This document shows positions 1 through 64,000 of a stretch of DNA of 64,000 nt, piece by piece. The stretch comes from Ruditapes philippinarum. Its lineage: Eukaryota. Both the position numbers and the translations under genes were made by a program. Positions within the stretch are counted from its first letter, which is position 1. Each line of letters begins with the position of its first letter. Under the pieces are notes generated by a model. It had not been told where the DNA came from, made no database searches, and worked only from the letters and a program-made list of their open reading frames with translations. The stretch covers positions 1 through 64,000 of the forward strand of contig NW_026863863.1 of the NCBI RefSeq assembly GCF_026571515.1, read 5' to 3'.

Positions 1-119
1 AAAAAGCGAAAATACGACAGAAGGAGGGAGAAAATACGACACATAAATACATAGCAAATCAATTCATTCAATAATACAAAAATGCGAAAACACATAAGAG
101 ACGACAAAGTATTACTTTG

Positions 120-300
120 TCGTCTCTTCACATTTATCCCTTTTCGCATAGTTACATTTTCGAATTGTTACATTTTTGCATTGTTACATTTTCGAATTGT
201 TGCATTTTCGCTTTTTCGCATTGTTACATTTTCGAATTGTTGCATTTTCGCTTTTTCGCATTGTTACATTTTTCGCATAATTATATTTTCGCATTTTCGC
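120..300. repeat. Short tandem repeat (~16-bp subunits, ~42-bp higher-order unit; ttttcgcattgttacattttcgaattgttgca)
   Basis: Repeated ttttcg(c/a)attgtt(a/g)ca motifs are directly visible. ORFs 82-390 and 117-344 are translations of this repeat. Confidence 0.85.
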
Positions 301-961
301 GTTCCGGTTGTACATGCGCGTGGAGACATCAATTCATTATTTGATAGTCCTATATTAGATATGTTGTATTCACGTAGATGTATAATTTAAAAGTATCATC
401 CCGCTCCTTACACATGTAAAATAATTAAATAATGTAACTGTAAGGCTTTCATATTGTTTTGAATCAATTAATGTAACAATTATTATAACAAATACGTGTG
501 ACATGAGATTTACGATAAAGGCACTGCCCGCAAACATCTTAAAATAGATGTCTGAGATTGAAGTGTATTTTCACAGTAAAACTTTTTGTAATGTCTGTTA
601 TTCAAGTACTAGACATTTTAAAACATACTTTATCTGATTACGTAGAGTGCATGTTGGGTCATTTAAAATTTATATAATAATATGTAAAATCATTTTTATT
701 CATTATTACATTATACCATGTTGTCAGGCGTTCATCGGGTCTTTAAAACAAAGATCTCTTGATGGTCATTCTGTCTTCCCCATATTGCACGAATATCAAT
801 TAAAGGAGAACAATAAAAGTTCATAGAAAAATTCAATAAACATACTGTTTTTAGACTATATTTTATTATACTGTGCTTCTCTTAGTTTACGGTATTTAAC
901 GCAGGAATGGTACAAAAAATGTCATTAGTGTAACGTTTACCCATCGTTCCTGGTTAACGCG

Positions 962-1170
962 ATATGACTCATATCCGCGGATATGACTTTAAATAATTGT
1001 AATGACTTATATTTTACAAAGTTAATTTTTTATTATTTTTTCTTGATACGATGTTTATATTATAAAATGATTTTACATGCAAAATATCGTTAAATTTGGT
1101 CCATAAATAAAAAAGTTAAAAGTTATATTCGCGAGGTATTTGAAGTCATATCCGCGGATATGAGTCATAT
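962..1170. mobile_element. MITE-like element with perfect 28-bp inverted repeats
   Basis: atatgactcatatccgcggatatgactt (962-989) is the exact reverse complement of 1143-1170. Each arm contains an 18-bp palindrome. True termini and TSD not identified. Confidence 0.6.
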
Positions 1171-3387
1171 TCGGTATAAAGACATACCGACGTGAGGGTA
1201 ACATATCTGGTTCGAATGAATTGATTTGCTATATATCTTGAATGCTACGTAATTATAATATTTTGATAAATGTCATAATTCGATAATATAGCTACAGGAG
1301 AAACTCCAAAAACTTTCCACTGTAATTCTGTAATGGGCGGTATGAGGCGTTCCTCTTAACTTAAAAGTTTAAAACATGTTCTCTATTGTCTTAATAATGG
1401 ATAATGGTGATGACCTGACATACATATATACATATACATACCATGCAACCGTATGCATTGTCAAGCTATATATTGAACACAAAATAGGCGAGGCCCTGTT
1501 ATTCTGTCTAATTTTGTAAACATTATATACATATGTGCAGGTATAATTATCGTTTCGAATTTTGATTATAAAAATGATTGTAATAAAAAAAGGCAACAGA
1601 ATGCATATTTTCATTATATTTTCAGTTTTTCTCATTAAAACACATTTTGGCTCAGAGATGATTTTTTTCAAAAATGAGTTTTATAATTTGAAGAGATGAG
1701 CATTGAATGTAAAAATATTTTTGATAAATGAAGCAAAATGTAACCAAGTTAGTATTTTGACCTTTATACAAAATACTAAATCACTTTGCCAAAAGGCATC
1801 AGAAGCAAAAGACAGTTCAGGCAATAGGCCAGTGAGTAAATTTTTTGAAACTATAACTGGACATCAAAAATAAAGATCTAATGAGAAATAAAAATGAAAG
1901 CTTTTTGGGGTCATGATGGGCCTTTAAGATTTATCATTAGGATTTCATTAATATTCTGAACTACATGTATATTCTTTTAATGTTATAGTCCACAAAATTA
2001 TTTCATTCCTAATTTAACAGCTAGGAGTACATGTATATCATCTAAAAAAAAGTAAACCAAATAGAAGTTTGTGTGCGAAATTGTTCAGAAAATATATTGA
2101 GTAGATCTAATACTAAAATATGAAATATAGATATAAAATAAGAATAACCAAAATATTAATGTTACAAGTAACAAGTAAAGTCAACAAGCAAAATTACTTC
2201 TCAAAATGATTGAAGAATGTATAAAAATTTTACCTTACCAAACCTATTTTTTACACATGTTTGGTCATTTTCCTCCTTACAGAGCCTACTAAAGTCCATT
2301 TAATTGAGGATATTTTAATGGTGTCGTTTTGATTTCATTAGTCTTTTAAAATATCTGCTTCCATATTTGTAATTAAATCTAGTATTATTAAGCCAATATA
2401 CGTATAGCTATAATGATTAATATAAGTGTAATTAAACACTTCTATCTTTCCAAAAATGATTTAATAGATATATAAATTATGGTTAAAGAAAAAAAGAAGA
2501 AAATTCTCGACCCTTTTGGGATTGGAACACAGAACCCTCAGTTTCAAGGAAGTGTGGAGTCTTGTATGATATTTATTTAACTCAGTCCAAAAACATTCAG
2601 ACTGCTTTGCGCATGTGCATACTGTTTAATATATAAGAATATCAAAATTTCCACCAGAAAGCATAAAATAAGGACGACTAGCCTGTCTGTAGGTTATGGA
2701 ACAATTTCCTTACCATTTACTCTTATTCTGATCTATATACAAGTATAAATTGATAAACTGCACACTAGAGAGATAAAAACGCACATTTTGGGAAATGAAA
2801 GCACAACAGCACGTAAAAAATGCCTCCATGTTTTACAATATGATTTTCTCAAGTCAGATGAATGGTTTTAAAAGACAGAGGCTTATTATCTTGCCGTAGC
2901 TGCTGTGCTAGTCGTACTAATCTAATTTGAAGCTTCTTTGAAAAAATTGTGATCTTCTTGTGTTAAGCAGTACGCACATGCGAAAAAAAGTTTGTACGCT
3001 TTCTTGCGTATAAGACTCGGCTCCACACTACCTTTTCTGATGAAACAGTTAGAACAGGACGAATTCGAGAATCAGGAATTCAATTTAATTCAGTGTGTGA
3101 AATAGTCAAAAGCTCGCCTATTTAGTCTTCATCGATATAATTTCATTATAAGCATGATTTTAGACAAAAAGTAAATCTTTGTCGCACACAATGACTAGTA
3201 AGAAAGGTCAAGCGCAGTCGGATCCGTAGCCTGAACCTCGTGTGGAAGCTATCCAGCTTCTTAAGTAAGGCTGGGAATAAGTCACTAATCACCTGCTAGC
3301 TTATATAAATGCATTTTACAGAGATAATATGCTTCATTGTAATGATTTAATTTGCAACGGACAAAGCACTATATTTTTCTCTTTCAG

Positions 3388-4699
3388 ATCATGTCAAAAT
3401 GTCGATTTTTTGCCTGATTTGATACAGAAATATAAAGATGATGGAACACTTGTAGAATTAAATGATGATTTGAATAGAAGGATGGAAAAAATAAAATCTG
3501 TACTAAAAGAATACACTGCCCACGCCCTCAAACTTAAAACCAGAAGAACGACGTGCATGAAACGTTTAGAGATGTTTGAAAAATCTATCATAGAGTGTGT
3601 TAAAAGTGTTGTAGCCAAGGCCGAGACAGATATCGAAAGCAGATTAGCACCTGAAATTTGCAGTGCGCAAGAATATATCCAAAGGTATAATGAGCTACTG
3701 TCAAGGCTAGCTTGTATGTCAGCAAGTTGTGTAAATGAAAACAATGATATCGCTGAATATAAGAAAGTATTAGAAGGTAAACGTATGCTAAATGAGATAC
3801 ATATCGAATCTTGTGTGTTCGATGACAAATTGACAACTGACTGTAAGTTTCAAAATGAAATCATGGAGGCCATTTACAGATCTCTTAATGAAGGCCGATT
3901 ATATGGTACTTTAGCGATCAGAGATTCTGGAAATTGCTTTAATGTTCCAAATATATGCGTGAAAGAAGACGACGCTTCTCTCTTAATTTTATCAACTGAC
4001 TACAATAACAGGAACATAATACGCGTTGATACCTGTTTACAAGACATGGGAAGTTTGACAGTAGAAGGATTCGTTTGGGGACTTTGTGAGATCAATAAAC
4101 ATGATATTGCCTTTACTTTGACAGACTTGAAAAAGGTTCAATTTATGTCTTCTGATGCATGTCAAGCAAAAACTAGCTTCCATACACGTATACCCTGTCG
4201 TGGTATCGCATGTCTTAATGAAAAGATTTATGTTACAGGTGGTGGAATGATTGGAGAAGAGCAAGGGCAATTAAATGTGTTTGATTTGAAAGGAAAAATA
4301 CTCTGTAAGTACCATCAAGATTTGAATGGAAACTATTTCAGTATTCCACGAAGCATTATAGTAAATGGCGAAGGAACATTCATCACAGATAAAAACAACG
4401 GTGTCATTTGTTTAGATTTGGAAGGACAGCGGAAGTGGGTGTCAAACACATCAAAATGCAAATTTCCATGGGGAATTTGCTTCACGCCAAATGGGAATCT
4501 TTTTGTTTCTGGTCATTTGTCAAACAATATTGTGATTGTAAGTAAAAATGGGGAATTTCTAGGTGAACTGTTAAACAAAAATGACGGTCTATCAGCACCA
4601 CAGGGTCTCGGCATTGACAAACGGAATAACTGCATTGTAGTCTCTGAATATAAGAAGCCACATCTGAAGATGTTTTACATTGGCGATTGTGATATATGA
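3388..4699 (+). CDS. TRIM-like B-box/coiled-coil/NHL beta-propeller gene, copy A1: terminal exon (exon 2); B-box exon 1 not in window
   Basis: Acceptor tttttctctttcag|ATCATGT at 3387/3388 is equivalent to the paralogs' exon-2 start (xSCQ...). Open frame to TGA at 4699. Helical N-terminal part, then NHL-type repeats (CRGIA, IPRSIIV, FPWGICFTPNGNLFV, APQGLGID). The ORF start at 3329 is intronic. Confidence 0.85.
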
Positions 4700-6683
4700 T
4701 ATTAAACCTGTGGATGCCAGTAAAAGGTAAAAAGTATACTATGATTAGAATGTGTGCGATTTAACAATTTGACAAGTTGATTTATAACAAGGAAGCACTG
4801 GACGTTCATTTGTTAAAAGGGAGCAGGATATATGAAAAGCTTTTAAGTACATTTGTATGATGTAACTGCATATTTTGGGGCGTATGGGTAATATTTAGAT
4901 GGTTATGTTTACTATTATAATCCATTTGCAGAATTTGTAAATAGTAATCTATATATTGACAAAACTAAATGAAGAAGTAAGAATTTATTAATGCACACTT
5001 ATATACCGGTTTTGCTTTCTGATTACAAAGCTTTTAAGTATTTTATAACCATATCCGGGCCAGAAAAAAATACTTAATTGGTATTCTTAAAAGTTAGTGA
5101 CTCTATTTCATACCTGCTATGCAAAGTATTTCTGTAAATGATTGCTATTTTCCACGACTGAATCTATATTTTCCTGGCGTTTTTAAAGGAACCTTTTGTA
5201 TACAGGATCCACTTCAAATTTTTCCAAGATGTCAGTTTGATGACGGACTTAATTTTATGGTAACGGATATGAAAAAAACCGTTTATTCTTTCTATAATTC
5301 AAATGAATATAATTATGTAGTAATAAAGAAAGAAAAAAATTGTAAATGTTATTTTGCCCGTTACTAATCTTATATTCTTCAACATTAGATTATGCATGGA
5401 GTCCGTTTTCGTTAGCATTTGCTAGTTAAAAATGTTGAAATCTATGTAAAATGCTTTAAATCTTTAAGTTTTCCAAAAAAAAAAATCTGTCAACAACACA
5501 AGTTTTTATCAATATACATAATTATCGAATCTGTGTTATACATGTAAATTCATATTAGATCTTAACATATTTTTTGTGGTTACATTAACTTTTATATATA
5601 AAAGTATGCAAACAAATTTGGAACTTTACAGTTTCAAGCAAAGCCATAAAAATACATTTACATTAAGATATACATTGCTCATCCTTGAGTAAAATATTTA
5701 AAGGCCCATTTTTTCCTCGGAAATGCTATCAGAAATGCTATTATTTTATTTCTCAAAAACTGTTGGTTTTTGGTATCTGGTTACAGTCTCCAAAAATATT
5801 CTAATGTACTACATACATGAACTATATTTTGCATCTTTAGCTCTGTTGGCAATTGGTATAATTATAGTGAATTAGCATTTTGTATGGAAGTAAAAATACA
5901 ACTTTGTTTACATTTACCTACCTTTATAACTGCGTTCAGCGCATGAAATATGATTTGACATTTCTGAAGACTTAAAAAGATATAGAGTTCTGAGGCAATC
6001 ACAGAAATGTATAGGAATCTATGAAATTTTTACTGAATATGTCTAATTTGAATAAAAGAATGAATAAACTAGGTATTTGAAACTTCGTTTCTATTAAAAG
6101 TCAAATTAAGTTCGTATTGTCTAAAATTAACACACTATGATCATTTTTTTTTAACAGAACGGATCTCTTTATTTCTTTCCCAGGGTACATGACAATACAC
6201 CAAGGGGATATACTATAAACAGATTCAATATGACAAACAAACTTCCGATAACACTTTATCAGCCGATGAATTGTGTTTTGATTCAAAAGAGCATGAGGAT
6301 TCAGTAATTTTGTGGGAATCCTTCAACTAAGATTTGATACGCACATTATTCATCTGATGATATAGTTAAATATAATCTATATAAGTATCAAGAAAAGACT
6401 AAACTTTTTTATTGACATATCATGGAAAAGAAACCTTAAAGTTAATGTGTTCAAATCATTACTATGTTATTGTATGTTATGAAAAGGAAATGAACAATAG
6501 CACACTTTAGTGTCTCCATTAACATTTTTATGCTAGTTATCCTTTGAAAAAATTAAATGTACAGTAATACATAAACACATGCATATAAATAGTATATTAT
6601 ACATAAGACACAATTTTTAATATGATCAGCAAGATATATAGAGACTTTTTAGTATAAATCATACTAGTGTACTTAACAAAATT

Positions 6684-6700
6684 AGAGAGAGAGAGAGAGA
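6684..6700. repeat. (GA)n microsatellite
   Basis: agagagagagagagaga. Confidence 0.8.
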
Positions 6701-6956
6701 AAAAAAGAAATTTAGTGTGCTTTTAAGTAAGAATAATTATAGAGATAATCTAAACTCATACAGGTCAATATAAAACCAGATAATTTCAAAAGAGCATGAA
6801 TAATACGTCTTGCATGTACGCCCCTGTAATCCCAAATCGTTAGCCGAAGCACATAATACAATTCGCAATGTTAAATAGTTCGTTACACAACACATTTAAT
6901 TAACAACAATAATAGTATAATTAATTATATTTGCTACCAACAAATGCTTTGTGCAT

Positions 6957-8097
6957 ATATATCGAGGGTATTTGTTTGTTTGTGTGTAAGATGAAATTTT
7001 ATTTCATCGAGTGAGCTTTAAAAAACAGTATTCTCACGAGTGGCGTAGCCACGAGTGAGAATACTGTTTTTAAAGTTCACGAGATGAAATAAAATTACAT
7101 CTTACACAACAAACAAACATATTTTCTTTTTTATTTTATGCTTAAAAACAAGTTAAAACGAAATTTCCTTGATATCAACTTTAATATTGAAATCTGTTTT
7201 CCCCATTGGTAGCCTCTCTATTAGTCGAATTTCTCATAAAATACAAGAAGTCTTGGGCTGAAAAATAAGTTTGCCAATCAACGTTAAATGGCGATGATAT
7301 TATTCATTTTATTCAAATAATATGAAAGATCGCTTGTATTAGTAATAAAAACAAACAATTCTAGTAGGAGAGAAAGTCCAACCATCCATCCATATTTCTG
7401 TTACTTACGGCGAATTTATATTAGACTTGGCTCTGTGTAATGTAAGCGGCAGCCATTTTTAAAAATTGTTTATTTCATGGGAGGAAAAAAATTGTGCTTT
7501 ATTCAGAGGAATATCATTTGGATTTGTTAGTCATACATCTTTTAAAAGAAAGAAAACTTTTTTGAGGATTGTTACAGACAATTAATAAGTGTTGACAGAT
7601 GTGTAAACATTCAAAAAACGACTAGGAAATTGGAACACATGGACTTTTTGAAACGGGCCTTTCAAACTTACGAACGTTGGGTTATTTACTTATTCTTCGG
7701 GCAGATGTCTGTCAATGCTTTTCAAGTTATAAGTAGGATACTTAAATATGCCCAAATGTCATCAAGAGCAGTTCTGCATGTGGAAGGAATTGTATTTTTC
7801 AGACAAAAATTTATAGACGATATTTGGTGATTGGTAATTTGAATGAATTGAAGTAAGTTTTCTTCTTTTTATTACTTTTGAAATTTCAGTTATTTATCAA
7901 TTTCTCTAAACAGCCCTGACAATGTCAGAATTGTCAACAATAATATAATTGAGGTACCGCATGGGGAAAATCTTAAAAAAGTTATCTCATCTTTGAAAAG
8001 TGTGAAATTATATTTTGATAATTTTCACTGTGAGATTATCAAATATAATTTTCACGGATAAATCAGTAATCCACTGAAAAGCATAAAATAAATATTT
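6957..8097 (+). mobile_element. Non-autonomous hairpin-ended element (~150-bp terminal fold-back plus subterminal inverted repeats)
   Basis: Palindrome ~6970-7122 centred on cacgagtggcgtagccacgagtg. Inner IR pair ttttattttatgc (~7129-7141) / gcataaaataaat (8081-8093). Both ends are shared with the inverted copy at 53222-53682. Confidence 0.7.
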
Positions 8098-8399
8098 TCT
8101 ATGAACTGTATTTACAAAATGTATTAACTAAATGACTTCTAGAAATAATAATGTAGTTTTTTTAAGTAGGGAGAGTTGGTGAGCTATTCACGTAAAAATC
8201 ATGGATTTTATACATGTAATTTTACAACGGAAAAGAATGTCATTCATAAGTTTGTTTATTTCATGTTGGAGAAAAACGTATGTTTGGGATTTATTACATA
8301 GGTAAAGTTTTTTTTCCAGGACACGGTAGTATAAATGTATGCAAAATATCTTAGTGTTGTCATATGATAACACGTTCATTTAGAAAAATAGAAGAAAAC

Positions 8400-10500
8400 G
8401 AAGAAAGAAAAAGGAACGCAACTATTTCCTCTATTGCAAAACTTATGCTAGTTAAATTTAGACATAATAATGCTAGTAAATTTACTTAAATTAGAAAGAG
8501 TAATTTCATTTCCACTTGATAATATTCTCGCAAAACAATGGACGGTATCTGAAATATTAATTTGCTGTAGGAGGGAATTTCTTTCTGTATTAAAGAAGGA
8601 GCATTTAAGTAAATAATGTTGCTCCGAGCCTATACTCCGGAGTTACAGAGTCTACACGTGCTATCTAGAAAAGCGGTTCCCCGTCCCCAACGCGCTGTTT
8701 CAATTGGTAAACGGTTATTACATGTACGAAATCTGAATAAGGTTATGTAGCTTTCATTTGGGAGTATATTGAAATATTTCTCGTATTCTAAAGTGCTTTT
8801 AAATAAGCTGTAGATTCTATCTTTATTCGACGCTTGTAGATCATAATACCAACGCTGTTTAAATTGATCAATTAAAGTTTTTTTTACAATTTTGCGGATA
8901 TTTTTATGTACTAAAACGTGCTGGTTTTGCCAAATATCAGGTCTTCCTACATTCACGAGAATCTCTTCAATTTTACTTGTCCATTTAAATTTAGTATCAG
9001 TCCAATTGTAATTGTAAATTTTAACGGATAGTTTATTTTCATTTCCAAGCACTAAACGTGACCAAAAAGAGATCATTTTAGCATATACATCAATATAAAT
9101 GGGATGTCTTCCAAGCTCACCGTTGAACATATATTTTTGGGTGCTTTTCCTAGCTGATGTTATTTGTCTCATAAAGACGTTATGATTGTTTTTCAAATAA
9201 ATCTAGATTTTCAAAACCAAATATTTCTGAACCATATGTAAGAATCGGCATAACAGTGTAATCAAATAACTTTATTATTAGATCAGGTGGTAGGTCTGCG
9301 TTATTTGTTTTTGTAAATAGAAGATGCATTGCTTTATTTGCCTGTTGGCTTATATGATGCCTAGCTTTAAGAATGAACCGGACGCAGAAAATGTCAAACC
9401 TAGATAATGGTACTTGTCAGTTATTTCAAGTTCGTGTTCGCTTAAATCAAAATGATACGATTTTCTATTCATAGCTCCGAATACTATAACTTTTGTTTTA
9501 TTTGGATTAACAGTAAATTTCCATTGAATACAATATGAGTTAAATAATTTAAATTTTGTTGAAATTCGACAGGATTATCCGAGTCTATTACGGTGTCGTC
9601 AGCGTAGAGAAGAATTAAAAGTTTAAGCCAAGGTTCATCTAGCTCGATACCAGCGGCACCGTGTGCCTCCAGAAATGTTTGTAGATCATTTAAGTATAAA
9701 GAAAAGAGGATTGGACTTAAATCCTCGCATTGTCGGACTCCTATTTCTAAAGAGAAGAACTGGGAATGGTAACCGTTATGCTTTACACAAGGTTAAATAT
9801 TTTGATACATGTTAAAAATTGTTCGAATTTTCCATCGATAAGGGTTTGCGTAAGTTTTTGCCAGAGTCCAAATCGCCAAATTCTATCAAAACATTGTGAG
9901 ATCTCGAAGTCTACATAGGCACCATAAACCTTTTGTTTCCTTTTTCTTAAGATCTCAATAAGTGCATGAAGCGTGAAAATATGATCAGAAATAGAATACG
10001 AACTTTGGAATCCTGCTTGATTTTCATTAAGTAAATGCGTATTTTCAATATAATTGGTTAGACTTAAGTTTAAGACTGCTGTAAATAGTTTCCTAGACTT
10101 GATAGACTGGTAATTGGTCTGTAAGAACTAATGTCTAATGAGTTTCCTTTGTTCTTATAAATAAAGATAATGAACCCTTCGAGTCAGGATTTTGGAATAA
10201 TGCCAGAGTTTAATACTGAGTTGAAGAGTTTATTATAAATAGGTAAAAGCAGGTCTTTTGTCGATTTAATGTGCTCATTTGATATATTATCAGCGGGACT
10301 GCAAGCTTTTCCGTTATTTAAATTTCTTATACATCTTAAAACATCAGAGATAGGTGCATCTAAATATTGGTTAGAATGTTCTAAAAAATCAAGGGATAAA
10401 AAAAACGATCATCTTCCTCATCAATATCGGGGTTTTTATTATTTATTTTTTTTAATTGTAAATTTCTGTAGTTGATGGTGTGTCATCATCCTTTGATTTA
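8400..10500 (-). mobile_element. Decayed, 5'-truncated non-LTR retrotransposon (LINE, CR1/L2-like ORF2 remnant)
   Basis: Minus-strand RT motifs: YRPIT (~10110), EQAGF (~10010), GVRQCEDLSPILFSLYLNDL (~9685-9742), LLYADDTV (YADD 9595-9606). C-terminal ELGRHPI...FRFRTCNNRLPIE...CRLC in ORF 8630-9196. Frame broken by stops and frameshifts. Confidence 0.9.
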
Positions 10501-10919
10501 AGTTTTACTATAGTGTCTAACTATGCAGGCGATGATTGAGTTGTTAAATATCAAAAGTAAGAATAGTGTTTATAAAACATCTAAAATGAACACCTTTTCT
10601 ATCTCAAAATTGATTGTGTGCGGCACTTAGAAGGCACATTAAGCCTTAAGAATAAATATTTTTCTTAATGTAGAAAAGGCAAATAAACATGTTGTAGTCA
10701 TGGTGGATTTAGAACCTTTCAGGTCCTTCACTTGAAGTAAAGAAAGTTAAATGTGCATAAAGGTAGGAAAATGTAAACAAATAGGTATAAAACTTCTCCC
10801 ACATCTATACTAATTACCAAAGCGACAAAGAAGCAAAACATGATCAATGAGAAACAGTTTGGAAAGTCTAAAAACTTTTGAAAAATGAAAATATTTTCAT
10901 TTTTCGGCTTAAAGGGTCT

Positions 10920-11482
10920 TTAACCCATTACCAGATATTTACGCCTTTTAACTTCCTTTTCACCCACTCCCCTTTTGTTGTCTCAAATGGTGGAAAAAAT
11001 GTTTATTTAGGCCCCCAAAACTTGTTTTTGTTGGAGAATGTTGATTAAAAAAGTGACCACTTTTCCGGCACCGCCTTCCATCGAAAAAATACCTCAGGGG
11101 GTTGCCAAAAAAAATTTGGACTTGTGAGAGGCTAAAAATGACCCAAGGTCGATCATAAGGTAACGTGTTTTATCAACGGTTACCATGAAAAGCCTTTGGC
11201 TCTATCTCAATCCATTGAGAAGTTGCAATCAATTTTGATGGAAAAAATCAAAGAAAAATAGTGATTTTTGGCAATTTTGAGATGTCCTTTCGTTGCCATG
11301 GTAACAGAAAATTTAAGACTGAGCTAGTTGTTCCAAAGGCAATGGTCTAGTTAACATTTGTACCAAGTTTGATTAGTATTGAAGCAGTTTTTATAGTTTT
11401 ATAGCAATTTGAACTTGTAACTAGATACTTTACAATGAAAACAGCCATTTATCGCAAAATGCTCATGCGGTTATGTGTTCAA
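10920..11482 (+). mobile_element. Diverged copy of the piggyBac-like MITE found at 17902-18523
   Basis: Starts ttaacccatta and is collinear with 17898-18527 (gttgccatggtaacagaaaatttaag; gcaaaatgctcatg). Internal deletion and degenerate right TIR. Confidence 0.8.
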
Positions 11483-14408
11483 TCAAAATTGACAAATATT
11501 TACCTTTCAGACTCATTTTGATACTATTTTTAATTATGTCAATGAAGAGCAACTGTTACATTATTGGTCACAATCTGTTATACACATTTCAATTAAATCA
11601 GTTACAATTGTATCACATCATGCCCTTTGCTAAACTACAGGCGTTTTTTGACAACCATTGTTCGCTTTGGCTATTCGCCATGATATATGCGGTGGCGAGA
11701 TTTATATTCTCATTGCATATTTAAGAGTTTGAAGGTCAGTATAGAAATATTATAAGAAGATAAGAAATTATGTCGAAGATATAATATGAATCCAGTGAAT
11801 ACTATATAACTATTGTTTTAAAAATGCATAGTTACATTTTTATCTGGATGACAATATTACAGTCCGTGTGAAAAATTTAGACCCTCAATGATCTGTTTGT
11901 CTGATGAGCATAAGTTGCAATTATCTGAGAAATAAATCATACTTTCATAAAATGAATCACAAAGTATGTTCTTTTAGTCATCTTATTGTTAAAATACTAA
12001 AACGTCTTTAATTGTTATTAATCTTTTTGATTTTCTCACACTTTTCTCAAAAGGGAAATTAATACAGATAAATATATATAGCATGATCATATATGACTTT
12101 GTTTCGGTGTTTCGGTGTTTCTTTGATGGTCTTATAATATGAATGTTGCTATGACAAAACAGGACAGAACAGAAAATATATTTGTCAACTTTAACATCTA
12201 CAATGTATTATTCATGCATAGATTATTTTACTTTTTACAATATATTTTCCTGTTATCAAATTTAAATTTAATTATAATTCAAAATAAATGCGTGGACAAA
12301 CACTTAAACGTGAAAAATATTTATGTCATTTATAAAGGCTTAATGATTATTTTTTCCAAAAATCAAATGTCTTTTTCAATAATTTGCTTGCATGTTTGAT
12401 CTTGGAATGTGTTGTGTCCTAAATGCAGTATAAGGTGGATAAACTGGACAAACTAATGCAAAGAAAAATTTATCTATTTATCTTCAATATCATTACCCTG
12501 ACATTGTTGGAATTTTCTATCATCTCTATCAATGTTTATGTGTTTACCTACGGTGTCCTGTTGGGCCACCGTGACACACACAAAACATGAAAACGACGAA
12601 ATTACGATGGTGAAAAGTCGACATAACGAAACCAAGATGGTGAAAGCTCGATATCATGTCGTGTTTTCACCATCGTTCTTTCGACGGAAAAAGAAACAGT
12701 GAACCTATTGCATAAGTTTAAAAATAGAATGTAGATGGCAGACAAATGGACATGACAGTTTGACAGACGGACGGATGGCGAATTTTCTTTCAGTCCTCAC
12801 TACATGTTCTGATGAACCTTAAACCAAACATTCTTCATTTAACGAAAATAAGCAATAAATGAACAATAAAAATTACACGGTGTACTGGCAGGGTCAATGT
12901 GGTTTTACCATGTCACTCTAAAGACCATATAGTATTGTTGGAAATATTACATTTATCAAGAGTTCTGTTTGTATGAAGTGACTCTGACAACACGCATCAA
13001 CAACATTAATTTATTACTATAACACACTCAATTTGTTTAATGTTAAGGTGCGATTGTAAAGACATATTTACTCATGGTAATGAATAACATGAAAAAAGTA
13101 TTAAAATATGACTTTATCAATATATTTCTGCTCTCTTAATTTCCATACAGCCCCTTTCAATCATTGAGCATATAATATTATATATTATTCTTAAAAATGA
13201 TTTTTTTTGACGAAGCAATTTAAATAGATACTGATTTGTAGGCTACGGATAATCGGAGAAAACGATTTATATTAATAATGCTTTTAAGCCACCCTTTAAA
13301 AATACGTTTATTCAAATTTAAGAAATACATCCGGCTCCCCCTTAGTGTATTAATACTGTCCGAGTAGAGACATTTGTGCATTTTCTGGAGAAGGAAAAAG
13401 AAATTCCTTTGCTCGTGTTGAAATTGTCCTTAAACAAATTTCAATAAGGAATATATGAAAAAGAAGAAAGAAAAACAAATGAGTGTAATGTAATAGTGGA
13501 TAATCGGTATGTAAACAAATACAGTCAACTCTATCGGTTTGGCCAATCGGAATAGTGTTCATTTTTTTTCTCTGTATTCAATATTTTTCACTAAAGAAAC
13601 ACTTTATTTGGATATTTTGTTTGTAAGCAAAATTCATTTATACCACAGTATAGTTGATAACATTATAACGCAGAGGTAAATTATGCAAAATGGATGGGTG
13701 AAAATACGGAAGATCGTTGGAACACGATAAGTGAATATCGTGTGTTCATGCTATTAAATAGGTACTCATAGTCGCCAACCTAGTCACTGGGCTGTCGAAA
13801 ACACGATATGAAAATCGACAACTTAATACGAAATCGATTTCTAAATCTTTGAACAAATTGCAAGAACGCTACAAGAAAATTGAGAGCTAAAATGCGACAA
13901 CACGATATGGTGAGTACATATACGTGAACATAACTACAAATGTTGTCCTTTGGCGATCCCGTTTTGCGATTCCGCCTTTATAGCGACAACATAAAAACAT
14001 GATGGCTAACTGAAACCCATAAATTAAACTATTACCGTGACAAATAATAGTATATTGAAACACAAAAGGAAATAAAATACATTTTAAAAAGATAATTGTC
14101 AACTATAACTCAAAGGTTAAACTGGTTTGTCAGCTATGGTAATCATTGTGAGAAAGTCATTAAGTGATGAGGAAATAACTAGATATTGTATGATTTTCAT
14201 ATAATATTATATATAAAAGTATTATTGACAAAATAACTATTAACATTGATAAAGGTAACATAGATTTAGTTTTTTTATTGTTAATTCATTATGGATTCAT
14301 TATGGTATTATTCTATAAATTATACTTAATGTTTAAGCATCTGATTTTTAAAGAAACTTAAATGGTGTATATAATAGTTTTCTTTTATATTGCAGACACA
14401 CTGTAGAT

Positions 14409-16985
14409 ATGAAGAACACTGCGCGTGTATTCGGCACCTTTTTGGTCACTGCTATCATATTTGTACAGGCAATCAACGAATGTACAATTGATGATTATAA
14501 AACCTCAAAAAAGAACTATAAAATGAATTGTAGAAATTTGAATTTGACTGAGGTTCCAAGATTCTACCCAAAATTAGATAGGCCTATACATGAAAAAGTT
14601 TGTATGCTTGATTTGAGTTTAAATTCATTTTCTCTCCTCAAAAATGGCACGTTTCTACATATGATTAATTTGAGAATTTCAACGATTCGAGAGCTCAATT
14701 TAAGTTACTCGAACATTCGGTACATATCAACGGAAGCATTTCAAGGTTTGAAAAATTTACAATACCTAAATCTATCAGGAAACTCTCTTTCGTACCCGAA
14801 TGGATTTGGTAAAGGTGTTTTTAAATTTTTGAACAAACTTAGATTGCTAAATATCAAAGATAACAAATTTGTTACATACGATGGCTTTGGTAGAGAGATG
14901 GAATATTTACAAAATTTAAAAGGATTTTATGCTGAACTTTGCCTCAACTGCACATTTGGTAAAGAATTTGAAAAACTTAAGAATTTGAAAAAAATGAGTT
15001 TATCTGGCAGCTCAACTGGTGCATGCAATGCTTCAAAACTTCACAACTACACCTTTGAAGGTCTAACTAGGCTGAAGGTGCTCTGGCTGTCATCATGTAA
15101 TATTACTACAATAGAACCAGATGCATTCAAGCCAATGAACAAAAGTTTAACCCACCTTGATTTATCTTACAACGAGAACCTTCGTTTTCTTGGAATGAAC
15201 AAAGGTTTACATGGATTACGTTTCTCGCCAACTTTATCGATTTTAAATATTAACCGAATTCATAACATGTACCAACAGTGCGTGAAGTTAAAGGTGTCTC
15301 ACCTGCAGAACCTTATAACGCTGAGAAATTTGACGAAACTTTTCATGGATCTTAATAACATAGAAACCATTGCTAAAAAAGTGTTTTATCCTGCAAGTAT
15401 ATTTCCTTCGTCACTCCGGGTTCTAGCAATTGCAGGGAATAGAATTTCTTTTGACAACCATATCAGTTTTATTCACACCGCTACCAGTATCACATGCCTA
15501 GACATATCAAGACAACATCTATCTTACGATCCTTTTATAGGCAAAAACTCTGAAATGCAGGTACTAGATAAAAAATCAGGTATTGCAGACGATATTTGTT
15601 TTACAAAATTGAAAAGTGTTCAACCTTATCCACATGACAAAAGTTGCTCTATTAATTTGCCTCCTAATTTACGTCGTTTAAACTGGAAAAAGAGTTTCCT
15701 TAATTTCTATTTCGACGTTGATATTTTTATATGTGGAGCAAAAAAACTTCAATTTTTAGATCTTTCATTCAATCTCTTCACTGAATGGAGAAGTTCGATA
15801 AAAGGTCTGGAAAATCTTAAACAACTAGACCTTTCGAAAAATGACTGCGGTGAGATATCTCCAAATTTTTTTGACCATTTTACAGACTTACAAAAATTGA
15901 ATTTAGAAGGAAATAGGCTAGGAATCTCGTTGGGGCAGCCATTATCAAATCGGACTAATCGAATATTCAAAAGTTTGAAACAGTTATCATATCTTGATTT
16001 GTCACATAACAGAATTGACTGTTTTGCTGATCCTGACATATTCAAAGAGCTAACCAATATTCAGCATTTATATTTGCATTCGAACCGTTTGAGTGATTGG
16101 AACTTTGATCTACCGGAAAGCCAATTTCTCAGACTCATAGATTTATCGCAAAATAAACTTTCACATTTTTCTAAACAAATGAAAAATCAGCTTAATAAAG
16201 TATGCGAAGAGGGTACTTGCAATATAACTATGGTATTGTTAAACAATTCCTTTGAATGTGACTGTGAAAATTTACCATTTTTTTATTGGATGTTGTCTAC
16301 CAAAGTGCATATTAAAATTGATACATGTTTATTGAACTCAGAAAAGAAAAATATATCGACGACTACTGATTTACAGAGTTTAGTAGACACTTTAACAAGG
16401 GATATTTGTAACGATAAAACCTGGATCACATGGACCGTTGGAACTGTTTGTGTAGTGTTTGGAGGTCTATCTAGTATTATAACTGCATTAGTGGTTTATA
16501 GATATCGTTGGAAACTAAGATACATATATTACAGACGAAATAGAAGATTTAAGCACGAGGGATTCGAACGTCTTTTTGAGAACGACGCGTTCGTGTCTTA
16601 TGCAAAGAGCAATGCGAGTTTTATTAAACGCTACATGGTTCCTTCTCTCGAGGAGGAGCGCGGTCTTCGCCTTTGGGTGGCAGACAGGAATTCAATGCCC
16701 GGTACATCTATAGCCGAAAATATCAGTCGGAAGGCTGTTCTACTCATGGACAAGGCATACCTCAATGATAGTTGGTGTAACTATGAAATGAACATGGCAC
16801 ATGTTGAATCAACCGAAACAAAGAGAAAAATGATCATCATTGTGTTAATGGAAGACATTCCATCAAATAAATTGCCTATTTGTATAATGAGATTTCTACA
16901 AAGTGAACGGTCCCTTGAATACCCAAAAAATGATCAAGACTTTGACACATTTTGGACTGATCTTACTGAACAGATTATGAATTGA
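14409..16985 (+). CDS. TLR: Toll-like receptor (single cysteine-cluster type), 858 aa, intronless CDS
   Basis: Signal peptide, LRR-NT (C...C..LNLTEVP), many LxxLxLxxN repeats, LRR-CT (NNSFECDC), TM helix (WITWTVGTVCVVFGGLSSIITALVVY), basic RYRWKLRY, and a TIR domain (DAFVSY, DRNSMPG, SWCNYE, LEYP, FW). A splice acceptor ttttcttttatattgcag at 14395 implies a 5'-UTR intron. Confidence 0.96.
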   Translation: MKNTARVFGTFLVTAIIFVQAINECTIDDYKTSKKNYKMNCRNLNLTEVPRFYPKLDRPIHEKVCMLDLSLNSFSLLKNGTFLHMINLRISTIRELNLSYSNIRYISTEAFQGLKNLQYLNLSGNSLSYPNGFGKGVFKFLNKLRLLNIKDNKFVTYDGFGREMEYLQNLKGFYAELCLNCTFGKEFEKLKNLKKMSLSGSSTGACNASKLHNYTFEGLTRLKVLWLSSCNITTIEPDAFKPMNKSLTHLDLSYNENLRFLGMNKGLHGLRFSPTLSILNINRIHNMYQQCVKLKVSHLQNLITLRNLTKLFMDLNNIETIAKKVFYPASIFPSSLRVLAIAGNRISFDNHISFIHTATSITCLDISRQHLSYDPFIGKNSEMQVLDKKSGIADDICFTKLKSVQPYPHDKSCSINLPPNLRRLNWKKSFLNFYFDVDIFICGAKKLQFLDLSFNLFTEWRSSIKGLENLKQLDLSKNDCGEISPNFFDHFTDLQKLNLEGNRLGISLGQPLSNRTNRIFKSLKQLSYLDLSHNRIDCFADPDIFKELTNIQHLYLHSNRLSDWNFDLPESQFLRLIDLSQNKLSHFSKQMKNQLNKVCEEGTCNITMVLLNNSFECDCENLPFFYWMLSTKVHIKIDTCLLNSEKKNISTTTDLQSLVDTLTRDICNDKTWITWTVGTVCVVFGGLSSIITALVVYRYRWKLRYIYYRRNRRFKHEGFERLFENDAFVSYAKSNASFIKRYMVPSLEEERGLRLWVADRNSMPGTSIAENISRKAVLLMDKAYLNDSWCNYEMNMAHVESTETKRKMIIIVLMEDIPSNKLPICIMRFLQSERSLEYPKNDQDFDTFWTDLTEQIMN

Positions 16986-17901
16986 ATCATAATTGTTGCA
17001 TACATATGCATGTATTACACAGTTAAAGCGACTCCGCTGAGATTTTTTATATGACGGGAGTGGAAATATGGACCATTTGATGTAGATCTGTACCAATAAC
17101 TTTGTGAAATATTTCAGAACATTCGCTCAGTGGTTTGGGTTTTTTTGTAGTTGAATCAAGAATTAAGCCTCGCCGTATTTCATGCCATAAGAAGACGACA
17201 GTTGAGTGGGTCAATACCTTTTGTGTTTCGGGTATTGGCGACATATGTTTTCTATATACATTGTTTTGTGTTGTAATTATGTATATACTTTTCTTTTATT
17301 CATGTATGTTTTTTCGCTGTATATCGATCTGACGAAGAGGAATTGTCAGTCGTTATTGTTAACAAAGAAGCTTTTTGTCTCAAGACTATTAATGTTCAAT
17401 GGCTTGGAGCACTTCGCAGACCTACTCAGGTGGCTTCACGCAAAGTTGGTCCTGGGATTCGAGTAATGGACTGAACTATGAAAGACCTAACCTGCCAATA
17501 CGCTCCATGTATCTGTCTACTGAATACAATGTTCGAATTCTTTAAGCCAACTTGCTAATGCCTTTTGTAGTATTAAATGGTTTCATTATTCAGTAGGTTT
17601 AACTTCACCGACAGTCTCCGATCTTATTAAAATGTTTTAGAATTATGTATGATATTTTGAGTACACTTGTTATTAACAATGAACCTATATTATCAGTCTT
17701 TTGGTTCTTTATCTGAAAATTTGATGTTAAAAAACATTAAATTATGCGTGCCTTTTGAAAAGCATATTCTATGTTTGTTTGATTTTCCCAGAAATATTAT
17801 ATTAAGTTCGTCGCTTTATAAAAAAATCAGTTCAAAAAGTTGTTCAAAAAGCAGTTAAAACAACACAAAATCTTGTCTGTTGTTCTGGCAAAGTATCTTA
17901 A

Positions 17902-18523
17902 CCCATTACTTCATATACACGCCTTTTAACGCCTTTTTCACCCCCCCCCCCTTTTTTGTTGTCTCAAATGATGAAAAAATGCCTTATTTAGGCCCCAAAC
18001 ACTTGTTTTTGTTTGAGAAATGTTGTTAAAAAAGTGACCTCTTTTTCGGCGCGGCCCCCATCCAAAAGATACATCAGGGGGTTGCCAGAAGGGGGATGTG
18101 CCCCCTTCTGTTTGGTGGGTTTGAAGGGGGGGCGGAGTCCCCCTCATCGCCAAGAAAATTTTGGACTTGTGAGAGGCTGTAAATGACCCCAGATTGATCA
18201 TAAGGTAACGTGTAACCAACGCTGAAAAGCATTTGACTTTATCTCAATCCATTGAGAAGTTGCAGCACTTTGAAATCAATTTTGATGGAAAAATCAACGC
18301 AAAATAGTGATTTTTGGCAATTTTGAGATGTCCCCTCGTTGCCATGGTAACAGAAAATTTAAGCCTGAGCATGTTGTTGCAAGGGCAATGGTCCAGTCAA
18401 CATTTGTGCCAAGTTTGATTAGTGTTGAAGCAGTTTTTATAGTATTATAGCAAATTGAACTTGTAACAGGAGACTTTTCAATGAAAACAGCCATTTTTCA
18501 CAAAATGCTCATGAAGTAATGGG
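17902..18523 (+). mobile_element. piggyBac-like MITE, copy 1 (TTAA TSD, 13-bp TIR CCCATTACTTCAT)
   Basis: TTAA|cccattacttcat ... atgaagtaatggg|TTAA. CCC/GGG termini with TTAA are typical of the piggyBac superfamily. Confidence 0.85.
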
Positions 18524-18527
18524 TTAA

Positions 18528-18771
18528 TGAAAAAAATAAAAAAATCTACAAAACAAGAATTTTTCTTCAAATTTATATGACAGGCCATGTTTAAACATGA
18601 AAAAACGCGATTTAGGGTAATTTCAAGTATTTTCATCATTTTCTGTTAATGAAAAAAATCAAAAAATCTACAAAACAAGAATTTTTCTTCAAATTTATAT
18701 GACAGGCCATGTTTAAACATGAAAAAACGCGATTTAGGGTAATTTCAAGTATTTTCATCATTTTCTGTTAA
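18528..18771. repeat. Two tandem 122-bp units, each ending in TTAA, between the MITE copies
   Basis: 18528-18649 and 18650-18771 are nearly identical. Confidence 0.9.
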
Positions 18772-19390
18772 CCCATTACTTCATATACACGCCTTTTAAC
18801 GCCTTTTTCACCCCCCCTTTTTTTGTTGTCTCAAATGATGAAAAAATGCCTTATTTAGGCCCCAAACACTTGTTTTTGTTTGAGAAATGTTGTTAAAAAA
18901 GTGACCTCTTTTTCGGCGCGGCCCCCCATCCAAAAGATACATCAGGGGGTTGCCAGAAGGGGGATGTGCCCCCTTCTGTTTGGGGGGTTTGAAGGGGGGC
19001 GGAGTCCCCCTCATCGCCAAGAAAATTTTGGACTTGTGAGAGGCTGTAAATGACCCCAGATTGATCATAAGGTAACGTGTAACCAACGCTGAAAAGCATT
19101 TGACTTTATCTCAATCCATTGAGAAGTTGCAGCACTTTGAAATCAATTTTGATGGAAAAATCAACGCAAAATAGTGATTTTTGGCAATTTTGAGATGTCC
19201 CCTCGTTGCCATGGTAACAGAAAATTTAAGCCTGAGCATGTTGTTGCAAGGGCAATGGTCCAGTCAACATTTGTGCCAAGTTTGATTAGTGTTGAAGCAG
19301 TTTTTATAGTATTATAGCAAATTGAACTTGTAACAGGAGACTTTTCAATGAAAACAGCCATTTTTCACAAAATGCTCATGAAGTAATGGG
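18772..19390 (+). mobile_element. piggyBac-like MITE, copy 2 (near-identical to copy 1)
   Basis: Same TIRs and TTAA flanks (18768-18771, 19391-19394). Differs from copy 1 mainly in homopolymer lengths. Confidence 0.85.
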
Positions 19391-19949
19391 TTAAAATGAA
19401 ATACATAAAGAGAAGAGAAAGTTAGGTATGTTGTTTAGATTCTTCATTGTAACAAGCACGGGAATATTAAACAGGAAGTAATACTGTAGTCCCATTTATT
19501 TTTAAAAAGTTAGTACCGGTAATTGATTTTCCATTGATATGTAATTTCATACTTCTTATTAATTTAAATAAACAAGTAGATTAAAAACGGGAAGTCCAAC
19601 TCTTCTAGGCTGAAGTATACATTTCCTGCACACATTTGAATAATAATAATAATATTTTAAAACTATTACAAACCGGTACGCTTACATAACCCGTTGATCA
19701 TTAATTGAAACATGACTCACTGCAAATCTTATTAATTTGTATAAATATTTCATATAAAGTATGTTTTATTCATGTCCACAGCAGTGTGGAGAACTTGTTA
19801 CACTTTATTGTTAAACGAATGACTAAACTGACCGTGGTAGCATTGGTTCAAATAACAATGAACGTGACTGTAACAGTCTACTTAATATATTACATAGAGC
19901 AAAACTAAGCGATGCAACAAAAAGGTTCAAGATTTTAATTCATTTTAAA

Positions 19950-22225
19950 TTTTCGTGAAGTTTCGTGAGGGAATGCATTATAAGCATTTACAAAGATCAT
20001 TTCACGTTTTTTTTCAATATCATAACCGTTTTTTTTTAAATGTTGAACTAAAGTTTTCATTCTGACGCTTTGAAATTTGCGACGTTGGCAGCTGTCAGGC
20101 TGAAAAACATTACAATATTACAAACATGAAAACGGTCAGTAATGTATTATAAGCATTTCCTTATTTAATTGTTTACTTAAGACTTCTACACTGCTAACTT
20201 TACATATTTAGAAGCATCAGACCGAAAACATAAAAGATCAGCAAATCAAAAAATAAAAAGATCCGCAGTTAACAGTTGGTAGTGTACACAAACTCATCGT
20301 CTCCATTGAAGATGATGTTTACTTACTTATCCAGACATGGGCCATAAGATGCTGGACAAAACGATGCACATTTTTTGTTAAAATTCATTGTTTTGCTTAA
20401 CTTTTATGCATCAAAGCTGCACACAAATTGTTGTGTGTAAAGTTTGCAGCCTAACAGCCTAGCAACCTAAAGAAAACCAAGAATATTACAAACCTGTAAA
20501 CTGCTGGAAATACATAATAAGTACTTCCTTATTTAATTAAGATTTCTTAAGGTTACTACGCTGCAAATTCACAAATTTCGAAGCGTCAGACCAAAACATA
20601 AAGATTTAGTCAGCAAATTATAAAATAAAAACATCCGCTGTTTACGGTTGGCAATTTACAAAAACTCATCGTAACGATTGAAGATGTTTACTTAATCATC
20701 AAGACATATCCTACAAAATGCAGGATTATGAAATGCATAATAATTGACAAAATTCAACTTTATGCTTCAATTATATGCATCAAAGCGTCACACATATTGC
20801 TGTATGTAAAAATGACAGCCTAACAGTCTAGCTAAGAATATTACAAACGGTCGAAAATACTTTTTAATACACTTGTTACTATATATAGTAACAAAATCGC
20901 CTATGATTTCAACTGATTATGAGTGTCACGTGACCTATTATGAGTTTGCGGCCCGGGGCCGAGAACTAGTTATCAGCCCGCAGAACATGTGCACGTGCAC
21001 AAACTGAAACAATGACGTCATATTTTACGTCATCAAACAGTTAACTGTAAAAGTGTAAGTAGGTTGTCAGCAGGAATCGCTTTATTTCTATTATAAGAGC
21101 TTAAGCGTATTTAGTACAAACACAATATTGTTACTATTGAAATTTGAAGAAATAATACGACAAATTCATTCCGAAAAAAAAATGAAAAAAAAACTTGCTT
21201 GTAAATTCTACTGCTTTGAACACACAAACAGTAGATTCTAAACGTCTCTGTACAGAACAGTAGAAGAGTAGACAAGAATTTCAACGAAAGAACTTCAAAG
21301 TATTTTTTTTTTTGTTTTTTGTTTTTTTGTTGTTTTTTTTTAAAATGCTACAATTAGATTTACCAAGTGTATTAAAGACATTAATACACGTCAGAGTAGG
21401 GCCGGAAAGTGATAATCGGCCCTGAATGAATAATGGCCCTCGGGCTAAAGCCCTCGGGTCCATTATTCATTTTGCGGGCCGATTATCACCTTCCGGCCCT
21501 CTCCTGCCGTGTATTAACCTCTTAATAAGCACTTCCTTAGATTATTCCACACTTTTTAATATCAAATATCATAATCGTTATTTTTTAAGATGCCGAACTT
21601 TTAAGTTTTCATTCTGACGCTTCCAAATTTGTAAAGTTGAAAGCCTAAAAAAAAACTAAGAATACTACAAACATGAAAATAGTGAGGAATGCATAATAAG
21701 CATGACAGTTTTCAATCTGACGCTTCTAAATTTGTGACGTTGGCAGCCTTACAGCATAAAGAAAAACAAAATAAAAAATTACAAACATGAAAACAGTCGG
21801 AAATGCATTATAGCCACTCTTTTTTCAATTCATTATGATTTTTACTATCAAAGATGCTAAACACTAAAGTTTTCATTCTGACGCTTCGAAAGTTGGAAGC
21901 CTAACACCCTAAAGAAAACTAAGAATATTAAAAACATATAAATGGGCGGACTTTCAACGCTATGTTCACTATCATGATTTTTACTTTTACAGATGCTGAA
22001 CTTAAACATTTTTATTCAAAAGCTTCGAAATTTATGACGTTCGCAGCCTAACAGCCTAAAGAATACCCAGAATATAACAAACATGAAAACGGTCGGAAAT
22101 GTCTTATAAGCACTTCCTTATTTAATACGCTACAAATTCACAAATTTCGAAGCTTCAGACCGAAAACATAAAAGATCAGCAAATTATAAAATGGAAAGAT
22201 CCGCAGCTTACAATTGGCAGTTTAC
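19950..22225. repeat. Degenerate satellite-like array with subunits in both orientations
   Basis: Recurrent ttctgacgcttcgaaatttgtgacgttggcagcctaacagcctaaagaaaactaagaatattacaaacatgaaaac, plus reverse-complement pieces (cacaaatttcgaagcgtcaga). Confidence 0.75.
20864..21525 (-). mobile_element. Hairpin-ended non-autonomous element inserted in the satellite array
   Basis: Left end ttaatacactt has an inverted partner aagtgtattaa (~21365). A ~140-bp fold-back at 21380-21518 is centred on ccctcgggctaaagccctcggg. It interrupts a satellite unit (...aaacggtcgaaaatac | ataagcacttcctt). Confidence 0.65.
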
Positions 22226-22228
22226 GAT

Positions 22229-25200
22229 GTTGCGAACGATGTTGATATTTACCTGTAAATCGGGTCCAAACGGCATCAGCTGCTTTTAGCAAAATTTCCG
22301 GAAAACGGTGTTTCCTTGTGTACAGAGTCTAGCAAGAAATACAAATTTAAGTGAACGGGATATAGAAGTTTAATGTACAGAGTTTAGTAGAATGTTACGG
22401 TGTCTAGCAGTCACATATTTTTTAATTGTATAGTCTTTTATGAGCTGACAGTCTTTCTGATGCAAGGAATGACACAATATATTGATTGTTAACTTCAATT
22501 ATTACTTAAATTCATACTACATCACGAGAATGTGTCATTCCAGGTAGCCACTTGCTTTCTTACAAAAACAGTAGGACATTATTCAGAAAAAAACCCAAAT
22601 ATAGTCAATTTATAGATTATTGTATAAAATTCAGGGTTTGCATTAAGAATTAGTGTAAGAGGCCATAATGTGAATGAAGGAGGCCTGATAGGGGGGTCCG
22701 GGGGCATGCCCCCCCGGAAAATTTTGAAATCCAGGAAGCAAAATCCTGCATTCTGAGCACTTTCAGGGCTACTTTAGCCACTCTGGTTTAGCATCATTTT
22801 TGAAAAAAATCACTATGGAAACTACTGGAAAAGCTTGAAGCAGGTGCACTGAAATATGCACTTCATAATTGTTAGTTGTGTCACTCATTTTACACAGCTT
22901 TTAACAATAATTTTTTTCATTTGAGCTAAACCGTCACACCTATTTGCAAATTATAACTGTAGAAAGTTCATAAACAACAAGCCAAGATATACTTGATCAT
23001 CATTATTTATAATAAACATCATCAATTTTCAAAGCCAAACATAAACACTTTTCATAGCCAACAATCATCATTTTACATACTCTCACATGATCACATTTTA
23101 ACATTGTTCAAAGTCAAGCCTCATCATTTCAAACTTCATATTGTTAAATATCATCAAATTTCATAGTCAAACATCATCACTTCAAATAGTAAAGCATCAT
23201 CACTTCAAATAGTAAAGCGACATCACTTCAAATAGTAAAGCATCATGATTTTTCATAATAAATATTTAAAGCAAAGTATCATCAATTTTCATAGCAAAAC
23301 TTCATCACTACAACTTTCACATTGTTAAACATCATCAATTTTCAAAGCAAAACATCATCAATTTTCATAGTAAAACATCATCATTTTTCATAGTAAAACA
23401 TATCCAATTTCATAGCCAAACTTCATCAAATTTCATAGGAAAACATTATCAATTTAACAAAACATCATCAATTTTCATAGTCAAACATCATCAATTCAAA
23501 TAGTCGACATCATACCTGCGAAGACTTCTTGACTATATTAACTGTAACTTTTGCTGACTGGGAGTGCAGCTGGATGCTAGGCGGAACATCTTGAGTGGAA
23601 TCTAAAATATATTTTGAAACAATGAACTTTTTGTTGAATTTTGTATTTGTTCAGTTTGTCATATTTCACCAAACTGTATGCAGTATTTAAAGGTTTTCTT
23701 TCTTTAATATTATAGCATATATGCTTACATTTAGTATAATGACTATGTTAAATTGATATAACAAGTGCAGAAAATAATCAGTTTGGTATTTTATTTGCAA
23801 GCAGACGGACAAGACTTTAATTTTTTTATATTAATGTAGAATTACACAGTCTAAAAATGTTAATGCAGTTTATCACCAGGAATACTAAGTCATTTTCTTA
23901 TCATATTCACAGTTTGTCACTACTTTGGTTGCCAAAACTTCTACCAGAATGAATCGGATTGTTTTTTTATTTCTGAAATATCATGACTATACAATGACCA
24001 ATCATTTATGTTGATTCAATGCTTTATTCACAAGGCGCCTTGCATGTAAAATGTTTGTTCTGTAATGTATACTTTCATAATCCTCTAATAAACTTTATAC
24101 GGCAGGGAAAATTATACTACTTTGACTCACCCTTTTTAATCCAGCTATCATATAAATGTGTGTTGAGATTGAACTGTAACATGGAAATATATAAAGTTAA
24201 CAACAATTGTGAACAAAACTGTTTAAACATTTTTTTATAAATAAAATTCAACATATACAAAATACAAAAAAATGTGTCAACTGGGCCCTCAAACTAACAC
24301 AGCCTTGAGTTATTGATGAAAGTATGTGAATTGGCACAGAAAGGCTGAACGTACGTTTTGTTTATTTCAGATAGGTTTTTACATTTTTTTTCTTGTGGCA
24401 GCACGAAATACCCAAATACAACCAAATATATAGCAATACTCATTTTTGTTTGTATAAATTTAGATTATATTATAATGAGAAGATGAATTTATAATTGTAA
24501 AATAACATGACTAAGTCATAAAATATAGATTATAATGAGAAAATGAAAAATATTTATAAAATAATACGACTTAGCCAGCTATAATTAACTTTTATTCATT
24601 CCGTTGAAATGGGCAGTTGAGATATTTTAAGAAAATAAACTTGTGACATTTGCTGATGTAGGTTCATTATACTTGCAATTTAAGATAAAGATAATGCTAT
24701 GATAATATTTGTTGTCTTCACTTAAATTTTAGGGGAATAATTTTGTTTGTAATTTTATACAAGGATCCGTCGTATTATTGATATGTTGTAATTAGAGGGC
24801 CGAGTTTGTACAGGGCCGAGTTAACGCTTTACGAAATGTAATTTTACTAAAGAATAAACATTTGTCAACGGTAAACAATTGAAACTGCGAAAGATATTTT
24901 AACATGAAAAACAAATCGATATAATTCTTTAGAAAACTTACTTGATTTCGGTTGAAAATTAAAAAAAATCGTCGATTTTGCGATCAATTTTTCGTTTTTT
25001 GGTCGCCATATTGGATGTTTACGTGCCGCCAAGGAAGTGAACCGCAATTAGCGGAAATGCATAAAATTACCGAAAGGAGCGAATCGTAAATTTTCGAGCC
25101 CCCAAAGCAGTTTCCAAGTATTCATTTATGGTATCTACGGGATTTCTAGCCGGCCCAAAACGTGTTCTAGGCGGCCAATTTGGCCGCCGGCCGCCTCTTA

Positions 25201-26775
25201 ATATGTTTATGTTCTTATTTATTTTGTTTTTGTGAGAGGAGGCTAGATAAGACCCACAATCACATGCTTACACACACTTAGGGCATGAATATAATGTGTA
25301 TAATGGTCTCATAGGCCTCCCGTGCATTATCTCAATTAAAATATGAAAATGATTGCATATTCTTTGGTATCATTCAATGAATTACTGAACTCAAATCAAA
25401 TAAGTGAAAATAGTAATAAATACATGTATTTAAGGGCATGATTGGTGACATGTCCGGGGTCCGTACTCTCAGAGCCTGAAACGGCGGATGAGTCATTAAG
25501 CATAGAAAAGAAGAAGATAATTGATCAGGTACATAAAAGATTATGCACGGGCGTCATTTTCTACAAAACTGCATTAGCACGTGTCTTCCAAAAAACATTT
25601 TAGCCACGTTGAATAAGCAATGTGTCGACTTAGAATTGAAACACATGAGAAAAGTTGCGTTAAACGATTGTAATTTGACGGACCATTAAGTGGCGTACCT
25701 TCTATTAGGCCATGTAGGCCCGAGTCAAGTTGGTGAAGGCGTGGTCGGATCAAGTGTGTTAAGGCTTATGCATGATCTACCGTCCGCAGTTTACATCTTA
25801 TCAAATTAATGGTTTAAAATTATTGTTTGCTAATTTTCCTTGAAAATACTTCGGAACGCGCATTTGCTGTGTTTAATTTGAACTTGTTTTTGGCCCCATA
25901 CCCCATTTTATGGGCCTACAAGTTGAAAAAAGCTGGCTACACCCCTGCGCTTAAAATTTATATTCAACGTTTACGATAAAACATATGTATGCTTCCACGA
26001 TGTTGCGTGACCTTACTACATACTTATATATGGTCAGCTATTATCTTACAGGGAAGGGCCCATGACAATGTTGCAAAAACTTTTGGCCAAACCCTTTTGT
26101 ATATTTTGTAATTATGTTGATGTAAAAGAATTGATGAATTATATTATATATGCAATAAAATATTATCAAACTTATTGTTCACAATGCATAACTTGAACAT
26201 GATTTGATATTGTTTAAGACAAATTATAGAATTCTACTGTAACGTTCTACCAATATATAATGATTCAGTCTACTGAGTTTACATTTTTTCTCTCAAAATC
26301 ACGCATAAAAAGTTGTCTAGCTCAGGACGGAAACGGTTCACTACCATTGCTATTCATGCTACGTATAATGTTTCTTATTCAAAGTAACATTTTTTTATCT
26401 TTTAAAAATGATAAAATGTTTCACTTTACGATCCCTGCTACCGGCATCGATCGTTATTCCTTCATCAGCGTATGTGTCTGCTCTGGTACTTTATTTAGTT
26501 TATTTATTTTTTTTGCTAAAAATATAGCATTCTTGTACCTACTACACCCCATACGCTTGCTAACAGTTTTCCATCTACACCCCGTATACAATCGTGCTAG
26601 GCTCTTTACACAAGGCAACGTCGTTTTTCGCAAATTTTGCTAAAAGCAGTTCGATTTGATGGATGAACACTCACATACAAGTAGAGGACATCTATATGCT
26701 ATATTAAATACGGATTTTATACAACAAATGCCTTTTGGACCCGATTTACAGGTAAATATCAATATCGTTCGCAAT
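22229..26775. mobile_element. ~4.5-kb non-autonomous DNA transposon with long imperfect TIRs and nested inserts
   Basis: 22229-22340 (ttgcgaacgatgttgatatttacctgtaaatcgggtccaaacggcat...cttttagcaaaattt...) is inversely repeated at ~26585-26775, with an insertion in the right arm. No transposase ORF seen. Confidence 0.7.
23010..23512. repeat. Minisatellite, ~21-22-bp unit (aaacatcatcaattttcatagt)
   Basis: About 20 degenerate copies are directly visible. Confidence 0.85.
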
Positions 26776-27677
26776 GTCAACAAAACGGTACAATTTATCG
26801 CCGATTTAAACAAAAAATATTCAATTTGCAGAAAAAAGCAAATACTGCTCTAAACCCATACATATTTAGCTTCTCAAAATTGTTTAGTTTGGAAAAATCG
26901 ATGAAGATATGATGGAGAAATAAGTTGAAACATTACCTTGGGTGAACTCGATGTTAACTTTTTAGTTTCGTTTTCGGAGTCTTGAAGGGCTTTATCCGGT
27001 GGACGCTGTACAACAGTGATTATGTCTGGTTATATTTACAATAACTATGAAACTGAATTTATTAATAAATTGATCGCAAAAATGAACATTTTCACGTTAT
27101 CATCAATATCTGGACACTTTTTTATTTTATGTTTAATTATCATGGATATGTATTCTTTAGCTTTCGTTATTCCGTAAATATAAACATAAACTCATTGGGG
27201 TGCAATAAGTTTTCCTTTTGTCCTCAGAACTTTAAAAATTCATTTTTTTCAAAAATTTTATGAAATTGATTTTAAAAGGGTTCAAAAAAATGTATCCTTT
27301 AAATTCGGAAAGTGAAAAAAAACCCAAACCCTTTAAAAAGCGAGTTAAGTACGATATTTTCTTTTTTTTCGTTTTAAAATCGGTATTTCATTTAAAAATA
27401 AATTTTTTCAGCAAAAAATATATAATATATTCAAAATTGTGCATGTTAAAGCTTTTTGGGGATTTAAATTAGGCGGCCCTAAGGGTTTTTATGGCAGGAA
27501 AAAAAATATTTTGTTATATAATTTCAAAAACTCGTTTAACCATCTCTAAATCATGGATTTAATTGAAAATGTGAATGTTATTATACATATCAAGAGAATA
27601 AGAATATTTTGGAATTTTTTATTTAATTATGAATATATAGGATATGTTACTGCATGAAGTACAATTAATTAAAACTT

Positions 27678-27898
27678 CCTCCGTGGTCGAAGGGTTAGAG
27701 TCGATGACTTCTAATCCAGTTACTTCTCTGGCGTGGGTTCGATCCCCGGGAGATGCTTTGGTAGTTTAGCGCGGAGGAAGGGAGTCTAGTACTGATGTAA
27801 CTCTCCAGGAACGATGGTTAGGAAACTACCCGCCTATATGACTGAAATACTGTTGGGAAATGGCGTCAAATGAAACAAACAAACAAAACAAACAAACA
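27678..27898 (+). mobile_element. tRNA-derived SINE
   Basis: A-box-like gtggtcgaaggg, B-box ggttcgatccc, a body, and an (aaac)n tail. Confidence 0.8.
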
Positions 27899-28204
27899 AT
27901 GAATTAAAAACAATGTTCCAAAGCCTTCAATAGAAAAAAAAGTTACTGTCAGATAAGGCATGTTGTGATCTGGTTACTTCTCGATTTTGCGAGTATATGT
28001 TTAAATGTTTTACTGTGATCCTGTTTGCTTAAAATGTATCTCTTTCGACTTGTATTTCTTCCCGCTTCTTGTTTTTTTTCTTTTTTTAATTCATTTTTTT
28101 CCTACGAATTGTGGTAATCTCCCTCCCGTGGCATTTATGCATTTTTTTCTATGCTTAGTGTGTTAGCTAGTATGTTCGTAAATTGTTGATAAAATATGCA
28201 ACAA

Positions 28205-28340
28205 AAATATCTGACATATATTTGCGGTTTGGATCGAAATATCCGTCCCTCGGGGACCCACCCATGGGCGGTAATGAGGCTTGGCGGGTCCCCGCTGGAC
28301 GGATATTCGGAAACCGAACCGCAACATGTGACATATATTA
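28205..28340. repeat. Imperfect GC-rich fold-back, probable terminus of a non-autonomous element
   Basis: ttgcggtttggatcgaaatatccgtccctcggggaccc pairs with gggtcccgctggacggatattcggaaaccgaaccgcaa. Confidence 0.6.
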
Positions 28341-29296
28341 TTAGTAAAACATCTCTCAGAGTCCCTAGCACCGCCATATGTTGTTAAAACATTCGATCTT
28401 CTTTGTTTTGACATACCAAAATATCAAGTATTGTTCATATGTATTATATTTCACTACACTGATTAAAGCTTAAGAAAATAGCTTGTATTCAATGAAGATG
28501 TGGCTGAATATTCGTAAATGATTAAATGTATGATTTATCAAATTCATGCAGTCACCAAGAATATAAGGTTATGAACAAGCTAACATGTAAAGTAACCTGT
28601 GTTGGTCAAATACGTTTTACTTACCTGAGTGAGTCAAACACGACTAGTAAAATATGTTTTAGTAATTAGGGCAACATTTAACACTAGCTATAATTATGTT
28701 AAGTTTAAATAGACTGATATTACTATTCAATTATTAAGTTCTCATCAATAGTTAGTTCTGCCCGATAGAGTAATTGTTATATTGTTATCATAAATTACTA
28801 TGCATGCAATACACAAATAAATTAATATGATAAATTGTAAAATGTAAAAATGTAAATAAATTGGGATAATCATTTTCATTATCTATACAATGAAATAAGC
28901 TCCATTGTGACGTAATCGTACCGTTTCATATCATTTTCATTATTTTGATTTATAGTTTATTTCACAAGAGAATAGTCTAGTATGAACGTAAAACTACACA
29001 AATAAAATTGTTTCATTTCGTACATTCACATTAGTTTTTAATGAGTAAATGACACTATACACAGATTGCTGTACATATTGTGTCTTGTAAAATATCAGAT
29101 TTGTTTATGTATTCATTTATAGACAATTCAATTTATTTCAAGTAGCATTTTAACCGCTTAGCATGCACCATTTACTCATAAGGATATATATGTTCAAACA
29201 CGGGTATTTTAGGAGTATTCTCTTTCAAAACAAAATACCAAATTTTAAAGTAGATATATTATACAATTATTGACTAGTGAGCCTTTGAATATGATG

Positions 29297-29372
29297 TGAT
29301 ATACCCCGGTAAATTACATTATTGACCGAGGCGATAGCCGAAGTCAATATGACATTTTGCCGGTGAATATCA
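29297..29372. repeat. Fold-back hairpin (element terminus remnant)
   Basis: tgatataccccggtaaattacattattgac-cgaggcgatagccgaa-gtcaatatgacattttgccggtgaatatca. Confidence 0.6.
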
Positions 29373-30229
29373 TATAATGATAATTATTTAATATTTATTA
29401 AAGTTATAAAATCCAAAATGACCGGTCTGCTGAATTTTGAAATATGTACACCAAGTTTGTAGAAGTCATGGCACTGAGGTCATAATTGTCTCGCCCGGGT
29501 GACACCAGATTAATAGTGAGTAACTTTTAATATAGAAGAATCTTCCTATCAGCAACCATTAGGCTAAAGGACTTACCGGTATGACCATCCTTTTAACGGG
29601 TACTATAAGGAATTAAAAAACTGACAACATAGGTCAGATTTTTACCTTTAAAAGGGCACCTGTATGCAAAATTTAAACAAGGCAGCCTTAAGGACAGCTA
29701 AGATCCCCTTTCCGCAGTGAACATTGAATGTGTAATTCTTGACCCTCTTACCAGCCACGCACCTTGATGTTGTGTCATGGCATATTCATTAAGCACATAT
29801 TCTCTATGGTGGTGATTATTTTTGCCATGTTATTTAAAATCTTCCATAAATTGAAAAAAGGTTTTATGGAGAACAAATAACCTTGACCTTCGGGGTCAAT
29901 CTCCTACGCAGTGATCTCCCCTTATATTCCAGTACAGATATTTGCCATCACAAACTTTTAAATATATCAAATATTTTGATATTTTTATATTTTTTTTAGC
30001 TTTTTAATTTTATTTTCCATTAATTTGTATACTTTTGATATTTTTTTGAATAAAATATAGCGGACGTAGGTGCGAAAAGTTAAAAATAAAACAGAAAGAG
30101 TAAAATGACGTTTAGATTTTCTATGTAAAACGGTCGATTATTTACATTTGAATTTCGACGTTACGTCATGTGACTTTCATCATCATGTGACGTCTGTGAA
30201 GGCCAGTGATTACAATTCTACCAAGGGAG

Positions 30230-31790
30230 GATATCACTGTGAGGAGTTTGCTTCGGGGTAGCAACCTGGATGTTGAGATCTGCAGATTGTGTCATGGTGG
30301 TAGATCATTTTGTGCCAAGGTTTTTTTTTAAAAACCTTTGCCATTGTAAATATAATTATAGCGCTGCGCACGACATGAAAAAAGTTAGATGTTTTTACAT
30401 TTGGGACCTTGAGTGGTGACCCTACCTTCAGCGGGTTTGTGATTGCAATTGTTGTGCCTCTGGGCTAATTTGTTTCATAATGGTTGATTATTTCTACCCG
30501 ATTTTTCTTTAAAAAAATTTGCAGCGGTTTAAAATGTTCATGCGGGCCCCAGACACAACCCTCTGATTTTCTAACATTTGACCTTTGTAAGTGGTGACCT
30601 TTGACCTTGGGTTAGCAATTCCCAATTATTGCGTCTGCAAACATTCGTCCTCATTAATGAAATTGACACTCGTCCAAGTATTTTAAAAAAATTTCTTTTC
30701 AAGCGGTTTTAAATGTTATGGGCAGGACACAAAATTTTTATCCCTTTTTAACCTACTGTTTTGGGAACTTTAAATGTTACCTGGGCCCTTGGGATAGCAA
30801 AAAATTTTATTGCTTTTCTCAAAATTTTTTCTCAAAATTTGGTGCCAAGCTATTTAAAAAACAGAGGTTTTAAAGTTAAGGAGGGGGCATGAAATGTAGA
30901 CTTTTATACACCTGACCTTTAAGTGTGAACTTGACCTTGGGGGTGGCAACCTAATTATTGCGCTCTGCCCATGTTCTTATAGTGGTGATCAATTGTGCCA
31001 AGTTGTTTTTTTTTTAAAAACTTCAGTGGTTAAAATGCAATGGACCGGGCACGAAATGTAGACTTTTTAACATTTTTCCTTAAAGTGTGAACTTGACCTT
31101 TTGGGTAGCAAGCCAATCATTGCGCTCTGCATACCGTCTTAAAATGGTCATCAGTTAAGACAGTTTTTTTTCAAAAAGATTTCAGGGGTTAAAAAGTTAT
31201 GGAGAGGTCACGAAATGTAGACTTTAAATATGAAAAGAAGACTTTTTGACCTTTAAGTGTGACCTTGACATTGGGATTAGCAACCCAATTATTGCGCTCT
31301 GCACACCGTCTCATTATGGTGATCACTTGTAACAAGTTATTTATAAAAAATATCAGCAGTTTAAAAGTTATGGAGCTGACACGAATGTATACTTTTTATT
31401 ATGAAATTATGACATTTTAACATTTGACCTTAAAGTGTGACCTTTACCTAGCAACCAAATTTTTGCACTCTGCCTTTTGTCTCATTATGGTGAGTATTTG
31501 TGCCAAGTTATTTTAAAAAGATTTCAGCGGTTTAAAAGTAATGGAGCAGACACGAAAGTGTTACGGACGGACAGACTGACGTTCTCACAGGAGAGTAATT
31601 ATGTGGCTACTCTATTGTTCTTTTTAGCCACACAAAAGAAAATAGCCACATAAAAGCATTACGGAATGAATGACATCAAAGAGAAAGAACAGTTACCTAT
31701 TGTCCCTCTAGCCACATAATTACTCTCCTGTGAGTCGGAAGGACAGACGGAGGCCAGTCCTATAATTTCAAAGTTTCCCTTTTCCTCAAA
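30230..31790 (+). mobile_element. pearl/HINE-like element: tandem ~165-170-bp core repeats (tgacctt motifs) followed by an (acgg/acag)n microsatellite
   Basis: Repeated ttgcgctctgc...gtgccaagttattt...aaagttatggag units, then acggacggacagac at ~31563. The left boundary is approximate. Confidence 0.7.
31584..31734. mobile_element. 151-bp MITE with perfect 26-bp TIRs nested in the microsatellite of the above element
   Basis: ctcacaggagagtaattatgtggcta / tagccacataattactctcctgtgag. No clear TSD. Confidence 0.75.
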
Positions 31791-32832
31791 AGAATATTGG
31801 TTGATCTTGTCAAATATTAAATACTTTGACCGTCTTATTTTGATTTTATTGTACTTTGAAAATATCAGGTACCACATTTATTATTAGATTTATCATTATT
31901 TAAGCAATAAATACCTATATTAATTGAATAATTAAAATTAAACATTATTTTCTTCCCAAAAAGGATATGAGAGATAATAAACAAATAATGTTAAAAGAAA
32001 AATGTTGACCCTTCTTCGGTTTGAACCCACGGCCTTAAATTTCAATGTAATTAACATTACTTCTTGGCTATTTGAAAACTCTTCTAAGAAGAATTTATGC
32101 ACCTTAATATAACAGACGTAGCATAATAAAGTGGTCTTCAGTTGAACCCTTGATCAAAATTCCACATTAGAGTAAAAATGTCCCGTCCAAGAAGTCAATT
32201 TCTCGCCTATTGTATTAAAATCTTATAAAGCTTTGTGGTTAATTTGACGCTAAACTCTTTTTGTATTTTTATATCTTTTTCTTTCATTTTCGGCACCAGG
32301 TATGTTTTTTACAAAGTAAAATACCTTCTTCAATCTTGATAAAATATAACAGAGTATTGTTGACCTTGTTATGCATTGCCCTCAACTTTTCATCATGAAT
32401 AGCATTTTCTACACGAAATGATACTTGATATGACCTTGAATTTAGCCCCGTGACTTCAACTTAATCATTCACTTCAGCCGTGCATTATAGAAATAGACTT
32501 GTTTAGCAGTAGGTATGAGGTAAGTGATCTAGGGCCATCGTGACTCTCTTTTTCAAGAAATACAATAATGCTGAATCAAATAATTAATAATTGTTCATTT
32601 ATATCATTAAGATATAAAATGTCAGTCGGGAAGTAAAATATGCATGTTCTTTGAAATATATATAATACAAAAGAGAAACTTCTTTGCATGAATATTTTTG
32701 TACTATTCAGTGTAAAATAACATATGTTCGCATATATTTGTCTATAGCCATATTACATACGTAATTAGAAATCATCATTAATCAAATAGGCTTTTTTGGA
32801 ATCCATTGAAGAAATAGCTGTAGTCTCATTTC

Positions 32833-34153
32833 TTATATATTAAAGTTACATATTTCGCCATCATCAAAGTAAAATATCTTCAAATGACGCATTGTTGATT
32901 CTGCGACTAGAAGGCGACTGTTCTGTTTGTCAATGCAAATAGCTTTCGGTGCTGCAATGGCGTCATTTTTGTTTAAAAGGTCACCAATGTATTTTCCATC
33001 CTTACTTACTACCACAATGTTGTTAGAATCGCGTCCAGAAATTAGAAGATTTCCATTCGTCGTAAAACAAATTCCCCAAGGAAAAGTAAGTTTTGAGATG
33101 AGACATTTCCACTTCCACCTTCCTTCAAAATCGAGACAAACAGCACCACCGTCTTTACAATCTGTGACATAAATGGCATTAGCCTCAACTAACAAGCTTC
33201 TCGGGGCAAAAAAATGGTTGCCATCTAAATCATCCTGAAACTTGCGAAGATGAATGCCCTTTATGTTAAATATATTTACTTGTCCTTGTTCTTCTCCGTC
33301 AAATCCACCACCAGCCGTATATATTTTTTGCTCAAAAAAGGCAATTCCACGACAATGAAATTTAGCATTGAAACTACCTTTAGAAACAGGGTCTTTATTA
33401 AAGCCTACAAGTTCAATTGTCATTAAAGAAGGCATAGTAAATGCTATCGTATGTTTTTGAATTGCACAAACCCCCCAAATAAAACACCGTGTGTCATAGG
33501 TCATATTCTCAGTTAAGTCACTATCTAATAATTTGATTTTTCGTCCATGAAAATCTGCTATACAAACTTTACCACCTTCTAATACACACATATTTGGGAT
33601 ATCAAATTTGGTGTCAGTGCCACCAAAGACATTTATAGCATCGAAACTACACTGATCTGTCAGAAAGGAAGAAAGAGTTTTCACAACTTTGTCAACGTAT
33701 TTGTTATCATGTGTCATTTTGCAATCATCATTGTTGATTTGAATTTCTCTTAAAGCACGCTTGCAATGTAAGGCCTTCTTATACTCCAGCATTGCATTGT
33801 TTTCATTCATCAAGTCTTCTGAGAGCATACTGAATTTTAACAGTTCTTCTTTTGCTGCATCCATAAGTTTTTGTGTACTGCAAATATGTGGTTCGAGTGA
33901 ATTTTCTATATCCTCCTCAGCTTCAGTCACAGCAGTTTCGATCAATTCAGTTATTGATTCTTTTAACACTTTTAGTCGCCTTATGTTTGTCTTCTTTCTC
34001 ATTCTGAGCTGGGCGCCATGAATAGCATGTTTTTCATACGATAGTTTTAACGTTTTTATTTTACTTTTTAAATCTTCATCTAAAATTGCAAGTCCTCCCT
34101 CCTCTTTAAATGTACTTGCAACATCCGGTAAATAACCGATATCTTGACATGAT
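32833..34153 (-). CDS. TRIM-like B-box/CC/NHL gene, copy B2, exon 2 (join 36087..35768,34153..32833; 546 aa)
   Basis: Acceptor cttattacag|ATCATGTCAA. Frame open from 34153 (SCQDIGYLPDVAST...) into ORF 32833-34002. NHL-type repeats (CRGIA, APRSL, FPWGIC, APKAICID). Confidence 0.92.
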
Positions 34154-35767
34154 CTGTAATAAGATATATATGCTTAAGTTATTGTTAACCTTGGACATAA
34201 TGTAACGGGACAAACAACTGGAAATTAGCGCACGCTATAAATTGGCCAAATTTGACGCCTATACAGCCATTTTGTCTTTTTGGTCGTTGTAAATGGTACT
34301 ATTATGCTTCTGGTAGTGTGAGCATATAGACACCATCTTGTCCGCATAATAATATGAAAAAGGATTTTAGGAATTTGATTAAAACTATACACAGTGAAAG
34401 AGACGATCGAGATGACGTGCAATGTTTAAAAACCATAACTCTACCTTACGCTGTTTTTGAATAAGCTTCATTAAGTTTAAAATGCTTGTCCGGAGTATCA
34501 TTTCTTAATTATAAATGGTATGTTAATGAAACTAGACACACATTATAGGACAAGAACGAGAGTACGCAGTTTCATATTACCATGGCCTATAGCTTAGTTA
34601 TTGAATAATGTCCCTTTACAAATTTTAATACAGTTTACTTAATGATGATTAATCGGAGTAAAGCTTAAATGTATTGAAGGATTTTGATCAGGATTTTACA
34701 AAGTAATAGATACAAGTGAAAGGAATTGCAGTGTTAATAAACCTTCATTCTAGTTCGCTTGTTATTTTAAGTATCTCCTTTTATGATATTTACAAATGCT
34801 TGTCCGAAGAATAACTTGAAAAATAGTGAAGGAATTTGATAACAACTTCACACAGTGATAGAGATTAGTAAGAGGAATTGCATTTCACCTAACCACCTTG
34901 CTTATTTTCTTTTTGATTATTTCTTAAAAATTAATAATACTTGTCTGGAGTAAAACCTCTAATTTAATTTTATTGAAATGTCACACAGTTATAGAGACTA
35001 TGTGTTATGGAACAATAACTCTACATAACTTTGTTTTTCACTTATGTGAAAATATGAAAATTGGCCTTCTTGGGCTCTCATAGTGAAAATCAAACATGGC
35101 TGACTAAGTAGGACAAAGTCAGTTATCTCTTGACAAAAGATTAAGGTTATACATGTAATGTTATCCCCAATTTTCATATAGATCTATAGACAAAGCTCAC
35201 AATGATAAATGATAACAATTTGAAAAAAAAATAATCTAAAAGCTATGCATTTAGTACTAATATATATAATATATACCGTTAGCTATTTAAAACTAAAATT
35301 TAAATAAAAAGAATATTTATATCGAAAGTGCTAAATGTATAAAGACGGAGTACATTGTTTTGTTAGGTTTATGCACATTTCATGAATGGCAAAATCCAGT
35401 TTGAAGAATGGTGTAGTGCAAACAGACACAGACTATTTTTTTTTAATTATTTACATTAAAACTATATTGTTTTCATAAACATATGACCGATTCTCGAAAG
35501 GGTTGAAACATAGAATGTCTACGTCATTTTACACACATGAACATTGTATGTAAACATTAATATGTTCCAAAACAAAATATTACATTGCTATTTTACGTAG
35601 GATTTTATCCATTTAGCAGTGATTTCAGGTATTTGCCATTCGTTTTTTATTATATAATTTGATACCATATTCTTTTATACAAGCATTTTCAAAGTATTTT
35701 TGTTATGAAATTTAAACAATAATTTTTGCAGTAGATATAAAGTTTTATAACCTTTAAATGAACTTAC

Positions 35768-36087
35768 TTGTGATCTTTTGCTATGCAAACACGACAGCAG
35801 ACGACATTATGATCACCACATACCATATCCTCCTCCTTGTCGGTGTGAAGTTCACATTTACTTAAACATATCGGTATGTGCTCTTTTGAAACTTCCTCAC
35901 ATTTTACTAATGTATGTCCTTTAGTTAAACCAAATTTCTCATGATGGGCCAGACATGTTGAGCAAAAGTACTCGCCACATTCTAAACAAAATCTCTTGGC
36001 TTCCACAAACCTTTCCTGTTGAGAACAAGGCGTACAATTGTAATCATGAGCTTCTTCGGACGATAAAATTTGTCCACACGTCGCCAT
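35768..36087 (-). CDS. TRIM-like gene copy B2, exon 1 (B-box1 + B-box2, no RING)
   Basis: aaaATGgcg start. CxxC...CxxCxxxxCxxC..H...H and CxxH...CxxH..CCxxC..H motifs. Donor CACAA|gtaagt is phase 2 and in frame with exon 2. Confidence 0.92.
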
Positions 36088-36164
36088 TTTGTTTGCTAAC
36101 ATGTTAAGTTGTGCATAATAGTAACCGTAGATAAAAGCGGACTATTGATTTTGTAACACGCGTT

Positions 36165-36179
36165 TTATGGCACGCCACA
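36165..36179 (-). promoter_or_regulatory. Conserved upstream 15-mer shared by all three B-box first exons (also 44317-44331 and 58406-58420)
   Basis: Identical ttatggcacgccaca (+ strand) 30-83 nt upstream of each ATG. Function is inferred only. Confidence 0.4.
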
Positions 36180-37897
36180 ATTGTTTACATACAGGACACT
36201 CTAAATCTCCGTCACAAACGATTTTCATTTGATCAGTGATGTTGTGCAATCTTTTAATGACATGTTGTATCTTGAAAAAAGAAAACATTATCTTTACCAG
36301 ATAAAAGTAATAACAAAAATAAAAAAATATTGCAAGATAATTTGTCTATATCTAACTTAAATGAAAGTAGAAATGAGCATTTGTTAATAATGAACTAATT
36401 TAATTTCAAATGTCTATGTTGGATACGTAAGTTTCAAGAAAAGATTTTGAAATGAAAAGAGGACAAAATGATTTCATACAATCTACTTTTTAGTTCGATA
36501 ACCGCACGGAGAATTCCTTCCCAATCTCAGGTCGCTGATCATGTGAAGGTAATTTGCGTTTTAGTTTTGAGTTATTTTGCACTGGCCATCAAAACGATCT
36601 TATTTTGTAATGAATTAGTGTTTATATCAACATTTTTCTAAAGACACATTTTTGGTATCAAGGGTATATTTTCTTTTTGAAATCTAATAGAAGAGGCACT
36701 GGTACAAAATTAATGTCATTTGACTATGTACATTTTGAAAAACTTTGTTCAATAAAATAACATAGGGACACTTTTTAATAATACAATTATTTCATTGTTT
36801 CATATTAATTGTTTGACGGGAAGAGTGATTAAGCCCTTGTATTTTGGGGTTCGGTTTTTTATTGTTTTTTATTGAATGAAAAGTTAAATGTGCAGCTGGA
36901 AAATTTAAAAAGGGATACTTTTTTAAAACCAAAAACACAAAAATGAATAACTGATTTTGAAACTTTTTGTAAACTCGTCAAAAAAGTAACAGTTTTCCCG
37001 GACGATGCGGGTCACTTGAAAGATTATGAAATCTTTTCTTCCGTCATTTGCACTGTACCGTGTTTGGTTTTAACAAGTTTGTGCGTTCCTTGCGGAGATG
37101 GGGTTTCCTGTCCTGGAAATGTTGCCACCTGTGGGGTTCTTATGAATTTAAGTAAAGAGGATGCTTTTAACTATTTTAATTCAAAATTTTACGAAATAAT
37201 GAAATTTAAACAAAAAGGGAAACAAAAATAAAACTAAAAAATCCCCTGCAAATTTTTTTGGAATGATTTAAAAACTTTCCCCTTCCCCTTGAAAAAAGCA
37301 AAAAAACATTTTGAAAAACTTTATGCAAAAACGAAAAAATCAAAACTTGAAAATTTTTTTGAAATTTTGATATAAAATTTTTAATCTAAAGGTAGATATG
37401 CCATTGATAGAAATTGTTTATGGCTTTGAAATTATACATAATATATAAAAAGAGAGCTAGATATATTTATTATAAATCGATCAATTATTGAATTGAAATT
37501 ATAAATACATTTATTTGTAAACTGCATTCATAGAATTTGATTGTGCCATATAGGCACATGTAGCCGAATGTTTTTGTACCAGTCTAGACATTTTTGTAAA
37601 TGTTGTTACAGTTTATACGATACGAACTTTTAATCACATTGCTGTATTAACTATTGATACAAGCATATTTAGTAATACATATACATGTACATAGTAGTTG
37701 CATGATAATTGATTTGTAACGTGATAACATCTTTGTACTCTTTTTGCTGCCTTATTAAATACACACGTATATTAGAGAATGAACAAGAACATTGTATTCT
37801 AACAAATATACATTTTCACTCGAAAGAAGAAAAAGAAAAAATATACATCAATACAATTTTTACTGGGTACACAAAGGGACATCTTAAACTGTCTCGG

Positions 37898-38090
37898 AGT
37901 GGCGGCGTGGTCGAGTTGTTAATGCAGTAATCTAAGGACAGTTGGCCTCGTGAGTAAAAACCCCACCAAGGGCAACACACTGTTTCCGTGAGCAAGAAAC
38001 TTTACACTCATTGCTGGTTGTGATCCAGGAACGGATTCGAGAGTGTTGTAACAACATTATACCGGTAGCTTCCAAATCAATCGAACTAAA
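37898..38090 (+). mobile_element. Degenerate tRNA-derived SINE with CORE-like central domain
   Basis: A-box-like gtggtcgagttgt, decayed B-box, and tgtttccgtgagcaagaaactttacactcattgct resembling a CORE domain. Confidence 0.6.
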
Positions 38091-38859
38091 GCTATGAAAT
38101 ACCCTGTTATTTATATGAATGTGGTTTTGTTATATTAAACTATGCGATTTAATCTTGTATATCAGGGTTCCTTTAGGGTAAGAACTTGTTGATATCTAAA
38201 ATTTAAGTAACTGCAGCCCTCAAACCAAGATTAAACAATTAAACATTTACAACATTTTTCTTTCTTTATTACATGTACTACATATATGCATATGAATTAT
38301 AGAAAAGATACATGGTTTTCTTCATATCTAGTATAATAATAGCATTCAATGATTAAACTCCTGTCCCTCATCAATCTACAATCTCCTAGAAAAATTAAAA
38401 GTGGATCCTATATACAAAGGTTACCAAGGCATAAAAACGTTGGAAAATAGCAATTATTTACAGAAATACTTTGAAAATTAGGGATAAAATAGAATCACTA
38501 ACCTTTAAGAATACCTATTAAGTGTTTTTCTGGCTCGGAGGTGGTTATAGAATATTTAAAGATTTGGTAATCAGAGAGCAATTCCAGTATATATGTGTAC
38601 ATAAATAAATTCTTACTTCTTCGTTTCGTAAATATTTAGAATACTATTTACATTTCCTGCGATTGGAGTACAATAGTAAATAAAACCATCTTAATATCAC
38701 CCCAACGCGTCAATATCTGCAGCTACATCATACTTAAAAGCCGTTTATATGTCCTGCCCTCTCAAAATAGCTTTGTTGACATAAATCAACTTGTCAAATT
38801 ATTAACCCGCACACTTTCTAATCATAGGTTACCTTTTAATGGTATTTACTGGTTTAACA

Positions 38860-40177
38860 TCATATATCACATTCACCAATGTAAAATATCTTCAGTTGTG
38901 GTTTCTTATATTCCGAGACTATAATGCAGTTGTTCCGTTTATCAAAGCAGATAGCCTTTGGGGCTGAAAGACCGTCATGTTCGTTTAACAGTTCACCTAA
39001 AAATTCACCATCTTTACTAACAATCACAATATTGTTTGAATCACGTCCACAAACAAAAAGATTCCCATTTGGCGTGAAGCAAATTCCCCAAGGAAATTTG
39101 CATAACGTGTTGTTACACACCCACTTCCTCTGTGCTTCCAAATCTAAACAAATGACGCCGTTTTGTTCGTCTGTGATGAATATTCCTTCGGTATTTACTA
39201 CAACGCTTCGTGGAATGCTGAAAAAGATTCCCTGAAAATCTTGACAAATGCAGAGTAACTGCCCTTCCAAATCAAACACATTTAATTGCCCTTTATCTTC
39301 TCCTTTCATCCCACCACCAGTCACGTAAATCTTTTCATTAAAACATGCAATACCACGACAATGTAAATTTGCTATGAAGCTTCTTTTTAAAACTGGACCC
39401 TTATCAGTTGATATCAATTGAACTTTCTTCAAGCCAGACAAAGTAAATGCAATTTCGTGTTTGTTTATCTCACAAATCCCCCAGATGTTTCCTTCTACAT
39501 TAAAACTTTCAGTTTCTTTTAAATCACTGTCAATACATCTGATTTTGTGGTTGCTATAGTCAGCTAAGAAAACAAAAGAAGAACTTTCACATTCTTTAAC
39601 ACATAAACTTGGGGGACCAAAACTGTTTCCAGGACCACCAATCGATATAGTTCCAAACAATAACCCATTTCCTAAACAGCTTACAACTGACTGTATAATT
39701 TCATTTTGAAACTTGTTGTCAATTATTAAGCAGTCATTGACAACGGACGCACAAGATTCAACTTCAATTTTCTTAAGTGCCCGTTTACATTCTAATATCT
39801 TTTTAAATTCCAGAATATCATCATTTTCCTCTAATAACTCCTCTGACAGACCGCTGAGTTTTGAAAGCATATTGTTATAGTTCTGGGTGTGTTCTTGCAA
39901 GTCGCAAATTTCAGGTTCAAATCGGCTTTCGACATTTTTCTCAGTCTCGGTGATAGCATTTTTAACACACTCGTCAATAGATTGACCTAGCATTTCTAAA
40001 CGTTTCAAATACGTTATTTTTCTTGTTTTTAGCTTTAAGACTCTAGCAGAGTATTCTTTGTGTGCTGTTCTCAATTCCTCGATTTTATCTTTCATTTCCT
40101 TCTCTACCACTACGCACTTTTCGTCTTCCTTATACTTCTTCATCAAATGCGGCAGATAATCAATGTTTTGACATGAC
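38860..40177 (-). CDS. TRIM-like B-box/CC/NHL gene, copy A3, exon 2 (join 44287..43968,40177..38860; 545 aa)
   Basis: Acceptor ttttgatttaag|GTCATGTCAA, in frame (SCQNIDYLPHLMKKYKED). Clear paralog of A1, including a similar 3' flank. Confidence 0.9.
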
Positions 40178-41159
40178 CTTAAATCAAAATAAATTTATTT
40201 AAGTTTATTGCATTTTGAACAGTTTCATCGTCAAGGGGTGATATTTTCAACACTGAAACCGTCAAAGAGTTTTAAAGGGACTCCGCTGAAGTTTTTGACA
40301 TTACGGGAAAACAAACATGTTTTCAGGAGTTTTATACCATTTTATATAGGTATTTACTAGTAACTTGTGTGCAAAATTAACTTTCTCCCACGCCGTTGTT
40401 CCATCATTGTAAGAAAAATAAACAAACTACAAATTAACAAGTTCGTAATTTTTTAATTGCATATAATACATGAGAAAGTTTGCACAATTATATATATATA
40501 TATCTATCTATCTGTATCTGTATCTGAGACGAGACAAATGTACAGGTATATACAAATGAAATGTTCACCTCAAATACAGAAAATAGAGTTTAAGAAAACG
40601 TGTTTCCAGTTGCAGAACTACAATAATTTGTTAACACTGTAAAATGTTTAATAAGACAAAAGTAGATTCACAAAGTTAAACAATTTCAAGTCATGCATGA
40701 CGCGCAGCCCCTACATGACTGAGTATTAACAGAAATGTAACCATTTGATCATAGTCAGATCATTCTAGCGGGTCTAAAACGTCCGAAAGAAATAAAGCGC
40801 CGGGAAGCGTTCTGAAGCAATTTAAAATTTAATTTAAACAATCAAAATGGTTATATTTATTGTATATATAATTGTGTATTAAGGTATTTATGGTAGAAAT
40901 AAAGTATTTTTATAAATCATTTTTTTCTTTTTATCCTACGTCCGAATGTAGTTCACTAGCTCAAAAACCTTCCTATACAGACGATGCGTACGGAAGGTTT
41001 GATCGATTAAAACATTTTTGTAAAATAAATCGTAATTTAAGTTTCATAATTGTTTTTGTAAGTAACATAAACAGGAAAAAAGTGTTTCATCTATAGCATT
41101 TTTAATTTCAAGCCAAAAAGATGGCGTCTATCCAAGCGTATTCGAAGTCGCTATGTGTA

Positions 41160-43208
41160 AGCCCCCATCTACACATATCCAAGTCTTGAATGCAAGTATC
41201 ATATTCTCTTGTATTGCATAGTGCACACCCTACTTGAATGAGTTTTAAAGAGAAAATATGTGACATCCAAAAAGATAATTCATTGCAAAAAAGTTAGGCC
41301 CTGTCTACACCTATCCAAGTTTTGAATGCAAGTATCATATTCTCTTGTATTGGATAGTGTAGACACCCTACTTGAATGGTTTTTAAAGAGAAATTATGTG
41401 ACATCCATGAAGATAATTTCTTGCAAGAAAATTAGGCCGCGTCTACACCTATTCAAGTTTCTTACATGTCACATTTAGATAAGCTAAATAAATGGCCCTT
41501 TCAACATTTTTTCAGGCACAATTTTTACTGAAATGTCTCATTAAGATAGTCCAGGATTAATACCTTTGTCTTTGCAATACTATCATGTTTCTGTAAAATA
41601 TGTGAAAAAAGCGGGAAAATGATGCAATTAGCTAAAACAATGGAGTAATGAAATGCGCACATTCTTTTAAAAATTGAAAAAAATATGACAAAAATTTATT
41701 TTGATGCAAATTCTTTATTTGATGAAAGTTTTTCACTACATGAACAAGATCATTTTAAATCCATTTTGACTCTACTTGAAAAAGAGGTCTTTTTTCTTTT
41801 TTTTTTTTACAATGTATTTATTTTTTGTTTTTTTTTTGCTCTTCTGTGTATCAGCGAATTGATTTGTTCCTTTGACCAATTTTAATTTTCTTGCAAGAAA
41901 TTATCTTCATGGATGTCACATAATTTCTCTTTAAAAACCATTCAAGTAGGGTGTCTACAATATCCAATACAAGAGAATATGATACTTGCATTCAAGACTT
42001 GGATAGGTGTAGACAGGGCCTTAGAACAGGTTCTATTTTTCTACAAGTTTTTGGCTGTCAAGACACTGATAACACCAGTTTGACACAAAACATGTGCCCG
42101 AAGGTTTGATAGTGCTGTTATTTTTATTATTTTCTGACTTTTTCTTGTTGATTCAGTGTACATGACCTTTGTTTACAATGTCTTGGTCAAAGGAACAAAT
42201 CAATTCGCTGATACACAGAAGAGCAAAAAAAAAAAAAATAAATAAAAATTAATACATTGTAAAAAAAATAAATAAAAAAGACCTCTTTTTCAAGTAGAGT
42301 CAAAATGGATTTAAAATGATCTTGTTCATTTAGTGAATAACTTTCATCAAATAAAGAATTTGCATCAAAATAAATTTTTGTCATATTTTTTCAATTTTTA
42401 AAAGAATGTGCGCATTTCATTACTCCATTGTTTTAGCTAATTGCATCATTTTCCCGCTTTTTTCACATATTTTACAGAAATATGATAGTATTGCAAAGAC
42501 AAAGGTATAAATCCTAGACTATCTTAATGAGACATTTCAGTAAAAATTGTGCCTGAAAAAATGTTGAAAGGGCCATTTATTTAGCTTATCTAAATGTGAC
42601 ATGTAAGAAACTTGAATATGTGTAGACACGGCCTAAGAACACGTTCTATTTTTCTTTAAGTGTTTGGCTGTCAAGACACTGATACACAAAACATGTGCCC
42701 CGAAGGGTGTGATAGTGTTGTTTTTTTTAAATCATTTTCTGACTTTTTTTTTGTTACTGATTCAGTGTTCATGACCTGTAAATTTTAGTAAATGTATATA
42801 ATATCTTGGTCAGAGGAACAGATCAATACACTGATACACAGAAGAGCAAAAAAAAATCTGTTTTTCAAGAAGTCGAAATGGATTTTAAATGATCTTGTTC
42901 ATTTAGTGAATAACATTCAAATAAAGAATTTGCATCAATTTATCAGCTCAAAAAATATTTTTCTCACATTTTCCAATTTTCCAATTTTTTTTTTAGATTA
43001 ATGTACACATTTCATTTACTCCATTGTTTTTAGCTAATTGCATCATTTTCCCGCTTATTTATTCACATATTTTACAGAAACATGATAGTATTGCAAAGAC
43101 AAAGGTATAAATCCTGGGCAATCTTAATTAGCAATTTCAGTAAAAAATGTTGAAAGGGCCATTTATTTAGCTTATCTAAGAAACTTGAATAGGTGTAGAC
43201 GCGGCCTT
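41160..43208. mobile_element. Complex of PIF/Harbinger-like MITE copies in direct and inverted orientation within the A3 intron
   Basis: tta|ggccgcgtctacacctattcaagt (41435) ... acttggataggtgtagacagggcc|tta (42020). 41435-41880 recurs inverted at ~42185-42635 and ~42805-43205. 41885-42020 is the inverse of ~41297-41432. Confidence 0.75.
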
Positions 43209-43967
43209 AGGTTATGGAAAAACTAATACTGTAACAGTATTGTGATCGTAGCTTATTGGGCGGAGCGTCATGCACTCATGAAAAAACACCGGTAAACTCC
43301 GTACTTTTTATTGCTTTGTGTTTTCCCATACAATGCATGTTTGAACTATATAGAATATCTCGACAATAACGGTATTGTAAACATCCCATTTAAAGTTAGA
43401 ATATGGATGTAATTTGGTAAAAAGGCAAGGGCATTTTTTCACGTATGTTTTCAAATAAACACATGTAAAAAGCCATATGCAAACGTGCGCATATCTATAA
43501 ATTTATATCGATATTTACATTTCAAGATTTATACAAGTCCAATAACAAGAAAAAACACGAGAAAAAACAAAACAAAAAAACAACACGAATTACTTAATCA
43601 CGCTTCCAACCTATAAATTAAGACAAGTGAATGCCATAATGACAGAGATAAATTTCAGTTCGTCAATGACACAAAAACAATGACAGTTTAACATGTCTGG
43701 GATTTTGACATCGAAAGCCCTCCATATGTGTGATCATATAATTATGTTTTGTTAATATGTAAACAAAGGCGCAAGTTATCATCCTACGACAGTAACTCAA
43801 ATCACGGTAATAATCGCAATATTTAAGCATTAGTTTGTTTTTAATATGTTCATTTTTACAGTTCTAGATCTTTAGAAGATTTTAAAATTGTATGTGCATT
43901 TTTTAGGTAAAATCCTTTAAACCTGTGCAAGTTTATAATAAAAGTCAAAATATTTTAGAACATTTAC

Positions 43968-44287
43968 CTATGACATGTAGTTATGCAAACACGACAGCAG
44001 ACGACATCATGATCACTGCAGACCATATCCTCCTCCTTGTCGGTGTGAAGTTCACATTTACTCAGACGTGCTGGAACTTGATCTTTTGAAACTTCCTCAC
44101 ACTTTATAAGAGTATGTCCTTTAGTAACACCAAACTTCTCATGATAGGCCAGACATGTTGAGCAAAAATACTCGCCACATTCTACACAAAATCTCTTGGC
44201 TTCCAAAAACCGTTCTTGTTGAGAACAAGGCGTACAATTGTAATCATAAGCTTCTTCGGACGACAAAATGTTTCCACACGTCGCCAT
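43968..44287 (-). CDS. TRIM-like gene copy A3, exon 1 (B-box1 + B-box2)
   Basis: aaaATGgcg start, two B-box motifs, donor CATAG|gtaaat (phase 2). Confidence 0.9.
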
Positions 44288-45296
44288 TTTGTTTCTAACA
44301 TAATAAGCATAAATTATTATGGCACGCCACAGTTGATTATATACACAGTGACTCACAAGCGAGTTTCATTTGATAAGCGATGTATTTATTGTGTAATCTT
44401 TAAATGACATTTTGAAACTTGAAAACAGGAAATATTATATTTATCATATTCAAGTTTTTACAAATATTTGACAAGATTTACATTTGAATTTTATTTAAAT
44501 GAAATTAGATTTTTCTACAGGTATTTAATAACTTGATTATAGTATTTCTGTTAGTATGATACAAAATTAAATGTCTATATAAGTTCTGAATACAATATTC
44601 AACAGTCTTGAACGAATATATTACGAACAATTCATCTTAGTTCCTCTTCATTCATCATGTATATATCATATCAATGAAGGCATTTTCTAAAATATTTGAG
44701 TTATTTGATGTGTTATTATTGAGATTTTTCGTAAAGAATTAGTACTCGTATCGCTTTTAGTAGACCCTTTATGAAAAATCTTTAGGAAGAGACAAACTTT
44801 AGTAATTAATGTTACAAATGACATTTGACGAACAAAAAACAATACTGCGCATTACAATTAAATCAATGCTTCATGTATACCTGATTAGGTAGATTGCAAG
44901 ACCTTGGACTTGCTGAGTTCCAGCTTCTTTTTTTGTTGTTGCTGCTTATAGAGAAATTACTTATAAATGCATGTGTATACTAACATAGCAGGCGTATTGT
45001 TTCTATAATACCATCCTAACTAAAACGAATAAATGATTTCGATACTTAATACAGTCTAACTTGCCCATGCGACCACGTGTATAAAGCGACTTTTGTCTTA
45101 AACGACCCCCTGATTATTTTCTTAACATGTATATAATCATCAAATAAATAAAAAAAATCCGGATGGTGCAGGTTACTTTCGTTGTGAATGTTCTACCGTC
45201 ATTTGCACTGTACCAATGCTCTGTGAAAGCATCTACATGATGTAGCACAGGTAAACTGCTTGATGGTAAGTACGATAGCTGAACTGTGCTCTGGTT

Positions 45297-46620
45297 AATT
45301 GTCCCCCGCATTTTCGAAGAAAAAGGGGGATAAAGAAAGAGGCTCCGTCTGTCCGTCCGTTCATCTGTCCGTCCGTCCGTCACATTTTCGTGTCGGATCA
45401 ATAACTATGTCATTTATCAAAAGAATTTAAAATAACTTGGCACAATGTTTGTTATAATAAGACGATGTGTCATGCAACACAACCGGACCCCTATCTTCAA
45501 GGTTAAGGTCACACTTGGTGATTAATGGTCAACATTGTCTTTTTGAGGGTATATGTCGTGTCCGGTCCATAACTTTCTTATCCATGTAGAAATTTTGAAA
45601 ATACTTGGCACAAATGTTAACAATAATGAGGTAATGTGTCTTGCGCAAAAACCAGTTACCTACATTTAAGGTCAAGGTCACAGTTGAAAGTCAAAGATTA
45701 ACATAGTCTGTTAAAGAGTATATTTTGTGTCCAGTCCATAACGTTATTATAGATCAAGATATTTTAAAATTATTTAGCACAAATGTTCACAATAATTAGA
45801 CAATATGTCATGCGCAAAAACCAGTCGCCTACCTTCAAGGTCAAGGTCACAGTTGGAGGTCAAACATTAACATAGTCTGTTTCAGGGTACATTTTGTGAC
45901 AGGTCCATAGCTTTTTCATAGATTAAGGGATTTTGAATTACTTGGCACAAATGTTAACAATAGTAAGACGATGTGTCATGCTTAAAAAATAGTCGCCTAC
46001 CTCCAAGATCAAGGTCACAGTTGGAGGTCAAAGATTAACATGATCTGTTATAGGGTATATTTTGTTTCCAGTGCATAATTTTCTCATACATCAAGAGATT
46101 TTGAAAATACTTGGCATAAATGTTGACAATAATAAGACGATGTGTCCTGCACAACACTCGGACCATTATCTCCAAGGTCAATGCCACACTTAGAGGTGAA
46201 AGCTTAACATGGTCTTTTATAGGATATATTTTGTGTGCAGCCCCTTTTTTATTGTTCAAGGGATTTTGAAATAACCTGGCATTTTCTCAGTAATGGGACC
46301 ATGTGTCATATGGAACAGCCAGACTCCTACCTTCAATGTCAAGGTCACACTTGAGGGCCAAAACGTAATATGGTATGTTCTGGGGTATATTGTGTGTGCG
46401 GTATATAACTTTTTCATCATTCAAATGATTTTAAAATAACTTGGCACAAATGTTAACAATAATAAGACGACATGTCATGCGCAACAGATAGATCCCTACC
46501 TCATAGGTCAAGGTCACACTTGGAGGGCAAAGCCTAAAATAGTCTGTTACAGGGTATGATGCCATATCAGGCCCTTGCAAATAAATGCCTCGAAATATAC
46601 CCTGTAACAGATCATATCTT
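45297..46620 (-). mobile_element. pearl/HINE-like element with ~169-bp tandem repeats and a (gtcc)n microsatellite
   Basis: acttggcacaaatgtt / aaggtcaaggtcaca motifs recur about every 169 bp. gtccgtccgt tract at 45345-45380, next to a short terminal hairpin. Confidence 0.75.
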
Positions 46621-46920
46621 GTATTGATTTTGTATTTGTCACACTTGGATAAGTGATTACAAGTTTACACATGTATTTTGTTGACACTTACACAGGAGTT
46701 ATTTCATTATATTTCTTTAATGAATTTATTGTTACTGGCATGAGCAGGCCTAGCATTGATAAAAAATTTGAACTGAAAGTCCAGATTTATACCTCATTAT
46801 TTTTGAAATAGCACAATTGTGTGCTTCATATAAAACTTCCTTTAGACAAGGGACGTTGGTAACTCTGTTACAAATTCTTGTTCATAATGGTTTACTGTTG
46901 TTTTCCGGAGGGTAAAGTAT

Positions 46921-48285
46921 AACAAGAGGGCCATGATGGCCCTGAGGTCGCTCACCTGTATGTAGGCCCCCAGAGCGGGGCCAGTTTAAACCCCAGAGCT
47001 TATTTTTGAACAAACTTGGAAGACACCCATAAGAAGATGTTTCATGATGTATCAATTTATAATGAAAAACAATAATCTGCCCTCCCCCACCCGCGGCAGG
47101 GCCAATTTTAACCAAGGGCTTTTACTTGAACAAACTTGGTAGACACCCATAAGAAGATGTTCCATGCTAAACATCTAAGCTGTAGCTCATTGAGTTTTTT
47201 AAAAGAAGATTTTTTTAGTTTTTACTATACACATATAGATAAAAACAATGACACCCCTGGGGCGGGGCCAGTTTTGACCCCAGGGCTTTTATTTGAACAA
47301 ACTTTATAGACAATTACTAGAACATATTTCATGCTTAATATCTAAACTCAAGCTATTTGGGTTTTTTCAAAGAAGATTTTTAAGTTTTTCCTATACATAT
47401 ATAAGGAAAATCAATGACCCCCGGGGCAGGGCCAATTTTGACCCCCAGGGCTTTTATTTGAACAAACTTTGTAGACACTCACTAGAAGATGTTTCATGCT
47501 TAATATCTTAGCTCTAGCTCTTTGAGTTCTTTAAAAGAAGATTTTTTAAGTTTTTACTATATACATATAGGGAAAATCAATGACCCCCTGGGGCGGGGCC
47601 AATTTTGACCCCAGGGCTTTTATTTGAACATACTTGGTAGACACCCATTAGAACATGTTTCATGCTAAATATCTTAGCTCTAGCTCTTTGAGTTCATTAA
47701 AAGAAGATTTTCTAAGTTTTTACTATATCCATATAGAGAAAATCAATGACCCCCTGGGGCGGGGCCAATTTTGACCCCAGGGCTTTTATTTGAACAAACT
47801 TGGTAGACACTCATTAGAAGATGTTTCATGCTAAATATCTTAGCTCTAGCTCTTTGGGTTCTTTAAAAGAAGATTTTTTAAGTTTTTACTATATGCATAT
47901 AGGGAAAATCAATGACCCCCTGGGGCGGGGCCAATTTTGACCCAAGGGCTTTTATTTGAACGAACTTGGTAGACACTCACTAGAAGAAGTTTCATGCCAA
48001 ATATCTAAGCTCTAGCTCTTTGGGTTTTTTAAAGAAAGTAATTAAAGTTTTTTCTTTCGGTTGCCATGGCAACCAGAGTTCTGCATGGAATTAAATTATT
48101 TGAACATTTTTAAAGGTGACCACCAAAGGAACATTCCTGTGAAATTTGGATGAAATTGGCTTAGTAGTTTATGAGGAGATGTCATTTAAAGTAAAAGTTT
48201 ACGGACGGACGGACGACGGACGGACGCCTGACGAAAAGTGATCACAAAAGCTCATCCTGTCACTTTGTGACAGGTGAGCTAAAAA
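46921..48285 (+). mobile_element. pearl/HINE-like element with ~166-bp tandem repeats
   Basis: Begins aacaagagggccatgatggccct. ggggcggggccaattttgacc recurs at ~47259, 47423, 47590, 47756 and 47922. (acgg)n at 48201-48226. Terminal hairpin gctcatcctgtcactttgtgacaggtgagc. Confidence 0.85.
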
Positions 48286-48734
48286 CACAACCACCAATAA
48301 ATGAGTTACTCGAGAAACGCTTTATAACAGAGGAAGAGAGTTGCTATATATCTATTTCAATATCGAATGTTCATTATAATGCATTCGTTAAAACAATGAT
48401 AAACAAGAATAATATTAAAGTGACCTGTGCAACATTTTATAAGATATATACATTACGCTTCAGGCCGGAATCAGAAGAGAACATTTGAAAGCTTTATGCC
48501 AAGAGGAAAGTATACAAACCCGTAGCAATTCTACAGCAAACATTGATATAATTTATATATAGTTTTAAGGTAGAATTAGCCATTGGTGAATTTTATTATT
48601 CTGCACGTTTGTAACGTCGCTTTTCATTGGACAATCATGACGTTTATATAGTTCTATATACTCGGCTATGGTCAATTTATGAAGAAATCTCACCTTTTTC
48701 TCTTAAAAAGGAAGTTTGCTGTATTATATTTTCT

Positions 48735-48870
48735 TTATAAGGATTCCTGACAGGTAATATGACTGTATAAAAACGGCTTTTGAAATATAAATTTCGCCTG
48801 GCGGCTGGGGTCATATTTCCGAACATCCGTTTACATAGGGTCATTTAACCTGTCAAAAATCTTTATAACT
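48735..48870. repeat. Imperfect fold-back (element terminus remnant)
   Basis: tataaggattcctgacaggtaatatgac... pairs with ...gtcatttaacctgtcaaaaatctttata. Confidence 0.55.
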
Positions 48871-49471
48871 TAAAAATATATATGTCTTTGCTTAGCTTTG
48901 AAAATACATGTATATATGAGTGTATTGAATATACAATTTTTCCTATTCTAATACCCGACTTAATAAAATAAATAACTTTATCTTATCATAAATCGATCAA
49001 GAATTTGAAATTGACTTGGTATTACTAAGCATTCAATTGTGAAACTGTACTGTATGCATAGAATTTGAAAATGACACATATATGCCGATGTTTCCGGGTG
49101 TGTTTCCCCTATATTGACATGTTTGTATATGTTTAGTTGTATATACCACATGACATTTAGATAAAAATTATTTAATGAATTGTTGATACCAAGACATATA
49201 AATGCCTTATCAAAGCCGTGATAGTTGTATAATTATTGATTTGTAACATACTTCCATCGGTGTACTTTTTTGTATTATTACCGTAAGTGTCACGTGTTGT
49301 GTTTACTACTTGTCGTATGTATATTTTTCATTTTTTCTGCTAAAAAAATAATATGCAGAATCATCATATCAGGTTTATTCATTTTATTACTTTTAACTGA
49401 GGCGGGGTTAAGTTGGGAGCTATATTCTTTCTCATAAATCTATTAACAACTCACCAATCAAATCATTTATG

Positions 49472-49984
49472 TTTTTACTTACAATCACAATATTGTTTGA
49501 ATCACGTCTACAAACTAAACAATTCCCATTTGAAGCAAATTCCCAATGGAAATTTGCATATAGTGTTGTTGCACACCCACTTTTGCTGTCTTTCCAAATC
49601 TAAACCAATGACACCGTTTTGTTCATCTGTGATGAATATCCCTTCGGTATTTACTATCACGCTTCGTGGAATACTGAAATAGTTTCCATCCAAATCTTGA
49701 TCATATTTACTGTGTAGTTTTCCTTTCAAATCAAAAACATTTAATTGTTCTTTGCTCTTCTCCTTGCATCCCGTCACCAGTCACATAAATCTTTTTATTA
49801 AAACATGCGATGCCACGACAATGTATCCGTGTATGGAAGTTTTTTTAAGCTTGGTGTGCATCAGTTGATATAAATTGCACTTTCTTCCATCCTTCTATTC
49901 AAATCCTCATTTAATTCTACAAGTGTTCCATCTTCTTTATATTTCTGTATCAAATCAGGTAAAAAATCGATATTTTGACATGAT
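49472..49984 (-). pseudogene. Pseudogenic exon 2 of the TRIM-like A subfamily (internal ~640-bp deletion, frameshifts, 3' truncation)
   Basis: Intact acceptor ttccctttcag|ATCATGT. Matches A1 3388-~3487, jumps to A1 ~4130, and ends at IVIVSK. The upstream intron (to ~52950) is an inverted homolog of ~2000-3387. Confidence 0.9.
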
Positions 49985-50049
49985 CTGAAAGGGAAAAATA
50001 TACTGCTTTGTCCGTTGCAAATTTAATCATATTACAATGGAGCATCTGT

Positions 50050-51235
50050 GGCACATTATCTTGAAGACGTTCTTCATCACAACATATTGACATATTGTCT
50101 ATTCCTTCTTATCACATTTGATCTGTGGGATTTTTTTTCATTATTTGTTATTTATTATTATTATTATTATTTAATGACTAATAAATGAAGAACGTTGAAA
50201 AGTTTTTTTCTCAAATCGGGCCAAACATCAAGCATAAATCTTATTTTTCAATATAACTCTGAGTAGATTTCATTATTATCTTTTGCCTCTAAAACTTTAA
50301 GCGTTTTTATTGTTACAGTAACGGTTCAGCAAAATGTTCCCAATGTTTTAATTCAAATGTGTGTTTTTTCATGGAAAGTAAATGTAGTGAAATTTGAAAT
50401 GATTTTTTTTTATGTTTCAAATATATCCAACTCTGAATTATGTAATCATGCATAATCATGACATTAACTTCTACAACATGCTTGAAATGATAAAACTGAA
50501 AGCCTCATACGTTTCCCGGTTTCTCTCATTTTACCACTTTGTTGCCATGGCAACACAACAGAACCAATTAATGTTGTTGGTAGAATGAAAATCTACCTTT
50601 TAAAAAAATAAAGACTTACGAACATTTTAAAATGTAATCTTGTTGTTTATTCTTAGTCTTAATAATCGTTATATATCAGTTCACTAGAAATTGGGACTCA
50701 ATTTTCGTGTACCCCACCCACTTTAGGAATGTCAGAATTCACATTCTTACACAATAAAAATAAAAATAAGGATACAATTAGTAAGTTGTTGATCAGGTAT
50801 TTGTATAATATGGTAAAAATATTAGTTTTCGCCACTATGCCTCGACTGATAGGAAAAAATGCCAGCCCTATGTCAATTTTTGATACTTTTTCATGCTTTT
50901 TTAGCAAAATTTCTCTATGAAAACAAGAGTATATGTATAAGAAAAAGGGAAAGGACCCTTTTTTATATTGTTCCAATAGGATGTGAAGTTTTAACATCAC
51001 CTGTACCAAAATAAATAGAAAAAAGAACTAATTTTATCATATAAATTGCGTATTAGCCATTTTTCAATAATTTGGCGGCCATCTTGGCGGCCATCTTGGA
51101 TTTCTCAAAACGTACCATGATTTGACATGTCTACCCAATTTTTTTGTAAACTTCTAACATTTAGCTTTACATTGGTATAACATTTATCCATGGACCTTTT
51201 TTGCACACAAAAGGTCCTCTGGGACTGTACTACAT
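50050..51235. mobile_element. ~1.2-kb insertion in the pseudogene intron relative to A1 (probable DNA-transposon remnant)
   Basis: Flanks align to adjacent A1 intron positions (~3325). Contains ggcggccatcttggcggccatcttgg and gttgccatggcaac motifs. Confidence 0.5.
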
Positions 51236-53221
51236 GTAATCTCTTCAAAATGAACTTTTAGGTAATCTAGCAGGTGATTTTAGTAATTGTACATGACTTG
51301 TATATGTAAATGGAATAAAACAATGCCGCGACAATATAAATGAAATCATATTAAGCAAACAAATTTTCAAGCTTTACTTAATATGCTGGAAAGCTTCCTC
51401 ATAAAATAAACCATTGTCCCACACGAGGTCCAGGCTACGGATACGACTGCGCCTGACCTTTTTTATGTGACCTTTTTGTTAAATAACTGCTCGCTCATGT
51501 CTTTATTGCCCCCAAAAAATGTAATTTCAAAGTTCCAGAGATGAAATATATGATAATTACTAAAGCATAAACGCCTGTGTAAATTTAAATTGTAAATCAA
51601 TCCATTCCATTTGCAATTACCATATGCAATTTGCAATTACCATATTAGCATATAAAACAAAATAAAACATTGAAGATTTTATAACCTGTATGTATTACTA
51701 GTCATTGCGTGCGGCAAAGATTTGCTTTTTGTCTAAAATCATGCTTAGAATAAAATTATTTTTATGCAGACTAAATGGGCGAGCTATGGACTATTTCACA
51801 TACAGAATTATAATCGAATTACCGATTCTCGGTTTTGTCCTCGTTTGAACTGTGTCATTAGAAAAGGTAGTGTGGATCCGAGTCTTTAAACTGTAAATAC
51901 TGTTACAAAATTATGCGCGCAATTTCCACAAAAAAGCGCTTCAAATTAACACGACTAGTCTGTCACCAGGTTCTAGAACAACTGAATGTATTAAAATATA
52001 TTTTGTACAAAGTTGACTGACATCTGTTTTGCGTTGATGTGCATTCTACGACAAGAAACTAATCGGCGGATTGTTGTCTGCGTTAATGCACGTCGACGTG
52101 TCTTTTTTCGTAAGTATATACAGGAAGTCTCCAAACAAAGTTGATTAGAACAAAACTAGCTCCTATTCTTACATATGAATCTCTCAAATCAGACAAAGGG
52201 TTTCAAGAGACAGATATCTGCATGAAGGCAGTTTTTTAAGCTGCTGGACTTTCATCTGACATAATGTGCTATTTTTCATCTCATCTCTGTAGTTTGCAGT
52301 TTATCAAATTATACTTGTATATGGACCAGAATGAGGGTAAAATTTAAGAAATGGTAAAGGAAATTGTTCCATAACCTACAGTAAGCTAATTGTTCTAACT
52401 TTACGCGTCCTGGTGGAAATTATGATATTCTGTAAAGCAGTATGCATGCGCAAAACAATCTAAACGCTAAATTGGACTAAGCTAAAGTCGTACAATAATC
52501 AACTCCACACTGCCTTGAAACTGAAGATCTCTGGTTCAAATCTCAGTAACTATTGTCAATTGTTTTCATCTTTTTATTTTTTCTTTTGCCACTATTACAT
52601 ATCTAGTACATTATATTTGGAAAAATCGATCAAAACTACACGGTAAAAGTATTTAGTATTTAAGAAAATCAACCAATATACTTGCTGCATACTTTGAAAA
52701 CAGACCCTCAATTGAGCAAATTTCAGGGATAGTTTGAATTAGGCTCTCTAAGCAGGAAACTAGTCAAACAAGAGTTTTAAATTGGTTTGGTAAGTTTTAT
52801 TTCCTTTCTCAAACATTAGAAACAATCATTTTGCTTGGGTAGCTTTTAGCCGAATGTTATTTATTGTTTCTGAACAATAAACAATAGGTAAACGTTCTTA
52901 TAAGGATGCTTATATAGGTTATTCCTCCTAGTATTCAAGCTTTAGTTCAGAAAAGTGTCGTACACCGTCGGTCAATTTTGTTTAAACTGCACAGGTATCC
53001 TTTAATTGAGGCATTTAACTGACCTATATGTAGTATGTTGTCAAGTTTTCAGTTCGTTATAGTACACATTAAGTTGGGATAATACCTTAAGAGTTAGGAT
53101 CAGCCAAATATAACAGACTAAGTACTGTTTACTTATTAATATTATTTAAAGAATGACTAAACGAAATCGCATGTCTCTTAAATAGCATTATAATAGCTAT
53201 GTTTTGGTTAATTTTGTTTTA

Positions 53222-53682
53222 TATTTATATTTAATATTCATTTTTATTACATGCTTTTCGGTGGTTTATAGAAATATATCAGTGAAATAAAAACTGTTAA
53301 TTTCACTGTTTTAAACAGTGAAATTATCAATTTGATAATTTCACTGTTTTGAATATTGAGCCCATTACGTTGTTTCAGTGGTGAAATAGAAGCGTTCACA
53401 GTACTGGAAACCAACTTAATGACGTGGCATTGTAAATGACGTCACGTTATATTATTATTTGGCGTTAATTATTAGGTTAATATGTCTTTTTAAACGTTTC
53501 TTTGCATATAATAAAAAGAAAATTTGTTTAGTTTAATGTAAGATCGAAATATATTTCACCTCGTGAACACCAAAAGTTCATATTTCACTCGTGGCTGCGC
53601 CACTCGTGAAATATACCTTTTGGTGCTCACTCGGTGAAATATATTCCGATCTTTCACTGAACTAAACAAATATCCTCTATAT
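53222..53682 (-). mobile_element. Hairpin-ended element, same family as 6957-8097, shorter interior
   Basis: Fold-back 53521-53672 centred on cactcgtggctgcgccactcgtg. The opposite end resembles the reverse complement of 7995-8097. Confidence 0.7.
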
Positions 53683-54239
53683 AATCAATATTTTTACTTA
53701 CCTCTGGTGATTCTCTACGTTTTTTAGAGACTCAAAACCCGATTATATCCGGTGTACGGTGTATAGTTAGTAGCACTCAGGGGTGTCACGGCTAGCAAAA
53801 CTACTTACTGTTTAAACGGTTAACCGGTTGTACATAAATAATGCTTAGACTTGATAAGTTACTAACCTTGGTTGCCAGATATTGAAATATTTCTAACCGG
53901 GTTTTGGCCCAAAACCGACCGAACCTTTTAAACGAATAAACGTCAGACCTCTACAGAAGTATCACAGCAGAATAATCGTTAATTCTTACACTCCTCGTGA
54001 TTTTGTGACTGTACAAAGAAGAAAAAAGCCGGTGTTAAACTGCCAATAAACACTGGCTAGGGACTACATGTATATGCGTCTTTTATTTTTTCTCCCTGTA
54101 TATTATAGTTAACAAATTCTTGTAACACAACAATAATAAGACAATTTCATTGACATTTTCCGTTATTACAATGTTTTACAACGAAGTTAATACCATTATG
54201 TCTAGGTAAGACTTATTAACACACTTTGATCTCATATTC

Positions 54240-54545
54240 ACAGTGGATATGAACTGTGTTTCATCGAAACTTTTCAGTTATAACGCAAATCGTGCATGGG
54301 CGATTGACTATGAACAGGTGCCTAAATTATGGACTTACAAAGCACTTAAGACTCGATTTACACGTGATTGCTATTTGAAAGAAATGAATGCTAAATCTAT
54401 GCACAGTTTCTATGTAGTATTAGTCTGTCAGATAAGTCGGCGAAGCGCCAAATGGAATACTCTACTTTATGCCAATCAGTATTTTTTTGACGATGAAACT
54501 CATTTGTTAATTGTGTGTCCGGTATACATATGTATAACGACATAA
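54240..54545 (+). mobile_element. LINE ORF2 C-terminal remnant
   Basis: Translation retains PKLWTYKALK and DDETHLLIVCPVY, resembling the PKLRTY...EDExHFLLxCPxY tail of CR1/L2-type ORF2. Confidence 0.6.
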
Positions 54546-55088
54546 GATCAATGACGTTTAATGACAAACGATGTATATAACAACATGACAAACACGGGCA
54601 AATTAGTATTTCTTATTAATATAATCACCAGAACAAAATAATAAAATTTCTTGTCCAGGAGAGGTCTGTTTTATAATTGGTAATTGACGTTTGAGATGAC
54701 AATAGTAAAACATGATCATATATTGACCGTCCATTTTCTGTAATGTGATACTGCAATTAACAGATCGAGCAGCAACTTTGATCTCAATTAAATGTTCCTA
54801 TGTATTGTTCACATTTTATATATTTGTTCATTCATAATAAGGTGACTTATATGTCCAATGGGCGAGTGTTTTATATGTATTATTATCATGTATTTATATT
54901 TGATATATACACAATGTCAATATAATCAACAATTTCCATACTTACTGATTACTCACTTGCTTACTTACGGGTAGATAGATCAACACATATATGTCTATAT
55001 CAATATCACATATTAGTTTTTTCACATTCCTTAGAGTTTTTTAAATGAAATGCTATAAACATATTGATCAGTTAAGAATAGTTAAGTA

Positions 55089-56391
55089 TCATATTTCGCA
55101 AAAATTTGAGTTAAATATCTCTAGATAAGGCTTCTTTGATCCAAAGACCAAAAGGCGGCTGTTTTCATTGTCAATGGCAATTGCCTGTGGTGTTGAAATA
55201 TTGTCATCCTTGTTTAGAATTTCACCCAAGAACTCTCCATTTTTACTAACAACCACAATGTTGTCTGAGCCGCGTCCAGAAATTAAAAGATTCCCGTTTG
55301 TGGTAAGACAAATTCCCCACGGGAAAGTAAATCTTGTGGTCTTTAAAATCCATTTCCAGACACCATCAAAATCTAAACAGACGACACTATTTTTTTGACA
55401 ATCCGTGACAAAGATGTTGTTGGTGTTTACAGTCAAACTTCTCGGAGCACAGAAACGGTTACCATTTGATTTCATCTCAAATTTTGTAAGATGATTTCCC
55501 TCTATATCAAATATATTAATTTGTCCAGGCTCTTCTTTGAGAAAACCACCACCAGCCATATATAAATTATTCTCGAAAAAGGCAATACCACGACAATGAA
55601 ATTTCGCAGAGAAACTACTTTTAAACACTGGATTCTTGGTAAATTCTACCATTTCAACTGTCATTAAAGAAGGCATAGTAAATGCTATCATATGTTTGTC
55701 TATGGCACATACCCCCCAAATAAGACATCTTGTGTCATAGGTCATATCCTCATTTAGGTCATTATCCAATAATTTGATTTTTCGTCCATGATAATCTGCT
55801 ATACAAACATAACCACCTTCTAATACACACATATTTGGGATATCGAATTCGGTGTCAGTGCTAGATACTTTTATAGCACCGAAGCTACACTGATCTGTCA
55901 GAAAGGAAGAAAGAGTTTTCACAACTTTGTCAACGTATTTGTTATCATGTGTCATTTTGCAATCATCATTGTTACTTTGAATTTCTCTTAAAGCACGCTT
56001 GCAATGTAAGGCTTTCTTATACTCCAGCATTGCATTGTTTTCATTTATTAAGTCTTCTGAGAGAATACTGAGTTTTAACAGTTCTTCTTTCGCTGCCTCC
56101 GTAAGTTTTTGTGTACTGCAAATATGTGGTTCGAGTGAATTTTCAATATCCTCCTCAGCTTCAGTCACAGCAGTTTCGATCAATTCAGTTATTGATTCTT
56201 TGAATACTTTTAGTCGCCTTATGTTTGTCTTCTTTCTCATTCTGAGCTGGGCGCCATGAATAGCATGTTTTTCATACGAGAGTTTTAACGTTTTCATTCT
56301 ACTTTTTAAATCTTCATCTAAAATTTCAAGTCCTCCCTCCTCTTTAAATGTACTTGCGACGTCCGGTAAATAACCGATATCTTGACATGAT
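55089..56391 (-). CDS. TRIM-like B-box/CC/NHL gene, copy B4, exon 2 (join 58323..58016,56391..55089; 536 aa)
   Basis: Acceptor cttattacag|ATCATGTCAA, in frame with ORF 55089-56297. Closest paralog of B2. Confidence 0.92.
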
Positions 56392-58015
56392 CTGTAATAA
56401 GATATATATGCTTAAGTTATTGTCAACCTTGGACATAATGTGGCGGGACAAACAACTAGAAATAAGCGCGCGCTGCGTTATATATTGGCCAAATTTGACG
56501 CCCATACAGCCATTTTGTCTTTTTGGTCGTTGTAAAATGGTACTATTATGCGTCTGGTAGAGGAGCATATAGTCACCATCTTGTCCGGATAATAATTTGA
56601 AAAGTATTTTAAGAATTTGATTAAAACTTCACACAGTGAAAAAGAGACGATCGAGAAGACGTGCAGTGTTTAAAATACATAAGTCTACTTTGCTCTGTTT
56701 TTGAATTAGCTTCATTAAGTTAAAATGCTTGTCCGGAGTATCATTTCTAGATTATAAATGGTATGTTAATGAAACTAGACACAAACTATAGAGAGAAGAA
56801 CGAGAGTACGCAGTTTCACATAACCATAACCTATAGCTTAGTTATTGAATTATGTCCCTTTAAAAATTATAATACTTAATGATGATTAACCGGAGAAAAG
56901 CTTGAAAAAGTATTGAAGGATTTTGATTAGGACTTTACAAAGTAATTGATACATGCAGTGTTAATGAACCTTAATTCTAATTTGCTTGTTATTTTAAGCA
57001 TCTCCTTTTATGATATTTACAAATGCTTGCCCGAAGAATAGTGAAGGAATTTGATAACAACTTCACACAGTGATAGAGATTAGTAAGAGGAAATACACTG
57101 CACCTAACCACCTTGTTATTTTCTTTTTAATTATTTCTTTTTAAAATACATTACTTGAACATTTGAATAATACTTGTCTGGACTAAAACATCTGTTAACA
57201 ATTATCAATTTAATTTTATTGAAATGTCACACAGTTATAGAGACTATTCAGAGTAAGTGCAGTGTTATGGAACAATAACTCTACATAACTTTGTTTTTCA
57301 CTTATGTGAAAATATGAAAATTGGCCTACTTTCACTTTGGGCTCTCATAGTGAAAATCAAACATGCAGGCTGACTTTGCGGATCACCTTAAAGTAGGACA
57401 AAGTCAGTTATCTCTTGACAAAAGATTAAGGTTTTAACGTTATCCCCAATTTTCATATATAGACAAAGCTCACAATGATAAAAGAAAAAAACATTCCAAA
57501 GGCTATGCATTAAGTACTAATATATACCGTTAGTTATGTAAAACTAAAATTTCAATAAAAAAGAATATTTATATCGAACGTGCTAAATGTATAAAGACGG
57601 AGTACATTGTATTGTTAGGTTTATGCACATTTCATGAATGGCAAAATCCAGTTTGAAGAATGGTGTAGTGCAAACAGATGCAGACTAATGTTTTTAAATT
57701 ATTTACATTAAAACTATATTGTTTTCATTAACTTATGGCCGATTCTCGAAAGGGTTGAAACATAAAATGTCTACGTCAATTTACACACATGGACATTAAA
57801 CATAACAATATGTTACAGAACAAAATATTACAATGCTATCTTACGTAGGATTTTATCCATTTAGCAGTGATTTCAGGTAGTTGCCATTCGCTTTTGATTA
57901 TATAATTTGATACCATATTCTTTTATACAAGCATTTTCAAAGTATTTTTGTTATGAAATTTAAACAATAATTTTGCAGTAGATATTAAGTTTTATAATCT
58001 TTAAATGTGACTTAC

Positions 58016-58323
58016 TTGTGGTCTTTTGCTAGGCAAACACGACAGCAGACGACATCGTGATCACCACAGACCATATCCTCCTCCTTGTCAGTGTGCAAGT
58101 CACATTTACTTAAACATGTCGGTACAGACTCTTTTGAAACTTCCTCACATTTAACTAGTGTATGTCCTTTAGTTAAACCAAATTTCTCATGATGGGCCAA
58201 ACATGTTGAGCAGAAGTACTCGCCACATTCAACACAAAATCTTTTGGCTTCCACAAACCTTTCCTGTTGAGTACAAGGCGTACAATTGTAATCATAAGCT
58301 TCCTCGGACGAACACGTCGCCAT
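58016..58323 (-). CDS. TRIM-like gene copy B4, exon 1 (B-box1 + B-box2)
   Basis: aaaATGgcg start, two B-boxes, donor CACAA|gtaagt (phase 2). Has a 4-aa N-terminal deletion relative to B2 and A3. Confidence 0.92.
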
Positions 58324-58466
58324 TTTGTATTTAACATAGTATTGCGAAATAATACATAATATTAACCGTAGATAAAAGCGGTCTATTGATTTTATTACAC
58401 GCGTTTTATGGCACGCCACATTTGTTTACATGTAGATTCTATACAAGATATTTCATAGAGATAACA

Positions 58467-58565
58467 CAATCTCATTAAAATCATATCCTAACTGTCGCTT
58501 CACTACCCTACGCTCGTAGCGGAGAGTAACGGAGCAAAAACGATGATCTGATTTTAATGAGATTG
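58467..58565. mobile_element. 99-bp micro-MITE with perfect 17-bp TIR and 10-bp TSD (Mutator-like)
   Basis: TIR caatctcattaaaatca / tgattttaatgagattg. agagataaca is duplicated at 58457-58466 and 58566-58575. Absent from the B2 upstream region. Confidence 0.75.
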
Positions 58566-59009
58566 AGAGATAACACAAACGGTTTTCGTTTGACAAGTAA
58601 AATATTTGTTGTAATCTTTAAATGGCATAGTATGGAAGCCCTGGAGGGACATTTTAAATAAATATTTAAATCTTAAAACTTATTATTAAACTTTAATTCT
58701 TAATATTTAAAATTAAATTTTTAATATTTAATAATTAAATCATATCATTAAAAATGGACGCGGAAAACCATTCCGTTGACGCCACAAGTAGCGGCAGCGA
58801 AAATACGAGTAGCGAAGGAAGTAAAGTAAGTTGAACTTTATATACAAGAAAAACTGTTTTAATCACACTAGGACACGCACACGCACTTAATTTCATGGTG
58901 AGGACTGTCTTGGGCGGGTTTATTTATTTATTTATTCATTGCAAAAGACAATCCGTCCCAGATGGAAGGGGTTAACGGCCAGAATTGGGCTGAGGGGAAT
59001 ATAAAATAA

Positions 59010-59888
59010 CTTGGTACATTTGTTCACCGCCATGACAAGGTGTGTCGCACGTTAGACACATGCTCAAAGGTCAAGGTTACATTTAGCAGTCTTTTTATCT
59101 CAACTATACGAAGTATATGGAGAGCTGTCCTACTCGCCCCGGCGTCGGCGTCCGCTAAAATATTTTTCACTATAACTTTTTCATTTCTTAAAATATTAGC
59201 TTCAAACTTCAAAAATATGTTCCTTATCATCAACCACATCTTATATCTCAAGGTTTATAACTGTAGCACCAATATTTTCAGATTTATCTCCCCTTGAACT
59301 TAGCAATTTTCCTTACAAAATAATAATTTTTACTGTTACTTCTTTTTTCTATTAAGGGATCAACTTCATACTTCAAAAACATGTTCCTTATAATTAACCA
59401 CATGTTTTGTGACAAGGTTCATAACTCTAGCACCAATATTGCAAGAATTATCTCCCAATAAACTTAGCTTTTTAATGAAAAATGTTATTTTTTACTATAA
59501 CTTCTTTAGTTTTAAAGATATCTACAACTTTTTTCTTATCATCAATTACATCTTATGTGACAAGGTTTATAACTCTTGAAGCAATTTTCAGATTTATCTC
59601 TAACTTAGGATTTTCTTTAAGAAATATTATAACTTCTTTATTTTTAAGGGATCAACTTCAAACTTCAAATATATATTTCTTATCATTACACACATGTTGT
59701 GTGACAAGGTTCATAAATCTAGCATGACTTTTTCCAGAATTATTCCCCCTTGAACTTGGAATTTATGTTAACAAATGTTATTTTTTTACTATAACTTAAT
59801 ACATAATTATAAAAAAATATTTTTCTTCTTTACTGCGTCTAGTATTTTATTAGTCGAGCTTTGCTGTCTCCTGTGACAGCTCTTGTTT
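59010..59888 (-). mobile_element. pearl/HINE-like element with degenerate tandem repeats
   Basis: Repeated gtgacaaggttcataactctagca units. Ends gctgtctcctgtgacagctcttgtt (reverse complement begins aacaagag, as at 46921). Confidence 0.65.
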
Positions 59889-60595
59889 ATACCTACATTG
59901 ACTAGTCCATTTTTGATGAACAGATCACAGCGTCTGCTACAAAATAAACATTACAATCAAGCAGGCTGGACATGCTGCCCTTTGGGGATTTAGGTACTGT
60001 AAATCTTAAATGAAAAGCCTTGATTTTAAGACGAGTGCTTTTAGGCTATCATCATCCTACCTGGTATGATCATTGATTTGCATTGAAGATTTTCATTACA
60101 AGACTTATAGGTTGTAATAGTGTGCTTTTAAATGCCTGCAGTTTGCCAAAAACCTTGCCAACAGGTTGGTAAACAAAACGTTAAGATGTAGATAAAGGGG
60201 AACTCCGTACATCCTAGATTATATTCTCGAAACATAAAGTCTTGCTCAATGAAAAGTAAAATGATAAATAAATACAATGTCAAAAAGAATCTACGCTGAA
60301 CGAAACCTCATTTTACCACAATTTATCAATTTTAGAGGCGTTCTGAAATAAATTCCTTAAACCATTAATTGTACAGCAACAACTCTACATAGATTATAAA
60401 CATATTTTAACAGCTGATTTTATCGATAATGATTGGGAATGTATAGCTTAAACTTTTAATTTAAGTTATAATATTTTCAAAGATTCTATTATTTATGTTT
60501 TGGAGGTTGTTTAGTTTGATATCAGTTATAGAGTATGTCTCCTAGGCCAAAATTGTATGAAATTGGTTGTTAATAAAAGTTCTTATATATTTTAG

Positions 60596-61288
60596 GCAAC
60601 TGCTGTGGACAAAGCAGTGCATATAAAATGAAAATGGGATGGCAGAACTACCGGGATGGAAAGTACAGAGTTGATACTGAAGCAAAGGGTGGATAAGCAC
60701 GCGTGATGTATTACACATTTGGTGAAAGTCTGGCAGTAGAAAGAATAAAATATCAAGCGCTAAGTAACTATTTCCGGACGGAGAAAGTAACGCTGGACAG
60801 TGTCGAGGACTACGAACTTGTCATTGGCTTCAGTATCAGGACAAGTGATTGTCAGTTATACTGATGTAGACCACAAAATCTCATGCAGTTTTACAGAGTA
60901 TTTAAGAGCTAACAGTTTGTATGCCGTCACAGTGCCCATATATACCTGAGATAAAAAAGGAGAACAAAAGTTTCATGATAAATGGAGTCACTGTAGAAAA
61001 GGGCGACAGAACTATAACATAAAGTACAGCAAAATTAAGCACTCATTATATTCTGAAGAACAATCTGAAGTATTTGCAATTAATATTACGGTAGCTTTAA
61101 TGCGTCTGGGAGTCCAGAAAAAGATAATTCATGAAAGTGATCCGTTTGAAAATGGGTATGTGGTTTCTAGAACAGAAGTACAGAACACAGTCTTCCTAGA
61201 AAGAGATGGAAACGTTTATAATTGTTCAGAAGTTTCATCGCAGCAACATTTTGTATTGAATGGGCCATATCAAATATTCAGTTTTTAA
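60596..61288 (+). pseudogene. Degenerate coding remnant of unknown gene or transposon cargo
   Basis: Follows acceptor-like atatattttag. Reads MKMGWQNYRDGKYRVDTEAKGG*ARV...ALSNYF/PDGESNAG/VEDYELVIG with stops and frameshifts, ending in ORF 61100-61288. Confidence 0.4.
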
Positions 61289-62472
61289 GTTGATGATAAT
61301 TGTTTGGTTCTTATAAATTATAATTACATTCATTTAAAAATGGTTGATAAACGGACATTTATTTTGTAGTGGTATCAATCGTTGTTCTGTTTCCATGTGA
61401 AATTGTACACAACTGACATATATGCTGTAGCCCTGTGATAATTATAAACATACAAACTAATTGACAATTATAGGTGATGTAATTATTACAAATAATGTTT
61501 GCTTCTTAAACACTTTTATCAATGTAAAGGGTTAGTTTTTTTGTACCTGCCAAATGCTCAAACCACATTTGTGGCATATGTTTATTTTAAGTGACAGTTC
61601 TTGTTTTATTTAGTAGAAAAATAATCATTTTGTTGAGTTTGGCTAGTTGAGCCTTCAGTTCTCACCCACATGGCAAAACTTGCTATGGTTTTAACTTTTG
61701 AAAGTATACCCTTTTATTTTTATGTTGTATGCTGTAGAAAGTTACCCCAAATTGTTATCAATTGGAAATTTGATTTTGTACTTTGATAAGTCACTGTAAT
61801 AAAAGAGTAAAAGTTGTTACACTGACTTTGCTGCCTTATTTTTAATCGGACTGTAATTATACTTTTTAACAAACAACTATAACCTATCTATACGCCATCA
61901 GTAAGGGAAACAAATATTATCATCCATACTTTTCTTGCTGTCATTTGTCTTAAAGTAGCAGTGCATAACTGAATGGTTAACCTGCTGACTGCACTGTAAA
62001 ATCAGTGAAAATGCTTAATGCTCAGGAAAAACATTAGGAACATTTTCCATTTGATGGAAACAGTTATTTTGCGTAACTTTGGCAACAGTAGCATAAGGGA
62101 TGATACCAAAGATGTCAAAGTACTGTACTACTATTTTTATCACGGAACATGTGACCAGATAGCAATTTCTTGTAACCAACTGTTTTTTAAAAAAAATCGA
62201 AAATGATGGGGTTTCTCGTCATTGTTAATTTCAGCCATTTTAGCTCACGAGAGTTAGATTTTTTTACAATAAACTCAAAATAAACAAAATATAGATGGTT
62301 TAAAGCTTGTCACAGACTTAGTGGATCAAACTATAGTTTACAAACGTTTGTTGGCCAGTTTATTTTAAAACAACATTTTAGATGCATAACTATTTGCATT
62401 GAAAGCTGTTCAGAAATGAATAGAGCTCTGTGTTTAATTCAATAAAGAGAAAATCTGATATATCTTGATTCC

Positions 62473-62900
62473 TTTTTAGCTCAGCTTAAAGGTGAGCTAC
62501 TGCCATTGCCCACTGTGTGTCGTCTGTCGCTGTGCTTCTCAACATTTCCCTTGCGAACACAATACAGGCCACATTTTGTATCCCATCTTCATCAACATTG
62601 TTCAAATTGTTTATCTAATTGATTTTCTAGGTCAATTTTTAATCTCATAAACTAGGTCACCAGTTTAAATCAAGGAAAAATATGTAGAACACTTTAAATG
62701 ATGCATTTCAACTTGAACAACTTAAAAGTTTATGAGAATATTTGTCTGGATAATCTTTAGGTCGAGTTTGAATCGGAGACATATGGGGCAAAAACAGGTC
62801 AAATCAAAGAAAAACATTTTGAACACTGCATGTTTTTTTTCAGTTGGAACAACTTGTAACTTTATCATAGGTCATATATGTAGGTCAAAGTTGAAACTTT
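62473..62900 (-). mobile_element. Degenerate HINE-like repeat remnant
   Basis: ttttagctcagcttaaaggtgagcta terminal hairpin, gtcgtctgtc tract, and aactaggtca/ggtcaaatc core motifs. Confidence 0.5.
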
Positions 62901-64000
62901 GTCTTTTGGCGTTAAAAAGCGCTAAAATTTGATCCCTTCTGGAGAGCATTTGGCAAATTTTTAGTACTGCCTACGAAAAGCTCATAATTATGGTTTATTT
63001 TCTAATTTCCTACATACGATTTACTTACATTTCTAGCAATGTTTATTCTAAGTCAGATTTGTCATGCAATCATCAATGTAGAATCAGAATGTTTCAAGAG
63101 AGGTCTCGTGTTTAAGTTCTTTTATTATTTTTTCCGTTTGATTTATGACCTGTTCTAACAATAAGTAAAGCGAACTCGAGATCAGCCTAGAAATTTTAAC
63201 TAGCAGTTAAACATAAAAAGCACATACTTCGGAAAACTATGAACATCAATGTTTAAAAGGTCTATATATTATTATCTAATGTTCAATCATCTGGATTTGT
63301 TTCATTTTCAATATCCTACAAATCAACAATAACACCATAATCAGTAGAACCTGATAGTTCTAGTACATTTAAAACATTATATTTCAGGTCTTCCAATTCA
63401 AGTGCACATGTCTACATGTTTCTGTGGTCGCACATTGTGTAAATTCCAGTGAACACAATGTGATAAAGTCCCGCTTGAAGAACATCCGCTAAATAAAATC
63501 GCAAGCATTTTCCATGAATAGGTTTTGACGTATGAATTCGTCCACGACCTCTCAAATCCTTCAACGTATTCATCCACCTTGGTACCATAAGCCGTCCCCG
63601 CTAAACTGCAATTCTTTTCCTACTTCTTTTGGAGTATACATGGCACGGTGACGCCCGTAATAATTACAACGAAGTATCCTCTTTAACTGACGGAGACCAA
63701 GACGTATGTTGTAGTAAAACAATGTGTGCGTACTTGAAGTCAGCATGAAAGTACTGCGTAATCACTTCTAACCTGGTGCTTCCGTTTCCAGATGGCAATA
63801 GGGATGACACATCTGTTGACACAGGAGTCACTTTCTATAAAATGATAAAGGCAAACAGCAACGGAATCTCCATGTTTACGACCTTAAAAGAAATATAAAT
63901 AAATGAAATATAGCGTTATAAAAACAAAGGTCTGGGGCTGTAAACATGTAATATTGTTATCCACCACCAACAACTAAACATTATCGTTAAATAAACTAAA

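What the first reader, a model, noticed from the sequence alone, without database searches (positions are those of the whole stretch)
3388..58323. Putative diversifying immune locus: a TLR embedded in a cluster of RING-less B-box/CC/NHL genes with a constant first exon and a hypervariable propeller exon
Seen: five family members surround one TLR. By hand count, exon 1 differs at only 18 of 107 residues between A3 and B2, although their exon 2 proteins belong to clearly different subfamilies. Exon 2 is diverged across copies, yet four copies keep intact frames of 430+ codons. Known: B-box/coiled-coil modules drive TRIM oligomerisation, NHL propellers bind RNA or protein ligands, and TRIM-like and TLR families are expanded in bivalves. 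Inference: a conserved assembly module with variable sensing heads could form hetero-oligomeric cytosolic receptors. Lacking a RING, they would need a partner ligase. Linkage to the TLR may reflect co-regulation.
Basis: partly seen in the sequence, partly recalled or inferred. Interest (0 to 1): 0.8.

Follow-up and report, generated by a model that had tools for sequence, protein, structure and literature searches.

The report
Clam Brat-like B-box/NHL gene cluster
This is a Manila clam cluster of expressed RING-less B-box/coiled-coil/NHL-propeller genes next to a Toll-like receptor, and its "constant first exon" comes from recent recombination between copies plus ordinary purifying selection, with no sign of a dedicated diversifying immune mechanism.

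Summary
The window (Ruditapes philippinarum, first 64 kb of a 74-kb contig) holds three complete two-exon genes, one intact but orphan exon 2, one decayed fragment and one intact TLR. The count of 18 differences in 107 residues is exact. Exon 1 encodes tandem B-boxes. Exon 2 encodes a long coiled coil and a six-bladed NHL propeller. There is no RING, so the architecture is Brat-like. One gene is shown to be transcribed and spliced exactly as modelled.

- dN/dS is 0.18 (exon 1) to 0.39 (coiled coil), and no region exceeds 1.
- Exon 1 looks constant mainly because its synonymous divergence is five-fold lower than that of exon 2 (0.33 against 1.76). It shares more recent ancestry through gene conversion or crossover.
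- Mosaic tracts, a significant PHI test and a recombinant copy in another sample support this.
- The coiled coil, the supposed constant assembly module, is as variable as the propeller's top loops. Propeller blades 3-6 are well conserved in one subfamily.
- I found no sign that the TLR linkage recurs, but that test was shallow.

The scan has already noted similar arrays elsewhere in this genome. Verdict: an ordinary lineage-specific family evolving by birth-and-death and recombination. The immune role is untested.

The parts
950..3387 (+). Remnant intron of copy A. It is homologous to the introns of paralogs D3 and C5, and the homology ends at 950, so exon 1 is missing.
3388..4699 (+). Copy A: orphan but intact exon 2 (436 codons plus stop) encoding coiled coil and NHL propeller. 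A-type.
14409..16985 (+). Intronless Toll-like receptor ORF (858 aa): signal peptide, LRR ectodomain, transmembrane segment, TIR.
32833..34153 (-). B-type coiled coil and NHL propeller.
   Evidence: RNA contigs cover it and splice into it.
35768..36087 (-). Gene B1, exon 1: tandem B-box1 and B-box2. Phase-2 donor AA|GTAAGT. The last zinc ligand of B-box2 lies in exon 2.
   Evidence: The splice joint 35768|34153 is in three RNA runs.
33500..36190 (-). Tract homogenised between B1 and B4 (91-98% nt identity). It spans about 100 nt of 5' flank, exon 1, the whole intron and the first ~650 nt of exon 2. The rest of exon 2 is 65-75% identical and the flanks cannot be aligned.
38860..40177 (-). Gene B2 (RefSeq LOC132723588), exon 2: 438 codons plus stop. 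A-type.
   Evidence: structure
43968..44287 (-). Gene B2, exon 1 (tandem B-boxes).
49444..50045 (-). psi: decayed A-type exon-2 fragment with an internal ~640-bp deletion and frame breaks. Intron remnant up to about 52794. No exon 1.
55089..56391 (-). Gene B4, exon 2: 433 codons plus stop. B-type.
58016..58323 (-). Gene B4, exon 1 (tandem B-boxes, with a 4-codon deletion near the N-terminus).

Best explanation
This is a tandem, lineage-specific cluster of Brat-like (RING-less TRIM-like) genes of the Manila clam.

Gene and protein structure. Each complete gene has two coding exons. Exon 1 encodes B-box1 and B-box2. Exon 2 encodes a roughly 95-residue coiled-coil helix, a linker and a six-bladed NHL beta-propeller. 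At least gene B1 is transcribed and spliced as modelled.

Likely protein function (inferred from the TRIM architecture). The proteins probably form antiparallel coiled-coil dimers that present two NHL propellers to a ligand, either protein or RNA. They have no E3 ligase domain of their own.

How the cluster evolves. It evolves by birth-and-death: there are intact genes, a 5'-truncated copy and a pseudogene. It also undergoes repeated non-allelic recombination, either gene conversion or unequal crossover, helped by the shared two-exon layout. This exchange makes a mosaic in which different segments have very different ages.
- The promoter-proximal flank and exon 1 are shared recently between the two exon-2 subfamilies.
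- The 5' 2.7 kb of B1 and B4 was homogenised recently.
- The C-terminal blades were homogenised among all A-type copies.

Why exon 1 looks constant. It coalesces more recently (low dS), and the zinc-binding B-boxes are about twice as constrained (omega 0.18 against 0.34). All regions are under net purifying selection. The neighbouring TLR is an intact gene with no demonstrated functional link.
For: Architecture.
- Pfam finds B-box, NHL, LRR and TIR domains.
- The exon-1 profile hits KAP1 B-box1 (E=2.6e-6) and the tandem B-box region.
- The AlphaFold2 model has a helix at residues 21-116 and 24 strands, with propeller pLDDT of 80-92.
- The best Foldseek hits are the Brat, Thin, TRIM2 and TRIM71 NHL domains, with target-normalised TM-score (TMt) 0.69-0.77.
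- RefSeq proteins of 544-547 aa equal exon 1 plus exon 2 exactly, so no RING exon exists.

Expression. The splice joint 34153|35768 is in contigs of three RNA-type runs from three studies. It is absent from a DNA run whose contig reads through into the intron.

Selection. Pairwise dN/dS is 0.11-0.82. ML omega is 0.18-0.39.

Mosaic history.
- B1-B2: dS 0.33 in exon 1 against 1.76 in exon 2.
- B1-B4: dS 0.10 in the coiled coil against 0.84 in the C-terminal region.
- A-D1: dS 1.57 in the coiled coil against 0.23 in the C-terminal region.
- B1 against B4: 91-98% nt identity over exon 1, intron and the 5' half of exon 2, then 65-75%.
- The 5' flank and exon 1 of B1 are colinear with those of D1, while their introns and exon 2 are unrelated types.
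- The PHI test gives p<=0.001 for exon 2 (z about -8) and for the A-type copies alone (z about -10).
- Region trees show radically different branch-length patterns.
- The exon-2 data reject the exon-1 grouping (AU p=0.0004).
- A protein from another data set (P0007) is B2-like up to residue 222 and D2-like from residue 226.

Birth-and-death. A lacks exon 1 and psi is broken.
Against: - Exon-1 data alone do not reject the exon-2 topology (AU p=0.40). The case for exchange therefore rests on dS and branch-length heterogeneity, colinearity and the PHI test, without a resolved topological conflict.
- Top-face loops of the propeller have higher omega (0.39-0.73) than strands and bottom loops (Fisher p=0.01). 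Some positively selected sites could hide in the averages.
- No site models were run. There are only 8 sequences.
- Contig C6492 may be the other haplotype, not a paralogous array. Some of the 'paralog' exchange would then be allelic recombination.
- The biochemical function and ligand are pure inference.
Confidence: 0.7

Rival explanations
1. This is a diversifying immune receptor locus. A constant B-box/assembly module is combined with propeller heads that are driven apart by positive selection. The heads form hetero-oligomeric cytosolic sensors that are co-regulated with the TLR.
For: - The family is hugely expanded: 1539 candidate B-box exons in the genome, and all 150 that were scored are significant.
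- Top-face loops evolve faster at nonsynonymous sites than the rest of the propeller.
- In close pairs, coding sequence in the propeller is more diverged than the adjacent intron.
- TRIM2/3-like transcripts are associated with disease tolerance in oysters (PMC9892467).
- B-box families are expanded in bivalves (PMC8382680).
Against: - Omega is below 1 in every region and structural class.
- Synonymous sites are elevated together with nonsynonymous ones in the diverged segments, which points to history and away from selection.
- Positions with 5 or more residue types are spread over top loops (6), bottom loops (4) and strands (6), with no surface clustering by class.
- The coiled coil is as variable as the top loops. 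Blades 3-6 are conserved.
- Exon 1 is not constant outside a five-gene group.
- Two of the closest TLR paralogs have no family gene in their 10-kb downstream flanks.
Confidence: 0.12
2. The two contigs are two very divergent haplotypes of one hyper-polymorphic locus with presence/absence variation. The overlap is C12350 32.8-74.2 kb with C6492 1-28.6 kb. Under this reading B2/D2, C5/D3 and B1/D1 are allelic pairs, and the recombination signal is largely ordinary allelic crossover.
For: - The overlap is a colinear dovetail at contig ends: D1-D2-D3 against B1-B2-(psi, B4)-C5, at 72-89% nt identity in BLAST segments.
- No third near-identical copy exists in the assembly.
- The recombinant P0007 has a single switch point, as expected of a crossover between alleles.
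Against: - Non-coding divergence of 5-20% and dS of about 0.2 are far above usual allelic divergence.
- A and C5 lie on the same contig, so they are certainly paralogs, yet they are as similar to each other (intron 90-96%) as C5 is to D3 (93-97%).
- The overlapping ends do not converge to high identity.
- RefSeq annotates them as separate loci.
Confidence: 0.15
3. There was no exchange at all. Exon 1 is conserved only because zinc-finger residues are under stronger purifying selection than the rest of the protein.
For: Omega for exon 1 (0.18) is about half that of exon 2 (0.34). Sixty-one of 106 exon-1 columns are invariant, including all Cys/His ligands.
Against: - Synonymous divergence differs five-fold between the exons of the same gene pair (0.33 against 1.76, z about 7). 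It differs in the opposite direction in other segments and pairs.
- Exon-1 synonymous sites are free to change: dS is 0.7-1.3 against C5/D3.
- Non-coding flanks and introns share the same tract boundaries.
- The PHI test is significant.
Confidence: 0.03

Closest known systems
Brat / NCL-1 type TRIM-like proteins (TRIM subfamily C, class VII relatives without RING; Marin 2012, PMC3503706)
   Same: Same domain order: B-box1, B-box2, coiled coil, six-bladed NHL propeller, and no RING. The Brat NHL domain is the best structural match.
   Different: - Only 17-20% sequence identity in the propeller, and no orthology.
- A family of hundreds or more in the clam, against a single-copy developmental regulator.
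- By a secondary-structure-based loop assignment, the top-face loops carry a near-neutral or negative net charge in most copies. This does not suggest the electropositive RNA-binding face of Brat and Lin-41. The inference is weak.
Canonical TRIM-NHL E3 ligases (TRIM2, TRIM3, TRIM32, TRIM71)
   Same: B-box, coiled coil and NHL propeller. The structural matches have target-normalised TM-score (TMt) 0.73-0.77.
   Different: No RING, so no intrinsic E3 activity. No filamin domain. Two B-boxes encoded on a separate first exon.
Fish finTRIM and primate TRIM5/TRIM22 clusters (expanded tandem TRIMs with a conserved RBCC and a positively selected B30.2 domain)
   Same: A tandem, lineage-specific expansion with an N-terminal zinc-finger module more conserved than the C-terminal ligand-binding domain. 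Recombination occurs among the tandem copies.
   Different: The C-terminal domain is NHL and not B30.2. No RING. No region with omega>1 was found here. The conserved/variable contrast is mainly a difference in age (dS).
Concerted evolution and gene conversion in tandem multigene families
   Same: Mosaic tracts with sharp identity boundaries that include introns and flanks, a significant PHI test, and recombinant copies in other individuals.
   Different: Nothing essential. This is the ordinary mechanism applied to a clam TRIM-like cluster.

Membership tests
TRIM (RBCC) family | N-terminal RING finger | tested here: not met
   The exon-1 ORF starts 17 residues before B-box1. RefSeq proteins (544-547 aa) equal exon 1 plus exon 2. 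Pfam finds no RING. RNA contigs end at the ATG region.
TRIM (RBCC) family | One or two B-box zinc fingers | tested here: met
   Pfam zf-B_box and ANCHR-like_BBOX match at E 1e-5 to 1e-3, just below the gathering score. The exon-1 profile hits KAP1 B-box1 (E=2.6e-6) and the tandem B-box1-2 region, profile positions 12-106 (E=1.4e-4). All Cys/His ligands are invariant.
TRIM (RBCC) family | Long coiled coil after the B-boxes | tested here: met
   AlphaFold2 predicts a continuous helix at residues 21-116 of the exon-2 product, followed by helices 120-135 and 148-167. pLDDT is only 45-60 because the chain was modelled as a monomer. Dimerisation itself was not tested.
TRIM-NHL / Brat-like subfamily | C-terminal six-bladed NHL beta-propeller | tested here: met
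   The model has 24 strands and pLDDT 80-92. Foldseek hits the Brat, Thin, TRIM2, TRIM71 and Mei-P26 NHL domains at E 1e-13 to 1e-10. The Pfam NHL repeat scores above its gathering score in three copies.
TRIM-NHL / Brat-like subfamily | RNA binding through an electropositive top face | tested here: inconclusive
   Net charge of the presumed top loops is -5 to +5 across copies. Loops were assigned from secondary structure alone, because no coordinates were available.
Diversifying immune receptor families (finTRIM/TRIM5-like behaviour) | dN/dS above 1 in the ligand-binding domain or surface | tested here: not met
   Omega is 0.27-0.39 by region and 0.39-0.73 in top loops. Site models were not run.
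Diversifying immune receptor families (finTRIM/TRIM5-like behaviour) | Induction by infection or an immune phenotype | not tested
   Run metadata are coded. Only presence and splicing in RNA contigs could be shown.
Toll-like receptor | LRR ectodomain, transmembrane segment and cytoplasmic TIR in one open frame | tested here: met
   Pfam LRR_8 (E=4e-42), TIR_2 (E=1.4e-10) and TIR (E=6.5e-6) match in an uninterrupted 858-aa ORF. The hydrophobic segment before the TIR was read directly from the sequence.

The most novel reading that the evidence does not exclude
Segment exchange between copies is itself the selected diversity generator of a very large cytosolic Brat-like recognition repertoire in clams. 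The exchange includes swaps of promoter plus exon 1, intragenic crossovers in the propeller such as the one seen in P0007, and patchwise conversion of blades. The repertoire would comprise hundreds to more than a thousand two-exon B-box/NHL genes. It would be maintained as highly divergent presence/absence haplotypes, with C12350 and C6492 as alleles in which the same array position carries different exon-2 subfamilies.
Probability: 0.15. Interest if true: 0.6.

Novelty: new member of a known kind. Interest (0 to 1): 0.3.

Why it matters
Bivalves have no adaptive immunity and have expanded many innate-immune-like families. RING-less B-box/NHL genes appear to be one of the largest such families in the Manila clam, yet RefSeq calls them 'uncharacterized'. 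This locus gives a clean, verified gene model: two exons, with the intron splitting B-box2 before its last zinc ligand. It also gives a worked example of how recombination between copies creates an apparent 'constant module, variable head' pattern without positive selection. That is a caution for reading similar arrays in this and other genomes. By itself the locus adds no new mechanism.

Tried and rejected
- Purifying selection alone as the cause of exon-1 constancy. Rejected by the dS heterogeneity.
- Strict topological incongruence between the exon-1 and exon-2 trees. The exon-1 protein data do not reject the exon-2 topology (p=0.40). Only the reverse test is significant. I therefore rely on dS, tract boundaries and the PHI test.
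- A third B-type copy as donor for the diverged 3' half of B1 and B4. None exists in the assembly; the next best hit is 35% identical or less.
- Flanks of more TLR paralogs. Only two 10-kb flanks were fetched, with no family hit.
- Haplotig test by DNA search of the C6492 unique flank. The result was swamped by an interspersed repeat and is uninformative.
- Literature on this specific family in bivalves. I found only general statements about B-box and TRIM expansion.
Exons were searched separately. Full-length RefSeq proteins returned by the homology search were scanned in its place.
Full report
**Labels.** I use my own labels throughout.
- A: exon 2 at 3388-4699 (+).
- B1: 32833-36087 (-).
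- B2: 38860-44287 (-).
- psi: 49444-50045 (-).
- B4: 55089-58323 (-).
- C5 lies on the same contig just outside the window (exon 1 at 73347-73028, exon 2 at 70247-68924).
- D1, D2 and D3 lie on a second contig, C6492.

**1. What is there.**

The window is the first 64 kb of a 74,203-bp contig of a 1.41-Gb genome. Homology hits identify the organism as the Manila clam, Ruditapes philippinarum.

ORF listing and tblastn confirm four intact exon-2 frames of 433-439 codons. They also show one fragment, three exon 1 copies and one 858-aa TLR ORF.

All complete genes share one structure.
- Exon 1 runs from ATGGCG to CA[C/T]-A[A/G]|GTAA.
- Exon 2 starts at AG|[A/G]TCATGTCAA.
- The intron is phase 2 and splits B-box2 just before its last zinc ligand.

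RefSeq proteins of 544-547 aa match exon 1 plus exon 2 in length. For B2 (LOC132723588) and C5 (LOC132723589) I read the sequence and the match is exact.

RNA evidence comes from contigs of three RNA-type runs from three studies. They join 35768 to 34153, which is exactly the predicted junction. A DNA run lacks this joint, and one of its contigs reads across the exon 2/intron boundary about 700 nt into the intron.

**2. Domains.**

The exon-1 profile hits KAP1/TRIM28 B-box1 (E=2.6e-6) and its tandem B-box1-B-box2 region. Pfam B-box matches are just under the gathering score. All Cys/His ligands are invariant.

AlphaFold2 on the exon-2 product of B2 gives a helix at residues 21-116 and two shorter helices. 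It also gives a 24-strand propeller with pLDDT 80-92. Foldseek ranks the Brat, Thin, TRIM2 and TRIM71 NHL domains first.

There is no RING. The architecture is therefore that of Brat or NCL-1, the TRIM-like members of TRIM subfamily C (PMC3503706).

The TLR has LRR and TIR domains in one frame.

**3. Cluster anatomy.**

A further complete gene, C5, lies on the same contig outside the window. Three more (D1, D2, D3) lie on contig C6492.

These seven are the only exon 1 copies above 75% identity in the genome. The next is 46% identical. The wider family has 1539 candidate B-box exons, and all 150 that were scored are significant. It also has about 700-1000 candidate NHL exons.

Copy A has lost exon 1. 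Its homology to D3 stops 64 nt downstream of the expected exon 1, at window position 950. psi has an internal deletion, frame breaks and no exon 1.

**4. Selection.**

Pairwise Nei-Gojobori dN/dS is 0.11-0.39 in exon 1 and 0.15-0.82 in exon-2 segments.

One-ratio codon-model omega by region:

| Region | Omega |
|---|---|
| Exon 1 | 0.18 |
| Coiled coil | 0.39 |
| Middle region | 0.35 |
| C-terminal blades | 0.27 |

I also split the propeller by secondary-structure class. The face assignment (d-a and b-c loops on top) is inferred from propeller convention, because I had no coordinates.
- Top loops have omega 0.39-0.73.
- Strands have omega 0.21-0.39.
- Bottom loops have omega 0.14-0.28.
- The excess in top loops is significant (Fisher p=0.01) but stays below 1.

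Highly variable columns are spread over all classes. Among A-type copies the coiled coil is the least conserved part (57%). Blades 3-6 are 78-88% identical.

**5. Why exon 1 looks constant.**

Synonymous divergence is strongly heterogeneous along the genes.

| Pair | Segment | dS | Segment | dS |
|---|---|---|---|---|
| B1-B2 | exon 1 | 0.33 | exon 2 | 1.76 |
| B1-D1 | exon 1 | 0.34 | exon 2 | 1.38 |
| B1-B4 | coiled coil | 0.10 | C-terminal region | 0.84 |
| A-D1 | coiled coil | 1.57 | C-terminal region | 0.23 |

Exon-1 synonymous sites are not intrinsically constrained. dS is 0.7-1.3 against C5 and D3.

Whole-gene nucleotide profiles show tracts with clear boundaries that include non-coding DNA.
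- B1 and B4 are 91-98% identical from about 36190 through exon 1, the whole intron and the first ~650 nt of exon 2. Identity then drops to 65-75%, and the flanks cannot be aligned.
- The 5' flank and exon 1 of B1 are colinear with those of D1, but their introns and exon 2 are of unrelated types.
- In the A/C5/D3 trio, introns are 93-98% identical while the propeller-coding part is 80-89% identical.

Other tests point the same way.
- The PHI test is significant for exon 2 (p<=0.001) and for the A-type copies alone.
- Region trees differ radically in branch-length pattern.
- The exon-2 data reject the exon-1 grouping (AU p=0.0004), but the exon-1 data do not reject the exon-2 topology (p=0.40).
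- A protein from an independent data set (P0007) is B2-like at 44 of 47 informative sites up to residue 222. It is D2-like at 36 of 38 sites from residue 226.

Together these results show repeated recombination or gene conversion between copies. The 'constant exon 1' is a young segment plus a roughly two-fold stronger constraint.

**6. TLR linkage.**

The closest TLR paralogs (67-68% identity) sit in a TLR tandem array on another contig (C4907) and on C7804. The 10-kb downstream flanks of two of them hold no family gene.

The contigs that carry TLR paralogs do not overlap the top family hits. The one exception is a pair 190 kb apart.

Co-regulation remains untested.

**7. Open point.**

C6492 1-28.6 kb is colinear with C12350 32.8-74.2 kb at 72-89% identity in BLAST segments, in a dovetail arrangement at contig ends. 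This could be a segmental duplication or two extremely divergent haplotypes with presence/absence variation. I could not decide between them.

**8. Context and verdict.**

B-box families are known to be expanded in bivalves (PMC8382680). TRIM2/3-like transcripts are associated with disease tolerance in oysters (PMC9892467). An immune role is therefore plausible by analogy, but it is untested here.

Earlier notes of this scan describe similar RING-less TRIM-NHL arrays elsewhere in this genome (s1-803846, s1-810581). I did not test their claims.

This is a new member of a known kind, of modest interest.

Noticed in passing
window 37819-38015 (core 37981-38015): A short element with extreme depth in every run laid: summed contig depth of about 25,000 in the DNA run, against 7-50 in most other bins. 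Hundreds of contigs run on into unlike sequence on both sides. It is a very high-copy interspersed repeat, possibly SINE-like.
   Followed up: no
window 17938-18219 and 18808-19086 (-): Two near-identical ORFs of 93 and 92 aa lie about 870 bp apart, just downstream of the TLR. They are probably two copies of a repeat or transposable element.
   Followed up: no
window 8630-9196 (-): A 188-aa ORF with no Pfam match. Its neighbourhood (6958-8092) is 86% identical to C6492 28957-30132 and 77% identical to window 53504-53683. It looks like a transposable-element remnant that travels with the A/D3-type duplication unit.
   Followed up: partly
whole genome G000: The two-exon B-box | coiled-coil-NHL layout is shared genome-wide. 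Open frames run about 110-145 aa around B-box hits and about 440-475 aa around NHL hits. Some NHL hits sit in open frames of about 600 aa (for example C8587, C4065 and C2731), which may be single-exon, possibly retrocopied, members.
   Followed up: no
window 41200-43500 (intron of B2): The B2 intron carries about 2.3 kb with no counterpart in the D2 intron. It is an insertion or deletion inside an otherwise 80-96% identical duplication unit.
   Followed up: no
window 36100-36830: The DNA run X1 has B1 exon 2 and part of the intron at about 99% identity. It has almost no contig coverage just upstream of exon 1, and one contig diverges at about 36094. This suggests structural variation between individuals at the same boundary as the B1/B4 homogenised tract.
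   Followed up: no
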